A stretch of 62,807 nt of DNA, filler included, from Perkinsus chesapeaki ATCC PRA-425 (Eukaryota; Protista; Perkinsozoa), in assembly GCA_013115145.1 (NCBI GenBank). It is 9 parts of 9 records of this genome, joined end to end, with 100 filler letters (N's around TTAATTAATTAA, not from the genome) between each part and the next. Parts side by side here need not be neighbours in the genome. Positions count along the whole stretch, not along the records: positions 1 to 12,047 come from JAAPAO010000827.1; positions 12,148 to 24,416 come from JAAPAO010000817.1; positions 24,517 to 42,668 come from JAAPAO010000673.1; positions 42,769 to 43,930 come from JAAPAO010002138.1; 5 more parts are not named here. The stretch is one strand, 5' to 3'. The notes under the pieces are model-generated. The model had not been told where the DNA came from, did not search any database, and worked only from the letters and a program-made list of their open reading frames with translations. Made by a program: the position numbers and the translations under genes. Each line of letters opens with the position of its first letter. Position 1 is the stretch's first letter. Shown here in pieces: positions 1 through 62,807 of the stretch.

Positions 1-345
1 TATTGGTTTTCGGTGTACGGGTCGTAAATGTACGAGTATTCGAGACATGAGTCGAAGGTGTACGAGTATTCGGGGTATGGGACATGAACACCCCAATTAT
101 CCGAACCCAATAAAATACAATCTTGAGAGGAGAACTTAACTTATTACGTTCATAAAATGCATTACAAGGCACTAGCGTCGCGCTATGCACAACACAGAAA
201 ATGGGACAATTATTGTGGGATGAGATATCATATCTGGGACAATCTCTACAAATGGCGACGTATGGACCCAAGAAGTGCACGCCTTTTACCGAATGGGTGT
301 TCAGTATAACGTACTCTCTGTACAATGAGTGAACGGAGTGAAAGT

Positions 346-367
346 GTAGGGGACCCCTACTAGGGGT
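346..367. repeat. 22-bp double-palindrome footprint (perfect)
   Basis: GTAGGGG-A-CCCCTA-C-TAGGGGT; inferred 8-mer GTAGGGGT. Confidence 0.85.
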
Positions 368-437
368 TATTGGGTCGTTATAAAGTCGGTTGATTCCCCC
401 ACTAGAGCAACGCAACCCTACCGGCCTCTATTGGTTC

Positions 438-3103
438 TTATTCGTGTGTTTTGGCTTTAATTAAATTAGCTTCATCATCTAGTTCTTCATAAAACTTAAG
501 GCATTTCGGGTTCGCGCGGATTGCCTAACAAACTCCATCAAAAGAAATCGTCAGCAGCGACCCACAGGTCGGAAATTTCGGCCGGTGGAGCTGATGCTGA
601 CGGACTGTAAGGATCTACAGCGGGACAATGCCACATATGCCTGGCCGAATCTAAGAATCATGCATCGACAAACAGCACGAGGGTGAACCAATTACTCGAA
701 GACAGTGTCCAGCTTAATAACGGCACAGTCGAGCGTCATGCCTTGACTTTTGTGAACACTAAGAGCCCAGGCGAGTTGAAGAGGGATCTGTCGCCGCCGA
801 CCGAGCTCTACAGCGCGTCCACCGGACGATACCGTGCTGTAGAAAACCCACTCGTCCAGCGGGACCGTTATCTGAAAGAAGCTAATCTGGGAGAAGCGAA
901 TAATTGGGCGACCTCTTCTTCTCCAGTTGACACAAACTTAACAACAGGCAAACAAGGAGCCTTCGTGAATCTGTCGCAGAGAATTAGCATTTGTCATGAC
1001 TTCAAATCTGACCGAACTATTATTCCGCGGCTCCCATTGACAAGACATTTCTGCGGTGAAAAGGTTTTATTCAGCATCACTTGCGCACCAACTTTTAAAA
1101 CCACCTGAGCGAGAAGGAATGCGTTGTCCAAAGCGACGTGAAGTTACGAGCTCACTTTTGAACGTGCCGAACACATGGCGTCCAAATTGAGACTGGTAGA
1201 GTCGTACACAGTGTCGACGGCAGTGTAAGTCATCGGCGGTGTTGACAGTCTTGCCAGCTCCCGCTCGTTGATCGCGTCCACCTCGCGCCTGGTCGGCAGA
1301 AGCTGAGACGCGACCACGCCACCAGTGAGCGTGGAGTGCTTCCTTTGGGCAGCCAGCGTGAGGAGCTCTTGCGTTTCCTGGGAGCAGTTACCCAGACGAA
1401 TCTCGTTAAGCATCTGAGCGGAAGGTCGAACACGAGGGAGGCTCCTGCCACGCCCCTCACTGTTGTAAAGGTTGCATCGCCCTCTTGCCGCTTCACTTCC
1501 TTCAACAACAAAATCTTGTGGATGCATTTCTTCCACGTCTTCGCCTAAGCGAGCCATCGCAGACAGGATTCGCGAACCAGCTCACCTCAAAACAGAAGGA
1601 CGCCTCTTCCTTCTTTCCATTGGGCAGGGTCTGGCTGACTGGCGGCAACTAACACCAACGCACTTGTTCAATCGGTCCGCACGCTCTCCCTGCCTGTAGG
1701 AAATCTCCAGTAAGTACGAGCTGGATTCCTCCGAACGGTCGAGAGTCTTGCCGGACCTAAGCTGGACTTCCAGTGGGCTAGCTCTCAGCCCCTACGGTTC
1801 GAGCAATCTGCTCTAGCTTGTCGAACAGTCTGCCGTCCAACATAGATATCTCATCGATGACCAACGTCTTCACTCTTTTCCACCGTCCGAGCCTGAGCAG
1901 ATTCCTGTACGCAGGGGGCATGTGGCCCTACAGTTCAGGAGATCGCTTTATTTTCTGGGCGAGAGCAGGGGCGTCTCGCGTGCCCGAGCCGATGCCTGCA
2001 AAGCTGTGTATCTATTAGAGGCAGGCTCAGTGCTATGGGGGGTGAGGACAGCTCACAGTTTGACCGCCGAGGTGGGAGGCTGCCAACCCTGTAGAAGATG
2101 TCACAGCTGTCAGACCGGGCTTGAGTAGGCGGATCAGCCGGTGGAGAACCTGGCGGCGGTTTCCGTTCCTGTAGGGGAGGGCACTCTTACGAAGGACTTC
2201 CCTGTGCCAGCGCCACCAGTGAAGAACACACTTTTACCAGCAAGCACAGCCTCCACAACCTGCGGGATGGAAATCTCCATTTTACGGCGCGCAGTAATTC
2301 ACTCGTTTTTGCTCTGACGTCATCGCTGGACCGGACTTAACCGCCGGTGACTTCTTCGCAGACCGGGGGATGCCCGGGCGGGCCGGAGTGGTCGGAAGTC
2401 CACCTAGAAGTACATGAAGAGTTACCGATCTCCTGCGTACCCTTTTGGCGAGCATTGAGCCTCGGAGCGGTGGGAGGGGACCACCTGCCCGGCGATATGC
2501 GGTGGGGCGAGGCGAAGGTGTTGAGGCGTTTTCGATCGGCCGGATTGGGAGTTGGACAGGCTGCCGCTGCTGGGCGATGAAGGCTCGAGTAAGCTGGGAC
2601 GGCCTACTGTTGCCATGGTCAAGAGAGAGAGCGGCGATGCTACTCGGCTGAGGGCGCGCTTGGCCGTCGACTTTTGGCTCCGCTGAATGGCAGCAAAGAT
2701 TCCTCGGGCGATCTCGGGCTCACCCCGGGAGCTCATCATTACGGATACACCAGTCTTGACGAATCGGACCGTTAGCAGGCCAATGCGTACCTGACTGAGG
2801 GGAGAGGCAGCCGCCACCGCACTCGGCCACAGTCTGGGAAGCTACCTATGGTGTAGAGTGAAGAAGGACAAAGGGAAATCTCTGTTCTTGTCTTTGAGCT
2901 TCTTGTCGCTCGAGATCCTCAATATCTGCACGGATTGATCGAGCACTCTCGAGACTAATAAGCGATACCTTCTCATCGATGAGCACCATGACCACTGAGT
3001 CGGAGTACTTCTCGAGCTTCGGCGGGCCACGGCCTGCCTTTTCAATGGTCACAGTCATCGGTCCCCCCAGTGGCAGCCCTCGGCAGTCATCATCATGAGG
3101 CAT
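438..3103 (-). CDS. PIF1: PIF1-family 5'-3' DNA helicase, multi-exon, apparently complete
   Basis: Hand-spliced exons give VFFTGGAGTGKSF (Walker A), TSSTGLAASHLGGQTIHSFAGIG, LVIDEISMLDG, PFGGIQLVLTGDFLQLPPV, LKEVKRQEGD, LKVGAQVML, LVNGSRG, RQIPLQLAWALSVHKSQGMTLD and FEFGQAYVALSR. The N-terminal part resembles the PIF1 N-domain. The start codon is approximate. Confidence 0.95.
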
Positions 3104-3279
3104 GCCCAAATTGATGTCTTGTAGGGAAGGTTGCTCCGGTGCACAACACAACTGGTAACTAACGCAAGCCGGGCAAGGGACGGACGGGCGCCGCCGCCGG
3201 TTGAAACGGTCCTCTGGTGAGGCGGCGACAAATACATTGCTAATTCAACTATGCGTTATGATACAATGACATGGCAACT

Positions 3280-6200
3280 TCATCCACCGTAACTGCCGGG
3301 GTGGGTCATCGACGGAAGATGGCGAGGAGGAGCGGGAGGCCCGCCGCCACCGCCGCCCCAGACGGCAAGGTCGGTGGGGTAGGGCCCGGCCCAGCTGTAC
3401 CTGATACACGATTGATTCTAGAGCCAACAGACTTCTAGTTACATTCGGCCAGGTTGAGGGTCGACGGTTGGATAGTAATAGCAAGGCAGAGCTTGGTACT
3501 GTTGAGGCTGTTGAGGGTACAAAAGCGGACCCGCTGCTGGGCCCATATAGAGCCGATGCTGCAAAGGTGGATGGAAGTAGGGGCTTGGCTGCAGCTGGGC
3601 TTGCGACCACGGGTAGCTGTCAAAGGCATTAGCACACCACAGGTGACGCCGTAAGCCCTCCTACCTTTCGGTGTAGCGGTACCCAGCGTCCGGTGGGCGG
3701 ACTTCCTCATCATCATCGCTGCTGTTGTCGCCGTAGTACTTGCTCGGGTCGTAGCATGGCCGATCGGAGCTGTCGGAGCTGTGCTCGTCGCCAGCTTGAC
3801 CGACGCCGGCAGAGGCCTTGATTCCATCACGGCTGAGCCGGGATGCTATCATCTTGTCTCGACTGTCGCGGGGTGACTCCACGATCTCAACCTTGCTCAT
3901 GCTGCTGTATCTGGAGATTAGCATGGCCCCTTTCCAGTCCAGATGGCTCACTTTCTGACGATGTCCTCTATGGATGCGCTGGCTCTGGAGGATCTCACGG
4001 TGCTCCGCGCTAACCTTGGCGATGATCCCCGAACTGCCGTGTCATCCTGGGTGAACATTCGGGACGACGGCAGAGATGCCTCCTGGCCTGGGCCACTTCC
4101 ACCGACCAACGCATGAGACTTCTCGATCGAGGTGAGGTCGGGAGTAGATAGCCTGTCCGACTCGCCCGGTCCTCGAGCACTTCTTTCCAGCGGCTTTGGT
4201 TGCTGGTTGGTCGCAAAAGTGACCGCTCGGCCCGATGCCCGCGAAGTGTCTCCGTGGTGTATCATCGACTCCGAAGACAGACGACCTGCATGACTGTGAT
4301 GGACTACGGCTGGGCGAGTGGGATGGATGAGACCCTTGGGGGCCCTGGAAGCGTCCCAGGGATTGATCAAGTCGGCCGCGGCCAGGGAAGCTTCTTCTGT
4401 TGCTTCGTCAGTCGCTCCGCTGTTGGCCGCCTCGAGGCTGCTCCGTAGGATGCTCCTGCTCCAGCTGGTGTACCTGTCAGACGGACTAGTCATTCCACCA
4501 ACCCCACCAACCCACTTCTTCGCCAGCTCAGCGCTTCGACGCTGCCAGTCGTCATCCAACGAGGCTCGGCCGACTAAGCATGCTGAAGACTCGTCCCGAG
4601 CCAGTGCAGCCAGTAGCGAGCCGCGGGACTTCCGTGCCGTGCTTAGCAGACTCGAGCGCTGTGGCAAACGTGCATAAAGCGTTCAAGTCGAACGCTAATG
4701 CCTACAACTTCAGCTTCCCTCTCGGTCATCGTAGCGGTCACATTCGGTCGGTCGTCCTCATGCATGAGGCTCTTCGGAGAGGCCGGGTGTTCGAGCCGAG
4801 ACTTGGCCTTCGGTGTCGCCCGTGATTTGCTGCCATGCGGACGGTCTCTCGCTGATCACAGTTGATCCTCCGCAACTCCGGAGCGACTCTTTCTACCTGG
4901 TTCCCGAGACTTCGGCTGCGTCTTCGAAGCCTCTGCTCGCCTCTGCGTCTGCCTGCGTGTCTGCGGTGCCGATCGGCTTCTCTTTCTCGACCCCTTGGCT
5001 GGCTGCTGAGGTTGCTTCACCCCTGCCGTGATGGCCAAGAGAGGAGGGCCTGCTGTGGGGCCTGCTGCCACTGCTCCGTTCTTAACGAAGGTCGACCCCA
5101 CGAAGGCTTCCAGTGCAGTGTTCTTGGCCCTATACCGCCGGAAATCGACCGGCTGCCGCCTGATGCCAAATCGGCATTACGAAAGACCCCACGGAACCTC
5201 ACTTGGTCATGAAGACGCGTTGGCAAACCCTCTCGTGCACACCAAGCTTTCCGCTAGAGGCGAAGGTCCGCCCACAGTGGGGGCACTTATGGTCAGTCGA
5301 AGGCTCCTCGACAGTAGTGTCACCTCGGCTGTCGGAGGGGTACGGAGGGGTCCGCTGGGCTAGTCGAGGGGATAGACCTGAAAACATAACGATTGCTCAA
5401 GCTGATGGCGAGGCCGACGAACTCGATGCAGTCCTAGGCCTTGAGGGCGGTGTTGCTGCTGGCGGTGGTCTTAGATGGCCGGACAGGCTACAGGTGCCGG
5501 TGAGGAGGTCAGGGCAGCAGCCGCCGCCGCTGGGGACGCTGAGACTCCTCAGGTGGGAATGAGTTATCGAGTAGGGTTCCTCTGCCACTGGCTCTAGGAT
5601 GCTCAGATCCTTGTGGGCTATGTGGTCGATTCGACTGATACAGTTAGAGTCGGCCACAGAAATGATGGCGGGATCTCGGATGGACAACATCATCGATGTG
5701 CAGTTCATTTCCACGGTGCAACTGGCGCTAGAGTCCCGAGCGGTGTGTCGGCTGGTCCACCTGGCCTGACGTTCGGTGCTGGCGGAGGAGGAGGAGGAGG
5801 AGGTGCCGCCAGAGTCAGCGCAGACTTCCTTGGTGGCTGCTAAAAGACAATATCTGTCTCGCCTTATGGCCACAAGAGCTCACCTGTGATGCGTTCCTCA
5901 TCCCGGCTTGACTGAGATGAGCCGACGCTGGCGAGGAAGGTTTCAATCTCGGCATCCCAGTCAATCACCTCGGCTTCAGGTATCGCGGTCATTGAAGGCG
6001 GCGAACTCAACGCGGGCCTGGCTGGCTTGGCACTGTCAGCCCCAAACAGTGCGTTTTCTCCAGACGATATTGTCGGTGATAGGGACGTTGATGGATCTCT
6101 GAGAACCTGATAGGGCTCTCTAACGCCAACCAGGGCAGCAGCAGCAGTACCAGCCCTGACGATGAGTCCAGTGATCGGTTGGGCTGCCTGCTGAAGCCAC

Positions 6201-7076
6201 GCGACTTGACGGGAGACTCTACAGGGGCCATCTGACATCACAGTCACCACCACAGGTGGGGTCGACTTGGTCACGTTCTCGGCTGCCGTGACGCGCTCGA
6301 AGGCCTCCATCAGAGGGTTGGTCGCATCACCGCCGTGCGGAGCTGTCCCTTGAGCTGTGACGATTGCTGGTGTGAGAAGGGGAGGTACTTGAGGTGTCTC
6401 ATGGACGAACAGTGTCTGACCGCCAGTGCCAGGGGTGGCTTTGGTTATGGACCGTTGCGGGCGCTGCGGAGGAGGAAGCGTGGTCACTGCCGGCCCTGGT
6501 ACGGACTGAAAGGCACTCGCTGAAGACGACATGGCAAAGGAGGCAAGGCCACATGAAGGGACATCGGCGTCCGCATCAGATCGTCCTCGGCCGCGGTGCC
6601 CAGAGCTTCAATGCCCGGGAGGGAGTCCAAGGATCCATCATCGGTCCTCGCGGTAAGCATCGACCCAGAACGCATGCGATGAGTAGTGCCTGGAGCCTAC
6701 ATGGGCGGGCCAAAGGAACGGACACGACGTACATGTGAGCATGTGACTCTGTACATCGGCTTTGGTCCGGAACGCCTTGCCACACCGCGGACACTCGGTG
6801 ATGGTTAAGCAGTCAAACCTAAAGTAGCAGCAGTCCAGGCGAGCTGTTGCTGCTGGTGGGGGGGGGCTGAGTGGTACTGTGTGAGATCCTCTTCCTTATG
6901 TGGAGTGGGCTTTGGCACTTGAGGGGAGCAGTCACCGAGGGCATCATCATCACCACCTAAGATTAGCGACACCGGTGGCGTAGTGCCTTTCAGCCCACAA
7001 ATCTTCACGATAAGATGTGAAACTGAACCTCCGTGATTTCACGATTTCCAGACGGCACACAGGACGGTGGAGGCAT
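3280..7076 (-). CDS. Low-complexity protein with two C2HC-type zinc fingers (zf-C2HC_2/ZC2HC1-like), multi-exon
   Basis: ECPRCGKAFRTKADVQSHMLTC (~6730-6790) and KCPHCGRTFASSGKLGVHERVCQRVFMTK|RQPVDFRRYRAKNT (~5120-5290). The ORFs 5864-6532, 5397-5873, 3948-4667 and 3661-3951 can be joined by ~45-nt GT-AG introns, ending at TGA 3280-3282. The 5' end is uncertain. Confidence 0.7.
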
Positions 7077-7197
7077 GAGGGATTCACCTACTCTATCTTC
7101 AAGCGTGATCCAATTGTTGGTATATGACAGAAAGTTCTATAGGTTACCGAGCAACAAAAAATGTCAAGAAATGAGAACCTTCTGGTAGAAATTGACG

Positions 7198-8536
7198 TTA
7201 CTCACTGACCCTCCCGAGACTCGGACAAACTACACAACAGAAGGCGGCGTGTATACGGTCAACAACAGGTAGGGATACTGCTTACCACAGACTTACCAGT
7301 TCCGCTATTCAAATCATCGCCTCGGTTCATCGGCGTTCCGACAGGATCGACGGCCTCTGTAACAGACATTAACAGACGGTAGAGCACTCAGCAGCAGACT
7401 CACCATCATCTTCATCTATACCACCCAGCTCGATCGGCTCCCCCTCTTCGGTGTCGACCGTGCCGCCCTCTGGGCTTTCCCCCAAGCGAGCCGCATAGCC
7501 AGAGTTAGAGGAGCCCGGCGAGAGCGTCATCAGGGTGTTGTTGGCAGCCCGGACGGCCCTCTTGACGCTGCCCGATCGAAGACTGGATTTGCCGAACACC
7601 CGACTCGGTGTCACGAGGTCGCTGCAGCTGAGCTGGCTGCCATCTAGTGACCCCGGCACTGGTGTGTTGCCCTCATCGCTCGGCTGAAGCAGGTATCGTC
7701 GAGCACAGCGGCGGGTTAGGGACCTACTGGCGTCTTAAGGCTCGGAAAGGCATCCCCAGCAGCATCCGTAACATTCGATCTAGGGCGTGCATTTGGTGGA
7801 GTGTTGTCTGCATCGAAGCCCAATTTACGGATAACAGAGTCCGGCGAACCTACCATACCCGACTGACAGGCCTAGCTGCTCCCTGGGCTCACCATCGTTA
7901 GCAGCAGCTGCACCACCTGCTTTCCGACAGCCTGTCACCGCAGCCACGGCTCTGGTGGTCCGCTGGTTATTCACCTCGGCCCGGGCTGGACCTGCATTTC
8001 CCACATCCCCGTCTTTCCTTAACGCTAAGTCTACTTATCCAACTCCTGCCTTAGCAAATTTGTCCGCAAGTGGTCGGTTTTCGGTCAAAGTAAGACGCTC
8101 TTGCTGGTGGAGCACCGAGCTTTGTGATACTCCGGTAATATATCATCTCAAATTTCTACTCGATCACTAGGAATCCTCCCTCCTCGGATACCCCCTCCCC
8201 TCCACCCCTACCTGGTGAGGTGCCGATAGCAGTGAACGGCGATGCCATAAGAACACTGTCATCATCGAATCTATGACTTGGCCTGCCCGGTGGACTGGTG
8301 GTGTTGGCTAGGCTAGGCCGAGCTGGAGGGGCCTGATGAGGCTGGCTGGCCAGATTAGGTGCTGTCCACGGGGTCGCGCTCCTGATCCCAGTGTTGCCGG
8401 TCGCATTGGTTGCCAGAGAACCGCCATGGTGGTGCACCGGGGTGAAAGATGGCAGGAAAGCTCCCCTAGGGGTCTGCTGCTGCTGCAACGGAGGCGGATC
8501 GGTCATTGGTATATACTGCCATTTACTACTATCCAA
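7198..8536 (-). CDS. Hypothetical protein, multi-exon
   Basis: ORFs 8156-8536 and 7369-7659 with plausible intermediate exons (e.g. TTLHQMHALDRMLRMLLGMPFRALRR) flanked by GT/AG. No recognisable domain. Confidence 0.5.
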
Positions 8537-8654
8537 CTCAAGACCGCCACCGCCGACTGTGATGAGTCACACGACTGTTGGAACAACACATGGTATTAAA
8601 GTGCACAAAGGTGGATAAGCTGCCACTGGTGCTTCTACAAATATAATACTAATC

Positions 8655-11033
8655 CTACAGGTTGTCCTCCTCGACGACCGCCTTAGCATCGCGGGCCGTT
8701 GACACCTCACTGCTAGCTCCTCCTTCGCTCGACTTTATAGTCTCCAGTAGACTAGGCTCCCCTTCTGTGAGCCCAGCTGCTGGTCGTGTTCGCCGCAGCG
8801 GTCGAGGTGCGCATCCATTTCCAGAAATCACCGATGAGGCGTCACTCCCGCAGCCATCGAGGTGCATGGCCAGCCGGCCATGGTCCCCCGCGCTCAGGAC
8901 TCGTCGACTAGGCAGCCTAGGCCGGCCCGCAATGGGAGATTCCTGGGAGAACACCCCCACCCCACTGCCAGATCGAGTGCTGGCCCTGCTGGCCGGGCCC
9001 AACTTGGCCGGGCAACTGTAGTTGCTGCCCGATGCGTTCGATGGCGGCCTCTGTCCCACCGCGGGTAACGGATAGGGCTGCGCACTGCCCAACTGACCAG
9101 TCCCGTTCCGAGAAGCCAGGATGCTATTGCCGACATTGCGGAATAGACTCGACTTCCCCCCGCCATATTGCTGCTGAGCTGCTATGGCAAGCCGGTCACT
9201 AAGCGATGACCCCGTTCCCAGGAGATAGCGAGCCCGGCTGGTAGGCCTGGAGGAGGCGGGGTCGGTCCTGCCAGCGGTGGGAACTCGTCTAGGCTGGGCG
9301 TAAAGAAGGGAGAGATCCTCGAAGGCGGCAGCTCCTATGTGGTCACGGATGAGACAGAGGGCATCGCTAGCCGCACTGCGAATGGCCGCGCCTGAAGGAA
9401 CAATTTAGCGGCGCGGTGACGGACCTAGATGCTCACCTGTGTCGCGACTGTCAGCCGAGTCCGAGGCTTCCATGAGAGCCGGCAAAGCCTCGTCCGTCCG
9501 CCAGCCCTCGATCACACCCTCGACGAAGTAACGGGGAAGTCGACTGCTGGTTCGGAGGATATCCAGGATGATACGGACAGCGCAGAGGCGGTCCTCTGGC
9601 CAACCATTACATACCGCATTGCAGATCTGAGAGCAGGTGCTCACTGGGAGCGTTGACGGCGATAGGAAGGCTACCTTAGAAAGCCCTAACGACCACAGCT
9701 TATCCAGGGCCGAGCTACTTGGGGCCTCAGGGGGAACTCTATCCAGGAAAGATGCAAATATCTTTTGGACCTGCAAGCTCAAGCTGTTCCGGCAAGCTGG
9801 TGCCCGGTAGGCTACTTTTCGCCAAGTCATCGTGGAGGCCCCTGCGGCCTTTATGAGAGCAGGGACCAACTGCCGAGGGGCGAGCTCCACCGTACCCATG
9901 ACATCCAGGTGAGGCCAATGGTCCAGCAACCACAGCACGACCTAGTGAGACTCAAGTGACCTCAAGGCAACACTAGGCCACTGACCTCCAGGCTGCCGAC
10001 CAAATCCAGTTCGTTACCGGTACGGATGCCGCCGTTGGAGCGGAGAAGTCTCACGGCCATGGTGACCGCGCTCCTCTCGTCCACTCTACTGTAGCCGGCT
10101 CGAGCAGCCAGGCAGTCGGTGCCTACAATTGGAGTGCTATGGGACGGTGCCCTGATATAGTTCCTACCAGTAGACCTAGAGGCATGCTCCAAGGCGTCGT
10201 GGACTTCACAGCCGGTGCCCTTCTTCAGCACCGTACTGGGTATCCATAAAGATCTGTCTTGAGGTTGAATGATGCCCTCTGAGTGGCCTGATTTTATAAC
10301 GGCAGTGAAGCTCGGCAAGTTGCGGACAGCGGCGTCGGCGGCGTCGAGGCCAGAGGAGTGGGCTAAGCCTAGAGTGGAGTGGTCTTCCGGACTTAAGTCC
10401 GCTAAGGCAGCTTTGAATAAGTCGGAAAAAACGGATCTAGAGAGCTTGAAGATCATCTGGTTCACCTTGATGGGGACCATTTGGTTGGGGGCGTCTGATG
10501 AAGATATTCGTCATAGTGCGCACGAAGGCGTATCTTACCAACGGACGCGGCTCTCTTAGATGCAGCCAAGCAAGTAAGAAGTTGTCTTAGATGGTCCTTG
10601 GTAAGAGCGTCCCCTCGTCTCAAGATCTCCTCCACGATGACCACGCTGTCGTATCTTTTCATGATCTGAGACCAACAATGTCATCTTGGACGGCCTCGGC
10701 GGGAGACTACCTCAGTGTGGTTGGAATCACGCTTCATTTTGAGCAGAAGCTCCTGGACCGATTCCTGAGGTATCCTTGGGCCACAGTACGGGGGAATGCC
10801 GCCCTCGCCGCGTTGGACCATCATTATAAAGCAACAGCCTATTAATGATGATGCAACACAAGTGGAAACTGCCCAGATAACAAAGTCGCGCGCCTCGAAA
10901 TTCTTCAAGCGGCGCTGTAAAAAGCGCTCGGATTGCCACTTCCGTCCGTCCCGTATTGTTGTTGTAGATGGGAAGGGATGAGTGGCGTTAGGCCGCCGTT
11001 AGGGCCAGTTCAAACCTCTGGCGCGAGAGACAT
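8655..11033 (-). CDS. Hypothetical protein, possibly helical-repeat (HEAT/ARM-like) with a disordered C-terminus
   Basis: Co-oriented ORFs 10462-10662, 9962-10480, 9405-9938 and 8655-9092 with Leu-rich helical character. The family assignment is not secure. Confidence 0.5.
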
Positions 11034-11146
11034 TTCTCATTACGGCTGAGGTTAGTGCAGCTTAAGAGAAGTGGCGTAGTAGCAGCGCAACTTAGTACGT
11101 TGAACATACACCTATCTCGACAAGTTCGATTCCGATGGTAAATTCA

Positions 11147-12047
11147 CTATTCCTTGGGAGGGGAAATCGAAGTTCGTAAACCAGCATCTTGACGTAAATT
11201 TCGCTCACCCGGCGAAATCGAAGTTACTATTGTCGAAGTAGGGGTTGAAAAGGTGTACAACACACTCGGTCCCGTCTTGGATAGGAGCTTCTCTTCAAAG
11301 CCATGCAAGGTATCACGATCATAGTGCGGATCTACTGAAGTCCTTGCCATTGATAGCGAGGGTGAGACTGCTTTTGGGAACACTTTATAGCACTACGGTA
11401 TCCATTTACCTACGTCACTTGGGGGACACCATGGAGCAGAATTGTGCGGCGGCATTGTTCATCGACATCGCTATTGCTTATCTGCTATCGGTTGGAAGTT
11501 CCTTAATAAGGATCCTTATGTCCTATCAGCATCGACACTACAGTGGAGAGCAACTCCACATTCCTACAGGCCTGGACCACCACTCTTTCCATGGTGTAAT
11601 TATTCATACCAAACTTCTCTCATTTCTCTTTCTCATAGTCCCCTGCTCTTGCGCCCTGCAAGGCTGAGCTGCATCTTCCCGATGGTCGAATAGAGGAGCT
11701 TCCCATACTGGAGGTACATCACCGTCAGATGCCTACTGTCAACGGTTGTCTTCCAGGGCTCTCATGGTGACCAGTTCATCGACATCCGTAATCTCAGCGC
11801 TCATACGGGGCTCTTTTCCTTCGATCCCGGATTCTCCTGTACTGCTTCCTGCTCCAGTGCTATCACTTATATCGATGGCCCTCGAGGTGACCCCATCAAA
11901 CTCGCCAGGATCAGCAATGCTCTCGCAGGTATACTGTTATACCGAGGGTATCCAGCTGCCCAGTTGGCCGAATGTTCCAATTTCTGTGAAGTGTGTTTCC
12001 TTTTACTAAACGGCAATCTGCCAACACCCTCCCAATACGAGAAGTAA
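11147..12047 (-). CDS. Partial hypothetical gene (5' end lost at the contig edge)
   Basis: Short exon-like frames between GT/AG sites, e.g. [18 protein letters not shown], which is weakly RRM-like. Confidence 0.35.
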
Positions 12048-12147
12048 NNNNNNNNNNNNNNNNNNNNNNNNNNNNNNNNNNNNNNNNNNNNTTAATTAAT
12101 TAANNNNNNNNNNNNNNNNNNNNNNNNNNNNNNNNNNNNNNNNNNNN
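12048..12147. other. Artificial contig-joining spacer N44-TTAATTAATTAA-N44. The same spacer occurs at 24417-24516, 42669-42768, 43931-44030, 47287-47386, 51686-51785, 53422-53521 and 55437-55536.
   Basis: Identical 100-nt structure eight times, with a linker carrying stops in all six frames. Linker-free N runs at 45173-45270, 49287-49383 and 61293-61392 look like ordinary scaffold gaps. Confidence 0.97.
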
Positions 12148-12228
12148 TGAGTATGAACGTGATTTATGGAGATTAAACATTAAGTGTACCTAATTTATGT
12201 GTACCAATCGTTAACATCCCCCTCTATA

Positions 12229-13489
12229 CTACCGTGCAACACAGTAAACTTCAGCGTCTATACTTCGCTCACCATCACTGGTTCCTAGCAAGAGGATATC
12301 CGTGTCAGGGTCCGCACAGACCGGCATAGCGGTCATCGCCATAGAGTCCTCAGCTAGAGGGCTATTACTGAAAGAGGATGGTGTTTCAGTCAGACTAACA
12401 ACACGGACTAACCTATCCAAATCCCAGCATCTGACAGCATAATTGTCTGCAACCACCAGAGAGGTCTCCCGCCACAGCACTACAAAGTTAATGCGTGACG
12501 AATCGTCACTGACGATCCGGCCAAGAACTCGCGTAGGCGAATGCGCTCCTCGAGGTCCCATATTTTGACCATGCGGTCGAATGATTCGACTCGAATCTGC
12601 CCGCAGTCGCCAACGTCCTGCGACAATCTTTCTGCCCAAGAGTCTCGGGCCAAAGAGGCCCAATATTCAACAACTCACCCCCGGCTGTATTCCATCATCA
12701 TCCAGCAATGCAATGCCTTGAACTGGGCCAGCATGAGAGTCTGGAAACTGCTGCCAGTCACCCTATTTTCGACCAGACCTGATATTAGAATTAATGAGTC
12801 ACGAAAATCCTACTCTTCTAATACTGATAGAGTCTCATCAGTACAACCGATGAGAATGGTACTGCTGCGAGCTTGCAGCGCTAATGAGCACATGCCACTA
12901 GCCGGTAGGGTCCGTGCTAGGGACAGCGAGGGACCAATGCGCCCCCAAAAGCGCAAGGTGTCATCATCACTGATGGATACAAGGTACGAACCATATCGTT
13001 GAAGGTCAAGAACACTGTCCGCGTGAGCGTTGATAGTCTGTGACTTGGAAATGCAAAATCAGCGCAGAGTCTATCATGAACGGTATTACCCTCAAGATCT
13101 CGAGGCTCCTCTCGTGCAGAATACTCATGTGACCAATAAAGCCGCTGCCGGCCACAAGGCACCGACTATCGGGTACGAAGCACAGTGCGCGAACCTAAGG
13201 TTGCAACTTTCCTTGGCACAGATAGTATGACTGTCACTTACTGGACCGATTCCGAAGACCCTGTTGCTGGCCAGCTCCGCGAAATCCAGGAAATGGTCGT
13301 AGAGCCTCACTAAGCCTCCCAGCGTGCCGATTGCCACCTCGAAAAAACCACTACTATTATCAAACGATTATATACTACCCATGGCTTCCACGTGTGAAGC
13401 GCGGTGGAAAGCGTCGCACGGTCGCTCTCCACCAATCTGTCGGAAACCAACATCATCATAAAGATAATTGATGCCAGCAAGTATAACAT
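12229..13489 (-). CDS. Hypothetical beta-propeller/WD40-like protein with a hydrophobic N-terminus, probably 3'-partial
   Basis: VAIGTLGGLVRLYD, VVADNYAVRCWDLD and ILLLGTSDG are typical WD-like strand motifs. The N-terminus MLYLLASIIFMMMLVS is hydrophobic. Confidence 0.45.
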
Positions 13490-13612
13490 ATTTTTGGCGA
13501 AAGCCTTAAGCAAACTACTAATTAGAAACAATCGGGCCGCGAATCGCTCGTAAGTTGTTCAAAGTGTAAATGGTAGAACTTGTACCGTAGAAGCAAAATG
13601 AAAGTTGTACAT

Positions 13613-13680
13613 ATTCACTAGGATTCGAACCTGTGCGTTCGTCATCCCAACACGCCACGCTAACCGTCATGCTTACACAC
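13613..13680 (-). other. Degenerate tRNA-like sequence (pseudogene or SINE head)
   Basis: Minus strand has a B-box/T-arm CACAGGTTCGAATCCTAGTG; the acceptor and anticodon stems do not pair well. Confidence 0.3.
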
Positions 13681-13884
13681 ACAACAATAACTCAAACTCG
13701 TTGTCCGATGGTGGGGCAGAAAAGTAATGGAAAAACAACACACCCTTTATTCGAACTCTCGAATCAGGTTCCACGTGTATCAGTGGGGAGTGTCACAGGG
13801 GGAATAGAAGACTTAGAGGGAGGGGCTCCATCGACAGTATCATAAGGAGAAAGCACAGTTCCAGAGACAGGAACAATAACATAA

Positions 13885-13926
13885 GAGATGATCTGCTGGA
13901 GATCATCTGCTGGAGATCATCTGCTG
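13885..13926. repeat. 14-bp tandem repeat x3 (GAGATCATCTGCTG)
   Basis: Read directly; the first unit has one substitution. Confidence 0.9.
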
Positions 13927-13964
13927 CAGTCTGCAGATGGAAGGGGCATCGAGGCAAAACTCTA

Positions 13965-14304
13965 CTTGGGACTCCCGAGTTGGGAGGCAGGAGCTTCAGA
14001 GGCCGGGTACATCCAATGGATATAGCTGTGTGCTCGGCGACGCTGTCTTGTATGGGCAGACTGCCCATACAAGGGCAGCCGATGCTCAAAATCCCTATGG
14101 GTGACGTAACTTCACTGAAGCGAATTGGGTGGAAGCAACCCTGTGAGATATGTGAGTTGCTGTAGGTAGGGTCGAATCGACCCGGTCGATGTTGCTAGTC
14201 CTGCAATCATTGCAGTGCAATGTCCAGAAGCCCGTATGCTCGGCGGTTTCCGTTCTCTATTGTAATGTCTACAGTAGATAATCTACTCACTGAGTAGTAC
14301 TCGG
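13965..14304. repeat. Cluster of 22-bp double-palindrome footprints plus a 13-bp-arm palindrome
   Basis: Perfect copies at 14169-14190 and 14201-14222; one-mismatch copies at 13965-13986, 14266-14287 and 14283-14304. CTTGTATGGGCAG-A-CTGCCCATACAAG at 14047-14073. Confidence 0.85.
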
Positions 14305-14370
14305 TAGATTCTACTGTCCGGGGGTAATATAATTCAAGCCTTGGATTTTGCTCACCGTCAGTGACTCCTA

Positions 14371-17100
14371 GTTTGTTTGTTTGTTTGTTTGTGGAGCTCA
14401 AGTGCGGTATTCACTGCTTCTTAATTGCAGTACACCCGCTCGCTCCGCGGGACTTGCCCGCTGGTTCAACCCTGAGGTTGGTGTTCTGTTCCGGGCCTCG
14501 TGGGCAGCCTGGTCCCCCCCGGATGACCAGTCTGGTACCACTGCCCTTAGGAACTTGGTTAATTGCCCGAGTCTAGTTCCTCCTCCACAGACTGCCTCGC
14601 CGACTAGCGTTAAGGCATTGATGGTGGGGGACAAACTCCTACCAGCTTGCATCGGGATTCCTGATTGGAAACTCTTTCCTCTCAGCATCCTCATTTTTGT
14701 TGCGTTGCACCAGAGCCAGTGAGCTATAGTCTCCTTTTGCCCTTGTTCCCGTGGTAGGTTATTAGTTCTCATAGCTTTTTGCGGTCTGTCGTTTTCAATC
14801 TCAGTGAGTTCCGCATTAGATCCGCCGAGATCCGATGATGAACGTCGGCCTTGCTAGAAGTAAGGAGAAATCCCTCCCAATGTCAGAAGGAATCCTTGTT
14901 GAGATATACATTACCTAGGGCTTCCACGACTCGTGGACCACGAGCGGAGCGCAGTGCGAAGTGTACCTCGCTCACTCTCCGCCATGCTATCGGAGAGTAG
15001 CATCACCGAAGGAGGCTTTCGCAACCTGACGTCCTCGAAGTATGGGAACACCTCATTGTCACTGAAAAATTCTCAGAGAGAATTCTTGTTAGAGCTGAGC
15101 AAAAAGGCGCTCGGCATCAGGGTTGAGCTGGCGTTCCTTCGTCTTTAGCACGAATATCAGCCCAGTCAGGTCGACGTTATTTTCGTCGGTGCCACCGTTC
15201 TCAACATGCTGGCCATCAATTTGTTCGGGGCAGCGGGTGCTGCGTGTTGGCTATTATTTTTCAACAACCTTAGAGACCGCCCATAGGAGCGAAACTGGTC
15301 TCCATCTTTTATGTACGTGTATGGTTCTGTTGGAGACCTTGTGTAACATGACCCAGCTAGCATTTTTGAATGGGGCCGGGAAATGAGCCTGATCCAGGCA
15401 GTCCTTTATCAGTTGTAGAAGCCGATCCTCCCATGTCGCACAATGAAGAGCCATTTTGACATGTTCGTATGCCACCTGGTCATGGGTATTGTTTGCAATA
15501 ACCCCCGAACTGGTAGACTCAACACTTGAAGAAGAGCTGTTAGGCATGATAAGTGATTGAATACGAATAATAGTTTTTATTTAATTAAGAGGCTGGTTGC
15601 TCAGAACTGAAACGGTTTGGAACCGTTACATTAGGCGAGCGAGATCTACATGCTAACTGGCGAGCGAGAGAGACATGTCACCTTGCGCGCGAACAGGTAT
15701 GGAAGATTCGAGAATAATCGTGCCGCCACGTCGGCTCCTTGATTCCCCATACTGCCCCCGAATCCACTTACACTGTAAGCCTTACAGCAGATATCAGAAC
15801 TGGGCGGCATGGCCGTAGTCAATTCCTGCACTCTTGTCCAAAAAGTGTCCAGATTCTGGACTCCAGAAGGACAGTGCCGGATCTGCCTGCCTTTAGAGAC
15901 TTCAGGACCGCTTGACTATCAACGTGCAAGTATATTCTGCCAGGGTTAACCCAGCTTTTTACTTCTTGGCATTCATTGAGAGCTAGTATCATTCCACACA
16001 GCTCTGCGTGATATATCGTCAGGCGATTATCGAGCCTGGTCCCTTTCATCGCCGTAATACGTCCTTGACCCTCTTGGCTTCTGCAATATCTCACTACTCC
16101 GCATCCTATGCGTGCAGCTAGTTCCGTCTTATCCTTTAGACTGCCGTCTGAATAGTAGTGCAAGGTTCGAAAGGGTTCTTGTGGAACACCCGGTTCGTTG
16201 ATGGAAACGGTAAACCCGGTAGGTAACGGGCGGGTCCGCTTTCTACTAGATTCGTATTGGAACGTAAGGTCCAGGCCGCAGGTTTTAAGGCTCTAAGCTC
16301 CGCTACTCGGCAAGGAACATCTTCGGTGTGAAGCCAGCATTTGGCGCAGCGTTGCCTCACCTGTTGGGATATCGAGGGTGCCATGGCCCGACTTATGAGA
16401 GACAAGAGCTCATTGGGAGCGGCTTTAACCAAGCCGCAGACCTCCTTTGCGAAGGCGGCCTCCAAGCGGGTTACAATGTCTTCGAACCTTTTATGGTGAG
16501 CTATAACACCCCAGGTTTCACTCGCATGGAGGAAACCTGGAAGGATAAATCTCTTCCAGAGTTGTGTTGCTATGGCAGCCATAGTATGGCTGGGAATCGA
16601 CCATCTCCTACCGAAAACCTTTGAAAAGCGTCCTAGCGCTTTGCGGACCTTGTCCGCTGCGTACCAGGCATGGTCTCTCCAGTTTGCCGAGATAATTACA
16701 ATAACTACGTAGCCGTAGCTAAGCTGCCGTCAATAATCGAATTACCTCTCTCGCACACAAAGAACAAGATCGCTATTTACTGCAGATGCCAGAAACAGTC
16801 TAGATGGACTCGCAAATCCGGGAAGCTGACTGTTAACAGGATCGGGTTAACCCTCGGGCATGTGCAACTCACATCAATCGTCAAAAGCGTTATGAGATTG
16901 GCACACGACGACAGAAGACGTGTGTTTGAGTTGGTCTCTGGCCATGCCCCGACCGCTTCGTATGTTAGCAGGCTTAATAGATCACGGGCATCCTCAACCT
17001 GCCGGTACTGTAAGTCCGCCCGCAAGAGTCTCAACGCGCTGGTCCAGCGCGTTTTTTTATGTTGGAAGAAAACTAAGGGATCGCGGATAGTATCCCCCGG
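14371..17100. mobile_element. Decayed, rearranged RNase-H-bearing non-LTR retrotransposon fragments
   Basis: Minus strand: RT N-part (FPAPFKNASWVMLHK..WRPVSLLWAVSKVVEK, 15254-15547), YLG/thumb region (16136-16770), RNase H (YYSDGS..YHAELCG..HVDSQAV..GNQGADVAA, 15646-16163), and ETIAHWLWC plus an (AAAC)5 tail ending at 14371. Plus strand: post-RNase-H C-terminus LVSGHA..CRYC (16790-17100). Many stops and frameshifts. Confidence 0.8.
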
Positions 17101-17498
17101 AAGTTGGTTCGGCTGCCAAGCTTCGGCGACTTCAAGTTGCCAACGTGTCATTGACAAGGTGTTGGTGGACCCTTGGGGCCATGCTCTCCGCACTGTCCTC
17201 ACCAAATGGCAAATAATTCGGCAACAGCGGAGAGGCCCTCTCGACAGTGGCATCTCACTGTCAGTGAGGCACCGATCTCACCTCAGCAATAACCTATCCA
17301 TTGGGCCTAGTAGACATTAAAACCAAGGTATTCAGCCAAATTATCCGGTCCGGATATGTGGCGGACGAGAGATTGCAAATGGTCGGGCTTTGGTTTCCTC
17401 CTCCACGATCGAGGCTCGTTCTTTTCTAAGTTCCGAGTTCTGGTTATTCTGTGTGTCAATAACAAACTCAACATTTGCTACCATCACAAAACGTTCGG

Positions 17499-20400
17499 CT
17501 AAAATCTTTTGCGTCGCCTGCCGTAACCAGCAAGATCCGATCGTCTCTGTTCGAGTGCCTTCTGTTCCTCGCTTGTAACTCCTCCTTCTGGTGCCTCTGC
17601 TCCTTCTTCCACAATAATCCTCGTTCCAGCGGCACCACCCTCGAGTTCAGCTCCCAGCATTTCAACATCCCTCATTGGTGCCTCTTCTTCAATAGCGGTA
17701 TTAGTGGGCACAGCTTGTCGGCTTTCAATAACGAGAAGCCTACACAGAAAGTGAGGGGAACTCCTTACCGCCAGGTGGTCTCTTACTTCTGTTGATAATC
17801 TCTTTCTTTAAGCAATGGATTGCCCATCCAACAGTCGCGATGGAAGTATAAGGTGTTGTGCATTCTATAATCATCTGAGGGGCACGCATTCGATTGAGCA
17901 TGTTCGTGATGCCTCGTCGGCTTGCCTCGTGCTCCAGCCATCGCTGCATCGACTGTTAGGGCTTCCGGATCTGACTCATCGTAATCAGCTTTATTCTTAT
18001 CACTCTTAACAGATGATGACATTCCAGGCCAAAGGAAATGGACAGGCACAGCAGATCCAACAGGTACAACAACAGTATCTAAATGATAGTATGAGATAAT
18101 AACACAGTTACCGAGTAGACGACTGCCTTTGAATACTGGCATATCAACTGGTTCACACGCCCACTCTTCCTCTAACTCATCACCACATTCAAGACACTTA
18201 GTCTTTACTGGATCATATGGTGATGCATGCCTGTAGGATCATTCAAGAAGTCACTGTGCCATATTATATATCCTTACCGTAGCATGTCCTCCAATCTCAC
18301 AGCATCACTGATAAATCCTCTCCTCGCTGTTTCCTTATCTCTTCCCTCGACATCATGATCCGCTTTAGTCTCCTCGACTGCTGACTTCGTATCAGTTGTT
18401 GCTGCTGTTGAGGCCGTATCATCCCCATCAACGTTGCCAGCCTTCTTAACCGACTCTATCAGAGCCTTGCCTATAATAGCAATGATAAGAGCAACAAAAA
18501 CACGACCTCACATATATCCCTTCCGAGCATTGGTGTTCCTTTATTGTCAAACCATTCATTAACTGAAACAAGGTGAAATCATTCTTCTTCTTCTTCCGAA
18601 CTTCTCTTTATCCTACTAGCCTCATTCCATCCTCTGTACTCCTGCTCTACTTGTTTAACTCGCCTCTGGAGCATAGTAGTTTTGAAATAATGAGCATCAT
18701 GATGATCTAACAGATCTTGTCGTGCAGAAAACCTTAATGCACATGTTCCACATTGAACCTGTGCGGGTTGTGTTGGTTGAGATACAATAGATACATTAAA
18801 TGGTTATTATTACTGGCATGTTAAAGTAAAGGTCTAATAGACCAGATGTTGAAGGATCACCCATTGAATGTAACAATCTGAATTTATGTGGGACCTGATC
18901 AACTATACAGCTTTACAGCCACTATATCTACAATACACTCACTTGGACATGTGCCAAAGCCTTCTGACTTAATCCTTGATTTTTCTTCCCACCAGCTGCT
19001 GCAGCTGCCATCTTTCTCGTCTCAGCAACCTACATTATCCTATTATCTTCCCTTATAGTAGCACATCTACCTACCTGAACTCTAATGTGTGTCTCAAGCC
19101 TTTCTATAAACCTTAATACTAACAATAACTCGTGCTGTGATAGACCATCAACAATGACACGCTAATGATAATAATAACAACACAATGCATACGACCACTC
19201 GACTGTCCAATCTTACCTGCTCTTGAGTTTGCTCAACAGTTTTAACTTTAGTCGCTAATAATACGTTATGAGATGGATGATAGGGAATCTTAGATGACAT
19301 CTGACAAAGCACCGCCACCGCCACCGTCTTTGTAATTTTATAGCGCGTGACATGATATGTCTTACCATCGTGAAGAAGTGTTGTATCCACTCCAGAGAGA
19401 ACTCCATTGGCGGAAGATCATTAGGTGGAGCACCGAGGACTCCTGGAGGTATCTAAAAACGTTGAGAAAATGCAAGATCAGCAAGATTTATCCTCCTCCT
19501 CCACCACCCCACCTTGCCACCACCAAGGCCACTCTTTATCTCATCATGTTGTTCACCACCCTCGCTACTTGTACTGCTGGCTGGTTCAGTTGTTTGCTCT
19601 GAATATTGAAATAGGCGGAGCGAAGCTTTAAGCATTACTCTTCTTTTTATTAGGTGGTTGTTCAGTACGGGAGGATGTAGCCTGATTAACCAAAGTAATG
19701 ACATCCCTTAGTTGGTAGTAGTAATACATCTTCCCCTTCAGATGATCTTCCTCTCTTTCCAGCTTTCCCATCAACAGCGGCGGCGGTATCCATAACCTCA
19801 TCACCCGACGCTCCTCCTTGTGCTACTTTGCTCTTATCACTTTCCCTTTGTTGCTCTATATGCTTTATAGCATCGGCTTGCTTCTTTTTCCATGTCTCCA
19901 CTAGATGTCCATATTCTATAAGGATTAGTATATTACAATAATCATAATAATTATCAGTATTACTTTTCTTAGCATCAGATAATGTCTTGGATGCCTCCTT
20001 CCTCTTCCCTTCTTTTAAGTATCCAGCTGCTTGCCTAACTTCATGGATCCTCATAGCCTATCACATACAACATCAACAACAACAACAAAGCGTACAAGAT
20101 TAATCGGCGTAGCTCTGATCGAATGCGAATGTGATGTGGTATATATCTCCCCTCCTTCACGTTCTTGGGGATGGGGATTGCTAAATCGTTATAAGATAAA
20201 TGGCCAAGGAGCAAGTGTTATAATACTCCCTCTATACACACATGGCGGCTGCATGGAATTAAATGGAAATACTTGGCCCGGCAAAGGCTCGGGTGTACAG
20301 GAAGGATTGGATAAAAGACGAGGAGGAGGACGACGGGTGAGAATCCATATTATGATAGTACCCCATATCGGAACCAGGTAATGCTGATGATGCTACATTG

Positions 20401-21560
20401 GATGGTTTAATGACGTATACAACGAATACAGGCAATTACTACACAGTGCTACGATATAAAGGCATTGGGCCGATATGTTAGGAGGGAGAAGGATGGCGGA
20501 CATTCCGAAATATGAAGTAGATATTATTTTCGCCGGATAATAATAATAACCCCGTTTATTATTATTACATCTTTTCTATCCTTTGAATTCTTAAAACTCT
20601 TCGATTGTATCATACCAATTAATGCGAGTTCTCTCTCCGCCAATGCTACTTCTGCTGCGAATGCTAAACCATCGAATGATACAACCACTACCATCCCACC
20701 GCCATCCTTAATAACGAACATTACGTTTGTCTCCCTTATCAGTCTTGGATGCTCCACCACCACCTCCTCGATGTCCATGATGAGCTGTAGCTGTTGGCCC
20801 ACTACTGGAGCCCCCTCCACCGGAGCCTTTGAGAATCTACGATAGATGTCTAGGTAGGTGGTAGAATGAATTGAACCCTACCGATTTAACTTGTGGTTTA
20901 ACATTCGCATGCATCGTTGTTAACCTATTTAGAATCCTTTCTGGTAATAAAGTATTCCCTTGTTCCTTCCACATTTCTAACACTTTATTAAGCCATGTAT
21001 GAGTCTGTTGAAGGAGATATAATTAAACAACAATAATATTATATTACTGATTGATCAGCTTTCTTAAGTGCTGCTATAAATATATCATCAATACTTTTAA
21101 GTATATAAATCCTATAACTATTATCAACTGACGTTCCCTTAGCCTGCTGCTGCTGCTGTTGCTGCTGTCGTCCAGGCTTCGCCTTTAATAATGTATCAAC
21201 CAATGATATAATACTTTTGATCCTTTGTTGTTGGCTAGCTCCAGTCTGATATTAACTACTAACATATCATTATTCATCACCACCCGTTAATACCCTATTT
21301 CCAACACTCTTTATATCATTAGTAATAGCCAGTACAACATCATACCTATACACCGCCCATCATCCACGCCATCACCACGCTATCCAATACTATTACGCTT
21401 CATCCGGCATTTCCATTGCTAATCCACATAGCTCTTGGACTTGCTTCTCTGTTGCCTTTGCTGGTAAAGCTGCTAATGCCTTATTAAACTCTGCTAGACG
21501 TTTAAGGCCACTAGCGATGCCACCTGTTCCACCACCAGTTGGGGTGGATGATGATGACAT
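17499..21560 (-). CDS. PCF11: PCF11-like mRNA 3'-end processing factor (CID domain plus two C-terminal zinc fingers), multi-exon
   Basis: N-terminal CID-like EFNKALAAL..VQELCGLAMEM..YISLVDTLLK..WLNKVLEMWKE. Finger 1 is CGTCALRF..DHHDAHYFK..QEYRGW; finger 2 is CLECGDELEEEW..MPVFKGSRLL..YFHRDC. Confidence 0.8.
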
Positions 21561-21662
21561 CCTCCTACTACAAGGCAGTTGAAATGGGTTAATCCTACTA
21601 CTCACTAGAGCAACAACTCAACAATATAAAATATAATGTCCATGGAAACCAATCAATTATAA

Positions 21663-22420
21663 CTAATTAAATGGTATATTAATGAGTAGAGTCCAATCAT
21701 GAGTAGTTATAAGCTTAGCTAGGGTATTCCCTGGTAATGCTGCCTCGATCATAATAGTTATAATGGCCATAAATGCTGTATCAAATGCTATACTCCTTGC
21801 CATAGCAAAATCCATAGCGTGAAATATGTGATAGAATAATCTAGCAATAATAACCAAGATGGAGAGGTTGGCCAGCAAATGGCCATCAATGCCTCGAACG
21901 ATGCCAACTATTACCTAAAAAGGAGGAGGCTCAAATAGTGCAATGATATTGTTAATATTACAGCTATTGAGAACATGGTGAAGCATTCTAAAGCATTATA
22001 ATGAGAGGCATACATTCTTAGACCAAGTCCGGGCTTCCCACGTGATAACTGGAAACGACCGTAATGATTATCGTAACCTTCTGAGCTCATGGCCTGTATC
22101 TAACAACCCATTAATGTTAACATCGAACGTATCTTGCATGCTTGGAGTTAAGATTCTTACCCCGGTTGTGACACTAACCAAGCCATAGGCCATCAACAAG
22201 GATAGTCCAATACCTACGAATAAAGGTTATTTAATGACAGCTAGGGCTAGCTACATCCAACAGCAATATCAACATTATTAAACCAGACCAATTGCTTTGG
22301 AAATGTGACACGTAGTATATCCAATATACTTCTTGACACAGCAACTTTAACTGCTGTTAAAGCCAAGAAGAAATTAATAGGATAAACGATACCAAATAGG
22401 GTGAATACGCCGAGACCCAT
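21663..22420 (-). CDS. MAPEG-family membrane protein, four exons
   Basis: Spliced product contains GYDNHYGRFQL..LRMYASHYNALECFTMFSIAVIV..ARLFYHIFHAMDFAMARSIAF, matching the MAPEG R-x-x-x-H-x-N-x-x-E motif and the downstream Arg motifs. Confidence 0.8.
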
Positions 22421-22702
22421 GATGGTAGTAATACAATACTAAACGAAGTCAAACTCTAAGTAGCAGACTAAGTAGCCCTTGCGAGTCTTCAAATTACCCC
22501 CTTTCAATATATTAGCAAAGGCGACCCTACTGGGATTAGAACCCGGTAGCTCTTGAATAAAAACATACACCTTAACCATCTCTCGCTGAGTCTAGCTCAT
22601 TTTCATTTATAACACTTAACGAGACATTAGTTTCTAGATTTACCATAATAATGAAAAGTTGATATAAAACGTTAAAAAATAAATAAATATCACAACTGCC
22701 AA

Positions 22703-24284
22703 TTAGCTGTCGTATTTCTTAACCATTTCAATAGCTTCCTCAACCATATACGTTGGCCCAACAAACATAGGTACACCTAGACATCAAACGTATATCCACA
22801 ACAACAATAAGCGATGGAGATGATGATGATATTACGTTGATGAATGTCAGTAGGTTGAACATCAAGGCATGGCATTGTACCAGTACTAGCAGAGCCACCC
22901 GCTTGCTCAGCTAAGAATGCCATTGGAGCTACTTCATATAACAATCTTAGTTTACCATTAGGGGCCTGTTAGAATATAATATATATTAATAAAGGGTTAT
23001 AAAGTACCTTTTGTGTTGGTGGATAAATATATATTCCACCTTTAATGAGGTTACGATGGAAATCAGCCACAAGACTTCCGACATATCTTGCAGATGTCTT
23101 CCTTTGTTTCATAAGATCAAGATAGGCTCGTACACCCGGTGAGAAATCATTATAGTTCCCTATACAAGAAAGATACTCTCGAGGAGTTGAGCGGCAGCAG
23201 CAACAATGGTGTTACCCTCATTTATGGAATAACACTCATTTTTACGGTTAGTTGGGAACTTCATATGTGGATGAGTAAGATAAAGTGTACCAATAGATGC
23301 ATCTAGTGTAAAGCCATGTACACCATTACCAGTACTCATAACAAGCATAGTTGATGAACCATAGAGAACATAACTGGAGATATAGATGGGAGATTCAATA
23401 GTGGATATTAAAAAGTTCATTTACCCAGCTGCCATTATCTCCCTTCCCTTTTGAAGATAATCATCAATTTTAGGTTTGTGATTTATCTCCGAAGCCCTTC
23501 GCACCACCGAGAATATCGTACCTAAATGTAATTAAGTTGGAGGAAGGTGGAAGTAAACAAAGGCTTACCAACAGGGACATTAACATCTACATTGGAGCTA
23601 CCATCGAGTGGATCCATGAGCACTATATATCTAAATATACACTATATTACCCTACTAATGTATATTGTTACCTATTAGTCTTTTTTTGTTGATGTGATCC
23701 AGCTTCAATGATATCCTCTTCCTCTTCGCTTACCATACCACAAACAACATCTCTATTCCTCAAACATTGAACGAATAGTTTATTTGCAAATACATCCAAC
23801 TTAGTCTGAGCTTCGCCTAATAATAAGATCATATAACTTTATTGACAATAATGACACTTACCTTGTACATTAGTTTGATTGGCTAAACCCAATACATTGG
23901 TAGATATACCAGCCTTATTGATCTCTCTACTTACTATTTTAGCCGCCAATCTTATAGCAGTTAAGATTCTTAATAACTCATCCTGGAGAAATACTGAATA
24001 CTCGCCGAATGGGCAGCAGCAGAATCTTACTCTAGAATCAAAGCTATCATTTGGATTGGCAATAACATATTCTCCCATAGTAGGTTTACCAGTCATACCT
24101 ATCACTTGAATTCATTCAAGGGCAGGAGTATCTTTCTACCGAGGTCAAGCTCGCTTATCAACTGGGTTTGGAAATCAGTTGGTACCATTCCCTGACGGAT
24201 TAGTTGGTTTGGTGGGACACGGAGGGCTTGGGTCTCCGGATCGGTATCAGAATAATAATCACCAGACTCAGGTTGGCTCGACAT
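22703..24284 (-). CDS. fbp: Fructose-1,6-bisphosphatase class I, multi-exon
   Basis: [92 protein letters not shown]. Confidence 0.95.
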
Positions 24285-24846
24285 AGTGGTATCAAAGGTT
24301 GAACTTGGTAAGATACAAATCAGGTCAAGTTGGTGACGGAAGGTGGGCCGCGGGGTCGAACGTATACAGAAAACGGGTCGAACGTCAACAAACGCGGAAA
24401 TAGTTTATATGGGTAGNNNNNNNNNNNNNNNNNNNNNNNNNNNNNNNNNNNNNNNNNNNNTTAATTAATTAANNNNNNNNNNNNNNNNNNNNNNNNNNNN
24501 NNNNNNNNNNNNNNNNGTTATCAGGGTGATTTGAATTTACCGAGAAGGGTTGAGATTAGCAGAGTCAGTTGAGAGCAACCGTGTCACCCAAATACGGGCA
24601 CACCAGCAACGGGCCAAACATGGGCAGGTACAGTAAAGACAAAGAGAGGGGGGGGGTTAAATATTATCAAATACACTCTGCTCAGCACAGCAAATGCAAG
24701 ATCGGCAAAGTGGATACTGCCTAAGGTAGCTTCCATCTGATCCACCTGGAGCAGTTACTAAAGAATTGAAGGTCTCACATTATATGGTATGCTGTGAAGA
24801 CCAACAGCACGGCTTATGATAATGACAGAGACCAGTAGCATCCACA

Positions 24847-24868
24847 GTCGGTACTACTGACTCAGTAG
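24847..24868. repeat. 22-bp double-palindrome footprint (one mismatch)
   Basis: GTCGGTA-C-TACTGA-C-TCAGTAG, 15 nt beyond the stop codon at 24884. Confidence 0.7.
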
Positions 24869-24883
24869 GCTTGACGGTCTCCA

Positions 24884-25276
24884 TCACCTCATACGGGGGC
24901 ACAACAGGTGCTGCATAACCGCTGGTCGATCGAGGAAGCTTGAAGTGAGGGTATTCTCATACTCATCATATGTGAACTCAGAAAGGCTACTATTGTCCTC
25001 AATACCGAACTTGTGGTTGACAAAAAGAATGAAATTATGGTAATCTATAGCACTAGCGGCGTCTATAACGTACGGGTAGATCAAGGGGTTTATTCTCAAG
25101 CGTAAAGATCTCACTCAGTCAACCGTTGAGCGCACTTCATTTATGATGATGGGAGGCTCACCCGGAAGAAAATTAGTTTCGACGTCCAAGCCCATCCAGT
25201 GGGAACCACAATACCTCCCCTTTGGGCCGTCTCCCATGCTCCAGCTATTGATGAGGGCCAATAGGATAACGAACAT
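24884..25276 (-). pseudogene. Member of the ~130-aa secreted family with an in-frame TGA at 25115-25117
   Basis: MFVILLALINSWS..GRYCG..PGEPPIIINE..D*VRSLRLRINPLIYPYVID..SSLSEFTYD..TLTSSF aligns with the intact paralogue at 33861-34247, where the stop position is Arg. Confidence 0.8.
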
Positions 25277-25550
25277 TATGTTAGCAAAGAACTGACTAGC
25301 TAGAAGAGACTCGTATTTAGCATTACAAGATAATATGACGCACCGGCACTCTTAACCCAACGTGACGCGACATTTAGTGGGACAATTGAATTCCTGTCAC
25401 TCTTAGTGACATCTGTCGGATTTCCATAGGTTGACGAGCACAGCTTGCTGTGTGTGGAAGGAAATCCTGAAAAAGTCGGATATCTGGGCAAGTTGTCAAC
25501 TTGAAGTTGATATAGTGACTACGGGTTACTAAGTGCGTATATAAGAGTAG

Positions 25551-25572
25551 GCGCACGTCGTGCGCCGCACGA
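25551..25572. repeat. 22-bp double-palindrome footprint (perfect)
   Basis: GCGCACG-T-CGTGCG-C-CGCACGA. Confidence 0.85.
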
Positions 25573-26136
25573 GAGCTGTTGTCAGCCGCTGAACGGTTGA
25601 ACAGGTTGATTGGGGACCCATAGATGGCTTTACTGACTAAGTCGTCCTATTAGCACTTCTTCACTCTATGATAGGGGGCCTCTACTAGAGGCATCCTCGA
25701 CTTCATTAGAATGTTCGAAAAGGCAGCTGGTCTTGGAAACGTTACCACTGAAAATTGCACTTGAAATCACTACTGTCATTCCCGTGGCTTACAGAGGAGC
25801 TTAGATTTGTGTATGCCGGACACAGGCCAAGTGTATTTTATGAGGGGCCTATTTGTCGCGCACGATGATTAAGTGAGGTTTGTTCTCTGTGTTCGACGGA
25901 ATAATGGGCGCTTCAATGGGCGCTGTTATTCAGAAAGAACACAAGAGTCAAACCACCACTATGGTAACGGTATAATGCTGTAACAACATAAGGCACTTAT
26001 CAATAATTCTGTCGAGAAGACACTTCATCAATAGCACCTCTTAGGGCGGCGCACCGGAATAATTCAGCTCGTCTCGACGGATGAGCATGAAGTCTTGCGT
26101 GCCTGCCGCATCCTCTTTTCCAGAGAGAGCTCTGAT

Positions 26137-26173
26137 ATGACCTGAGTCAGGTCATCTCAGATAACTTATCTGA
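26137..26173. repeat. 9-bp-arm palindrome overlapping a one-mismatch 22-bp footprint
   Basis: ATGACCTGA-G-TCAGGTCAT (26137-26155) and GTCATCT-C-AGATAA-C-TTATCTG (26151-26172). Confidence 0.75.
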
Positions 26174-26491
26174 CTTTCGTCATAACGTGGCATCAGGAGT
26201 TGCATTTACTCAATTCTACAAAGTCCGACATCGACCTCCGTTAACCAGTTCACGTATAGTTTATTTATATCTCACAAACACAAGTCATACGAGCTCTTAA
26301 AAGCCGTGTTGAGAGGTACAACGAGGCGATAAAAACTGATACTTAGAACGGTGATCAGAGAAAGAACGCTCCGCTATGACATCATAGCAGCGGGCTAATT
26401 GGAAACGAGGACTCGAGCAGGCTCCATACCGATTCCAGACAAAAAAATGTAAAGACTTTCAACTTATTTTCTATAGTGTTTACGCATAGTC

Positions 26492-27817
26492 TCAGAGACG
26501 ACCTCGGATATTCTTGGGGCTGATGCGGAATCGACTTATAGCACCTTGAATAGTGCCGAGCACATCAAGAGCACCACCACGAGGGCGTATAGGATGGCCT
26601 TGAGTGTCAATAGGTAAAGCATAGTGCAACAGTAATCGCTTAATCCATTGTTTGTCGATTCCTAACCCCATCAGCATAGCGACTGTACCGGTTACCATTG
26701 GAGTTGCAAATGATGTACCATAGTAGTGTATAGGCGAGCCTTCATTATCTAGACCAACTTGTATCCATAGTCCAAATGCGGCAATGTCCACCACACTGCC
26801 ATAATTGCTCCAACGAGCCAAGGTGTAGGTGTCGTTGTCATTAAGGGCGCCAACGCAGATACCATACGGTCCACCATGAGAGCAGGGATAGCACTCGTAA
26901 GCATCTTTACCTTCATTACCAGACCCAGAAACAACAATAATGCCTTTACGTTCAGCTGCATCTAGTGTCCTTCGATACAAATCTCTACTAGCAACAGACA
27001 TATACTGAAATTCGGTACGGATTGACGCGGATATGATATCCACGCCGATGTCGATTGCCATGTCAATGCCTTCGCAGATGTCGGCTACGTTACCACGACC
27101 GTTCCCGTCGAGGACCTGCATGCTCGCCAACTTGACGTTGGGAGCCATACCGACCATACCATAAGAGTTGTTGCCCTTGGCAGCCATGAGGCGCGCAATG
27201 CTGGTGCCGTGTTGATGAGTAATGTTCTGCTTCGAAGTCTTGTTGACGAAATTCCAGGCACCATAGAAGATCCCTCCACTGGACTTTCTGAATATCCCTT
27301 CCAGGGGAGCAAGGTCGGGGTCAGTGAAGTTGACGCCAGTGTCCAGGATCGCCACGGATACAGTGCGAAGTGAATAGCGGCTCAGAAGGTCCCAAACTTC
27401 ACCCATACGCATACGTTTGAAGTGATCTTGGGTAGTGGCACCAGGATCGTTAACGTGCAGACTTGGATCAAGCTGCTGGACCTCCGCGAAAGCGTTACCG
27501 CCACATTTGACGTCGAGCTTCGGGATAACCTTGGCAGCGTCCTCGGCAAAGGCACATAAAGTGTGAGACTCGATAGTGTCGGGGGAAGTGTGAACTATCT
27601 GTATGTTGGCATTAGTAAGTGTACTCACTTTGACGCTCTTCAGGAAGGATCGCATGTTATCGTCAGCAGAGGAGCTCATATCATCTAGTAAGGAGGGAAG
27701 ACGGCGAATATCCACCAGCGAACCATCTGACATGATAGACAGTAGGGTGCGATCATCAGCGAGTTCTTCTGAGAAGACATGGGTGGCTAGAGCAGACACC
27801 AGTGAGAATAGTAGCAT
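26492..27817 (-). CDS. Secreted subtilisin-like serine protease (S8), intronless
   Basis: Signal peptide MLLFSLVSALATHVFS; catalytic triad VAILDTGV / HGTSIA / GTSFATPMVTG; oxyanion residue in SGNEG. Confidence 0.93.
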   Translation of the reverse strand: MLLFSLVSALATHVFSEELADDRTLLSIMSDGSLVDIRRLPSLLDDMSSSADDNMRSFLKSVKVSTLTNANIQIVHTSPDTIESHTLCAFAEDAAKVIPKLDVKCGGNAFAEVQQLDPSLHVNDPGATTQDHFKRMRMGEVWDLLSRYSLRTVSVAILDTGVNFTDPDLAPLEGIFRKSSGGIFYGAWNFVNKTSKQNITHQHGTSIARLMAAKGNNSYGMVGMAPNVKLASMQVLDGNGRGNVADICEGIDMAIDIGVDIISASIRTEFQYMSVASRDLYRRTLDAAERKGIIVVSGSGNEGKDAYECYPCSHGGPYGICVGALNDNDTYTLARWSNYGSVVDIAAFGLWIQVGLDNEGSPIHYYGTSFATPMVTGTVAMLMGLGIDKQWIKRLLLHYALPIDTQGHPIRPRGGALDVLGTIQGAISRFRISPKNIRGRL

Positions 27818-28995
27818 TTTGAGAATTGCTAACGCAAAGAGTGAACCGAAATGGAAATCTCTCCACACGTCACCCTTCTGAGACGTGACATACGATACGC
27901 TGGTCGCCTGTCACTTGACGGGGCGCGTCTCTCTCTAGCTAGACTAGTCAGGTCTTCTCCTTAGATCGACCTGTTTAGCCACCATGGCTCGTCTACCATC
28001 TTTTGGATGATACGCACGTAGAGGATGCAATCATGTCTTCCAGTCGCGTTTCTAATATGGGTGTATTACATGCCGTGTCGAAAGACTCAACGTGGCACAC
28101 GGGGCGACTAGTGCGCCACTGGAGCGCGTATCTTTCCACGTTCATGCACTACCGGACTCCGAATATTTCCTATCGTATGTCGGTAGTCCTCTGTTGCGAA
28201 CGTTGTCGGTGCAACTCCACCCCCCCCCCTTTCTCTTTTTCTCCCTCCCACTCCGCCCTGGGGATCCTTATGCTATCTGCGCGGCCCTGTCTACTCTACT
28301 ATCCTTTACGGTCCGTTTTAGCAGCCACCCTGCGGACGGCTTGTCACCGTATTCTCGAATATCATCCGCACAAGGCGTGCGGGCTGAAGGTTTCCCATGT
28401 CCAATCTACACTCGTTGCGTTGCTCCAGGGGCCAGAGCGCTAGTCTATTCGACACAATACGATATAGCGCGTGATGTTTCGGTTCACGTTAACTATACGC
28501 AAATGATTTTGATAGAGGATAGTTCTCATATTTGCAATGAAACCGAATAATTCGTATTCTCAGATGTCTGACTCATTATTAAGTGGTGCGGCAACATTAA
28601 ATTTAGAGTACGATGAGAATCAGAAACCTGACAGTTTATCGATCAACCGTCTTAGTATTACTTGGGAGTTATTCAGCGTGTTGTGGAGTTAGCTTACGGA
28701 TTAAATCAAATCGAACTTGAATCGCAAACCTCTCCGTCAGAAAGTATAAATTTTGTCAGTTCCTATCCCACATCATCAGCCGTTCGGGCATATTTCAGCG
28801 ATTCAGAAATCTTCATAGGCCTTGTTCCCTCCAACTTGGTAGCTCACTCTATTAAGCGGCGCTATAAAATTGGTTGAGCCACTTGTGATATGAATTGAAT
28901 GACTATAGAAACCCGAGGCCGTCAAGCTTTTGAAGAAAAGAAGTTACTAAAAGAGTAGTCGGACTAACCATAAGGGGTCTGTCCACAGTCCCAGT

Positions 28996-30756
28996 ATGGA
29001 CCAACCTGCCGATTCACGGCCACAGTTTAGCCTGAATAAACCACGCGTGCGCTCCAGCAGCACACACACATGAAGTGCAGAAAATAGAAGAACTGATTGG
29101 TAACTTGGATAGCTCACTAACGAGCCCGTGCTGCTCATCCAAGCAGCTCCTCACTGAAGGGCACCGAGTCGGTACCCTTCAGTCGGTATTACCGACAAAT
29201 AATCACGGCCATGGCTCGGCCCGAGCATATCGAGTGTGTGTTAAAGTTACACACGCTCTATCAAGCACATCGAGTGCGAGTAGACTCTACTCAGTAGAAA
29301 TAAGACCATAGACAGTAGTAAGGCTGGAAGATTGACCACGAAATTGAAGGTTACTACCCAACCAGCTTCCTCATGACCACAGTCTGTTTGGCAATGCTTG
29401 AAGTGACCGTATCCGTCTCAACATCGTATGTGAATTCATACAGGCTATTACGTGCATCAAATCGGCACCGGGTGCTGATAGTCTCGATGAACATCGTGTA
29501 ATTCAGAGAACTGATGGGGTCGATAGTATAGGGATAATTCCACAGCAGTTTCAGGCGTCCCGAATTAAACGTCCCACCAATACAGAAAACGGTTTCCAAA
29601 ATCTGGTAAGGCTCCGACCCAAACCACTCGGTTTCAACGCCCACATCGTTACCCATATAGCTGATTTGCCCGAGATATCTGCCGCCCAGGATGGCTCCCA
29701 GACACGAGCTACTGACCGAAAGTAGGATGGTTAATAGGATAACTAACATTATGATAACAACTTACACTTTGAAACAATTATTTAAACAACAATGGCGACC
29801 AAGTAAGGTGTATCGCTAAACCTTTACTGGAGTATAGCTGATGGCAATACCGAATCTACCAGCAATTCAATCTTATGATGCATTCTCAAAACTAATTGAG
29901 GGACCACAACGAACATCGGGGACGAAGCGGGGAGCGTCACTAGGCCACACTGCTCTTCTGTTCCTCCCCGTGGCCCTGGTCAGACATGCCTAGTGTAAAG
30001 CTGGAATGGCTTAAACCAATAGGTTTGCTTAGAGCAGATAGCATAGCACAAGAAGTGTCTATTACCCATGTACCAGAAACTACTGTTATGACTAAAAGTA
30101 TACAACTCTTGTGCACATTTGTCAAATATTATTTGAAGTGAGCGGTGGCTCACATGAGGTAGAGACGACGCAAAAATAGTGCCACTTCAACGACTCGATG
30201 CAATCGGCTTCAGTTAGCGCTGTTAGGACGATTCGTTCCTCCAAGAACGATCTTCACCATGACCACCCAGCACAGAAGATGGATACGCTATACATGCAGG
30301 CAGCTAATTCGCCTAGTTCGCTGCCCTCTCCTCCAAGAGATTGGGACAGTCTAGAAACGTGACATCCTACACTAACTGTCTTCAGTTTATGGACCTCTAG
30401 TATGGATTGTTGCGACGGTCATAGTGGTACGGCCGATCCTATATAGTGTTGCCGAAAGCATTGCCTGATTTTGATCAAAGTGCGAAATGAATTGCCGAAA
30501 ATCACTCACAGGGCTCGTGTACGAATAGTATTCATTATATTGTCATGGCGCAGTTGTGAGCCTCTTGTTATTTTAACATGTTCATTACATCGATGGCTTC
30601 GAATGGCACACGACATAGCTAGATGATGACACTAAGAGCTATTTAATCACCATTTACTGTGCAACTCGGACTTATTTATACAACTGATACATCACATGAC
30701 TTGTACTGTATAGAGCGTTGCCGCTCCGTGAAAGGGAATCCCCTGGAGGAATGCTC
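28996..30756. repeat. Segmental duplication, copy 1 (copy 2 at 31729-33486; offset about 2.73 kb)
   Basis: Near-identical ~1.76 kb by direct comparison, with weaker homology extending ~200 nt further left. Confidence 0.95.
29354..29749 (-). CDS. Secreted ~131-aa protein, lineage-specific family
   Basis: Signal peptide MLVILLTILLSVSSSCLG; single exon; G-R-Y-x-G..YPYTID..SLYEFTYD..TVTSS..VVMRK shared with three paralogues. Confidence 0.85.
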   Translation of the reverse strand: MLVILLTILLSVSSSCLGAILGGRYLGQISYMGNDVGVETEWFGSEPYQILETVFCIGGTFNSGRLKLLWNYPYTIDPISSLNYTMFIETISTRCRFDARNSLYEFTYDVETDTVTSSIAKQTVVMRKLVG

Positions 30757-31728
30757 CACATTGGCTTAGACTAGTAACCACTTGTGCTACACATATACTA
30801 TAAATAACTCCCTTGAATCAAGGGCCTTGATAATGCTGTTATCTCTCCTACTGCTGAAGAACTAGACATGTGAAGCTAGTACATCACAGCAGTAACCTAT
30901 AATCACACCAAGGTCGGACAAGCCCAGCTCGTAGGCAAGAGCTGCTTCTTTGCTGCTGTGCTGAGCCTTAGACCCATCCTGAAGGCCATAGACCCATTTG
31001 AAGAAGGCCTGCACACAGTACAGCCATAGGTACATCTAATCTCGGTGCTGTAGAGCTTCACCTGTAACAGTTACACTAGTCGGTCGCTGGGAATGGCGTT
31101 TTGGCTGTGTTGCCAAATATTCCGGTAGAATTTCGGTCATCTGCGATTGAAGGAATCTGTTGACATCAACGCTCAAAGGTCTTTGAGTTATTAACCAGCT
31201 TAATATTTATATAAAACTCAGTCCCAACACCTCGGAGATGATCCCGTTGCAAACCACCGCCGAAGTATCTACAAAGAATCTATGCTATGGTCTATACTAC
31301 TCTAGCCACTACTCCTACAGTTGACACTATTAATTAGTTTCATAGGTTTAACCTTATCCTCACGATAATACAGTGTCACATTGCCTTTATACGGGCTGGT
31401 GCAATAATAGAGAATAAAGCTTGAACTTGTCAGTTAGTATTGAGTGGTGTTGTGAGGTGAAGCTGTGAATCAGAAACACATCTGAACCCTCTGAAGAGCT
31501 AGCTTTATACCGAACATCTCAACCGCCCGAGTATATTCGGATATATTTCACCGATTAATCTCCATAGGTAATCTCTACAGGATTTTTGGAGCGCTGTAAA
31601 AATTGGTTGAGTGGCTTGAGATTCGAATTAAACGACCCCGGTAACTCGAGACCGTCAAGCTATTAAAGATAATAAGTTACCAAAAGAGCAGTCGGACTAA
31701 GCTTAAGGGATCTGTCTACAGTCTCGAT

Positions 31729-33486
31729 ATGGACCAACCTGCCGATTCACGGCCACAGTTTAGCCTGAATAAACCACGCGTGCGCTCCAGCAGCACACAC
31801 ACATGAAGTGCAGAAAATAGAAGAACTGATTGGTAACTTGGATAGCTCACTAACGAGCCCGTGCTGCTCATCCAAGCAGCTCCTCACTGAAGGGCACCGA
31901 GTCGGTACCCTTCAGTCGGTATTACCGACAAATAATCACGGCCATGGCTCGGCCCGAGCATATCGAGTGTGTGTTAAAGTTACACACGCTCTATCAAGCA
32001 CATCGAGTGCGAGTAGACTCTACTCAGTAGAAATAAGACCATAGACAGTAGTAAGGCTGGAAGATTGACCACGAAATTGAGGGTTACTAACCAACCAGTT
32101 TTCTCATGACCACAGTCCGTTTGACAATGCTTGAAGTGACCGTATCCGTCTCAGCATCGTATGTGAATTCATACAGACTTTTACGTGCATCAAATCGGCA
32201 CCGTGTGCTGACAGTCTCGATGAACATCGTGTAATTCAGAGAACTGATGGGGTCGATAGTATACGGATAATTCCACAGCAGTTTCAGGCGTCCCGAATTA
32301 AACGTCCCACCAATACAGAAAACGGTTTCCAAAATCTGGTAAGGCTCTGACCCAAACCACACAGTTTCAACGCCCACATCGTTACCCATATAGCGGGTAT
32401 GCCCGAGATATCTGCCGCCCAGGATGGCTCCCAGACACGAGCTACTGACCGAAAGTCGGAGGGTTAATAGGATAACTAACATTATGATAACAACTTACAC
32501 TCTGAAACAATTATTTTAACAATGGCGACCAAGTAAGGTGGATCGCTAAACCTATACTGGAGTATAGCTGATGGCAATACCGAATCTACCAGCAATTCAA
32601 TCTTATGATGCATTCTCAAAACTAAATGACAGACCGCAACCAACACGGGCAACAAAGCGGGGAGCGTCACTAGGCCACACTGCTCTTCTGTTCCTCCCCG
32701 TGGCCCTGGTCAGACATGCCTAGTGTGAAGCTGGAATGGCTTAACCCAATAGGTTTGCTTAGAGCAGATAGCATAGCACAAGAAGTGTCTATTACCCATG
32801 TACCAGAAACTACTGTTATGACTAAAAGTATACAACTCTTGTGCACATTTGTCAAATATTATTTGAAGTGAGCGGTGGCTCACATGAGGTAGAGACGACG
32901 CAAAAATAGTGCCACTTCAACGACTCGATGCAATCGGCTTCAGTTAGCGCTGTTAGGACGATTCGTTCCTCCAAGAACGATCTTCACCATGACCACCCAG
33001 CACAGAAGATGGATACGCTATACATGCAGGCAGCTAATTCGCCTAGTTCGCTGCCCTCTCCTCCAAGAGATTGGGGCAGTCTAGAAACGTGACATCCTAC
33101 ACTAACTGTCTCCAGTTTATGGACCTCTAGTATGGATTGTTGCGACGGCCATAGTGGTACGGCCGATCCTATATAGTGTTGCCGAAAGCATTGCCTGATT
33201 TTGATCAAAGTGCGAAATGAATTGCCGAAAATCACTCACAGAGCTCGTGTACGAATAGTATTCATTATATTGTCATGGCGCAGTTGTGAGCCTCTTCTTA
33301 TTTTAACATGTTGATGGCATCGATGGCTTCGAATGGCACACGACATAGCTAGATGATGGCACTAAGAGCTATTTACTCACCATTTACTGTGTAACTCGGA
33401 CTTATTTATACAACTGATACATCACATGACTTGTTCTGTATAGAGCGTTTTCGCTCCGTGAAAGGGAATTCCTTGGGGGAATGCTC
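31729..33486. repeat. Segmental duplication, copy 2
   Basis: Matches 28996-30756. Confidence 0.95.
32087..32482 (-). CDS. Secreted ~131-aa protein, paralogue of 29354-29749
   Basis: 19 nucleotide differences from copy 1 by manual alignment; an Arg substitution lies in the signal-peptide core (LTLRLS). Confidence 0.8.
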   Translation of the reverse strand: MLVILLTLRLSVSSSCLGAILGGRYLGHTRYMGNDVGVETVWFGSEPYQILETVFCIGGTFNSGRLKLLWNYPYTIDPISSLNYTMFIETVSTRCRFDARKSLYEFTYDAETDTVTSSIVKRTVVMRKLVG

Positions 33487-33860
33487 TCTGCCCGTGTACA
33501 TTGCGCTGACGCCCACATCTTGATCTATTATAGCACTATTGGGCTGTAGTGGCAGATGTTTAAGAGAAGCATTCCTATTAGCCCCTTCTCGCGTTACTAG
33601 TATGAACGGACCTCTAACCTCTGGCCTGAATCTCAGGCTGCCGCGCGTGCAGCATCCGAGTCGGATTAGGGAGTTACGTTGTTTACTGATAACGCAAGTC
33701 CTTACCGGCAACTTGTGACATTGGGTAACAGCTGTAGGCGAGGAGCCCTCAGAGATATGATGGCCTCCAGGATCCATACTAACCAAGGACAAGAGCTGGT
33801 ACAGTTGATAAACGACATAATGAATGTAGCACCGCCCAACCTCGGTGGACCACCTAATAC

Positions 33861-34247
33861 TCAAAAAGCATCCTTTTTCATGACCAGTGGTTGGTTGAGA
33901 AAGCTCGAAATGACGGTATTGGCAGTCTTATCGTTTGTGAACTCAAAAAGGCTATTATTAGCCACAATTCCGAAGTGGCGGTTAACATCGTTGATGAAAT
34001 TCTGGTAATCTCCAGAACTAGCGGAATCGATAACATACGGGTAGTACAAAGGATTTATCCTCAAGGGCCGAGATGTTACCCTATCAGCCCACATGACTGT
34101 GTTAATGATGGTGGGAGGGTTACCAGGCGTCCATTCGGTTTGAACGAACATATGCGGTCCTTTAGTAACAGCCGAATACCTCCCATTCGGCTCGGCTTGT
34201 GCACACCAACTATTGATGAGGGTTAGGAGAATACCGAGCAGCAGCAT
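33861..34247 (-). CDS. Secreted 128-aa protein, divergent member of the same family
   Basis: MLLLGILLTLINSWCAQA signal; GRYSA..YYPYVIDSAS..NSLFEFTND..VISSF..VMKK. Confidence 0.85.
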   Translation of the reverse strand: MLLLGILLTLINSWCAQAEPNGRYSAVTKGPHMFVQTEWTPGNPPTIINTVMWADRVTSRPLRINPLYYPYVIDSASSGDYQNFINDVNRHFGIVANNSLFEFTNDKTANTVISSFLNQPLVMKKDAF

Positions 34248-34799
34248 GATAACACGTAACTGCATAACAACGCCAGACACGTATGAATGATATGTTATTG
34301 GTAACACTAATACACTGGATCATCGCCAAATTCATATTACAAGAACGTCAACGTTCGAGCTCCCGGGTGTATCTCATCTGATCCAGTATAATTACGTCCA
34401 GTGGCCAGTTGGTCCAGTGGTGTCACTTTCTCTTCTCAGTTGATCCATCATTATTTCATCCATTGTTATTTCATCCAGCTTGGCAGTTTTGCTGTCGTTT
34501 CAGAATAGAAAAGCGTTTCAAAGGTGTTCGTCTAGTACCATTTCATCCAAGGTATACATCCCGCTTCAACTCAACTGTGGTAGAGTATAGTATGAATAGT
34601 TCATAGTAATACTACTGTGAGCTCCCTCCCTCTCTGCTCTTGCGTGCAACTCCCTAAAGGCGAGCGCTACTACCTTGTGCTGCTTCGGGCGAGCGAGATA
34701 TCTAGCATCCCGCCTTCCTCTGCGACGGCCTCTACGGCTTAGATGGGCTGACAATGAAGCATTGTACAGTTGTTAAATAGTATTTGACTATCGTCGATA

Positions 34800-35688
34800 A
34801 TGGCAAAGTCAATCCGCTCAAAGGTTAAGAAGCGTTTTAGAACGTGTAAGAGGCAGTTGGTGAGTGCTACTATAGAAAAGAAGAGGCTTGTTGATACCAA
34901 TAAAAGGCTAACAGAAGTTGCTGCCGGTAGTACCCTAAATGCTAATCTTGCTCCGCTAAAACTCTCCGACCCAGGCGTGTTCGTAAAGCCCACAACACCC
35001 AAGAATGCCTTTCTTTATCCGGACGATCCAGAGGCGGCCTTCCCTAAGGTACGCCAAGGTCCGATTTTTATGTTGGGAAATTTGTAGTAGGTGATCGTTG
35101 CGAAGCCTTTGGATTTTCGGAGTGAGGCCATGCCGCATAGCGGTTACGCCATTACAGGCAATCGTAGAAAGTAAGGGCATATTTAATGGCGCGTGACGCT
35201 GAATTGCAGGTATGGTGCCTCTGAGTTCGAGAAGATTCCTCGTGTGGTCGTCGGTGATGACATTGGAGGCTCCGTCAGAGCCAAGCTTGCCTTCCAGCAG
35301 GAGTACGACAATGCCGACACTGAAATGGGGACAACTTCTCGACAAGTTGCCAAGCCTGTCCCCGCTACAGGCATCATCACTCAGGTAGGAAATATAGAAA
35401 TGCATTATATTCAATTAATAAACCAACATACTGTGAATTATAAACAAACTCTTCAATTGAAATGTTGGATATATTAGTATCTTTAGGGCGACCTGGCCAA
35501 GGAATCTGCGAAGCAGAAGGGCGAAGGTAGTAGTTGGGTTATTGGGTGAAAGTGAAGGATGGCTGATAGGCTCTAATGTGAAGTTCCAACCTGTGGTGCC
35601 GGCAATGGTATTTAAGCTCCCTAAGAGCCAGAAGCGTAGCAGAGATCGCACCTCGCTTAAGACGAGACGAGGAGCGGATCGCCGCTAA
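34800..35688 (+). CDS. Basic protein with a MAKSIRSK N-terminus (LLP/LAPS18/DUF2423-like), multi-exon
   Basis: MAKSIRSKVKKRFRTCKRQLV..PKNAFLYPDDPEAAFPK|..LDFRSEAMP..GYAITGNRRK; GT-AG introns fit. Confidence 0.7.
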
Positions 35689-36019
35689 CTGGTAATAATG
35701 AGGGTGAAGGGAAAAGGCGAATGGTGGCTTTGGTCAGGGTTCCCTATGCCATCTGTTATATTATCAACGTACTACAACAATAACAGCCCCACAACGTTAC
35801 TTAACTTTTCCGACGAGAAAGAAGGAGAGTCGAGTTGCCAGCAAGTTACTGGGGTTGACAACAGTAGCGGTGAATAGGGGGTCTATAAAGCATCTGAAAG
35901 GCCACTTTAATGAGGCCGCCAGTCAGGCTGCCGCAGCCTCACAGAAGGTGTAGTGTATCGATAAGGCCATTTACGATCTAAAGACCATCTTTGGGGTGTT
36001 TTCGTATCATATAAACGGT

Positions 36020-36520
36020 CTAGGATAGCAGCCAGTGAATCGCAGAGGCCCACCGATTGCTCCCGGAAGGTATTACGTGTCCTTTCCGTTCTTGGAACAA
36101 CTTCCCTGCCACAATTTCTATTATGGCAGGGAAGTTGTTTCCCGAATTTGTCGTGCCAATTTCTGGGTATGATAAATGAAACTTGTATCGCTGATTCAGA
36201 CTCATATCTGTTAGTGTTGATAACCGGTTGGATATTTCCGGATCACTCAGCATACAACTTCGTTTATACCGGGCATTAAAGAGACGACTAATAGACCTAC
36301 GCAACTCACTCCCGTACTGACTAGGCAGCTTCAAGATAATGGCGACATATTATTACATATTAGTTCTGGGTATTTCGATATATATCTGTCTATTGTTCAT
36401 AACATCAAAGTTTACCGGTATGCATCCTCGTCTCTATATCTTGAACAGCTCAGCCTGCTTCGTAAGCAGTAAATGTAGGGCGATACATCTTTACTGGTCA
36501 AAGGAAGGATGCTGACTAGG
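36020..36520 (-). CDS. Possible small hypothetical gene divergent from the ligase gene
   Basis: A 104-aa ORF plus an upstream exon-like frame; no motif. Confidence 0.3.
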
Positions 36521-36551
36521 AAATAAATACTGTCAGTGTTATTTCCGGCGC

Positions 36552-39500
36552 ATGTCAAAATGCATTCCTTTGCGGGCTCCACAGTCGGCCGCTCGACCGG
36601 GGAAGGTGAGCTCGTTGGCGACTAAGGCTCGAATAGCCACTCCGGAAGCTCTGTATGATTGGATGAAGAAATGCAAACATTGCAAACTGGTCGGCGGAGG
36701 CTTTCCCGAGTTCGCTGGGAAATCCGGTTTGGTTAGGTCTCCACCGAACTGCCAGAGTTTGGATGCAACATAGTTGATGTGAGTATGTTGAAAAAGAAAT
36801 CTGAGGATAAAACGTAGTACTGGACAGGCCGGCATTAATGGGGCATGGGTGCTTAAGGTACTCGAGGAATAACCTCTTACACTGTCTTTTACGAAGGGGC
36901 TTATCTCTTGCTGTGTGGGATGGTAGTAAACGGAGAAGAATAATGGTAGTAGGTATATTGGAAGGTCTGACCTTACTGGCTCTAAGTAGGCACAGGAGGG
37001 TTGTTCACTGGGGGTTGAGGAGGGGCTGAAGGTGACACTACTGAGGCAAGGGCTGCCTAAGTTCTTTGATATCGATGTGGATGAGGACTTTACAGGTGAT
37101 AAGCAGGCAGGGGGAGGAGGAGTCCACGGGGAAGGGGACGGCCGTAATCAATGGGAATTTTACAGAATATGAATATATCTTCATTATTAAGCTGTAGTTG
37201 TGTAGGCTGGCGACACTGTAACTGCTGTATGGGGCTGTATAGTTCTGTCTCGGGGGATCGAACCTACGCCCTATCGGTTAGAAAGCTGAGCGGTAATTTG
37301 AAATGTAGTTTACCACTATACTAACATTCTGAAGTAGTCACTACTAACACTCGGCGACGGTGAGTCACCGTGGGCACGCAAGAGCCTCACAGATTTGACT
37401 CGTTACGTAGAAACCGCAGCTTTTAGAGTTGGAGGATAAATGATATCTAGAGATGAGTCTCCTAGCATTTGTCACCTTTCTTCGGCTGCCTCTACCAAGG
37501 TTTCGGACTTTGTGAAACTTCGAATTGTGGACTTTTCGACGCGAATTCGAGAAAAGATAGAGCTGTGTGGCGGGAAAAGGGACTGTTAATTTATAGATGA
37601 AAATGTACTATAGATATCCCTTATTATTTTGCTGTAATTTTAGGCTCTGGAGTGCAATCCTGGCTTGGTAAGCGTCTCGTGGAACAATGGCCTAATCGAT
37701 TGTACCTATTGGACAAAGCAAACGGAGAAAACGCTCAGGTAGGGCTAATCCGTATAACCTTAAGTGCTAAAGGTGGGAATATTACGGAATTTTCACAGCT
37801 GTCCCGGAGCCCGTTCAAGTGCCCACTTTTCCGAGTGCACAAGCTCGGAAAAGTCACCCTTCCGAGCTCAGAAGGAAATTGTCTGTTCAAGTGAGAATCT
37901 CAATGACCTCATCATGAGATTTCATAGAACTGTTATCTTCCGTAAAGAGCCTCCTAGCCGGGAGGATCTTTCGAACTCCTTTGTTGAATGCAGCCATTTC
38001 AGTCACTGAAAGATCGGGGAATTAAGGATAAAATTTAAGAAGTTTCTGAACGGGTTGGAATGTTAGTTTTATGTTGCTTGTATAAACAAAGGAAGGCATC
38101 AGTGGTGCTCCGGATTACATCCCCATTTTGCATGAGGGACAATATGCTGGATAGCATCTCCAAGCGACTCGGCAGTGGACTCGGCCGGACAAGGTGTTCT
38201 TTCAGGTGTCCTGGGCCGTAGAGGTGTCTGCCTGGGTTATCTGCTCTAAGAATGTATCTTTAATGGCGAAGGAGGAATCAGATATAGCCAAGTAGCGGCT
38301 GGTCGAACTTCGACCGTCGAAGGCTTCCGTCTCATCGTAGTCAGGTTCGATGAGGACCGGTTCGAGTACGCTCGGTTTGTTGCCCATGTGTGGTTTGAAG
38401 AGCTGCAAAAACTGCAGAAAAAGGGGACAGTTGACACAGTACGCAGAAGACAACTTAGGCTCTATTGCTATACTGGCCTCAGGTGAAGGATGCTCTTTCA
38501 TCTCGCACTCTTGTTGGAGAACTCTGTGGAAGGAGTGGTGTCCAGCACTTGGTGGAGTACGATAAACCTGGAATTAAATGGCAAGCAATTTTCCCACATT
38601 GCGAATTGCAAAATTTTTTCCTCCTTTCAGGTATGCGCTGGTGGACAATGTGTGTGGATGCGAGTCGGCTTGCGTTGATCCAGCTGAAGCTTTGTCGATG
38701 ATCAAAGAATGGGGACTTACGACGATAGAGGAGGTAAGTGAACGGCTGCAGCAGTCTCAATAGCATAGAGAGATGTGCGTCTTCCTTGGGCCCCGGGTGC
38801 ACCTTGGAAGCGATTTTCAAAGTAACCTTGGACTATCGAATTCGGACAGTGCGCAGAGGTGTTGCACATAAAATGTTTTGTCAAGCGTAGGACTCACCAT
38901 CCTAGAAGTTTCATGTTCTTAGTCGCTGAAATGATAAAACTGTAACATTTTTCCGTTTTGGACTCGAACATCGAACACACTGGAGATAGACTAAGTCTCT
39001 GAAATATGCTCTTAGTTCCGCGGGTGGGTACCGTAACCTGTCGCTCTTCTCTCGTTCGCGTTTTGGGGGCTTTTTAAGTCCCTTCCATTGGACTCCTTTG
39101 TTTTCCCGTCAGGTTCGTCCAGCCAAGTTGGTAGAGTTCTCGCCAGGAGACTGGGATGGCCTGAGTAATGAGATCAGCGCCATCAGTCAGTACGAGATGC
39201 AGGACGTTAGAACTCTTGAGCAACTGATTCGCTGCGGGAGGGAAGGTGTGGTGGCTTACTTTGAGCACTGGGTCCCCGACACTGGCGAGGCCACTGTAGT
39301 GGCACTTGGCAAAGCGAAGACAGCACAGTACAAATTGTTGAGGAAAATGAGGGAAACAGCAAAGGCCTTTTCGCGCAAGCCACAGAAAAGTCTCTTGCAA
39401 ACGTATAAACAAACCGCGGAGGCTACGTTAGCGAACAACGATAGAAAGGAGCAGATCTTGGTGCTGTTTCTTGAGCTATTCCGACGAGTTGAATTTGTTG

Positions 39501-41428
39501 TGCGAAACAATAAGGAAGGTTTTCGAGACTTCACTGCGATCGACCAGCGGTTCCCTGAGCTGCTTGCTCTAGCTGCTAAAACGCCAGCTGTGGGAGAAAG
39601 GCAGGCTACCGGCGCGGTTATAGCGGTACTCTCGCCGCCGGGAATGATACCGAAGGAATTGTTCACCGACGACGTCCTGCTGGGACTTGAGAATCTACCG
39701 AATATGTTGGCAGAGGGACGGCATGTCGGACCGTTGAGGAGTGTTTTAGCGTTGAAGTGTATCGATCCTGAGTTGCGGAAGAATATTGAAGTCTTTCAAT
39801 ATGGATGGGACGAAGAGCCGGAAGAGATTTTGAGGCGGTCGTTGAAGAACGGTGAATGCAACGAGCTCGCCGAAGCGGACCGGAGTTTCTATGCGTGTTC
39901 GCTGGAGAAGAAACGTGCGCTGATTACGAAGTGGCACGAGACGCTTGGCAAGGTGGCGGCCGCGGGGGTGCAACAAACGAAGATTACCTCCATCGATGAG
40001 CTGAAGTCGGCAATCAGGGAAACATTCTCGAAGAAAGTGGGGCCGATTCCCGGAGCGGGGAGGGCACAGAGGGTTTTCGTGGTGGCTCCTGTGGGGGTCC
40101 CGGGAAGTGGCAAGACTCGGTTGCTAACTGAGGTATTTAGGAAATTGACGGTGAGCCGGTGTAAGTACCGTCAGGGCATTGTTGAGGAGAAGAATGGCTT
40201 AGACATTGACCCACAAGCGAATATTAGAGATGCTATCTACCTCAGCAGCGACGACTTTGCGGAGGCTGGGAAAGCGAACCAGAGAGTTCAGAATAGAAGG
40301 ATGAAACAAGCCAGCGAGACGTTTGCTCGGGATGTCGTTGGGCAGTCTCCGGAGGGATCAAACCACGTTGTGATCATCGACAAGAATCATGTCCATACAG
40401 GAGATCTCAGAGGCAGCGCTGTGGCCTTCATGCAACCAGATACTCAGGTTAAGGTCATTGGACTGTTTTTGGGTGAGGCTGCAGAGGAGGAAGCAAGTCA
40501 CTGGGACTATCCATGGGGGCCGAGAGCCATGGCGGTTTGCTTGGGAAGAGTTCTAAATAGGAAGGATCATCCGACACTCGGTAGCGACACTAACGATCAG
40601 AGAAGTAAAGCCGCTGTGTTCCTGACATTCTGGAAGATGTTCAAGTCTTACTGGGGGCTACAGGAAAATAAACTTATATCGTCAGTGTTGAAACTTCCTA
40701 TAATTAATAGTGGGAGGTGGATTGAGGACGGCACTGTCCTCGCTGAGGAGGTCCTGGCGAAGACTCCTGGACAGAAGGACCGCAACCGATGGAACTATGA
40801 AGTTGGCGAGGATGATCTAGCGAGGATTGACAGGCTAGTGAAATTGGTTGAGACGGACGAGGAGTCTTTCGTGGAATCCGATAAATGCGTTGACATGGTT
40901 GTGGAAAAGTTGGAGGCCTCGGCTGCGCAGATACATTGGCCGCTTTATGTCGGGGTGTCTGTCTCGGGGTTCAATAGGGAGGTGTTAGTTAAGCATACAA
41001 TGGCATTGTTACATCAGCCAGGGCAGTGGACGATCAGAGAGGAACTTCATGTGACTTTGTTGTTTTTGGCGTGTCGACGACCGGAAGGTGAGAAGCAACA
41101 AGGGGTTGTTGAAGAAGTTACTAAGGGAAGTGACATGATAGTCACAGTACGGCCGAGGAAGGCCTTTGAGGTTCCCGGAAGGATGCTATGCGTTGAGGTG
41201 GAAGTTGACGGCCCGGAATGGCTGGACCACCTACAGCCCCAACCGCACTTGCACGTGACCATGGCATTAGACAGCGGGTGTCCGGCTAAACTAGCGAGGG
41301 AGTTCCTCAGGGGATATTATGAAGGAGGCGAAGAAGTGGACGGGACGAAAGTTAGTGACATAAATACGTATGAATTCCCAGAGATGTTCATTCTACCGAA
41401 TTGCAAGGTTCAAGGTTTCTTTAAGTGA
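36552..41428 (+). CDS. Trl1-like trifunctional tRNA/RNA ligase (adenylyltransferase + P-loop polynucleotide kinase + 2H cyclic phosphodiesterase), multi-exon
   Basis: Ligase: RQGLPKFFD (37044-37070), motif I DKANGENAQ (37712-37738), WVICSKNV, TLVGELCG, EGVV, KAKT. Kinase: GVPGSGKT, DD, IIDKNH, RVLNRKDHPTL. CPD: HVTL..HVTM. The start codon is approximate. Confidence 0.85.
37240..37330 (-). other. Degenerate tRNA-like sequence inside a 548-nt intron (37096-37643)
   Basis: A-box-like TTAGTATAGTGGT and B-box GGTTCGATCC on the minus strand; stems are broken and the spacing is too long. Confidence 0.35.
38301..38322. repeat. 22-bp double-palindrome footprint (perfect) inside a 53-nt intron
   Basis: GGTCGAA-C-TTCGAC-C-GTCGAAG within intron 38292-38344. 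Confidence 0.85.
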
Positions 41429-41473
41429 GTATCTGAAGTGTGTTGTGTTTGGAAAAGGTGGATTTGCTCACTC

Positions 41474-41598
41474 AGTTATGAGCTGCTCATAACTACTGCT
41501 GCAGTAGTTGAGCGGCTCAACTTGAGCCAATCACGCGGAGGTGGGTCTCAACTTGAGACTCCTGAGGTCTTCGACCTCAGTCGCCGACCGACGGTCGG
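41474..41598. repeat. Dense chain of overlapping palindromes and footprints
   Basis: 1-nt-centre palindromes with arms of 10, 9, 8, 7, 7 and 7 bp. Perfect footprint at 41507-41528 and a one-mismatch copy at 41577-41598. Confidence 0.9.
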
Positions 41599-41724
41599 AC
41601 ATGTTCATGCAGAGGAGCGACATGCACGTCATGCAGAAAGATATCATGTCGAGTGCCACTGGCACTGTGCCAGAAGGAACTTCCAAAAGTTTATGCATTC
41701 ACCTAAATATCCATCCTTATTGTA

Positions 41725-42210
41725 TTAGTCCCAGTATCCATGTTCATTGTGGTTGTTGACAACAACAACTTGTTGTTGCAGTGGATGTTTAGACAGATAC
41801 TTTGAGAGTTTTTGTATCTCAATGAACTCAATAATGCACATCTCACCTATCTGCGGCGCGCTGTGCGCTTTCGACGCCAATCGCGCCGATAATTCATCAA
41901 CTCTATCCGAGATCTTTCTGCCCATCGGGTTCTCATTCTCTGGAAAGTACGAGATGCAGCTATGCCTGCCAGGCATTGCCTGGGAGTTTTACTAATTTAG
42001 TAAACTGCTCTAGGCTGAAACGGTACCGGAAGTAGCCGAGTATACATAAACAATGCGATCTACCTGTGGCTCACCTTGTTGAGCCGCCTTTTGCCAGACT
42101 TTGTACCCTCCGATGGGCACGCGTCGTCCTTGCTGGATAGCAGAGATTGCCTCTTCATGTACAAACTTGAAAATGTCCATATCATCTTTATCGATGGATT
42201 GTTCAGCCAT
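41725..42210 (-). CDS. Small hypothetical gene, spliced
   Basis: MAEQSIDKDDMDIFKFVHEEAISAIQQG..AAQQ|ENENPMGRKISDRVDELSARL..; the 3' end is uncertain. Confidence 0.5.
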
Positions 42211-42338
42211 GATAAGATCTTATAAACACAAGGCCTCAAAATTTGAGGCTCAAATTAAAAAGTTAAAGAGCTGATTAACGATGAAGATAACTACACCGTA
42301 TGGTGACTCACCATTGGTGAGAGACTCTCACTGAGAGT
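41962..42338. repeat. Four perfect 22-bp footprints
   Basis: 41962-41983 (intronic), 42234-42255, 42300-42321 and 42317-42338 (the last two overlap). Confidence 0.88.
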
Positions 42339-42530
42339 CGATACCAGTTGTGACTACAATGATATGTAATGATAATGATATGATAATGATAATTATCATA
42401 GCTATGTAACTCTTAGGCTGGTAGCCTAGCCTACCCAGCTTATTATAGGAATAGTAAGAGAGAAAGCTTAGCCTGAGACAAATGCCGCTGTTAAACAGCT
42501 GCTGTTTCATCCCACCAAAGACGTTTTTAG

Positions 42531-42620
42531 ACCCCCCCACAGGGGTGGTTTCCCCCCCCCCCCAAATTCCAAAGGTACCCCTCCACTACGACCACCCCCC
42601 CCACATATTGGATACCCCCC
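42531..42620. repeat. C-run-rich tract (G-rich on the minus strand)
   Basis: Runs of 7, 12, 4, 8 and 6 C within 90 nt at the contig end. Confidence 0.8.
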
Positions 42621-43154
42621 TATAGCCCTGGGTGGTGGGATATGTGTATAACTCTCTATGTGTGCTGANNNNNNNNNNNNNNNNNNNNNNNNNNNNNNNN
42701 NNNNNNNNNNNNTTAATTAATTAANNNNNNNNNNNNNNNNNNNNNNNNNNNNNNNNNNNNNNNNNNNNCTCACTTCAAATCACTGTGACAATCGCTTTTT
42801 GCCTTCAAGGGACCAACTCTCACAAAATATATTACGTTAGAATCGTTTGCAAGTAACCGCCGGTACTTCACCGGCCACTCGAAGCTCGAGTTAGCAAGTT
42901 TATCACGACATGGTTTTATCCGGTACTACACGGCCTATGCAGACTTTAGAAATTCCCATACCTTCGGCTGTCCCAAGCTGTCCGACGGGAGTCCTACGGA
43001 GTAATCAATCCGCTGCAATCTTTGTTTCCAGTCGCACAAAGGAGCTTCGTGAGTGTCGTGGTGGGTCAAAAACCATAACGAAGAACTCGAACTTGGAGTC
43101 TCCAAGTTGAGCATTGCAAGCAGTATGAGGTACGACCCAAGATTCACGGCAGTA

Positions 43155-43227
43155 GCTACAAACTGTAGCCTACAGTACTCTTATACTGGTAGAGTCTACC
43201 AGGTAGACACCTGAGGTGTCACACCTC
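43155..43227. repeat. Three footprints in series
   Basis: 43155-43176 (one mismatch); 43187-43208 and 43206-43227 (perfect, overlapping). Confidence 0.88.
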
Positions 43228-44030
43228 GCATCGTCGGATGCTTTAGCGCATGATACCGACCGAGTCATGTATTAGGATGGGCATCGTATGTCTAGTGGTA
43301 TTATGCCGAAAAAGCGAGTTTTTGAGGATTCTTGCTGATTTCCCGTTTCTCCGTGAATCGTAAGTTTCGGGCATCGCCGGAATTGTGCCGGCAGGTGTCT
43401 GCCTCGAAAATTCCAACAAAATTTCGAAGTCCCGTAATCATGTTCATACCCATTTCATATGTGCTACTAGCACACTTCATCACACGTCAGAGAAGGAGTG
43501 ACGTACCCATGCAAGCTTATTGGGGCACATCTTGCCCTGCGCAAACCTTGCTTCGCGCTACTGGGCATCGATTTGATCGTGCCCTGCGTGCAAACACTTC
43601 GAACTCTTGGGACTTTCATTAAATTAAGAAACACCCACAATATCTTACTGACAACAATTATCTCGAGACTGAATAGCTGCGGCTTTGTACTGGCCTATGT
43701 AGTTCAACAAATGAGGTTGGCGTCCACGAGACAAAGAACGACACAATTGGAAACTAAAGGTTCGATGATAAAAGCTCATCGTAGAACCAACCGAAGCATC
43801 ACCACATTTGATTTCATATTATATGGATATGGATGTAGGCGTGATGTAATCGTATGGGAAATTGAAGTTGGGTCCTATCGGAGGCTTCACGACAACACGA
43901 GCTGTACCTTTCAATAACCAGTTATTCACANNNNNNNNNNNNNNNNNNNNNNNNNNNNNNNNNNNNNNNNNNNNTTAATTAATTAANNNNNNNNNNNNNN
44001 NNNNNNNNNNNNNNNNNNNNNNNNNNNNNN

Positions 44031-44250
44031 ACTCAACGATGGTTAGAGACAACAGCTACACTGTCGCACAAGGGCTAGCTTGGAACACCAACAATTGTGG
44101 GGCGCAGGACGCGCTAAGCATCAATTGTGTATTCTTCCTGTATCGTAAAATAGTCGCGCAAAGTTACAGCAAGTCGTGAGAGATTGAAGAGCTCACAGGA
44201 GCCTCAATTTCAGTGCTGGCCTATTGGTTTGGCTTTGCCAGCTGAGCCAA
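44031..44250. repeat. Direct repeat of 45909-46130 (the upstream flank of the mucin gene); period 1878 nt
   Basis: The first ~95 nt are identical, then identity decays. Confidence 0.9.
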
Positions 44251-45011
44251 TAGGGAATATAGATAATTCAGTTTCTACGAAGATGTTCTTCCCGTACTTC
44301 ATGTGTCACATACTATGTTATTATATGCATTCATCCCGAAACTGCTTTTGACTCATTTGACTGAAGTGTTATATTCGAGCCGACTCGGGAGTAGCTTTTT
44401 TCGTTCAAACGTACAACTTGCTCTTTGCAACATCAATGACGTATTCTTCCTAATACTGTTAGTAGGACCTTTAAGAAAAGTGACTTGCTAAATATTAACT
44501 TCCTATTAGCAGACATTGGGTTATGAATTAGGAGATACAAACGTACAAGCTGGAAGCCACTGCCGTGATTAGTGTCCCACGTTGCCCAGCTATGCAATCA
44601 CCAACAGTCAATATCATGAAAAGTTGTTCAAGCGGCAGAGTACGCTGCTTAGTACAGCACCGACCGGTTCGCAGAAAACGACTGACACACAGTGCGAGAC
44701 ACTGAAACTATTGTTCAGCGAAAACTAGCCCAGTGTTTTAAAAACACTGTTTTTCTGGTCCATCAACAACAAAAACAATGTTGCGCACAGGTTTCCAAGG
44801 ATAATGTGATGATGACAAAGACTTTCTGCAGACCTAGACGTGAGTTTTAAGCACAACTGCACTTTATCGGCGAGCTGAAGAGTCGCCAGTTGCTATAGTT
44901 AGCACGCACTTTTTATAAACACAACGACAAATGGATCAGTTACACAACTCTTAAAATAAAACATTTATTAAAACACTAGAGTCGAGTCAGACTGTCAGAT
45001 AACACCATTTA

Positions 45012-45843
45012 TCAGGCAGTAGTCTCCGGCAAGCTAGTCGGGACAGCAGTAGTCTCAGGCAAGTTCGTAGGGGCAGCAGTAGTCTCAGGCAAGTTCGTAG
45101 GGGCAGCAGTAGTCTCAGGCAAGTTCGTAGGGACAACAGTAGTCTCTGGCAAGTTAGTTGGGACAACAGTAANNNNNNNNNNNNNNNNNNNNNNNNNNNN
45201 NNNNNNNNNNNNNNNNNNNNNNNNNNNNNNNNNNNNNNNNNNNNNNNNNNNNNNNNNNNNNNNNNNNNNNAGTCTCAGGCAAGTTGGTCGGGACAACAGT
45301 AGTCTCAGGCAAGTTGGTCGGGACAACAGTAGTCTCAGGCAAGTTGGTCGGGACAACAGTAGTCTCAGGCAAGTCGGTCGGGGCAACAGTCGCCAATTCA
45401 CAAGCATAGGGCTCACCGACGCATTCCTCATCTGCCGGATTAAAGCAAAGACTACCATCCTCCTTGACGATAATACCAAAGCAAACAGGAGGATCCTGCC
45501 AGGTCTTGCAATAAGTACCCCACTTTGAATCCTTACACTCTGAGATACCTTCACAAACATCCTCACAGGTGGTTATCGGATATTCGGCACACTGGACTGG
45601 TTCAAGAAGAGAAGCATCACAATCGGTAGCATTAGTGCCGGATTGGTAGCAGTTGGAATCACCCTTGTGGTAGAGACCAAAGCAAAGACCGTTGTCCTCA
45701 CAGTATGACTGTTCACAACCATCGGTCTGAATACAAATATCTTCACAGTAGTCACCAGTAGTAGAGGTATCCTCTGAAGCTACACCGCTCCCACCAAATC
45801 CAACGACAGTCTCGACGATGATAGCAGCAATAAGAACGCGCAT
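45012..45843 (-). CDS. Secreted mucin-like protein: signal peptide, two 8-Cys domains and a TTVVPTNLPE repeat tail (spans an N gap)
   Basis: MRVLIAAIIVETVVG signal; CEDIC..C..YC..CFG..C..C..C and CEDVC..C..YC..CFG..CF..C..C; 30-nt repeats run up to the stop codon. Confidence 0.88.
45015..45390. repeat. 30-bp coding minisatellite (10-aa Thr/Pro-rich unit)
   Basis: AGTCTCAGGCAAGTT(G/C)GT(C/A)GGG(A/G)CA(A/G)CAGT units on both sides of the gap. Confidence 0.92.
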
Positions 45844-46962
45844 AGTTACGGAATATGGTTATCAACAACTGAAAGAATATTGAAGCAAAAAGTAAACTTG
45901 ATACCGACACTCAACGATGGTTAGAGACAACAGCTACACTGTCGCACAAGGGCTAGCTTGGAACACCAACAATTGTGGGGCGCAGGACGCGCTAAGCATC
46001 AATTGTTTATTCTACCTGCGTCCCAAGATGGCAGCAAGTCCTATGAGATTATACAGCTCAAAACGTTGAACGTTTTGGTCCGAGCTCCGAGTTGAGTGGT
46101 GGCCTATTAGTTTGGCTTTGCCAGCTGAGCAACGAAACACCTAACGCTCTTTATTCGCACGAAGTCCGCTAAGATGGGGACTATAGATTATTCGGCTTCT
46201 TCTTCATTCGCTTACACTTGAATGTGACTATGCATTTATTATTTGCTGTTTTTTAACTAAAGTACCATAGCGGAGCCACACTTGGGAGTAGTTCTCTTCG
46301 CCCTAACCCAGGACTTGCTCTTTGAAATCTTAATAGCGTAGTAGAGGCTTCCATCACAATGTAAGTCGCTAATATCAACTTGCCATTAGCCGACGCTGGG
46401 TGATAAGTTGGAAGATACATTGATCGATGTGCGCAGCCGAAGCTAGCCGAAAACTGCATCGACGCGCATTCACTGATTCGTCTGTTTCGAGTACCAATCT
46501 TGAGCTTGGCGAGTCGTGATTTCGAACCCTTTGAAACGTATGTTCCGTGAATATAGACCTTCGCGCTGGTTAAGGGTTCCAAATAGTCTCATGGATGTTA
46601 GTGAAAGGAGTACACATATAAGAAGGTTCCAGCGGCGCCATCCCTTTCCTATAAGAAGCCGATGGTCACAAACCAACTGCTGTCCAGATTGTCTATTCCT
46701 CGATATCTGCTCTGTGTTGGCCTCGATAAACTACCAAAACCATGTATTCGTATCCGTTTAGCACTGTAGTCGTTCGGTAGCGATTGAAGCAACCCTTTTT
46801 GACAAATCAACACAACACATTAAAGTCTCTTTTGGCTAAACAACATAAAGTACAAATCTTCCAGTGCATCCATACCTACAGCCGATACCGATGGGCATGA
46901 CTGATTAGAGAAAAAGGCATAATGTCTGATAGAATTCAAGGACACCCGGTGACCAACACCCT

Positions 46963-47286
46963 TCAAAGCTCAGGACGAATCTGCTTCGCATCATAAGCAG
47001 CCCAGTCCTTGACAGGGTTGAAGTAAGCGAAGAGAGGATAAGTAAGATACAAGAGGAAGAGTACCCAAGCCATAACAGATCCCCAGAATTGAGTAGTGCT
47101 CTTGTACTTCCTGGGAATGTTATTGTTAGTCATGATAATACGACTGAGACCACTCTTCATATGGATGAAGAAAGCAATAACACCAACAAGGTAGAAGCAA
47201 ACCCAGCCGAAGCTTTCGAAGATCTGGAAGGCCATCTTATAAAGATCCTTGAAGTGAATAATGGGGCACCTGGTATCGTCATCAGC
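46963..47286 (-). CDS. C-terminal part of a succinate dehydrogenase/fumarate reductase cytochrome b558-like membrane domain (5'-truncated)
   Basis: KDLYKMAFQIFESFGWVCFYLVGVIAFFIHMKSG..KYK..YPLFAYF resembles the bacterial b558-type SdhC pattern DLY..F..W..FY......H..G. Confidence 0.55.
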   Translation of the reverse strand, partial: ADDDTRCPIIHFKDLYKMAFQIFESFGWVCFYLVGVIAFFIHMKSGLSRIIMTNNNIPRKYKSTTQFWGSVMAWVLFLLYLTYPLFAYFNPVKDWAAYDAKQIRPEL

Positions 47287-47386
47287 NNNNNNNNNNNNNN
47301 NNNNNNNNNNNNNNNNNNNNNNNNNNNNNNTTAATTAATTAANNNNNNNNNNNNNNNNNNNNNNNNNNNNNNNNNNNNNNNNNNNN

Positions 47387-50300
47387 ACTATGCTCTTCCG
47401 CCATTCGGCGATATGGCTCTATCTTATAAACTCTCAGGAACTACTCTATCCATTGCGAGAGCTCACATGATGTCGCGTGCCTCCCTCGCTGCCAGTACCT
47501 CTCCAGGTCAAGGCCTCCTACAAGCATTCTCACCGGTTAAGTACGACCCCTCCCAACCTGGGGATTTAGCTGGCGGCACGTCACTTTTGGCAAGTGTACA
47601 GTCGGAGGCGGCGCCTCCTAGCACTGCTGTGGAAGCCGGCTCTTCGACGCAGTCCTCTACACGGGTGCCGAACCTCCGGTTGCTGGGCTTTGACGTGTGT
47701 CGGCGGTGCTTTGCAAGTGGCCATCAGGCCCAAAGCTGTCAAAGCCCCAGTCCCGCGATGGTGACGGCGAGGTGCCTGTCGTGTGGTAAAGGTGGACATA
47801 CTGCTTCAGAATGCAGGCTAGCTAAAGCCCGATCCTTGACCTGTTCCAGATGCCACACCACCGGGCACCTGAGCTACGTGTGCAGAGGCCAACGGTCTGA
47901 GAAGCCGGCCGCCCCTGCCCCCGTCGGCACTGAGAATGTCCCTACGTCAACTGAGAATGCCAGCCCTAATGCTAGGTCTTCTCTCTTCGCCGTTCCCTCA
48001 GAGAGCCTTCCACCCTCTTCATCGGTCACCCTTGCTCCGGCCAAGGTCAGCTGGCTGGCTACAGTCATGTGCCCCTCCGTGCTCCATGGCCTGGACTGCG
48101 AAGATGTGGCTCACGAGCCTCTCAGGGTCGACTTGGAACTGGTTTCTATCGAAGGTCAAGATTGTCCTTTAAAGGTGTCGACCATGCTGGATACGGGTGC
48201 GGCAAGGAGTTTCATCTCGGCAGACTATCGTACCCAGTTACCTCCATCTTTCGTCAGCGAGTCTCGCAGAGTATGCGCTGCTGCCATCCTTGCTAACGGC
48301 CAGGTCATGTCATGTACAGAGGCGGTACGGCTAGCTGTCCACACACCTCACACATCGTTGCCGACTTCCCTCTGGTGCCTGGTGGCCCCCCAGCTCTCCT
48401 GCCCCCTGATACTGGGAATGGGTGCTTTGAGGTCTCTGAACCTACTCGTTTACCTAGGCCGAGATGGTATCCTACTCAAGTCTGGAGTAGACTCCGCCAG
48501 AGTCCGCAATGCGCCCCTCGGCTCAGTTACTCATCGCCAAGATGCTGGTATACAGACGGAGACAACTAACCTCAGCTGTGTCACCAGTGCTGCTGCATCG
48601 AGCTGCGAAAAGGATTCGGCCCCTTTAGAATCTGCTCTCTTTCATGAGTTCTGGTGTGGGCGACCTTCACCCGAGCATCTCCTAGACATTCAGCTTTGCT
48701 CGATTGCTACCCCGGTTGGGGACTCGCAACCTCCACCCGGGGTCAGCCCTCTATTTCGTGGTCTTACCCCATCACCACACTGCTATAGAGATGGGTTGAC
48801 AAGGATGGCCTTGCGCTACACTTACGGCGTCCCTTGGCTAACCGACGTCAGAATGCCTACACTAACGCCTACCTTGCTGCAGCGCCATCTCTCTAGAGAC
48901 ATCGCCTTGGTCAAGCGCCTCAAAACTCAGGAACTCTATGCGGAGTATGCGGCTGTGTTTCAGAGGTATCTGGACACCGGTGCTATCTCTGTGGTTCCCC
49001 GTTCGGATTATGGCCTGGTGCTTTCTGTCATTCCTCACTTCCCGGTGATAGCTCCTGGTTCTGTTTCGACGAAGGTTCGGCCGGTGCTCAATGGAGTGGT
49101 ATACCGGGGCATCATTGGCAGTGGAAGGGAGGACTTGCCAGCTCGCAAGAAATACCTCAACGGTACCCTTCCTGCGCTCTTTACATTCAGAGGCTTTGCC
49201 GCTGTTGCGACCATTGACCTCACTATGGCCTTCTACCAACTAATGAACGAACCCTCTGCTCGTTTCCTGTTCTGCGTGGTCTTCGCNNNNNNNNNNNNNN
49301 NNNNNNNNNNNNNNNNNNNNNNNNNNNNNNNNNNNNNNNNNNNNNNNNNNNNNNNNNNNNNNNNNNNNNNNNNNNNNNNNNNNATCACATACTGGCTATG
49401 CGCTTATGTTTGCGGGCCGAGCTGCAGATTGACCCCAATCTGGATTCTTTTATCACTGCTGATACCTATTGGTCAGTACGAGGATGCATGGAGGCCTTCC
49501 GCGAGGCTCCCCGCATTCCTCGCATCATCAGCCCCGCTATCGGAGCTGGCGAGCCCCTCTACGTGTTCTGTGACAGTTCAATGATGGCTACCGGAGTGGT
49601 TATAACTACTGCGACCCTCATTCCCCTCCGCGCTCAGGCTCGTCTAATCTCCACGGATAGGGCATCATGGACGATCGTCAAGAAGGAACTACTTTCGGTG
49701 TTGGAGGGCGTAGACCTGTTCTTCGAGACCTTGGATATCCTGCACAACTCCTGGTTAACTCCTGGTGCCAAGCCCACACTACACGTCTTCTCCGACAACG
49801 AAGCTAATTGTTGGAGGATCCGTCGTGCGCTCCGTCGCCTGAGGCTTGACTCCGGCGTAGTGGCACGATCCAAGGATTCTGCGTTCAAAGATCAAGAGTT
49901 TGCCATTGGTGGTGACTCCGGCAGTGGTAGTGTTCCTGTCAGCAGCGCTAGGGCTTCGTCTGTGGATGCCAAGCTGCCGCCTTGGGAAAGGAAGACCGTT
50001 GACTCTGTTGCTAGGAGACTGTTCGACTATGGCCCGGCGGAGATGACCCATATCCGTGGTGACAGCAATCCCGCTGATATGTACAGCAGAGGACTTCATG
50101 TGGGTGCTCTTCACTTGGATTCCGACCTCAAGCATTATGTGCAATCTCTGCTTCCTGCCACTGGCAGTTCGTTAGCTGTGGTCTCTTCCGATGACGCGCC
50201 CACAGATGTACTGGATGGTGCATTTGTCATCGAAGAGTCTACGGGAAGTCCCGCTGGGGAACTCTCCCCGAGCAGTGCCCCAGCCCACGGAGAGCCTACA

Positions 50301-51685
50301 AACTTCTCACCTTCTGCAACAAGTGCTCCCTCCGCTGCAACATCAGGTGCAACCGGTTCCGCTTCTGCTGCGGCCGGCGGTCCTTCAGCTACAGACAGTT
50401 GTGTCGACGGTCGGTTGATAGAGGAGATGATCAGTCGTCAATCAGAGGACCCCCAGTTGCAGAAGGGCTTACTTACTGGTCACTTCGACACGGCTCGCGA
50501 AAATCGGATGTTCTGTGTCAAGTCTGTCAACGGTAAGTCCGCGGTTTACCATGTGCCTACCGGCGCTGTGGTTGTGCCTGGCCATCTTCGTATGAGGGTG
50601 TTGCAGGACCTACATTGCCTTTTCGGCCATATATCCTATTCTAAGTTGTACCTGGCGGTAAGCGATCTCTTGTTCATCGGTAAGTACAAGGATTATCGTC
50701 GAGCCCAACTTCGGTGCCGAACCTGCCTGGCTCTGCGTGGCCACCGAACCTTACACCACCAAGCGGGCAGGCGTAAGCTTCTGAAGTCTGAGAAAGGTTG
50801 GGAAGTGGTGGGCCTCGATTTTGTGGGTCCCTACCGGTCCTTCGCTCAGACTGGTGATCCACGGTCGATGGTATTGGTGTGTGTAGACTCCTTCAGTAAC
50901 TTCGTGTGCTGTGAGTACTGTCCTGACGGTGCTTCCGAGGTCTCCACATTGCGAGCTATCCAAACCATTTGCTACCGCACTGGCTTCCCGTTAGCCTTTG
51001 TTGTTGATTCTGACTCTCGGTTCAAGAGTCGGTTGGTAACGAGTTGGTTGGAGGGCCACGGGGTAAAGCTGTTCCACGTGGTTCCGCATTGTCACCGATA
51101 CTCCGGCTGGCAAGAAATAATCCACCGATCGCTGTGGCGTGTGGTTAGGGCCTTGATGTTGGACGACGTCTACTCTAAGCCTTGGTATCTTTATATGAAC
51201 AGAGCTGCATTCATACTCAATAATATCACGAGGCCCACGTCGGACTGTAGCACATTTGCCTCGATGCTGCATTACTGTCATGGTCGGCTATTGCCCCCCA
51301 AGTTCTCGGACCGTCAGCCTTCGGAGTCTGCTAAGGAGTTTGCTAGTGGTCTTACTGGTGCCGTTATACCTACCAATGACCAGGAGTTTGATCAGTACTT
51401 GTATGAACATCAACTTGAAGCAGTGGATCTCTTCCAGCATGTCCTTGCAGAGAATGTCTCTCGTGTCCTATCGGCTCGGTCATCTCTTGCGGGACAACCG
51501 GCCACGAGGAGAAATCTTGATGTGGACTTCAACGTTGGAGACGTCGTCGTTAGGTTCAACCACAATTCTACCCACTACAAGCTGGAACCTGCATGGCTGA
51601 TTGATGACTTATACCGAATCGTGTCCATCGAATCCGGCCACGTAGCGGTAATTGAAGGAAAGACTAAGCGGCGCGAGTTCCTCGG
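47387..51685 (+). mobile_element. BEL/Pao-like LTR retrotransposon internal region, single gag-pol frame; both ends truncated and the RT core falls in an N gap
   Basis: Three CX2CX4HX4C knuckles; protease LDTGAARSFI. RT YAAVFQRYLDTGAI..VIPHFPV..STKVRPV..FTFR..IDLTMAFYQL. RNase H YVFCDSS..KKELLS..FSDN..HIRGDSNPADMYSRG. Integrase H-x3-GH..CRTC, LDFVGP, DSDSRF, WQEIIHR. Confidence 0.9.
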
Positions 51686-51785
51686 NNNNNNNNNNNNNNN
51701 NNNNNNNNNNNNNNNNNNNNNNNNNNNNNTTAATTAATTAANNNNNNNNNNNNNNNNNNNNNNNNNNNNNNNNNNNNNNNNNNNN

Positions 51786-53421
51786 TGAAGGTAGTAGGCG
51801 ATAGCAAATCTGCTCTAGCTTGGGCTAGAGATAATCGGATTAATGTCCGTAGTGTCGAGCGACTTGCTATTCGTCGGATGCTTAACACGTTAGATGATAT
51901 ACGTGCGATTTTTGATCGTATGAATGTCCGTCTAGAATTTGTCAAGGTCCCGGGTTCAGCGAACTCTGGTGCAGATTCCCTGAGTAGGCTTCCAATCGAA
52001 TGGAAAGTACTGCCTATTCATGAAGGTTCACAACAGAGCTTGACATCTTCGTCTGCTGCTCTTGCTTTGGTTGCCGCTGTTAACCAGACGGATGATTCTA
52101 CTTTGAAGAACGGTGCTCAAGAAGTCTGCCAGTCATTGATAAATGGTGATTCATCAGCAGTGGTTAAGTGGCTTCTGTCCTTGCAAAGCAACGATCCTTT
52201 TATTGATGGTATCAAGAAGTTGCTCGCTAAGGAAAAGAAAGATGTGTATCTTGAGCGGTTGCTAAAAGATCAAGGTCGATTGTATCAACTTAATCGGCTA
52301 GGTTTGGTGGTCGAATGTAAGTTCCTGGACGAACCTAATTCGGTAGCGAGATTTCGTGTATTATTGCCTGGTGACCCTGAGATTCTCTCCAAGTTCGCCC
52401 GGTACTATCATGAGACCAATTCCCATTGTTCCTTGCGGTATGTTACTTATTTGTTTACTCGTGATTTCCATGCTCCCAACTTCAAGCAAGTCGCACGATC
52501 TGTAATTCGTGGTTGTGCCCCGTGTGTTGAGAAACGGGTGAAGTTGGCTTCGTCCGGAGGCTTACAGTCATATGGCCGGTCTACCTCTGACTTATCTGGT
52601 GTTTGGTCTACTGTGTATGCCGACACAGCTGATATGCTGATTAAGGATAGGTTTGGTTTCCGCTATTTATTGGTTGTGGTGGATTCTCTTTGTGGCTTCT
52701 GTTGGTTATCGCCTTTAAAGTCTCTTGATGCTCCGGAGCTGGTTCGAATGATTACTTCTTTTTGTGACCGTATTGGTTGGCCCCGTAAGTTTATTAGTGA
52801 TGGTGGCCGTAATTTTGTTGCCAAATTGACGAAGGATATGTTCCGTACTCAAGGTGTGATTCAGGAATTTGTGCCTCGTTATTCGGCTTTCGCTAATGGT
52901 CGAGCAGAGAGATGCATTGGTAGCGTGAAGGCTAAGTTTCAGACGCTAACACGTTCTCAGAAGAAAGAATGGTCGGTTCACATTCCAGCTATCAATAAGA
53001 GTATCAACTTGAGTCCCTTACCTACCGGTCTAACTGCATTCGATATTTTCTTTCAGCGTTCTTATGATAGTCCGTTGTCTAGAAAAATTCACTCTGTTAA
53101 CGATTTGGTTCTGGACAAAGAGCTGAAGGCGGAGGAAGTTGTATCGAGAACACCCCCCAAAAGCTTCAAGGTTGGTGATTTGGTCAGAAGATCTAATAAG
53201 GAGGCTAATGATAATTCAGTATACGAGGTTATTAGTGTAAATAATCGTAGTGTTGATGTTCGCCGTAAAGGCGATAATACTAGTTTGCCCGTAAAAGAGC
53301 ATGTTAGGAACCTCGTGCTTGCTCAAAGTTGAGGATCAACTGGGGGAGGTGTGAAGGATTGTGTATTCTGTCCCCTTATAGATTCCTTATAGATTTGCTC
53401 CATAGCTCCTTTAGCTGTGTT
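51786..53421 (+). mobile_element. 3' end of a second LTR retrotransposon: RNase H end, integrase, PPT and start of the 3' LTR
   Basis: Frame open from the contig edge: GDSKSALAW..VPGSANSGADSLSR, H-x4-H..CAPC, DTAD, ISDGG, NGRAER; stop at 53332. PPT GGGGGAGG at 53342-53349 followed by TG at 53350. Confidence 0.88.
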
Positions 53422-53796
53422 NNNNNNNNNNNNNNNNNNNNNNNNNNNNNNNNNNNNNNNNNNNNTTAATTAATTAANNNNNNNNNNNNNNNNNNNNNNN
53501 NNNNNNNNNNNNNNNNNNNNNAGTTTGTACCAGTTTAACTGCGTACGAGTTTGGCTATGTACCAGCTTGCACTGTACGATATGATACTCACCCCCTTGCC
53601 CTGTCAGATGGACCTTATACCACTAGAGCAATCAGTCTACACAATTCAATGCCGCATAGAATCAATATTAATCCCCCAAAAAGTGCTAATCGCTTTGCCG
53701 AACAGACAAAGTTTGCCAGTTATGTAGCCTCTGGGAATTGAGCGCTCAACCTCTGGATTAACAAACTAGTGATCTCCCTACTGAACTGAGGAAAAT

Positions 53797-55022
53797 TCGC
53801 ATGAGTGTACGAGCCATCGGGTGTACGAGTTCGACGAGTACGAAATCAAACTGAACCAAATCTTCGTGTACGACAGTCATATGAGCGAGATTTTTGTGTA
53901 CTACTCGGCCCTGTACCTATTTTTGGTGTATCACATCTCGTCGACAGAGATTTGAGAGTACGGGAATATGGTGTACCAGTTAAAGGTCAAAAAGTCCGTG
54001 TACGAGTTTCATGTACACCCCCTCGGTTCGTACATTTTTGTTTCGTGCATGGTATGTTTCCTCCATGAGTATTTCATACACTTCGGTGTTCGTACACTTT
54101 TTTTCGTACATGCTCGTTTCGTACAAAACTGTTCCGTACTTGCGGCAAGTAACTTGCCGTTTCATACAATTATGCTCCAACTCGGCTTGCTGGATCCATG
54201 AGCGATTCGTACACAAAGTTCGTACGCTTTTGTTCACCTACTGTTGGGCTCTTGGGTTGTTCTGTTTCGGCTAGACATGCACCTGATTTCGTTCGAGTTA
54301 GCTTCAACTTACCACATCATCAATATTAACTGGGATAGCCAGGCTAGTAGAATGCATCAAGTGGTGTTCAGGAATTTTGGGGAAGTAGTTAATGGGATGT
54401 GTTTACCAAACACATCCCGTTCTGGTCTGGACTCGGGACAGACCTGCGCAAGTTCGAATCCCGAAGGGAGAAAGTAATGCTTACCGGCTGATTCAAGTGC
54501 TAAATCGTCAAAATGAAATTCAATTGCAGCAGTCGTAACACGGTTGTCCTCACTATACGAAAAGTTTGTGTATGGATCGCGATTGTGCGAACCGAGCGAA
54601 AAATCACCTAAATTGTATGAAAGAATCGTATACGAAACGAACGTAAACTCAACATCTTTGTCTGAAACGCTCATGTATGAAAAACACTTGTCCGAATAGT
54701 ACGTGTACGAAAATATTGTGGACGAAACAATCATTTTTTGCACGAAAAGATTTTGTCCGAACTGCACCTTGTATGAAATAATTTTGGATGAAACATACCA
54801 TGTACGAAGCGATCGTGTACGAACCGCGGTACACCCGGAGAATAAGGTCACTCGGGTCATTTTACCGAGACCGAGTACTCGGGTTTTTGGCAAAAACCCG
54901 AGTACTCGGTCTCGGCAAAAACTTTTTGCTTGGGATTATGAACGCACTTTAACTCGCATTCTAACCCGAGGTCAGAAAACGACGTTTTCCGAGTACTTGG
55001 ACTCGGAAAATCGAGCACTTTA
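53797..55022. mobile_element. Putative non-autonomous DNA-transposon remnant(s) with arrays of short subterminal-like motifs
   Basis: Dense GTACGA/TCGTAC motifs that switch orientation near 54015 and recur forward at 54630-54830; CCGAGTACTCGG motifs at 54871-55005. No ORF with a domain; TIR and TSD not identified. Confidence 0.45.
54865..54915. repeat. Perfect palindrome, 25-bp arms, 1-nt centre
   Basis: CCGAGACCGAGTACTCGGGTTTTTG-G-CAAAAACCCGAGTACTCGGTCTCGG. Confidence 0.95.
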
Positions 55023-55403
55023 ACCGCCAGGGAGCACCGTTAATTAACGGTTCACTAGTAGTGAACCGTCTTCTCACCAGATTGGCTCCAGGTCCAAGGC
55101 CGCTGGACTGCCCTTCCGCGGGCTCTGGGCTCCAACTTCGGGGATCGGCACGCACCCGCCCGGTAGGAGGAGCTAGCGAGTAGAGAAATACTGAACCGGC
55201 GATGTACCTCGAGCATTTTATCTCTCAGCACGGTGGAAGGCCTCGCCTAAATAGTTGGGTGTTGGCAGAAAGGCGCCGATGGCCCGAGAAAGAGTGAAGC
55301 AGTGTTGCTGCAGTATGGGAATCGAAAAACGCGGTTCATTCACTCCGCCTAACCTTCCGCATTATGCCTCGTGCATGACTATCGGGATACATAGAAAGCT
55401 ACC

Positions 55404-55436
55404 CACCTCGGGCGGGGCTCGAACCCGCGGCCACGG
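55404..55436 (-). tRNA. 3' half of a tRNA gene cut by the gap; isotype not determinable
   Basis: Perfect T-arm GCGGG-TTCGAGC-CCCGC followed by a 7-nt acceptor strand CCGAGGT. Confidence 0.6.
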
Positions 55437-55536
55437 NNNNNNNNNNNNNNNNNNNNNNNNNNNNNNNNNNNNNNNNNNNNTTAATTAATTAANNNNNNNN
55501 NNNNNNNNNNNNNNNNNNNNNNNNNNNNNNNNNNNN

Positions 55537-56050
55537 TAGCTTGTATTTTATTTATATTCCCATATTTATATTTTAATATATATCTTTTCCAATGATATTG
55601 TATTATACTAGCTGCAACATCCTCTAGTTTATTATCATCATTGTATAATAGAGATAAACATCTAGTATTATATAACACAATTATTATTATTTCCTATTCT
55701 TACTTTTTCTTTATCTTATCAACATTCACTTTATCTCTAATAATAATTTAATAATATATAATATATAATTACTACTTTAATATATTATTAAGATTATATC
55801 TAATACTATCCTTATCATTATATATAATCCATTTATTCGGATATGGTGATAATCCTCCTTTTATATTACCACCTATTACAATAATCTCATACCACTCTTT
55901 CATATAATACTTTACCATTATTGGATAACTTCCTATATGCATATAACTTTGGTGCTGGACAATGATTTCCTAACTTACCCTTCATAATCTACGACTACCC
56001 ACTTGACATAGGGTGCCCCACATTTCCATCAAATCGATTAGAATGGCGAG
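55537..56050 (-). CDS. Partial AT-rich multi-exon gene with an IQ-like motif
   Basis: Exons RHSNRFDGNVGHP, GNHCPAPKLYAY, GGNIKGGLSPYPNKW, then VAASIIQYHWKRY (IQxxxKxY) at the contig edge. Confidence 0.4.
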
Positions 56051-56449
56051 CGCTATAATAAAGGACGCAGTGACGCCTATGATGATGAGCTTACATTGAG
56101 CATATTCTCATTATTATTATCTTGTAAATGTTATCAAAATGCTATCGTAAGAAATATTTATTAACACAATATCATACGTTAGGAACATCATCAATAAGTG
56201 AATGGCATATCAAAGCAATAAATGATATAAAAGAAATGTTAATATTATATAAGTAAGTATATAAGTCTTAATGTTTAATGTATATTATTAAATAGGGATA
56301 ATAATAATATTACTGATATATCTCGTATAATAGAATCGATAATAAATTTAGAATCATTACCACATAAGAATGCACTTATAGGATCACCCTTTCTAAGTGA
56401 CATATTATCAAAGGTAATAATACCTAATAATATTATTAATAATATAATT

Positions 56450-59400
56450 AGATTAATAAAGATGGTATAGTATTATCTAATAATGATGCTATTATATCGT
56501 TAAAAGCTCTTAATTATATTATACCTGATACTGATGCTAGTGGTGGTCATTGTATTGATTTAATAAAAAAGGTGTATAATAGAATAGATCCATATAAATC
56601 AATAAATAAGTAATATATGTGGTATTAGTATTATTAATGTTGATAATGACAGGTCAATAGATATGATCAATAATGAAATATATGATATAATACATATAAT
56701 AAGTAATAGACAAAATAAATATATTGTAAAACATTTATATAATGATAATACTATTTTATTACAAAGATTAATAAATAGATTACTGGATAATGAAGTAATA
56801 TAATTGTTGATAATGCATAATAATAATTTGTGGAATAGATTAATATTAATAATCTAATACATTTAAGAAGAGATATATGGAAATTAAGATGTAGTAAAGA
56901 TATCATTAATAATATCGATAGTGTAGTAAATATTATATATAATTGATATATTATTATTAATAGTAGGTTATTATTAATAGATTAAATAATAAGAATAAGT
57001 TAGATTATGATACATCAATATCAGTCATAGAATATGTAATAACGCGAATAAGTTATTGATCATTTATAGAATATTTAGGCAATTGAAACTGGATATGATA
57101 TTAAGAATACATTACCTTGTGTAAATGATATTATGAATATATTATTATATGACAATAATTTAATGGTTATGAAGGATATCAATAATTATTGTAGATTATA
57201 TTCAACGATACTACTACATATTAGTAAGAGTAGTAATACGTTTATTGAATATCATCTATTGGGAATATTACAATTCACAACAAATAATATAATTAAGAAT
57301 AAAAAAGAGTAAGTAGAGACATGAGTGTTGTTATTATTACTATATTAATAATGATAATAATAGGCTTACATTACCTAATGTTATTATGCTAATCGATGCA
57401 TTAAATGATATTAATATACGTATAATTGGAAATATAAATAAAGAAGGTAGTGGTGTTAATAAAAAGATATTACCTTATGTATATAATATGCTTGATAATA
57501 TCCAAGATAATGTAATAAGTAATATATTATTATATAATCTATTAATTATTATTAGATATTATCAAATATTAATAAATTACCATCAGTTCAATTAGAAAGT
57601 ATATTAAATATATATCTACCAATGATCATTAATCATAGAAAGATGATGACTGTTACTGGTACTACTACTGCTACTACTGTTAATATCATCAGCAGTGGTT
57701 CATCATATGATAATATAGATAACCTAATAATAAGACCTATTAACGATTTAATGGCCGCTTTATTACATACAATAAGATTAAGAGGTAAAGAATTACGTTT
57801 ATCATCATTAATACAAGCATTATCATCATTATCAATAACATGCTCAGGTAATATAATATATTATTATTATAAACATAATTGTCATTAGGTGAAGATTTAT
57901 TAACAATAGATGAACGTAATGCATTAAAAGAAGCATTAAATGATTTATTTAACATATCATCATCATCCTGCTCGTCCTCTTCGTCATGTTCATATGATGT
58001 TATTATTAATAATAATTTAACATCAAAGGAGGCAATTGAACTATTATGTGATAATATCTAATTTAATATATCTAATAAATATATAATAGTATTAGGTATA
58101 CTATACGAGAATGGATTGGCTACTACCTCCTACTCCTCCTATCCGAGTAGTAATATTAAAAATAATAAATCCGAAAGATATATTAGTAATATATTACGGG
58201 AATATATAAAGAAAGAATATAATAATAATAATTCGCTACTTAAAGAATGTCCGATAAATACGTTATCAAGTAATAATAAGATATATTATAAATATTATTA
58301 ATATATCTATTAGGAATATTAAGATGTAAAGATGTCTTCGATGATAATGACGCTGTTCACGGTGGTGGTAGTATTGGTGTTACTGCTGATGCTGCTGCTC
58401 ATCCGCCTTCATCATCTTCGTCCATTCCAGCTAATATATTAAATGATATAATAAGATCACATCGTTTATTAAAGGCACCATTATATGAAAGTATTAATAA
58501 TATATTATTTATTGATTATTATTATGTTAGAAATGGATCTATTAGCATCAGTATTACAATCATCACCAGATAATGATTATATCATCAAAGAGTTATCATC
58601 AATAATATTTAATGATAATAGTAATAATATTAAATAATAATTATATTATATAATAATTTTTATATTAGCCCATATAACAGTTAAAGAATATTATAATGTA
58701 TTAAATATATTATCATCAATATTATCAAATAATGTTATAGTAACCTGTAATAGTTATATTAATAATATAATATTATCTAATACTATACGGGTAATAATAA
58801 TAAGGTGTAAGCTGATGATGGTGGTGGTGGTTAATATATATTATTAATAATAGGTTATTATACCAATGATTGAATATTGTAATACTGATGCATTAGTAAA
58901 TCTGTTAACATTATTATCACATAAAAGAGCTTTATTACCATTACTACCAGCAACAACAAGAAGCAGCAGAGGAGGAGGAGGGGCGAAGGATGAGGATAAT
59001 AATATAAGGTGCTATAATAATACTATTATAGTTATTAATAATATATATTATTATTATTATTATTATTGTTAGATTATATTCACCAATAAATATAATTGGT
59101 AATACTATTATTAAATATTTAAATACATCAATACATGATATAAATGAATTAACAACATTAACTAATATAATGAAAGCATTGTCAAATCTTAATTGGTAGT
59201 ATTATTATTTAATGTCTATTATCATGTACTTATAATGATTATGGTAGTATTATTATTAGTAGGTATGATACATTATGTGTAACATTGTTGATGAGACAAT
59301 GTAATAATGTATCATTAACATTACAATCTCCAAATGATATAATACATTTAGTAATAATTATATTATTATTATTTTGGTTGTTATTGGTTTATTATTTAGG

Positions 59401-60900
59401 TTGGATCATTTCGTGGACTTAGAATTCATGATGCTGCATTGTTACGTAGATTGACTATGTGGTATACATGGTATATTAATAAAGAATTATTTATTGATAA
59501 TAATAATAATAATATTCCTATTGAATATAGTAAACATATAGCATCATTTGCATCATCGTTGACTGATTTGGGATTCTATTCTATGGAATTAATACAATTA
59601 GTAGAATTAGCCTTACCACCACCACCATCAACAACAACATCAACAACAGCAAAGAGAGCTGCTGCTGCTGATGATGATGATGAAAATAGTTGTTATTATT
59701 CTGCTTACTACCCTTCAAGGTGGTGATAACGATATTATTATTGAAGGAGGTTGTTATATTGGTATTTTTAGGTTATTAGTTAAATTATTGAATATACTTT
59801 GCAGACAAAGACATTTAAACTCATCTAAATTTGAATCAGCGATTAATAGATTAATTAATAATAATAATGATAATTATTATATGATGACAACTGATGATTG
59901 GATTAAAGCTTTCGAGGTAATAATAATATTGTGAATTATTATTATCATTAAATATATTTATTAGATTCATCTTTGTGCAACAATAGAAGGTCCACCTTAT
60001 ATCAGAAATTATATAACACAAAATGATAGTGTCAGAGCATTCTTTGCTGACAATACATCTTTTATTTGGTAGTAATAATAATACTACTAATCATTACTAT
60101 TATTATTATTAGGTATACATTACAAGAAAGAGAAAGAAGTAACTTTTTACATTCTGATATATGTATTGAGATCAATGATGCTGTTAAACATCTAGGATGG
60201 CCATTATATATGGGAAATGAATTAGCAGAAGTATATTATATTGAAATGATGACAATACCTACTAAACCCCAACAACAACAACAACAACAACAACAGCAAG
60301 AAGAAGATGATGAGGATAATGTGAATAATGATAAAGAAACAACGTCATCATCATCATCATCAAGATCATCATGGTATAATAGTTGTCTAATGGATAAATC
60401 AGTAAATGGTAGTGGTGGCAGCAGTGGTAAACGTAATAATAGTATATTGTATTATTAATAATACAATTATAACTGAATAATAATAATAATAGGTACAGCA
60501 ATAGTATGCATTAAAGAAGAAGATGAATTAAGATGGTATAATCCAATAACATCATATAAAGATAATAATAATAATATTGATAATAATATACGTTTAGGTA
60601 GTAGTAATAATTATATTAATAATTATTGGAGTATTCTATTAATCAGGTAATACAAGAATAATGATTGGTAGTTCATTAACTAAAATACGTCATTTACATA
60701 GTCTTGGATGGAAAGTAATATTATTACTTATTATTAATTACTATATTACTACTAACATTATTAGGTTATACCAATATGGGTATCAGAATGGTCACAATTA
60801 AATAATATAAACGAAAGATGTGACTATTTAACAAATAGGGCAAAGGAAGCTTATGCAGTTGGACCAGCATCAGCATCAGCATCAGCAGCTTTTGATGATA
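56450..60900 (+). CDS. Large AT-rich, heavily spliced hypothetical gene (possibly more than one gene)
   Basis: A series of plus-strand exon-like ORFs (57386, 57622, 57879, 58866, 59439, 59671, 60066) bounded by GT/AG, with Leu/Ile-rich helical segments. No family recognised. Confidence 0.45.
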
Positions 60901-61202
60901 ATGTACCGTCAATTCTTATAGTAATATCGTTTTTATTCATGTTTTAGGCTACATTTAATAACATCCATAATGATGATGATGATTAAGAAGAATTATAAAA
61001 GTTGTAGTCGTATTGGTCGTACATGTTTCCGACGCAACAAGAATCGTTCATGTTTCCGTAACAAGAGCAGTATTTAATATTATTGAGTTATTTATAGTGA
61101 AGAAGGTGCAGGATGATGATGATGATATACTTTCATCATATAACTAATCAATTACTACCACTTGAACTCATAATTAAACAACAACGACAATAATAATACC
61201 AA

Positions 61203-61500
61203 CAATAATAACAATGATAATGAACAATAATAATAACAATGATAATGAACAATAATAATAACAATGATAATGAACAATAATAATAACAATGANNNNNNNN
61301 NNNNNNNNNNNNNNNNNNNNNNNNNNNNNNNNNNNNNNNNNNNNNNNNNNNNNNNNNNNNNNNNNNNNNNNNNNNNNNNNNNNNNNNNNNNNTGAACAAT
61401 AATAATAACAATGATAATGAACAATAATAATAACAATGATAATGAACAATAATAATAACAATGATTATGAACAATAATAATAACAATGATTATGAACAAT
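61203..61500. repeat. 25-bp minisatellite ACAATGATAATGAACAATAATAATA spanning an N gap
   Basis: Exact 25-nt period on both sides of the gap; the last two units carry GATTATG. Confidence 0.92.
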
Positions 61501-62052
61501 GACTTATTCTCGAATAATACACTGGCCTTATGAAACATATATCACAATAATAATACTGCACACGACAGAACCTTTGCGAGCTGATCCTCAATAAGCACAA
61601 CAACAAGACGAGTGAGGCTTTATCATAAACGAAACTTTGAGGCTATATTAGACTTAGCGTTGTCATAACCGTGTGTGAAGGGGAGACTCAAGCTCTCATC
61701 ATATACAGCTAAGATATGTGGAAAGAACCGACTAATGCTAAAATTATGTGGAGGGGTGTATATTGTCCGACAACAATCATCTTGTCGTCTCAAATACAAA
61801 TGTACAATCTACCTCGCACAGGATTGTGTGGCAACATAAATACACAGACGAGGAACTGACTCCCGCTCAAACCATACCTTCAAGCACCCCCAAGTGCTCT
61901 CTAATACATAATATTATTGTCATGATGAATTATAATTAAATTGACGTACGAATGGTATGATTGTATAATAACCCACAGTCATTCGTACACGATATTCAAC
62001 AACAAGTCATCTCTTCGAAGGTATTAGTCAGACTTTGTATAATCATTACAGC

Positions 62053-62087
62053 ATGGAGCAGATGGAGCAGATGGAGCAGATGGAGCA
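62053..62087. repeat. (ATGGAGCAG)x4
   Basis: Read directly. Confidence 0.9.
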
Positions 62088-62347
62088 CAGAGCTTTTACC
62101 CTTTTGTAGTATACTTGACTATGATGCAGTGGTACGCGTTAAAACTCGATCACTGCTATCCAATTCTGGCGAATCCGCCATCAAAATATGTTAAATACAT
62201 ACTGGACCGCTGTTACACGTGCCTCTTAGGTATGGGGTGGCGGTGGCGTGGACACGTCAGCAATATTGGAGGAGCGATCACCATACTGGATTGTGAGAGG
62301 CTTATACATTACTTTGGATAGGCTTATATATGATGATATCTCAGAGG

Positions 62348-62807
62348 ATGACATATGTCATATCGGATATGCTTACTCAACTGAAGAGTATAATAAAGAA
62401 TAATGATATACGTGATAAACGCTGGCAACTTATGCTTATAACGGTTGGTGCGGTAGTAGCCGGAGTAACTATACCGAAGATGATGAAAAAGCCTTTTAGA
62501 AATCAGCAGTCATCATCAACATCATCTTCATTGATACTACCCGGACCAAGTGTAAGCAACAGTGTTATTGTTGTAGGGTACTTGGGTAACATGATATTAT
62601 CTACAGATGTTGTCCCTTATTCCTTTGATATTTAAAAGTGCGGAGGAGAGGGTGGCTTTTATTGTTGATTGTGCTGAAAGATATGGCGAGGCATTCTATC
62701 TCAGGTAATTATGTTATTATCTTAACATGTTTATATCATCAACCGAGAGAACGAGTTGATAATCAATGAGGACAGAAATGACAACAACGAAGCTGGAAGC
62801 AACACTG
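62348..62807 (+). CDS. Probable cytochrome P450, 5' part only
   Basis: TM anchor WQLMLITVGAVVAGVTI, basic linker, LPGP hinge, |GYLGNM..|CAERYGEAFYLR, which is the usual microsomal P450 N-terminal layout. No heme motif lies within the window. Confidence 0.5.

What the first reader, a model, noticed from the sequence alone, without database searches (positions are those of the whole stretch)
346..43227. Recurrent 22-bp double-palindrome signature matching hAT-type hairpin excision footprints
Seen: the form b1-b7 / b8' / b7'-b2' / b1' / b2-b8 (two overlapping 7-bp-arm palindromes with 1-nt centres exactly 7 nt apart). Perfect copies start at 346, 14169, 14201, 25551, 38301, 41507, 41962, 42234, 42300, 42317, 43187 and 43206. 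One-mismatch copies start at 13965, 14266, 14283, 24847, 26151, 29278 (duplicated at 32011), 41577 and 43155. Eight free bases fix the other 14, so chance expectation is about 62,800 x 4^-14, or 2e-4 per window. Every copy seen is non-coding, as expected for a +14-nt frameshifting event. Established: hAT transposases (Hermes, Ac) make 8-bp TSDs and nick one base into the flank, giving flank hairpins centred on the complement of the TSD base next to the element. Inference: opening both hairpins and annealing their shared 6-nt overhang gives exactly this 22-mer. The genome would then carry a dense record of stereotyped excisions, which could be read back to recover target sites. I am not aware of this being described at such density as a genome-wide mark, but cannot search.
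Basis: partly seen in the sequence, partly recalled or inferred. Interest (0 to 1): 0.92.

Follow-up and report, generated by a model that had tools for sequence, protein, structure and literature searches.

The report
Uniform transposon excision scars in Perkinsus
This stretch of a shellfish parasite's genome carries about forty copies of one 22-letter double palindrome, each 14 letters longer than the 8-letter site it is built from, which likely mark places where a cut-and-paste jumping gene left and the cell rejoined the two hairpin-sealed ends the same way almost every time.

Summary
The window is Perkinsus DNA. Related copies of one segment lack exactly the predicted 14 nt at two sites. 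The deduced 8-mers carry the hAT bias nTnnnnAn (33 of 70, p=8e-5), none lies in 9.6 kb of long open frames, and rare long-armed variants keep the same 8-bp duplication, as two separately opened hairpins would. The usual short Ac/Ds footprint is not enriched (2 vs 1.9). Best reading: excision of a hAT-type element, repaired by annealing the two inverted copies of the target duplication (0.8). Not shown: the transposase, and a site still holding an element. Loss of NHEJ does not explain the uniformity: Ku70, Ku80 and Lig4 are listed for P. marinus. The chemistry is known; the uniformity and density were not found in print. The scan noted the same scar on five other Perkinsus windows.

The parts
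346..367 (.). perfect 22-nt scar
12495..12516 (.). perfect scar; paralogous copies lack the 14 nt
12576..12597 (.). perfect scar; paralogous copies lack the 14 nt
13572..13593 (.). one-mismatch scar; also carried by a paralogous contig that ends at its last base (not bridged)
13965..13986 (.). one-mismatch scar
14047..14079 (.). long-armed variant: 13-nt arms around 14060, second half of the 8-mer follows with one mismatch
14169..14190 (.). perfect scar
14201..14222 (.). perfect scar
14266..14304 (.). two overlapping one-mismatch scars (starts 14266, 14283)
14923..14944 (.). perfect scar
15766..15787 (.). one-mismatch scar in decayed retroelement-like frame
15847..15868 (.). perfect scar that shifts the frame of a decayed RNase H-like reading frame on the minus strand
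16570..16591 (.). perfect scar in the same decayed element
24847..24868 (.). one-mismatch scar
25489..25510 (.). perfect scar
25551..25572 (.). perfect scar
26151..26172 (.). one-mismatch scar
29278..29299 (.). one-mismatch scar, copied at 32011 by the 1.9-kb duplication
30115..30136 (.). one-mismatch scar, copied at 32845 by the duplication
30810..30831 (.). perfect scar
32011..32032 (.). duplicate of the scar at 29278
32845..32866 (.). duplicate of the scar at 30115
38301..38322 (.). perfect scar
41474..41509 (.). double palindrome with 1-nt centres 16 apart, arms 10 and 9, 4-nt overlap; implies only a 4-nt duplication (unexplained)
41507..41528 (.). perfect scar
41577..41598 (.). one-mismatch scar
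41652..41673 (.). perfect scar
41752..41778 (.). variant on a 3-periodic 8-mer: centres 10 apart, joined three bases out of register
41962..41983 (.). perfect scar
42234..42255 (.). perfect scar
42300..42338 (.). two overlapping perfect scars (starts 42300, 42317)
42486..42507 (.). one-mismatch scar
43085..43106 (.). one-mismatch scar
43155..43176 (.). one-mismatch scar
43187..43227 (.). two overlapping perfect scars (starts 43187, 43206)
44733..44754 (.). perfect scar
54137..54158 (.). perfect scar inside a repeat with inverted ends
54865..54929 (.). long-armed variant: centres 54890 and 54922, arms 25 and 7, same 8-nt duplication and 1-nt centres
58755..58776 (.). perfect but two-letter copy in the A+T-rich tail (least secure)

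Best explanation
Each 22-mer is a 14-base gain at an 8-base site X (X1-7, then the reverse complement of X, then X2-8), likely left when a hAT-type DNA transposon with an 8-bp target duplication excised and the host annealed the two opened flank hairpins. Shown here: the fixed geometry, the +14 relation to a single 8-mer at two sites, the nTnnnnAn bias, the absence from intact reading frames, and long-armed variants on the same 8-bp duplication. Taken from the literature: hAT transposases seal the flanking DNA as hairpins, and the palindromes in their footprints are centred on the complement of the base next to the element. Inferred: (1) an element once sat between two copies of X; (2) the left flank closed as X1-7/X8'/X7'-X1' and the right as its mirror; (3) a host nuclease opened each hairpin several bases from the tip; (4) both overhangs then read as the reverse complement of X and its complement, so they anneal over up to 8 nt, flaps are trimmed and the join is sealed, giving the 22-mer whatever the exact opening point. 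The other annealing register (X2-7 on X2-7) would restore the single 8-mer and leave no trace, so the 22-mer would be the only visible product of a repair route that needs several bases of homology.
For: Unit length 8 only and spacing 7 only. Contigs of runs X2 and X5 lack 14 nt starting at 12496 and 12577, the exact left-aligned starts of a collapse to the 8-mer. T at position 2 or A at position 7 in 33 of 70 positions against 25.6% (p=8e-5, 35 sites, two duplicates dropped; perfect copies alone 21 of 44, p=0.001); Hermes prefers nTnnnnAn 8-bp targets (PMC10368747, passage). Ds footprints are palindromes centred on the complement of the base next to the element and mostly use microhomology (PMC5873905, passages). 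Variants that need two independent ends: arms 25 and 7 on an 8-nt duplication at 54865-54929, and a three-base register slip on a periodic 8-mer at 41752-41778; 6 of 25 other 1-nt-centre palindromes are followed by the second half of their 8-mer within one mismatch, against 0.5 by chance (five events, two of which also read as two-mismatch standard scars). 0 of 37 sites in 9,592 bases of long open frames, 6.5 expected. At 15847 the open frame runs 157 codons as is, 210 with 14 bases left out, 161 and 153 with 13 or 12.
Against: No transposase among 266 reading frames of 70 aa or more scanned against Pfam, nor in the long frames; no intact element with inverted ends and an 8-bp duplication in the window; no paper in the library showing hAT in Perkinsus among the listings and the two papers read. 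The single-8-mer state is seen at only 2 sites, in 2 of 4 runs laid, both of one sample, and in paralogues, not alleles; only 12 of 202 indel rows were displayed. The repeat ends seen in the window finish in CCC (12220, 54836), not in the TG that a 5'-CA hAT end would give (consensus from PMC4423477), so they may be unrelated. Known hAT footprints are heterogeneous and mostly short, unlike these. One double palindrome implies a 4-nt duplication (41474-41509). The frame test is positive at 15847 only; at 15766 and 16570 leaving out 14 bases does not lengthen the frame.
Confidence: 0.8

Rival explanations
1. The same flank-hairpin route, but cut by another transposase superfamily with long duplications (Mutator-like, or Merlin if it forms hairpins).
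For: Muta1 forms flank hairpins and makes 8- or 9-bp duplications (PMC5499845, passages). Merlin (8-9 bp duplications, ends in GG) has remnants in P. marinus (PMC8101967, passage). Repeat ends in the window begin GGG.
Against: No 9-nt form at all (0 perfect, 0 one-mismatch); more than 90% of Muta1 excisions in yeast were precise; nTnnnnAn is reported for a hAT element; no hairpin chemistry was seen for Merlin in the passages read.
Confidence: 0.1
2. A transposase-derived nuclease, or an element that leaves again at once after strand transfer (hit and run), makes the hairpins without a lasting resident element.
For: About 0.7 scars per kb but no intact 8-bp-duplication element in the window. 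[quoted passage not shown]
Against: The 22-mer needs the 8-mer duplicated before the hairpins form, which an insertion step provides; one 55-kb window with many gaps at repeats cannot show that elements are rare.
Confidence: 0.05
3. Replication template switching: the polymerase jumps to the opposite strand for eight bases and back.
For: It yields the same direct-inverted-direct order without any element, and no element was found.
Against: No reason for one fixed length; no microhomology at the switch point (9 of 44, 25% expected); at the other switch the 3' base would face its own letter; it does not predict nTnnnnAn or the 25/7-armed variant.
Confidence: 0.04
4. Library or assembly artefact (fold-back chimeras).
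For: The window is a gapped draft assembly; run X1 may be the source of this DNA.
Against: Contigs of X1 bridge 8 sites with no differing letter and those of X2, X4, X5 (another study) bridge 14923; copies have aged by point changes, are copied by a segmental duplication and avoid genes.
Confidence: 0.01

Closest known systems
Ac/Ds (hAT) excision footprints in plants, S. cerevisiae and Candida albicans (PMC5873905, passages; PMC1978519, passages)
   Same: Palindromic additions centred on the complement of the base next to the element; joins through microhomology (85 to almost 100% in Arabidopsis, 88-89% in S. cerevisiae, 51% in Candida); 8-bp duplication.
   Different: There the products are diverse and mostly short (28 kinds in 128 Candida events, arms up to 3 nt; in S. 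cerevisiae up to 20 nt). Here one product with the whole inverted duplication dominates, the 16-nt two-base form is at chance level (2 vs 1.9), and the marks are natural and occur at about 0.7 per kb.
Hermes (hAT) target preference and flank-hairpin cleavage (PMC10368747, passages; PMC5499845, passages)
   Same: 8-bp target, nTnnnnAn bias, hairpins on the flank left for host enzymes to open.
   Different: The Perkinsus enzyme was not found; the bias here is moderate (47% per position).
Mutator-like Muta1 (PMC5499845, passages)
   Same: Flank hairpins and 8-bp duplications.
   Different: Also makes 9-bp duplications and mostly excises precisely; no 9-nt scar class here.
Natural DNA-transposon excision sites in rice (PMC4423477, passages)
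   Same: Excision scars read from genome sequence.
   Different: Heterogeneous deletions and filler DNA that need a second genome to be recognised; the Perkinsus scar can be read from a single sequence.

Membership tests
hAT excision footprint | 8-bp target duplication | tested here: met
   only unit 8 gives the form; collapse to one 8-mer in paralogues at 2 sites
hAT excision footprint | palindromes centred on the complement of the base next to the element (1-nt centre) | tested here: met
   1-nt centres carry the excess (82 vs 5.3 with arms of 7 or more), 0-nt centres do not (5 vs 3.6)
hAT excision footprint | nTnnnnAn target bias (Hermes type) | tested here: met
   33 of 70, p=8e-5; central TA (Buster type, recalled) in 1 of 22
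hAT excision footprint | the same site occupied by an element in another allele or copy | tested here: inconclusive
   none among the rows displayed for 12148-24416; the gene-flanking cluster at 41.5-42.5 kb was not examined in reads
hAT excision footprint | hAT transposase (DDE plus C-terminal dimerisation domain) and CA/TA-ended elements in the genome | not testable with these tools
   no whole genome; none in the window; no other Perkinsus DNA found
hAT excision footprint | heterogeneous, mostly short products | tested here: not met
   22-mer 21 vs 0; 16-nt form 2 vs 1.9; both copies kept 0 vs 1.1. This is a host-repair trait and is the new aspect, not a feature of the transposase family
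Mutator-like excision | mixed 8- and 9-bp duplications | tested here: not met
   0 copies of the 9-nt form at 0-1 mismatches
Template-switch inversion duplication | microhomology at the switch points and variable length | tested here: not met
   9 of 44; single length
Repair signature of NHEJ-less protists | loss of Ku70, Ku80 and ligase IV | not testable with these tools
   not searched in sequence; Table S1 of PMC6635534 lists all three as present in P. marinus, which speaks against it

The most novel reading that the evidence does not exclude
Perkinsus repairs transposase-made hairpin ends almost only by annealing the two inverted copies of the target duplication, although it keeps Ku and ligase IV, so its genome holds tens of thousands of self-identifying scars from which every past target site, the enzyme's preference and the relative age of each visit can be read without a second genome; at the window's density they would add close to 1% of the genome.
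Probability: 0.55. Interest if true: 0.72.

Novelty: new variant of a known kind. Interest (0 to 1): 0.6.

Why it matters
Excision is the half of cut-and-paste transposition that genomes normally erase or blur. A scar that spells out its own target gives a direct count of past excisions, a target-site logo and a dating series from one assembly, and it makes hairpin opening and end joining testable in a lineage (Perkinsozoa, between apicomplexans and dinoflagellates) where the one editing paper read gives no data on the repair route. It also predicts how double-strand breaks heal in this parasite, supplies +14 indel markers for strain typing, and is a frameshifting mutagen that appears to help kill resident retroelements. 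The chemistry itself is textbook.

Tried and rejected
No whole genome is held, so nothing genome-wide was measured. Pfam scans of 266 reading frames plus 7 long ones found subtilisin, integrase cores, FBPase, citrate synthase, WD40 and others, but no DNA transposase. Scans for inverted ends with 7-10-nt flanking repeats gave one convincing case, 54021-54829 with a 7-nt repeat; on reading, that repeat is more simply the GTACACCC end shared by two abutting repeats, so it is not counted as a duplication; relaxed scans gave only chance-like hits. Searches for more Perkinsus DNA found nothing: a repeat-end pattern and a gene in metagenome contigs, an integrase in viral contigs. Two homologue searches with the RNase H-like frame found none, a PDB search gave only noise, and the profile search never ran because its queue was full, so the frameshift at 15847 rests on frame length and a weak Pfam match (RVT_3, E 0.005). 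My first idea, that loss of NHEJ forces annealing, is not supported. A 14-nt footprint class (tandem 6-mers) is 14 vs 7.9 in shuffles, many in coding low-complexity DNA; not claimed. Clustering of overlapping scars was not tested by a call and is not claimed. Read coverage of the 37-43 kb cluster was not obtained, so allele states there are open. Yu et al. 2004 and Colot et al. 1998 (Ascot-1) are not held; the latter, recalled as describing hairpin-derived inverted duplications at a natural hAT site, may contain this very product. The search was uninformative.
Full report
Setting. The window is a gapped eukaryotic scaffold (19 runs of N) with no whole genome held. It encodes a subtilisin at 26495-27910, integrase-bearing retroelement frames at 47.4-53.3 kb, and exons of FBPase, citrate synthase and other genes. 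All nine named relatives of the subtilisin are from Perkinsus chesapeaki or P. olseni at 40-46% identity, so this is Perkinsus DNA; the species was not established.

The observation. The form is X1-7, reverse complement of X1-8, X2-8. The window holds 23 perfect, 15 one-mismatch and 16 two-mismatch copies; units of 6, 7 and 9-12 give no perfect copy. Over 54,541 non-N bases of 1-55436 the counts with 0/1/2/3 mismatches are 22/15/9/27 against 0/0/0.5/6.4 in 30 local shuffles. Without assuming the form, palindromes with 1-nt centres and arms of 7 or more number 82 against 5.3, those without a centre 5 against 3.6, and pairs of 1-nt-centre palindromes peak at spacing 7 (31 against 0.1; no other spacing above 3). 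Arm length jumps at 7 (61 with 7, 25 with 6).

It is an insertion of 14 bases. Five public runs of two studies hold the region, four marked as possible sources. Four were laid on 12148-24416. The segment 12.2-13.6 kb has about three times the depth of its neighbours and contigs that differ by 2-3%, i.e. paralogues. In runs X2 and X5 such contigs lack 14 bases from 12496 and from 12577; X1 and X4 show no contig in those rows. These are the left-aligned starts of a collapse of the scars at 12495 and 12576 to their 8-mers. Limits: one sample, paralogues not alleles, and only 12 of 202 indel rows displayed. A paralogous contig of X1 runs without gap to the last base of the older, one-mismatch scar at 13572, which suggests that this one predates the duplication. 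Contigs of X1 bridge eight scars with no differing letter, and those of X2, X4 and X5 bridge 14923, so the marks are not assembly errors. The scars at 29278 and 30115 are copied by a 1.9-kb duplication. Mean decay of the detectable copies is about 3% per base (rough, older copies are lost to detection).

Where they lie. None of 37 sites falls in 9,592 bases of long open frames (6.5 expected, p=0.0015); density is 0.08 per kb in the gene-rich 1-12 kb, 0 in 17.4-24.4 kb, 2.3 in 12.1-17.4 kb and 3.6 in 41.4-45 kb. Three lie in a decayed retroelement-like frame on the minus strand with a weak RNase H-like match (RVT_3, E 0.005, profile positions 3-78 of 123) that ends at the scar 15847; the open frame there is 157 codons as is and 210 when 14 bases are left out, but 161 and 153 for 13 and 12. 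The same test is negative at 15766 and 16570.

Target preference. In 35 deduced 8-mers (at most one mismatch, two duplicates dropped) position 2 is T or position 7 is A in 33 of 70 cases against 25.6% background (p=8e-5); no other position departs as far. Perfect copies alone give 21 of 44 (p=0.001) and a central TA in 1 of 22. Hermes prefers 8-bp nTnnnnAn targets (PMC10368747, passage).

Two ends, not one loop. Variants keep the 8-nt duplication and 1-nt centres but change arm length: arms of 25 and 7 at 54865-54929; a three-base register slip where the 8-mer is 3-periodic at 41752-41778; a 13-nt arm at 14060. Of 25 other 1-nt-centre palindromes with arms of 7 or more, 6 are followed by the second half of their 8-mer within one mismatch, against 0.5 in 500 randomisations; these are five events, and two (17261, 35932) can also be read as two-mismatch standard scars. 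Template switching predicts homology just outside the unit; it is present in 9 of 44 cases, as by chance. One double palindrome (41474-41509) implies a 4-nt duplication and is unexplained.

Uniformity. Among 6-nt direct repeats separated by a hairpin-type filler, the full 8-nt filler occurs 21 times (0 in shuffles), the two-base filler of the usual Ac/Ds footprint 2 times (1.9), and both copies of the duplication kept 0 times (1.1). Precise restoration cannot be seen. In Candida, S. cerevisiae and Arabidopsis, Ds footprints are centred as here but are diverse (PMC5873905 and PMC1978519, passages); natural excisions in rice are heterogeneous (PMC4423477, passages).

Mechanism. Established: hAT, Transib, RAG and Muta1 leave hairpins on the flanks, opened by host enzymes (PMC5499845, passages). 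The nick one base into the flank is recalled from the Hermes work and agrees with the centring stated. Inferred: with an 8-bp duplication the opened left end carries the reverse complement of X and the opened right end its complement, so the ends share up to 8 nt in one register (giving the 22-mer) and 6 nt in another (restoring the 8-mer, invisibly). A repair route that needs several paired bases would funnel most events into these two products. Why Perkinsus should prefer that route is open: Table S1 of PMC6635534 lists Ku70, Ku80 and Lig4 as present in P. marinus (supplement row and header seen), and the Perkinsus CRISPR paper says nothing on it (PMC8062965, one passage).

What is missing. 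No DNA transposase in the window, no intact element with an 8-bp duplication, no filled allele among the rows shown. High-copy repeat ends with GTAC-rich subterminal repeats stand at 12148-12220 and 53.5-54.8 kb, but they end in CCC, unlike the CA consensus of hAT. Dada (6-7 bp) and Merlin remnants are the DNA transposons found in print for P. marinus (passages).

Novelty. Searches for excision footprints with inverted duplication and microhomology, and for Perkinsus with hAT, transposable elements or footprints and palindromes listed nothing that describes this mark; subscription papers, among them Yu 2004 and Colot 1998, could not be read, and figure panels with individual footprints are not held, so the single product may well be in print. 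The scan itself noted the same scar on five other Perkinsus windows; these are unchecked notes and not independent support, and I had reached the reading before seeing them; one of them, a long-armed scar, led me to look for such variants here. Extrapolating 0.68 per kb to the 86.6 Mb listed for P. marinus gives about 59,000 scars, a figure that one repeat-rich window may overstate. Verdict: real, a new variant of a known kind; hAT-type excision with annealing repair 0.8; interest 0.6.

Noticed in passing
window:12148-12220: End of a high-copy repeat (bin depth about 3900 against 107; 6-10 different flanks per run behind 12220), with GTAC-rich subterminal repeats and an end reading GGG from outside; related to 53980-54013 by loose ends. 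Superfamily unknown.
   Followed up: partly
window:53522-54836: Nest of short gene-less repeats with GTAC(A/G) subterminal motifs; 54021-54829 has 14-nt inverted ends (one mismatch); GTACACCC stands at 54013 and 54829.
   Followed up: partly
window:13891-13926: Tandem run with period 14 whose unit reads as a slightly decayed scar unit (base, inverted core, base, core): possibly a scar amplified in tandem.
   Followed up: no
window:41474-41509: Double palindrome with 1-nt centres joined through a 4-nt overlap that implies a 4-nt duplication; may come from another hairpin-forming element or from a site altered on one side.
   Followed up: partly
window:28859-33486: 1.9-kb duplication (28859-30756 and 31591-33486, 95% alike) in which identical stretches alternate with stretches about 90% alike.
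   Followed up: no
window:17459-23059: Runs X2, X4 and X5 (one sample), but not the displayed rows of X1, hold a second set of contigs 85-90% alike at similar depth: a divergent haplotype, paralogue or second species.
   Followed up: no
window:38990-41428: Intron-less open frame of 812 codons with a P-loop-like motif and no Pfam family; no relative in metagenome contigs.
   Followed up: partly
window:55537-62807: Abrupt drop to 23-28% G+C with low-complexity Asn/Gln-rich frames, almost free of scars.
   Followed up: no
window:47389-53332: Fragments of at least two LTR-type retroelements (zinc knuckles, protease-like motif, integrase cores) with long open frames and no scar.
   Followed up: no
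window:45012-45858: Secreted-looking cysteine-rich protein with a 30-nt tandem repeat encoding a Thr/Pro-rich decapeptide, on the minus strand.
   Followed up: no
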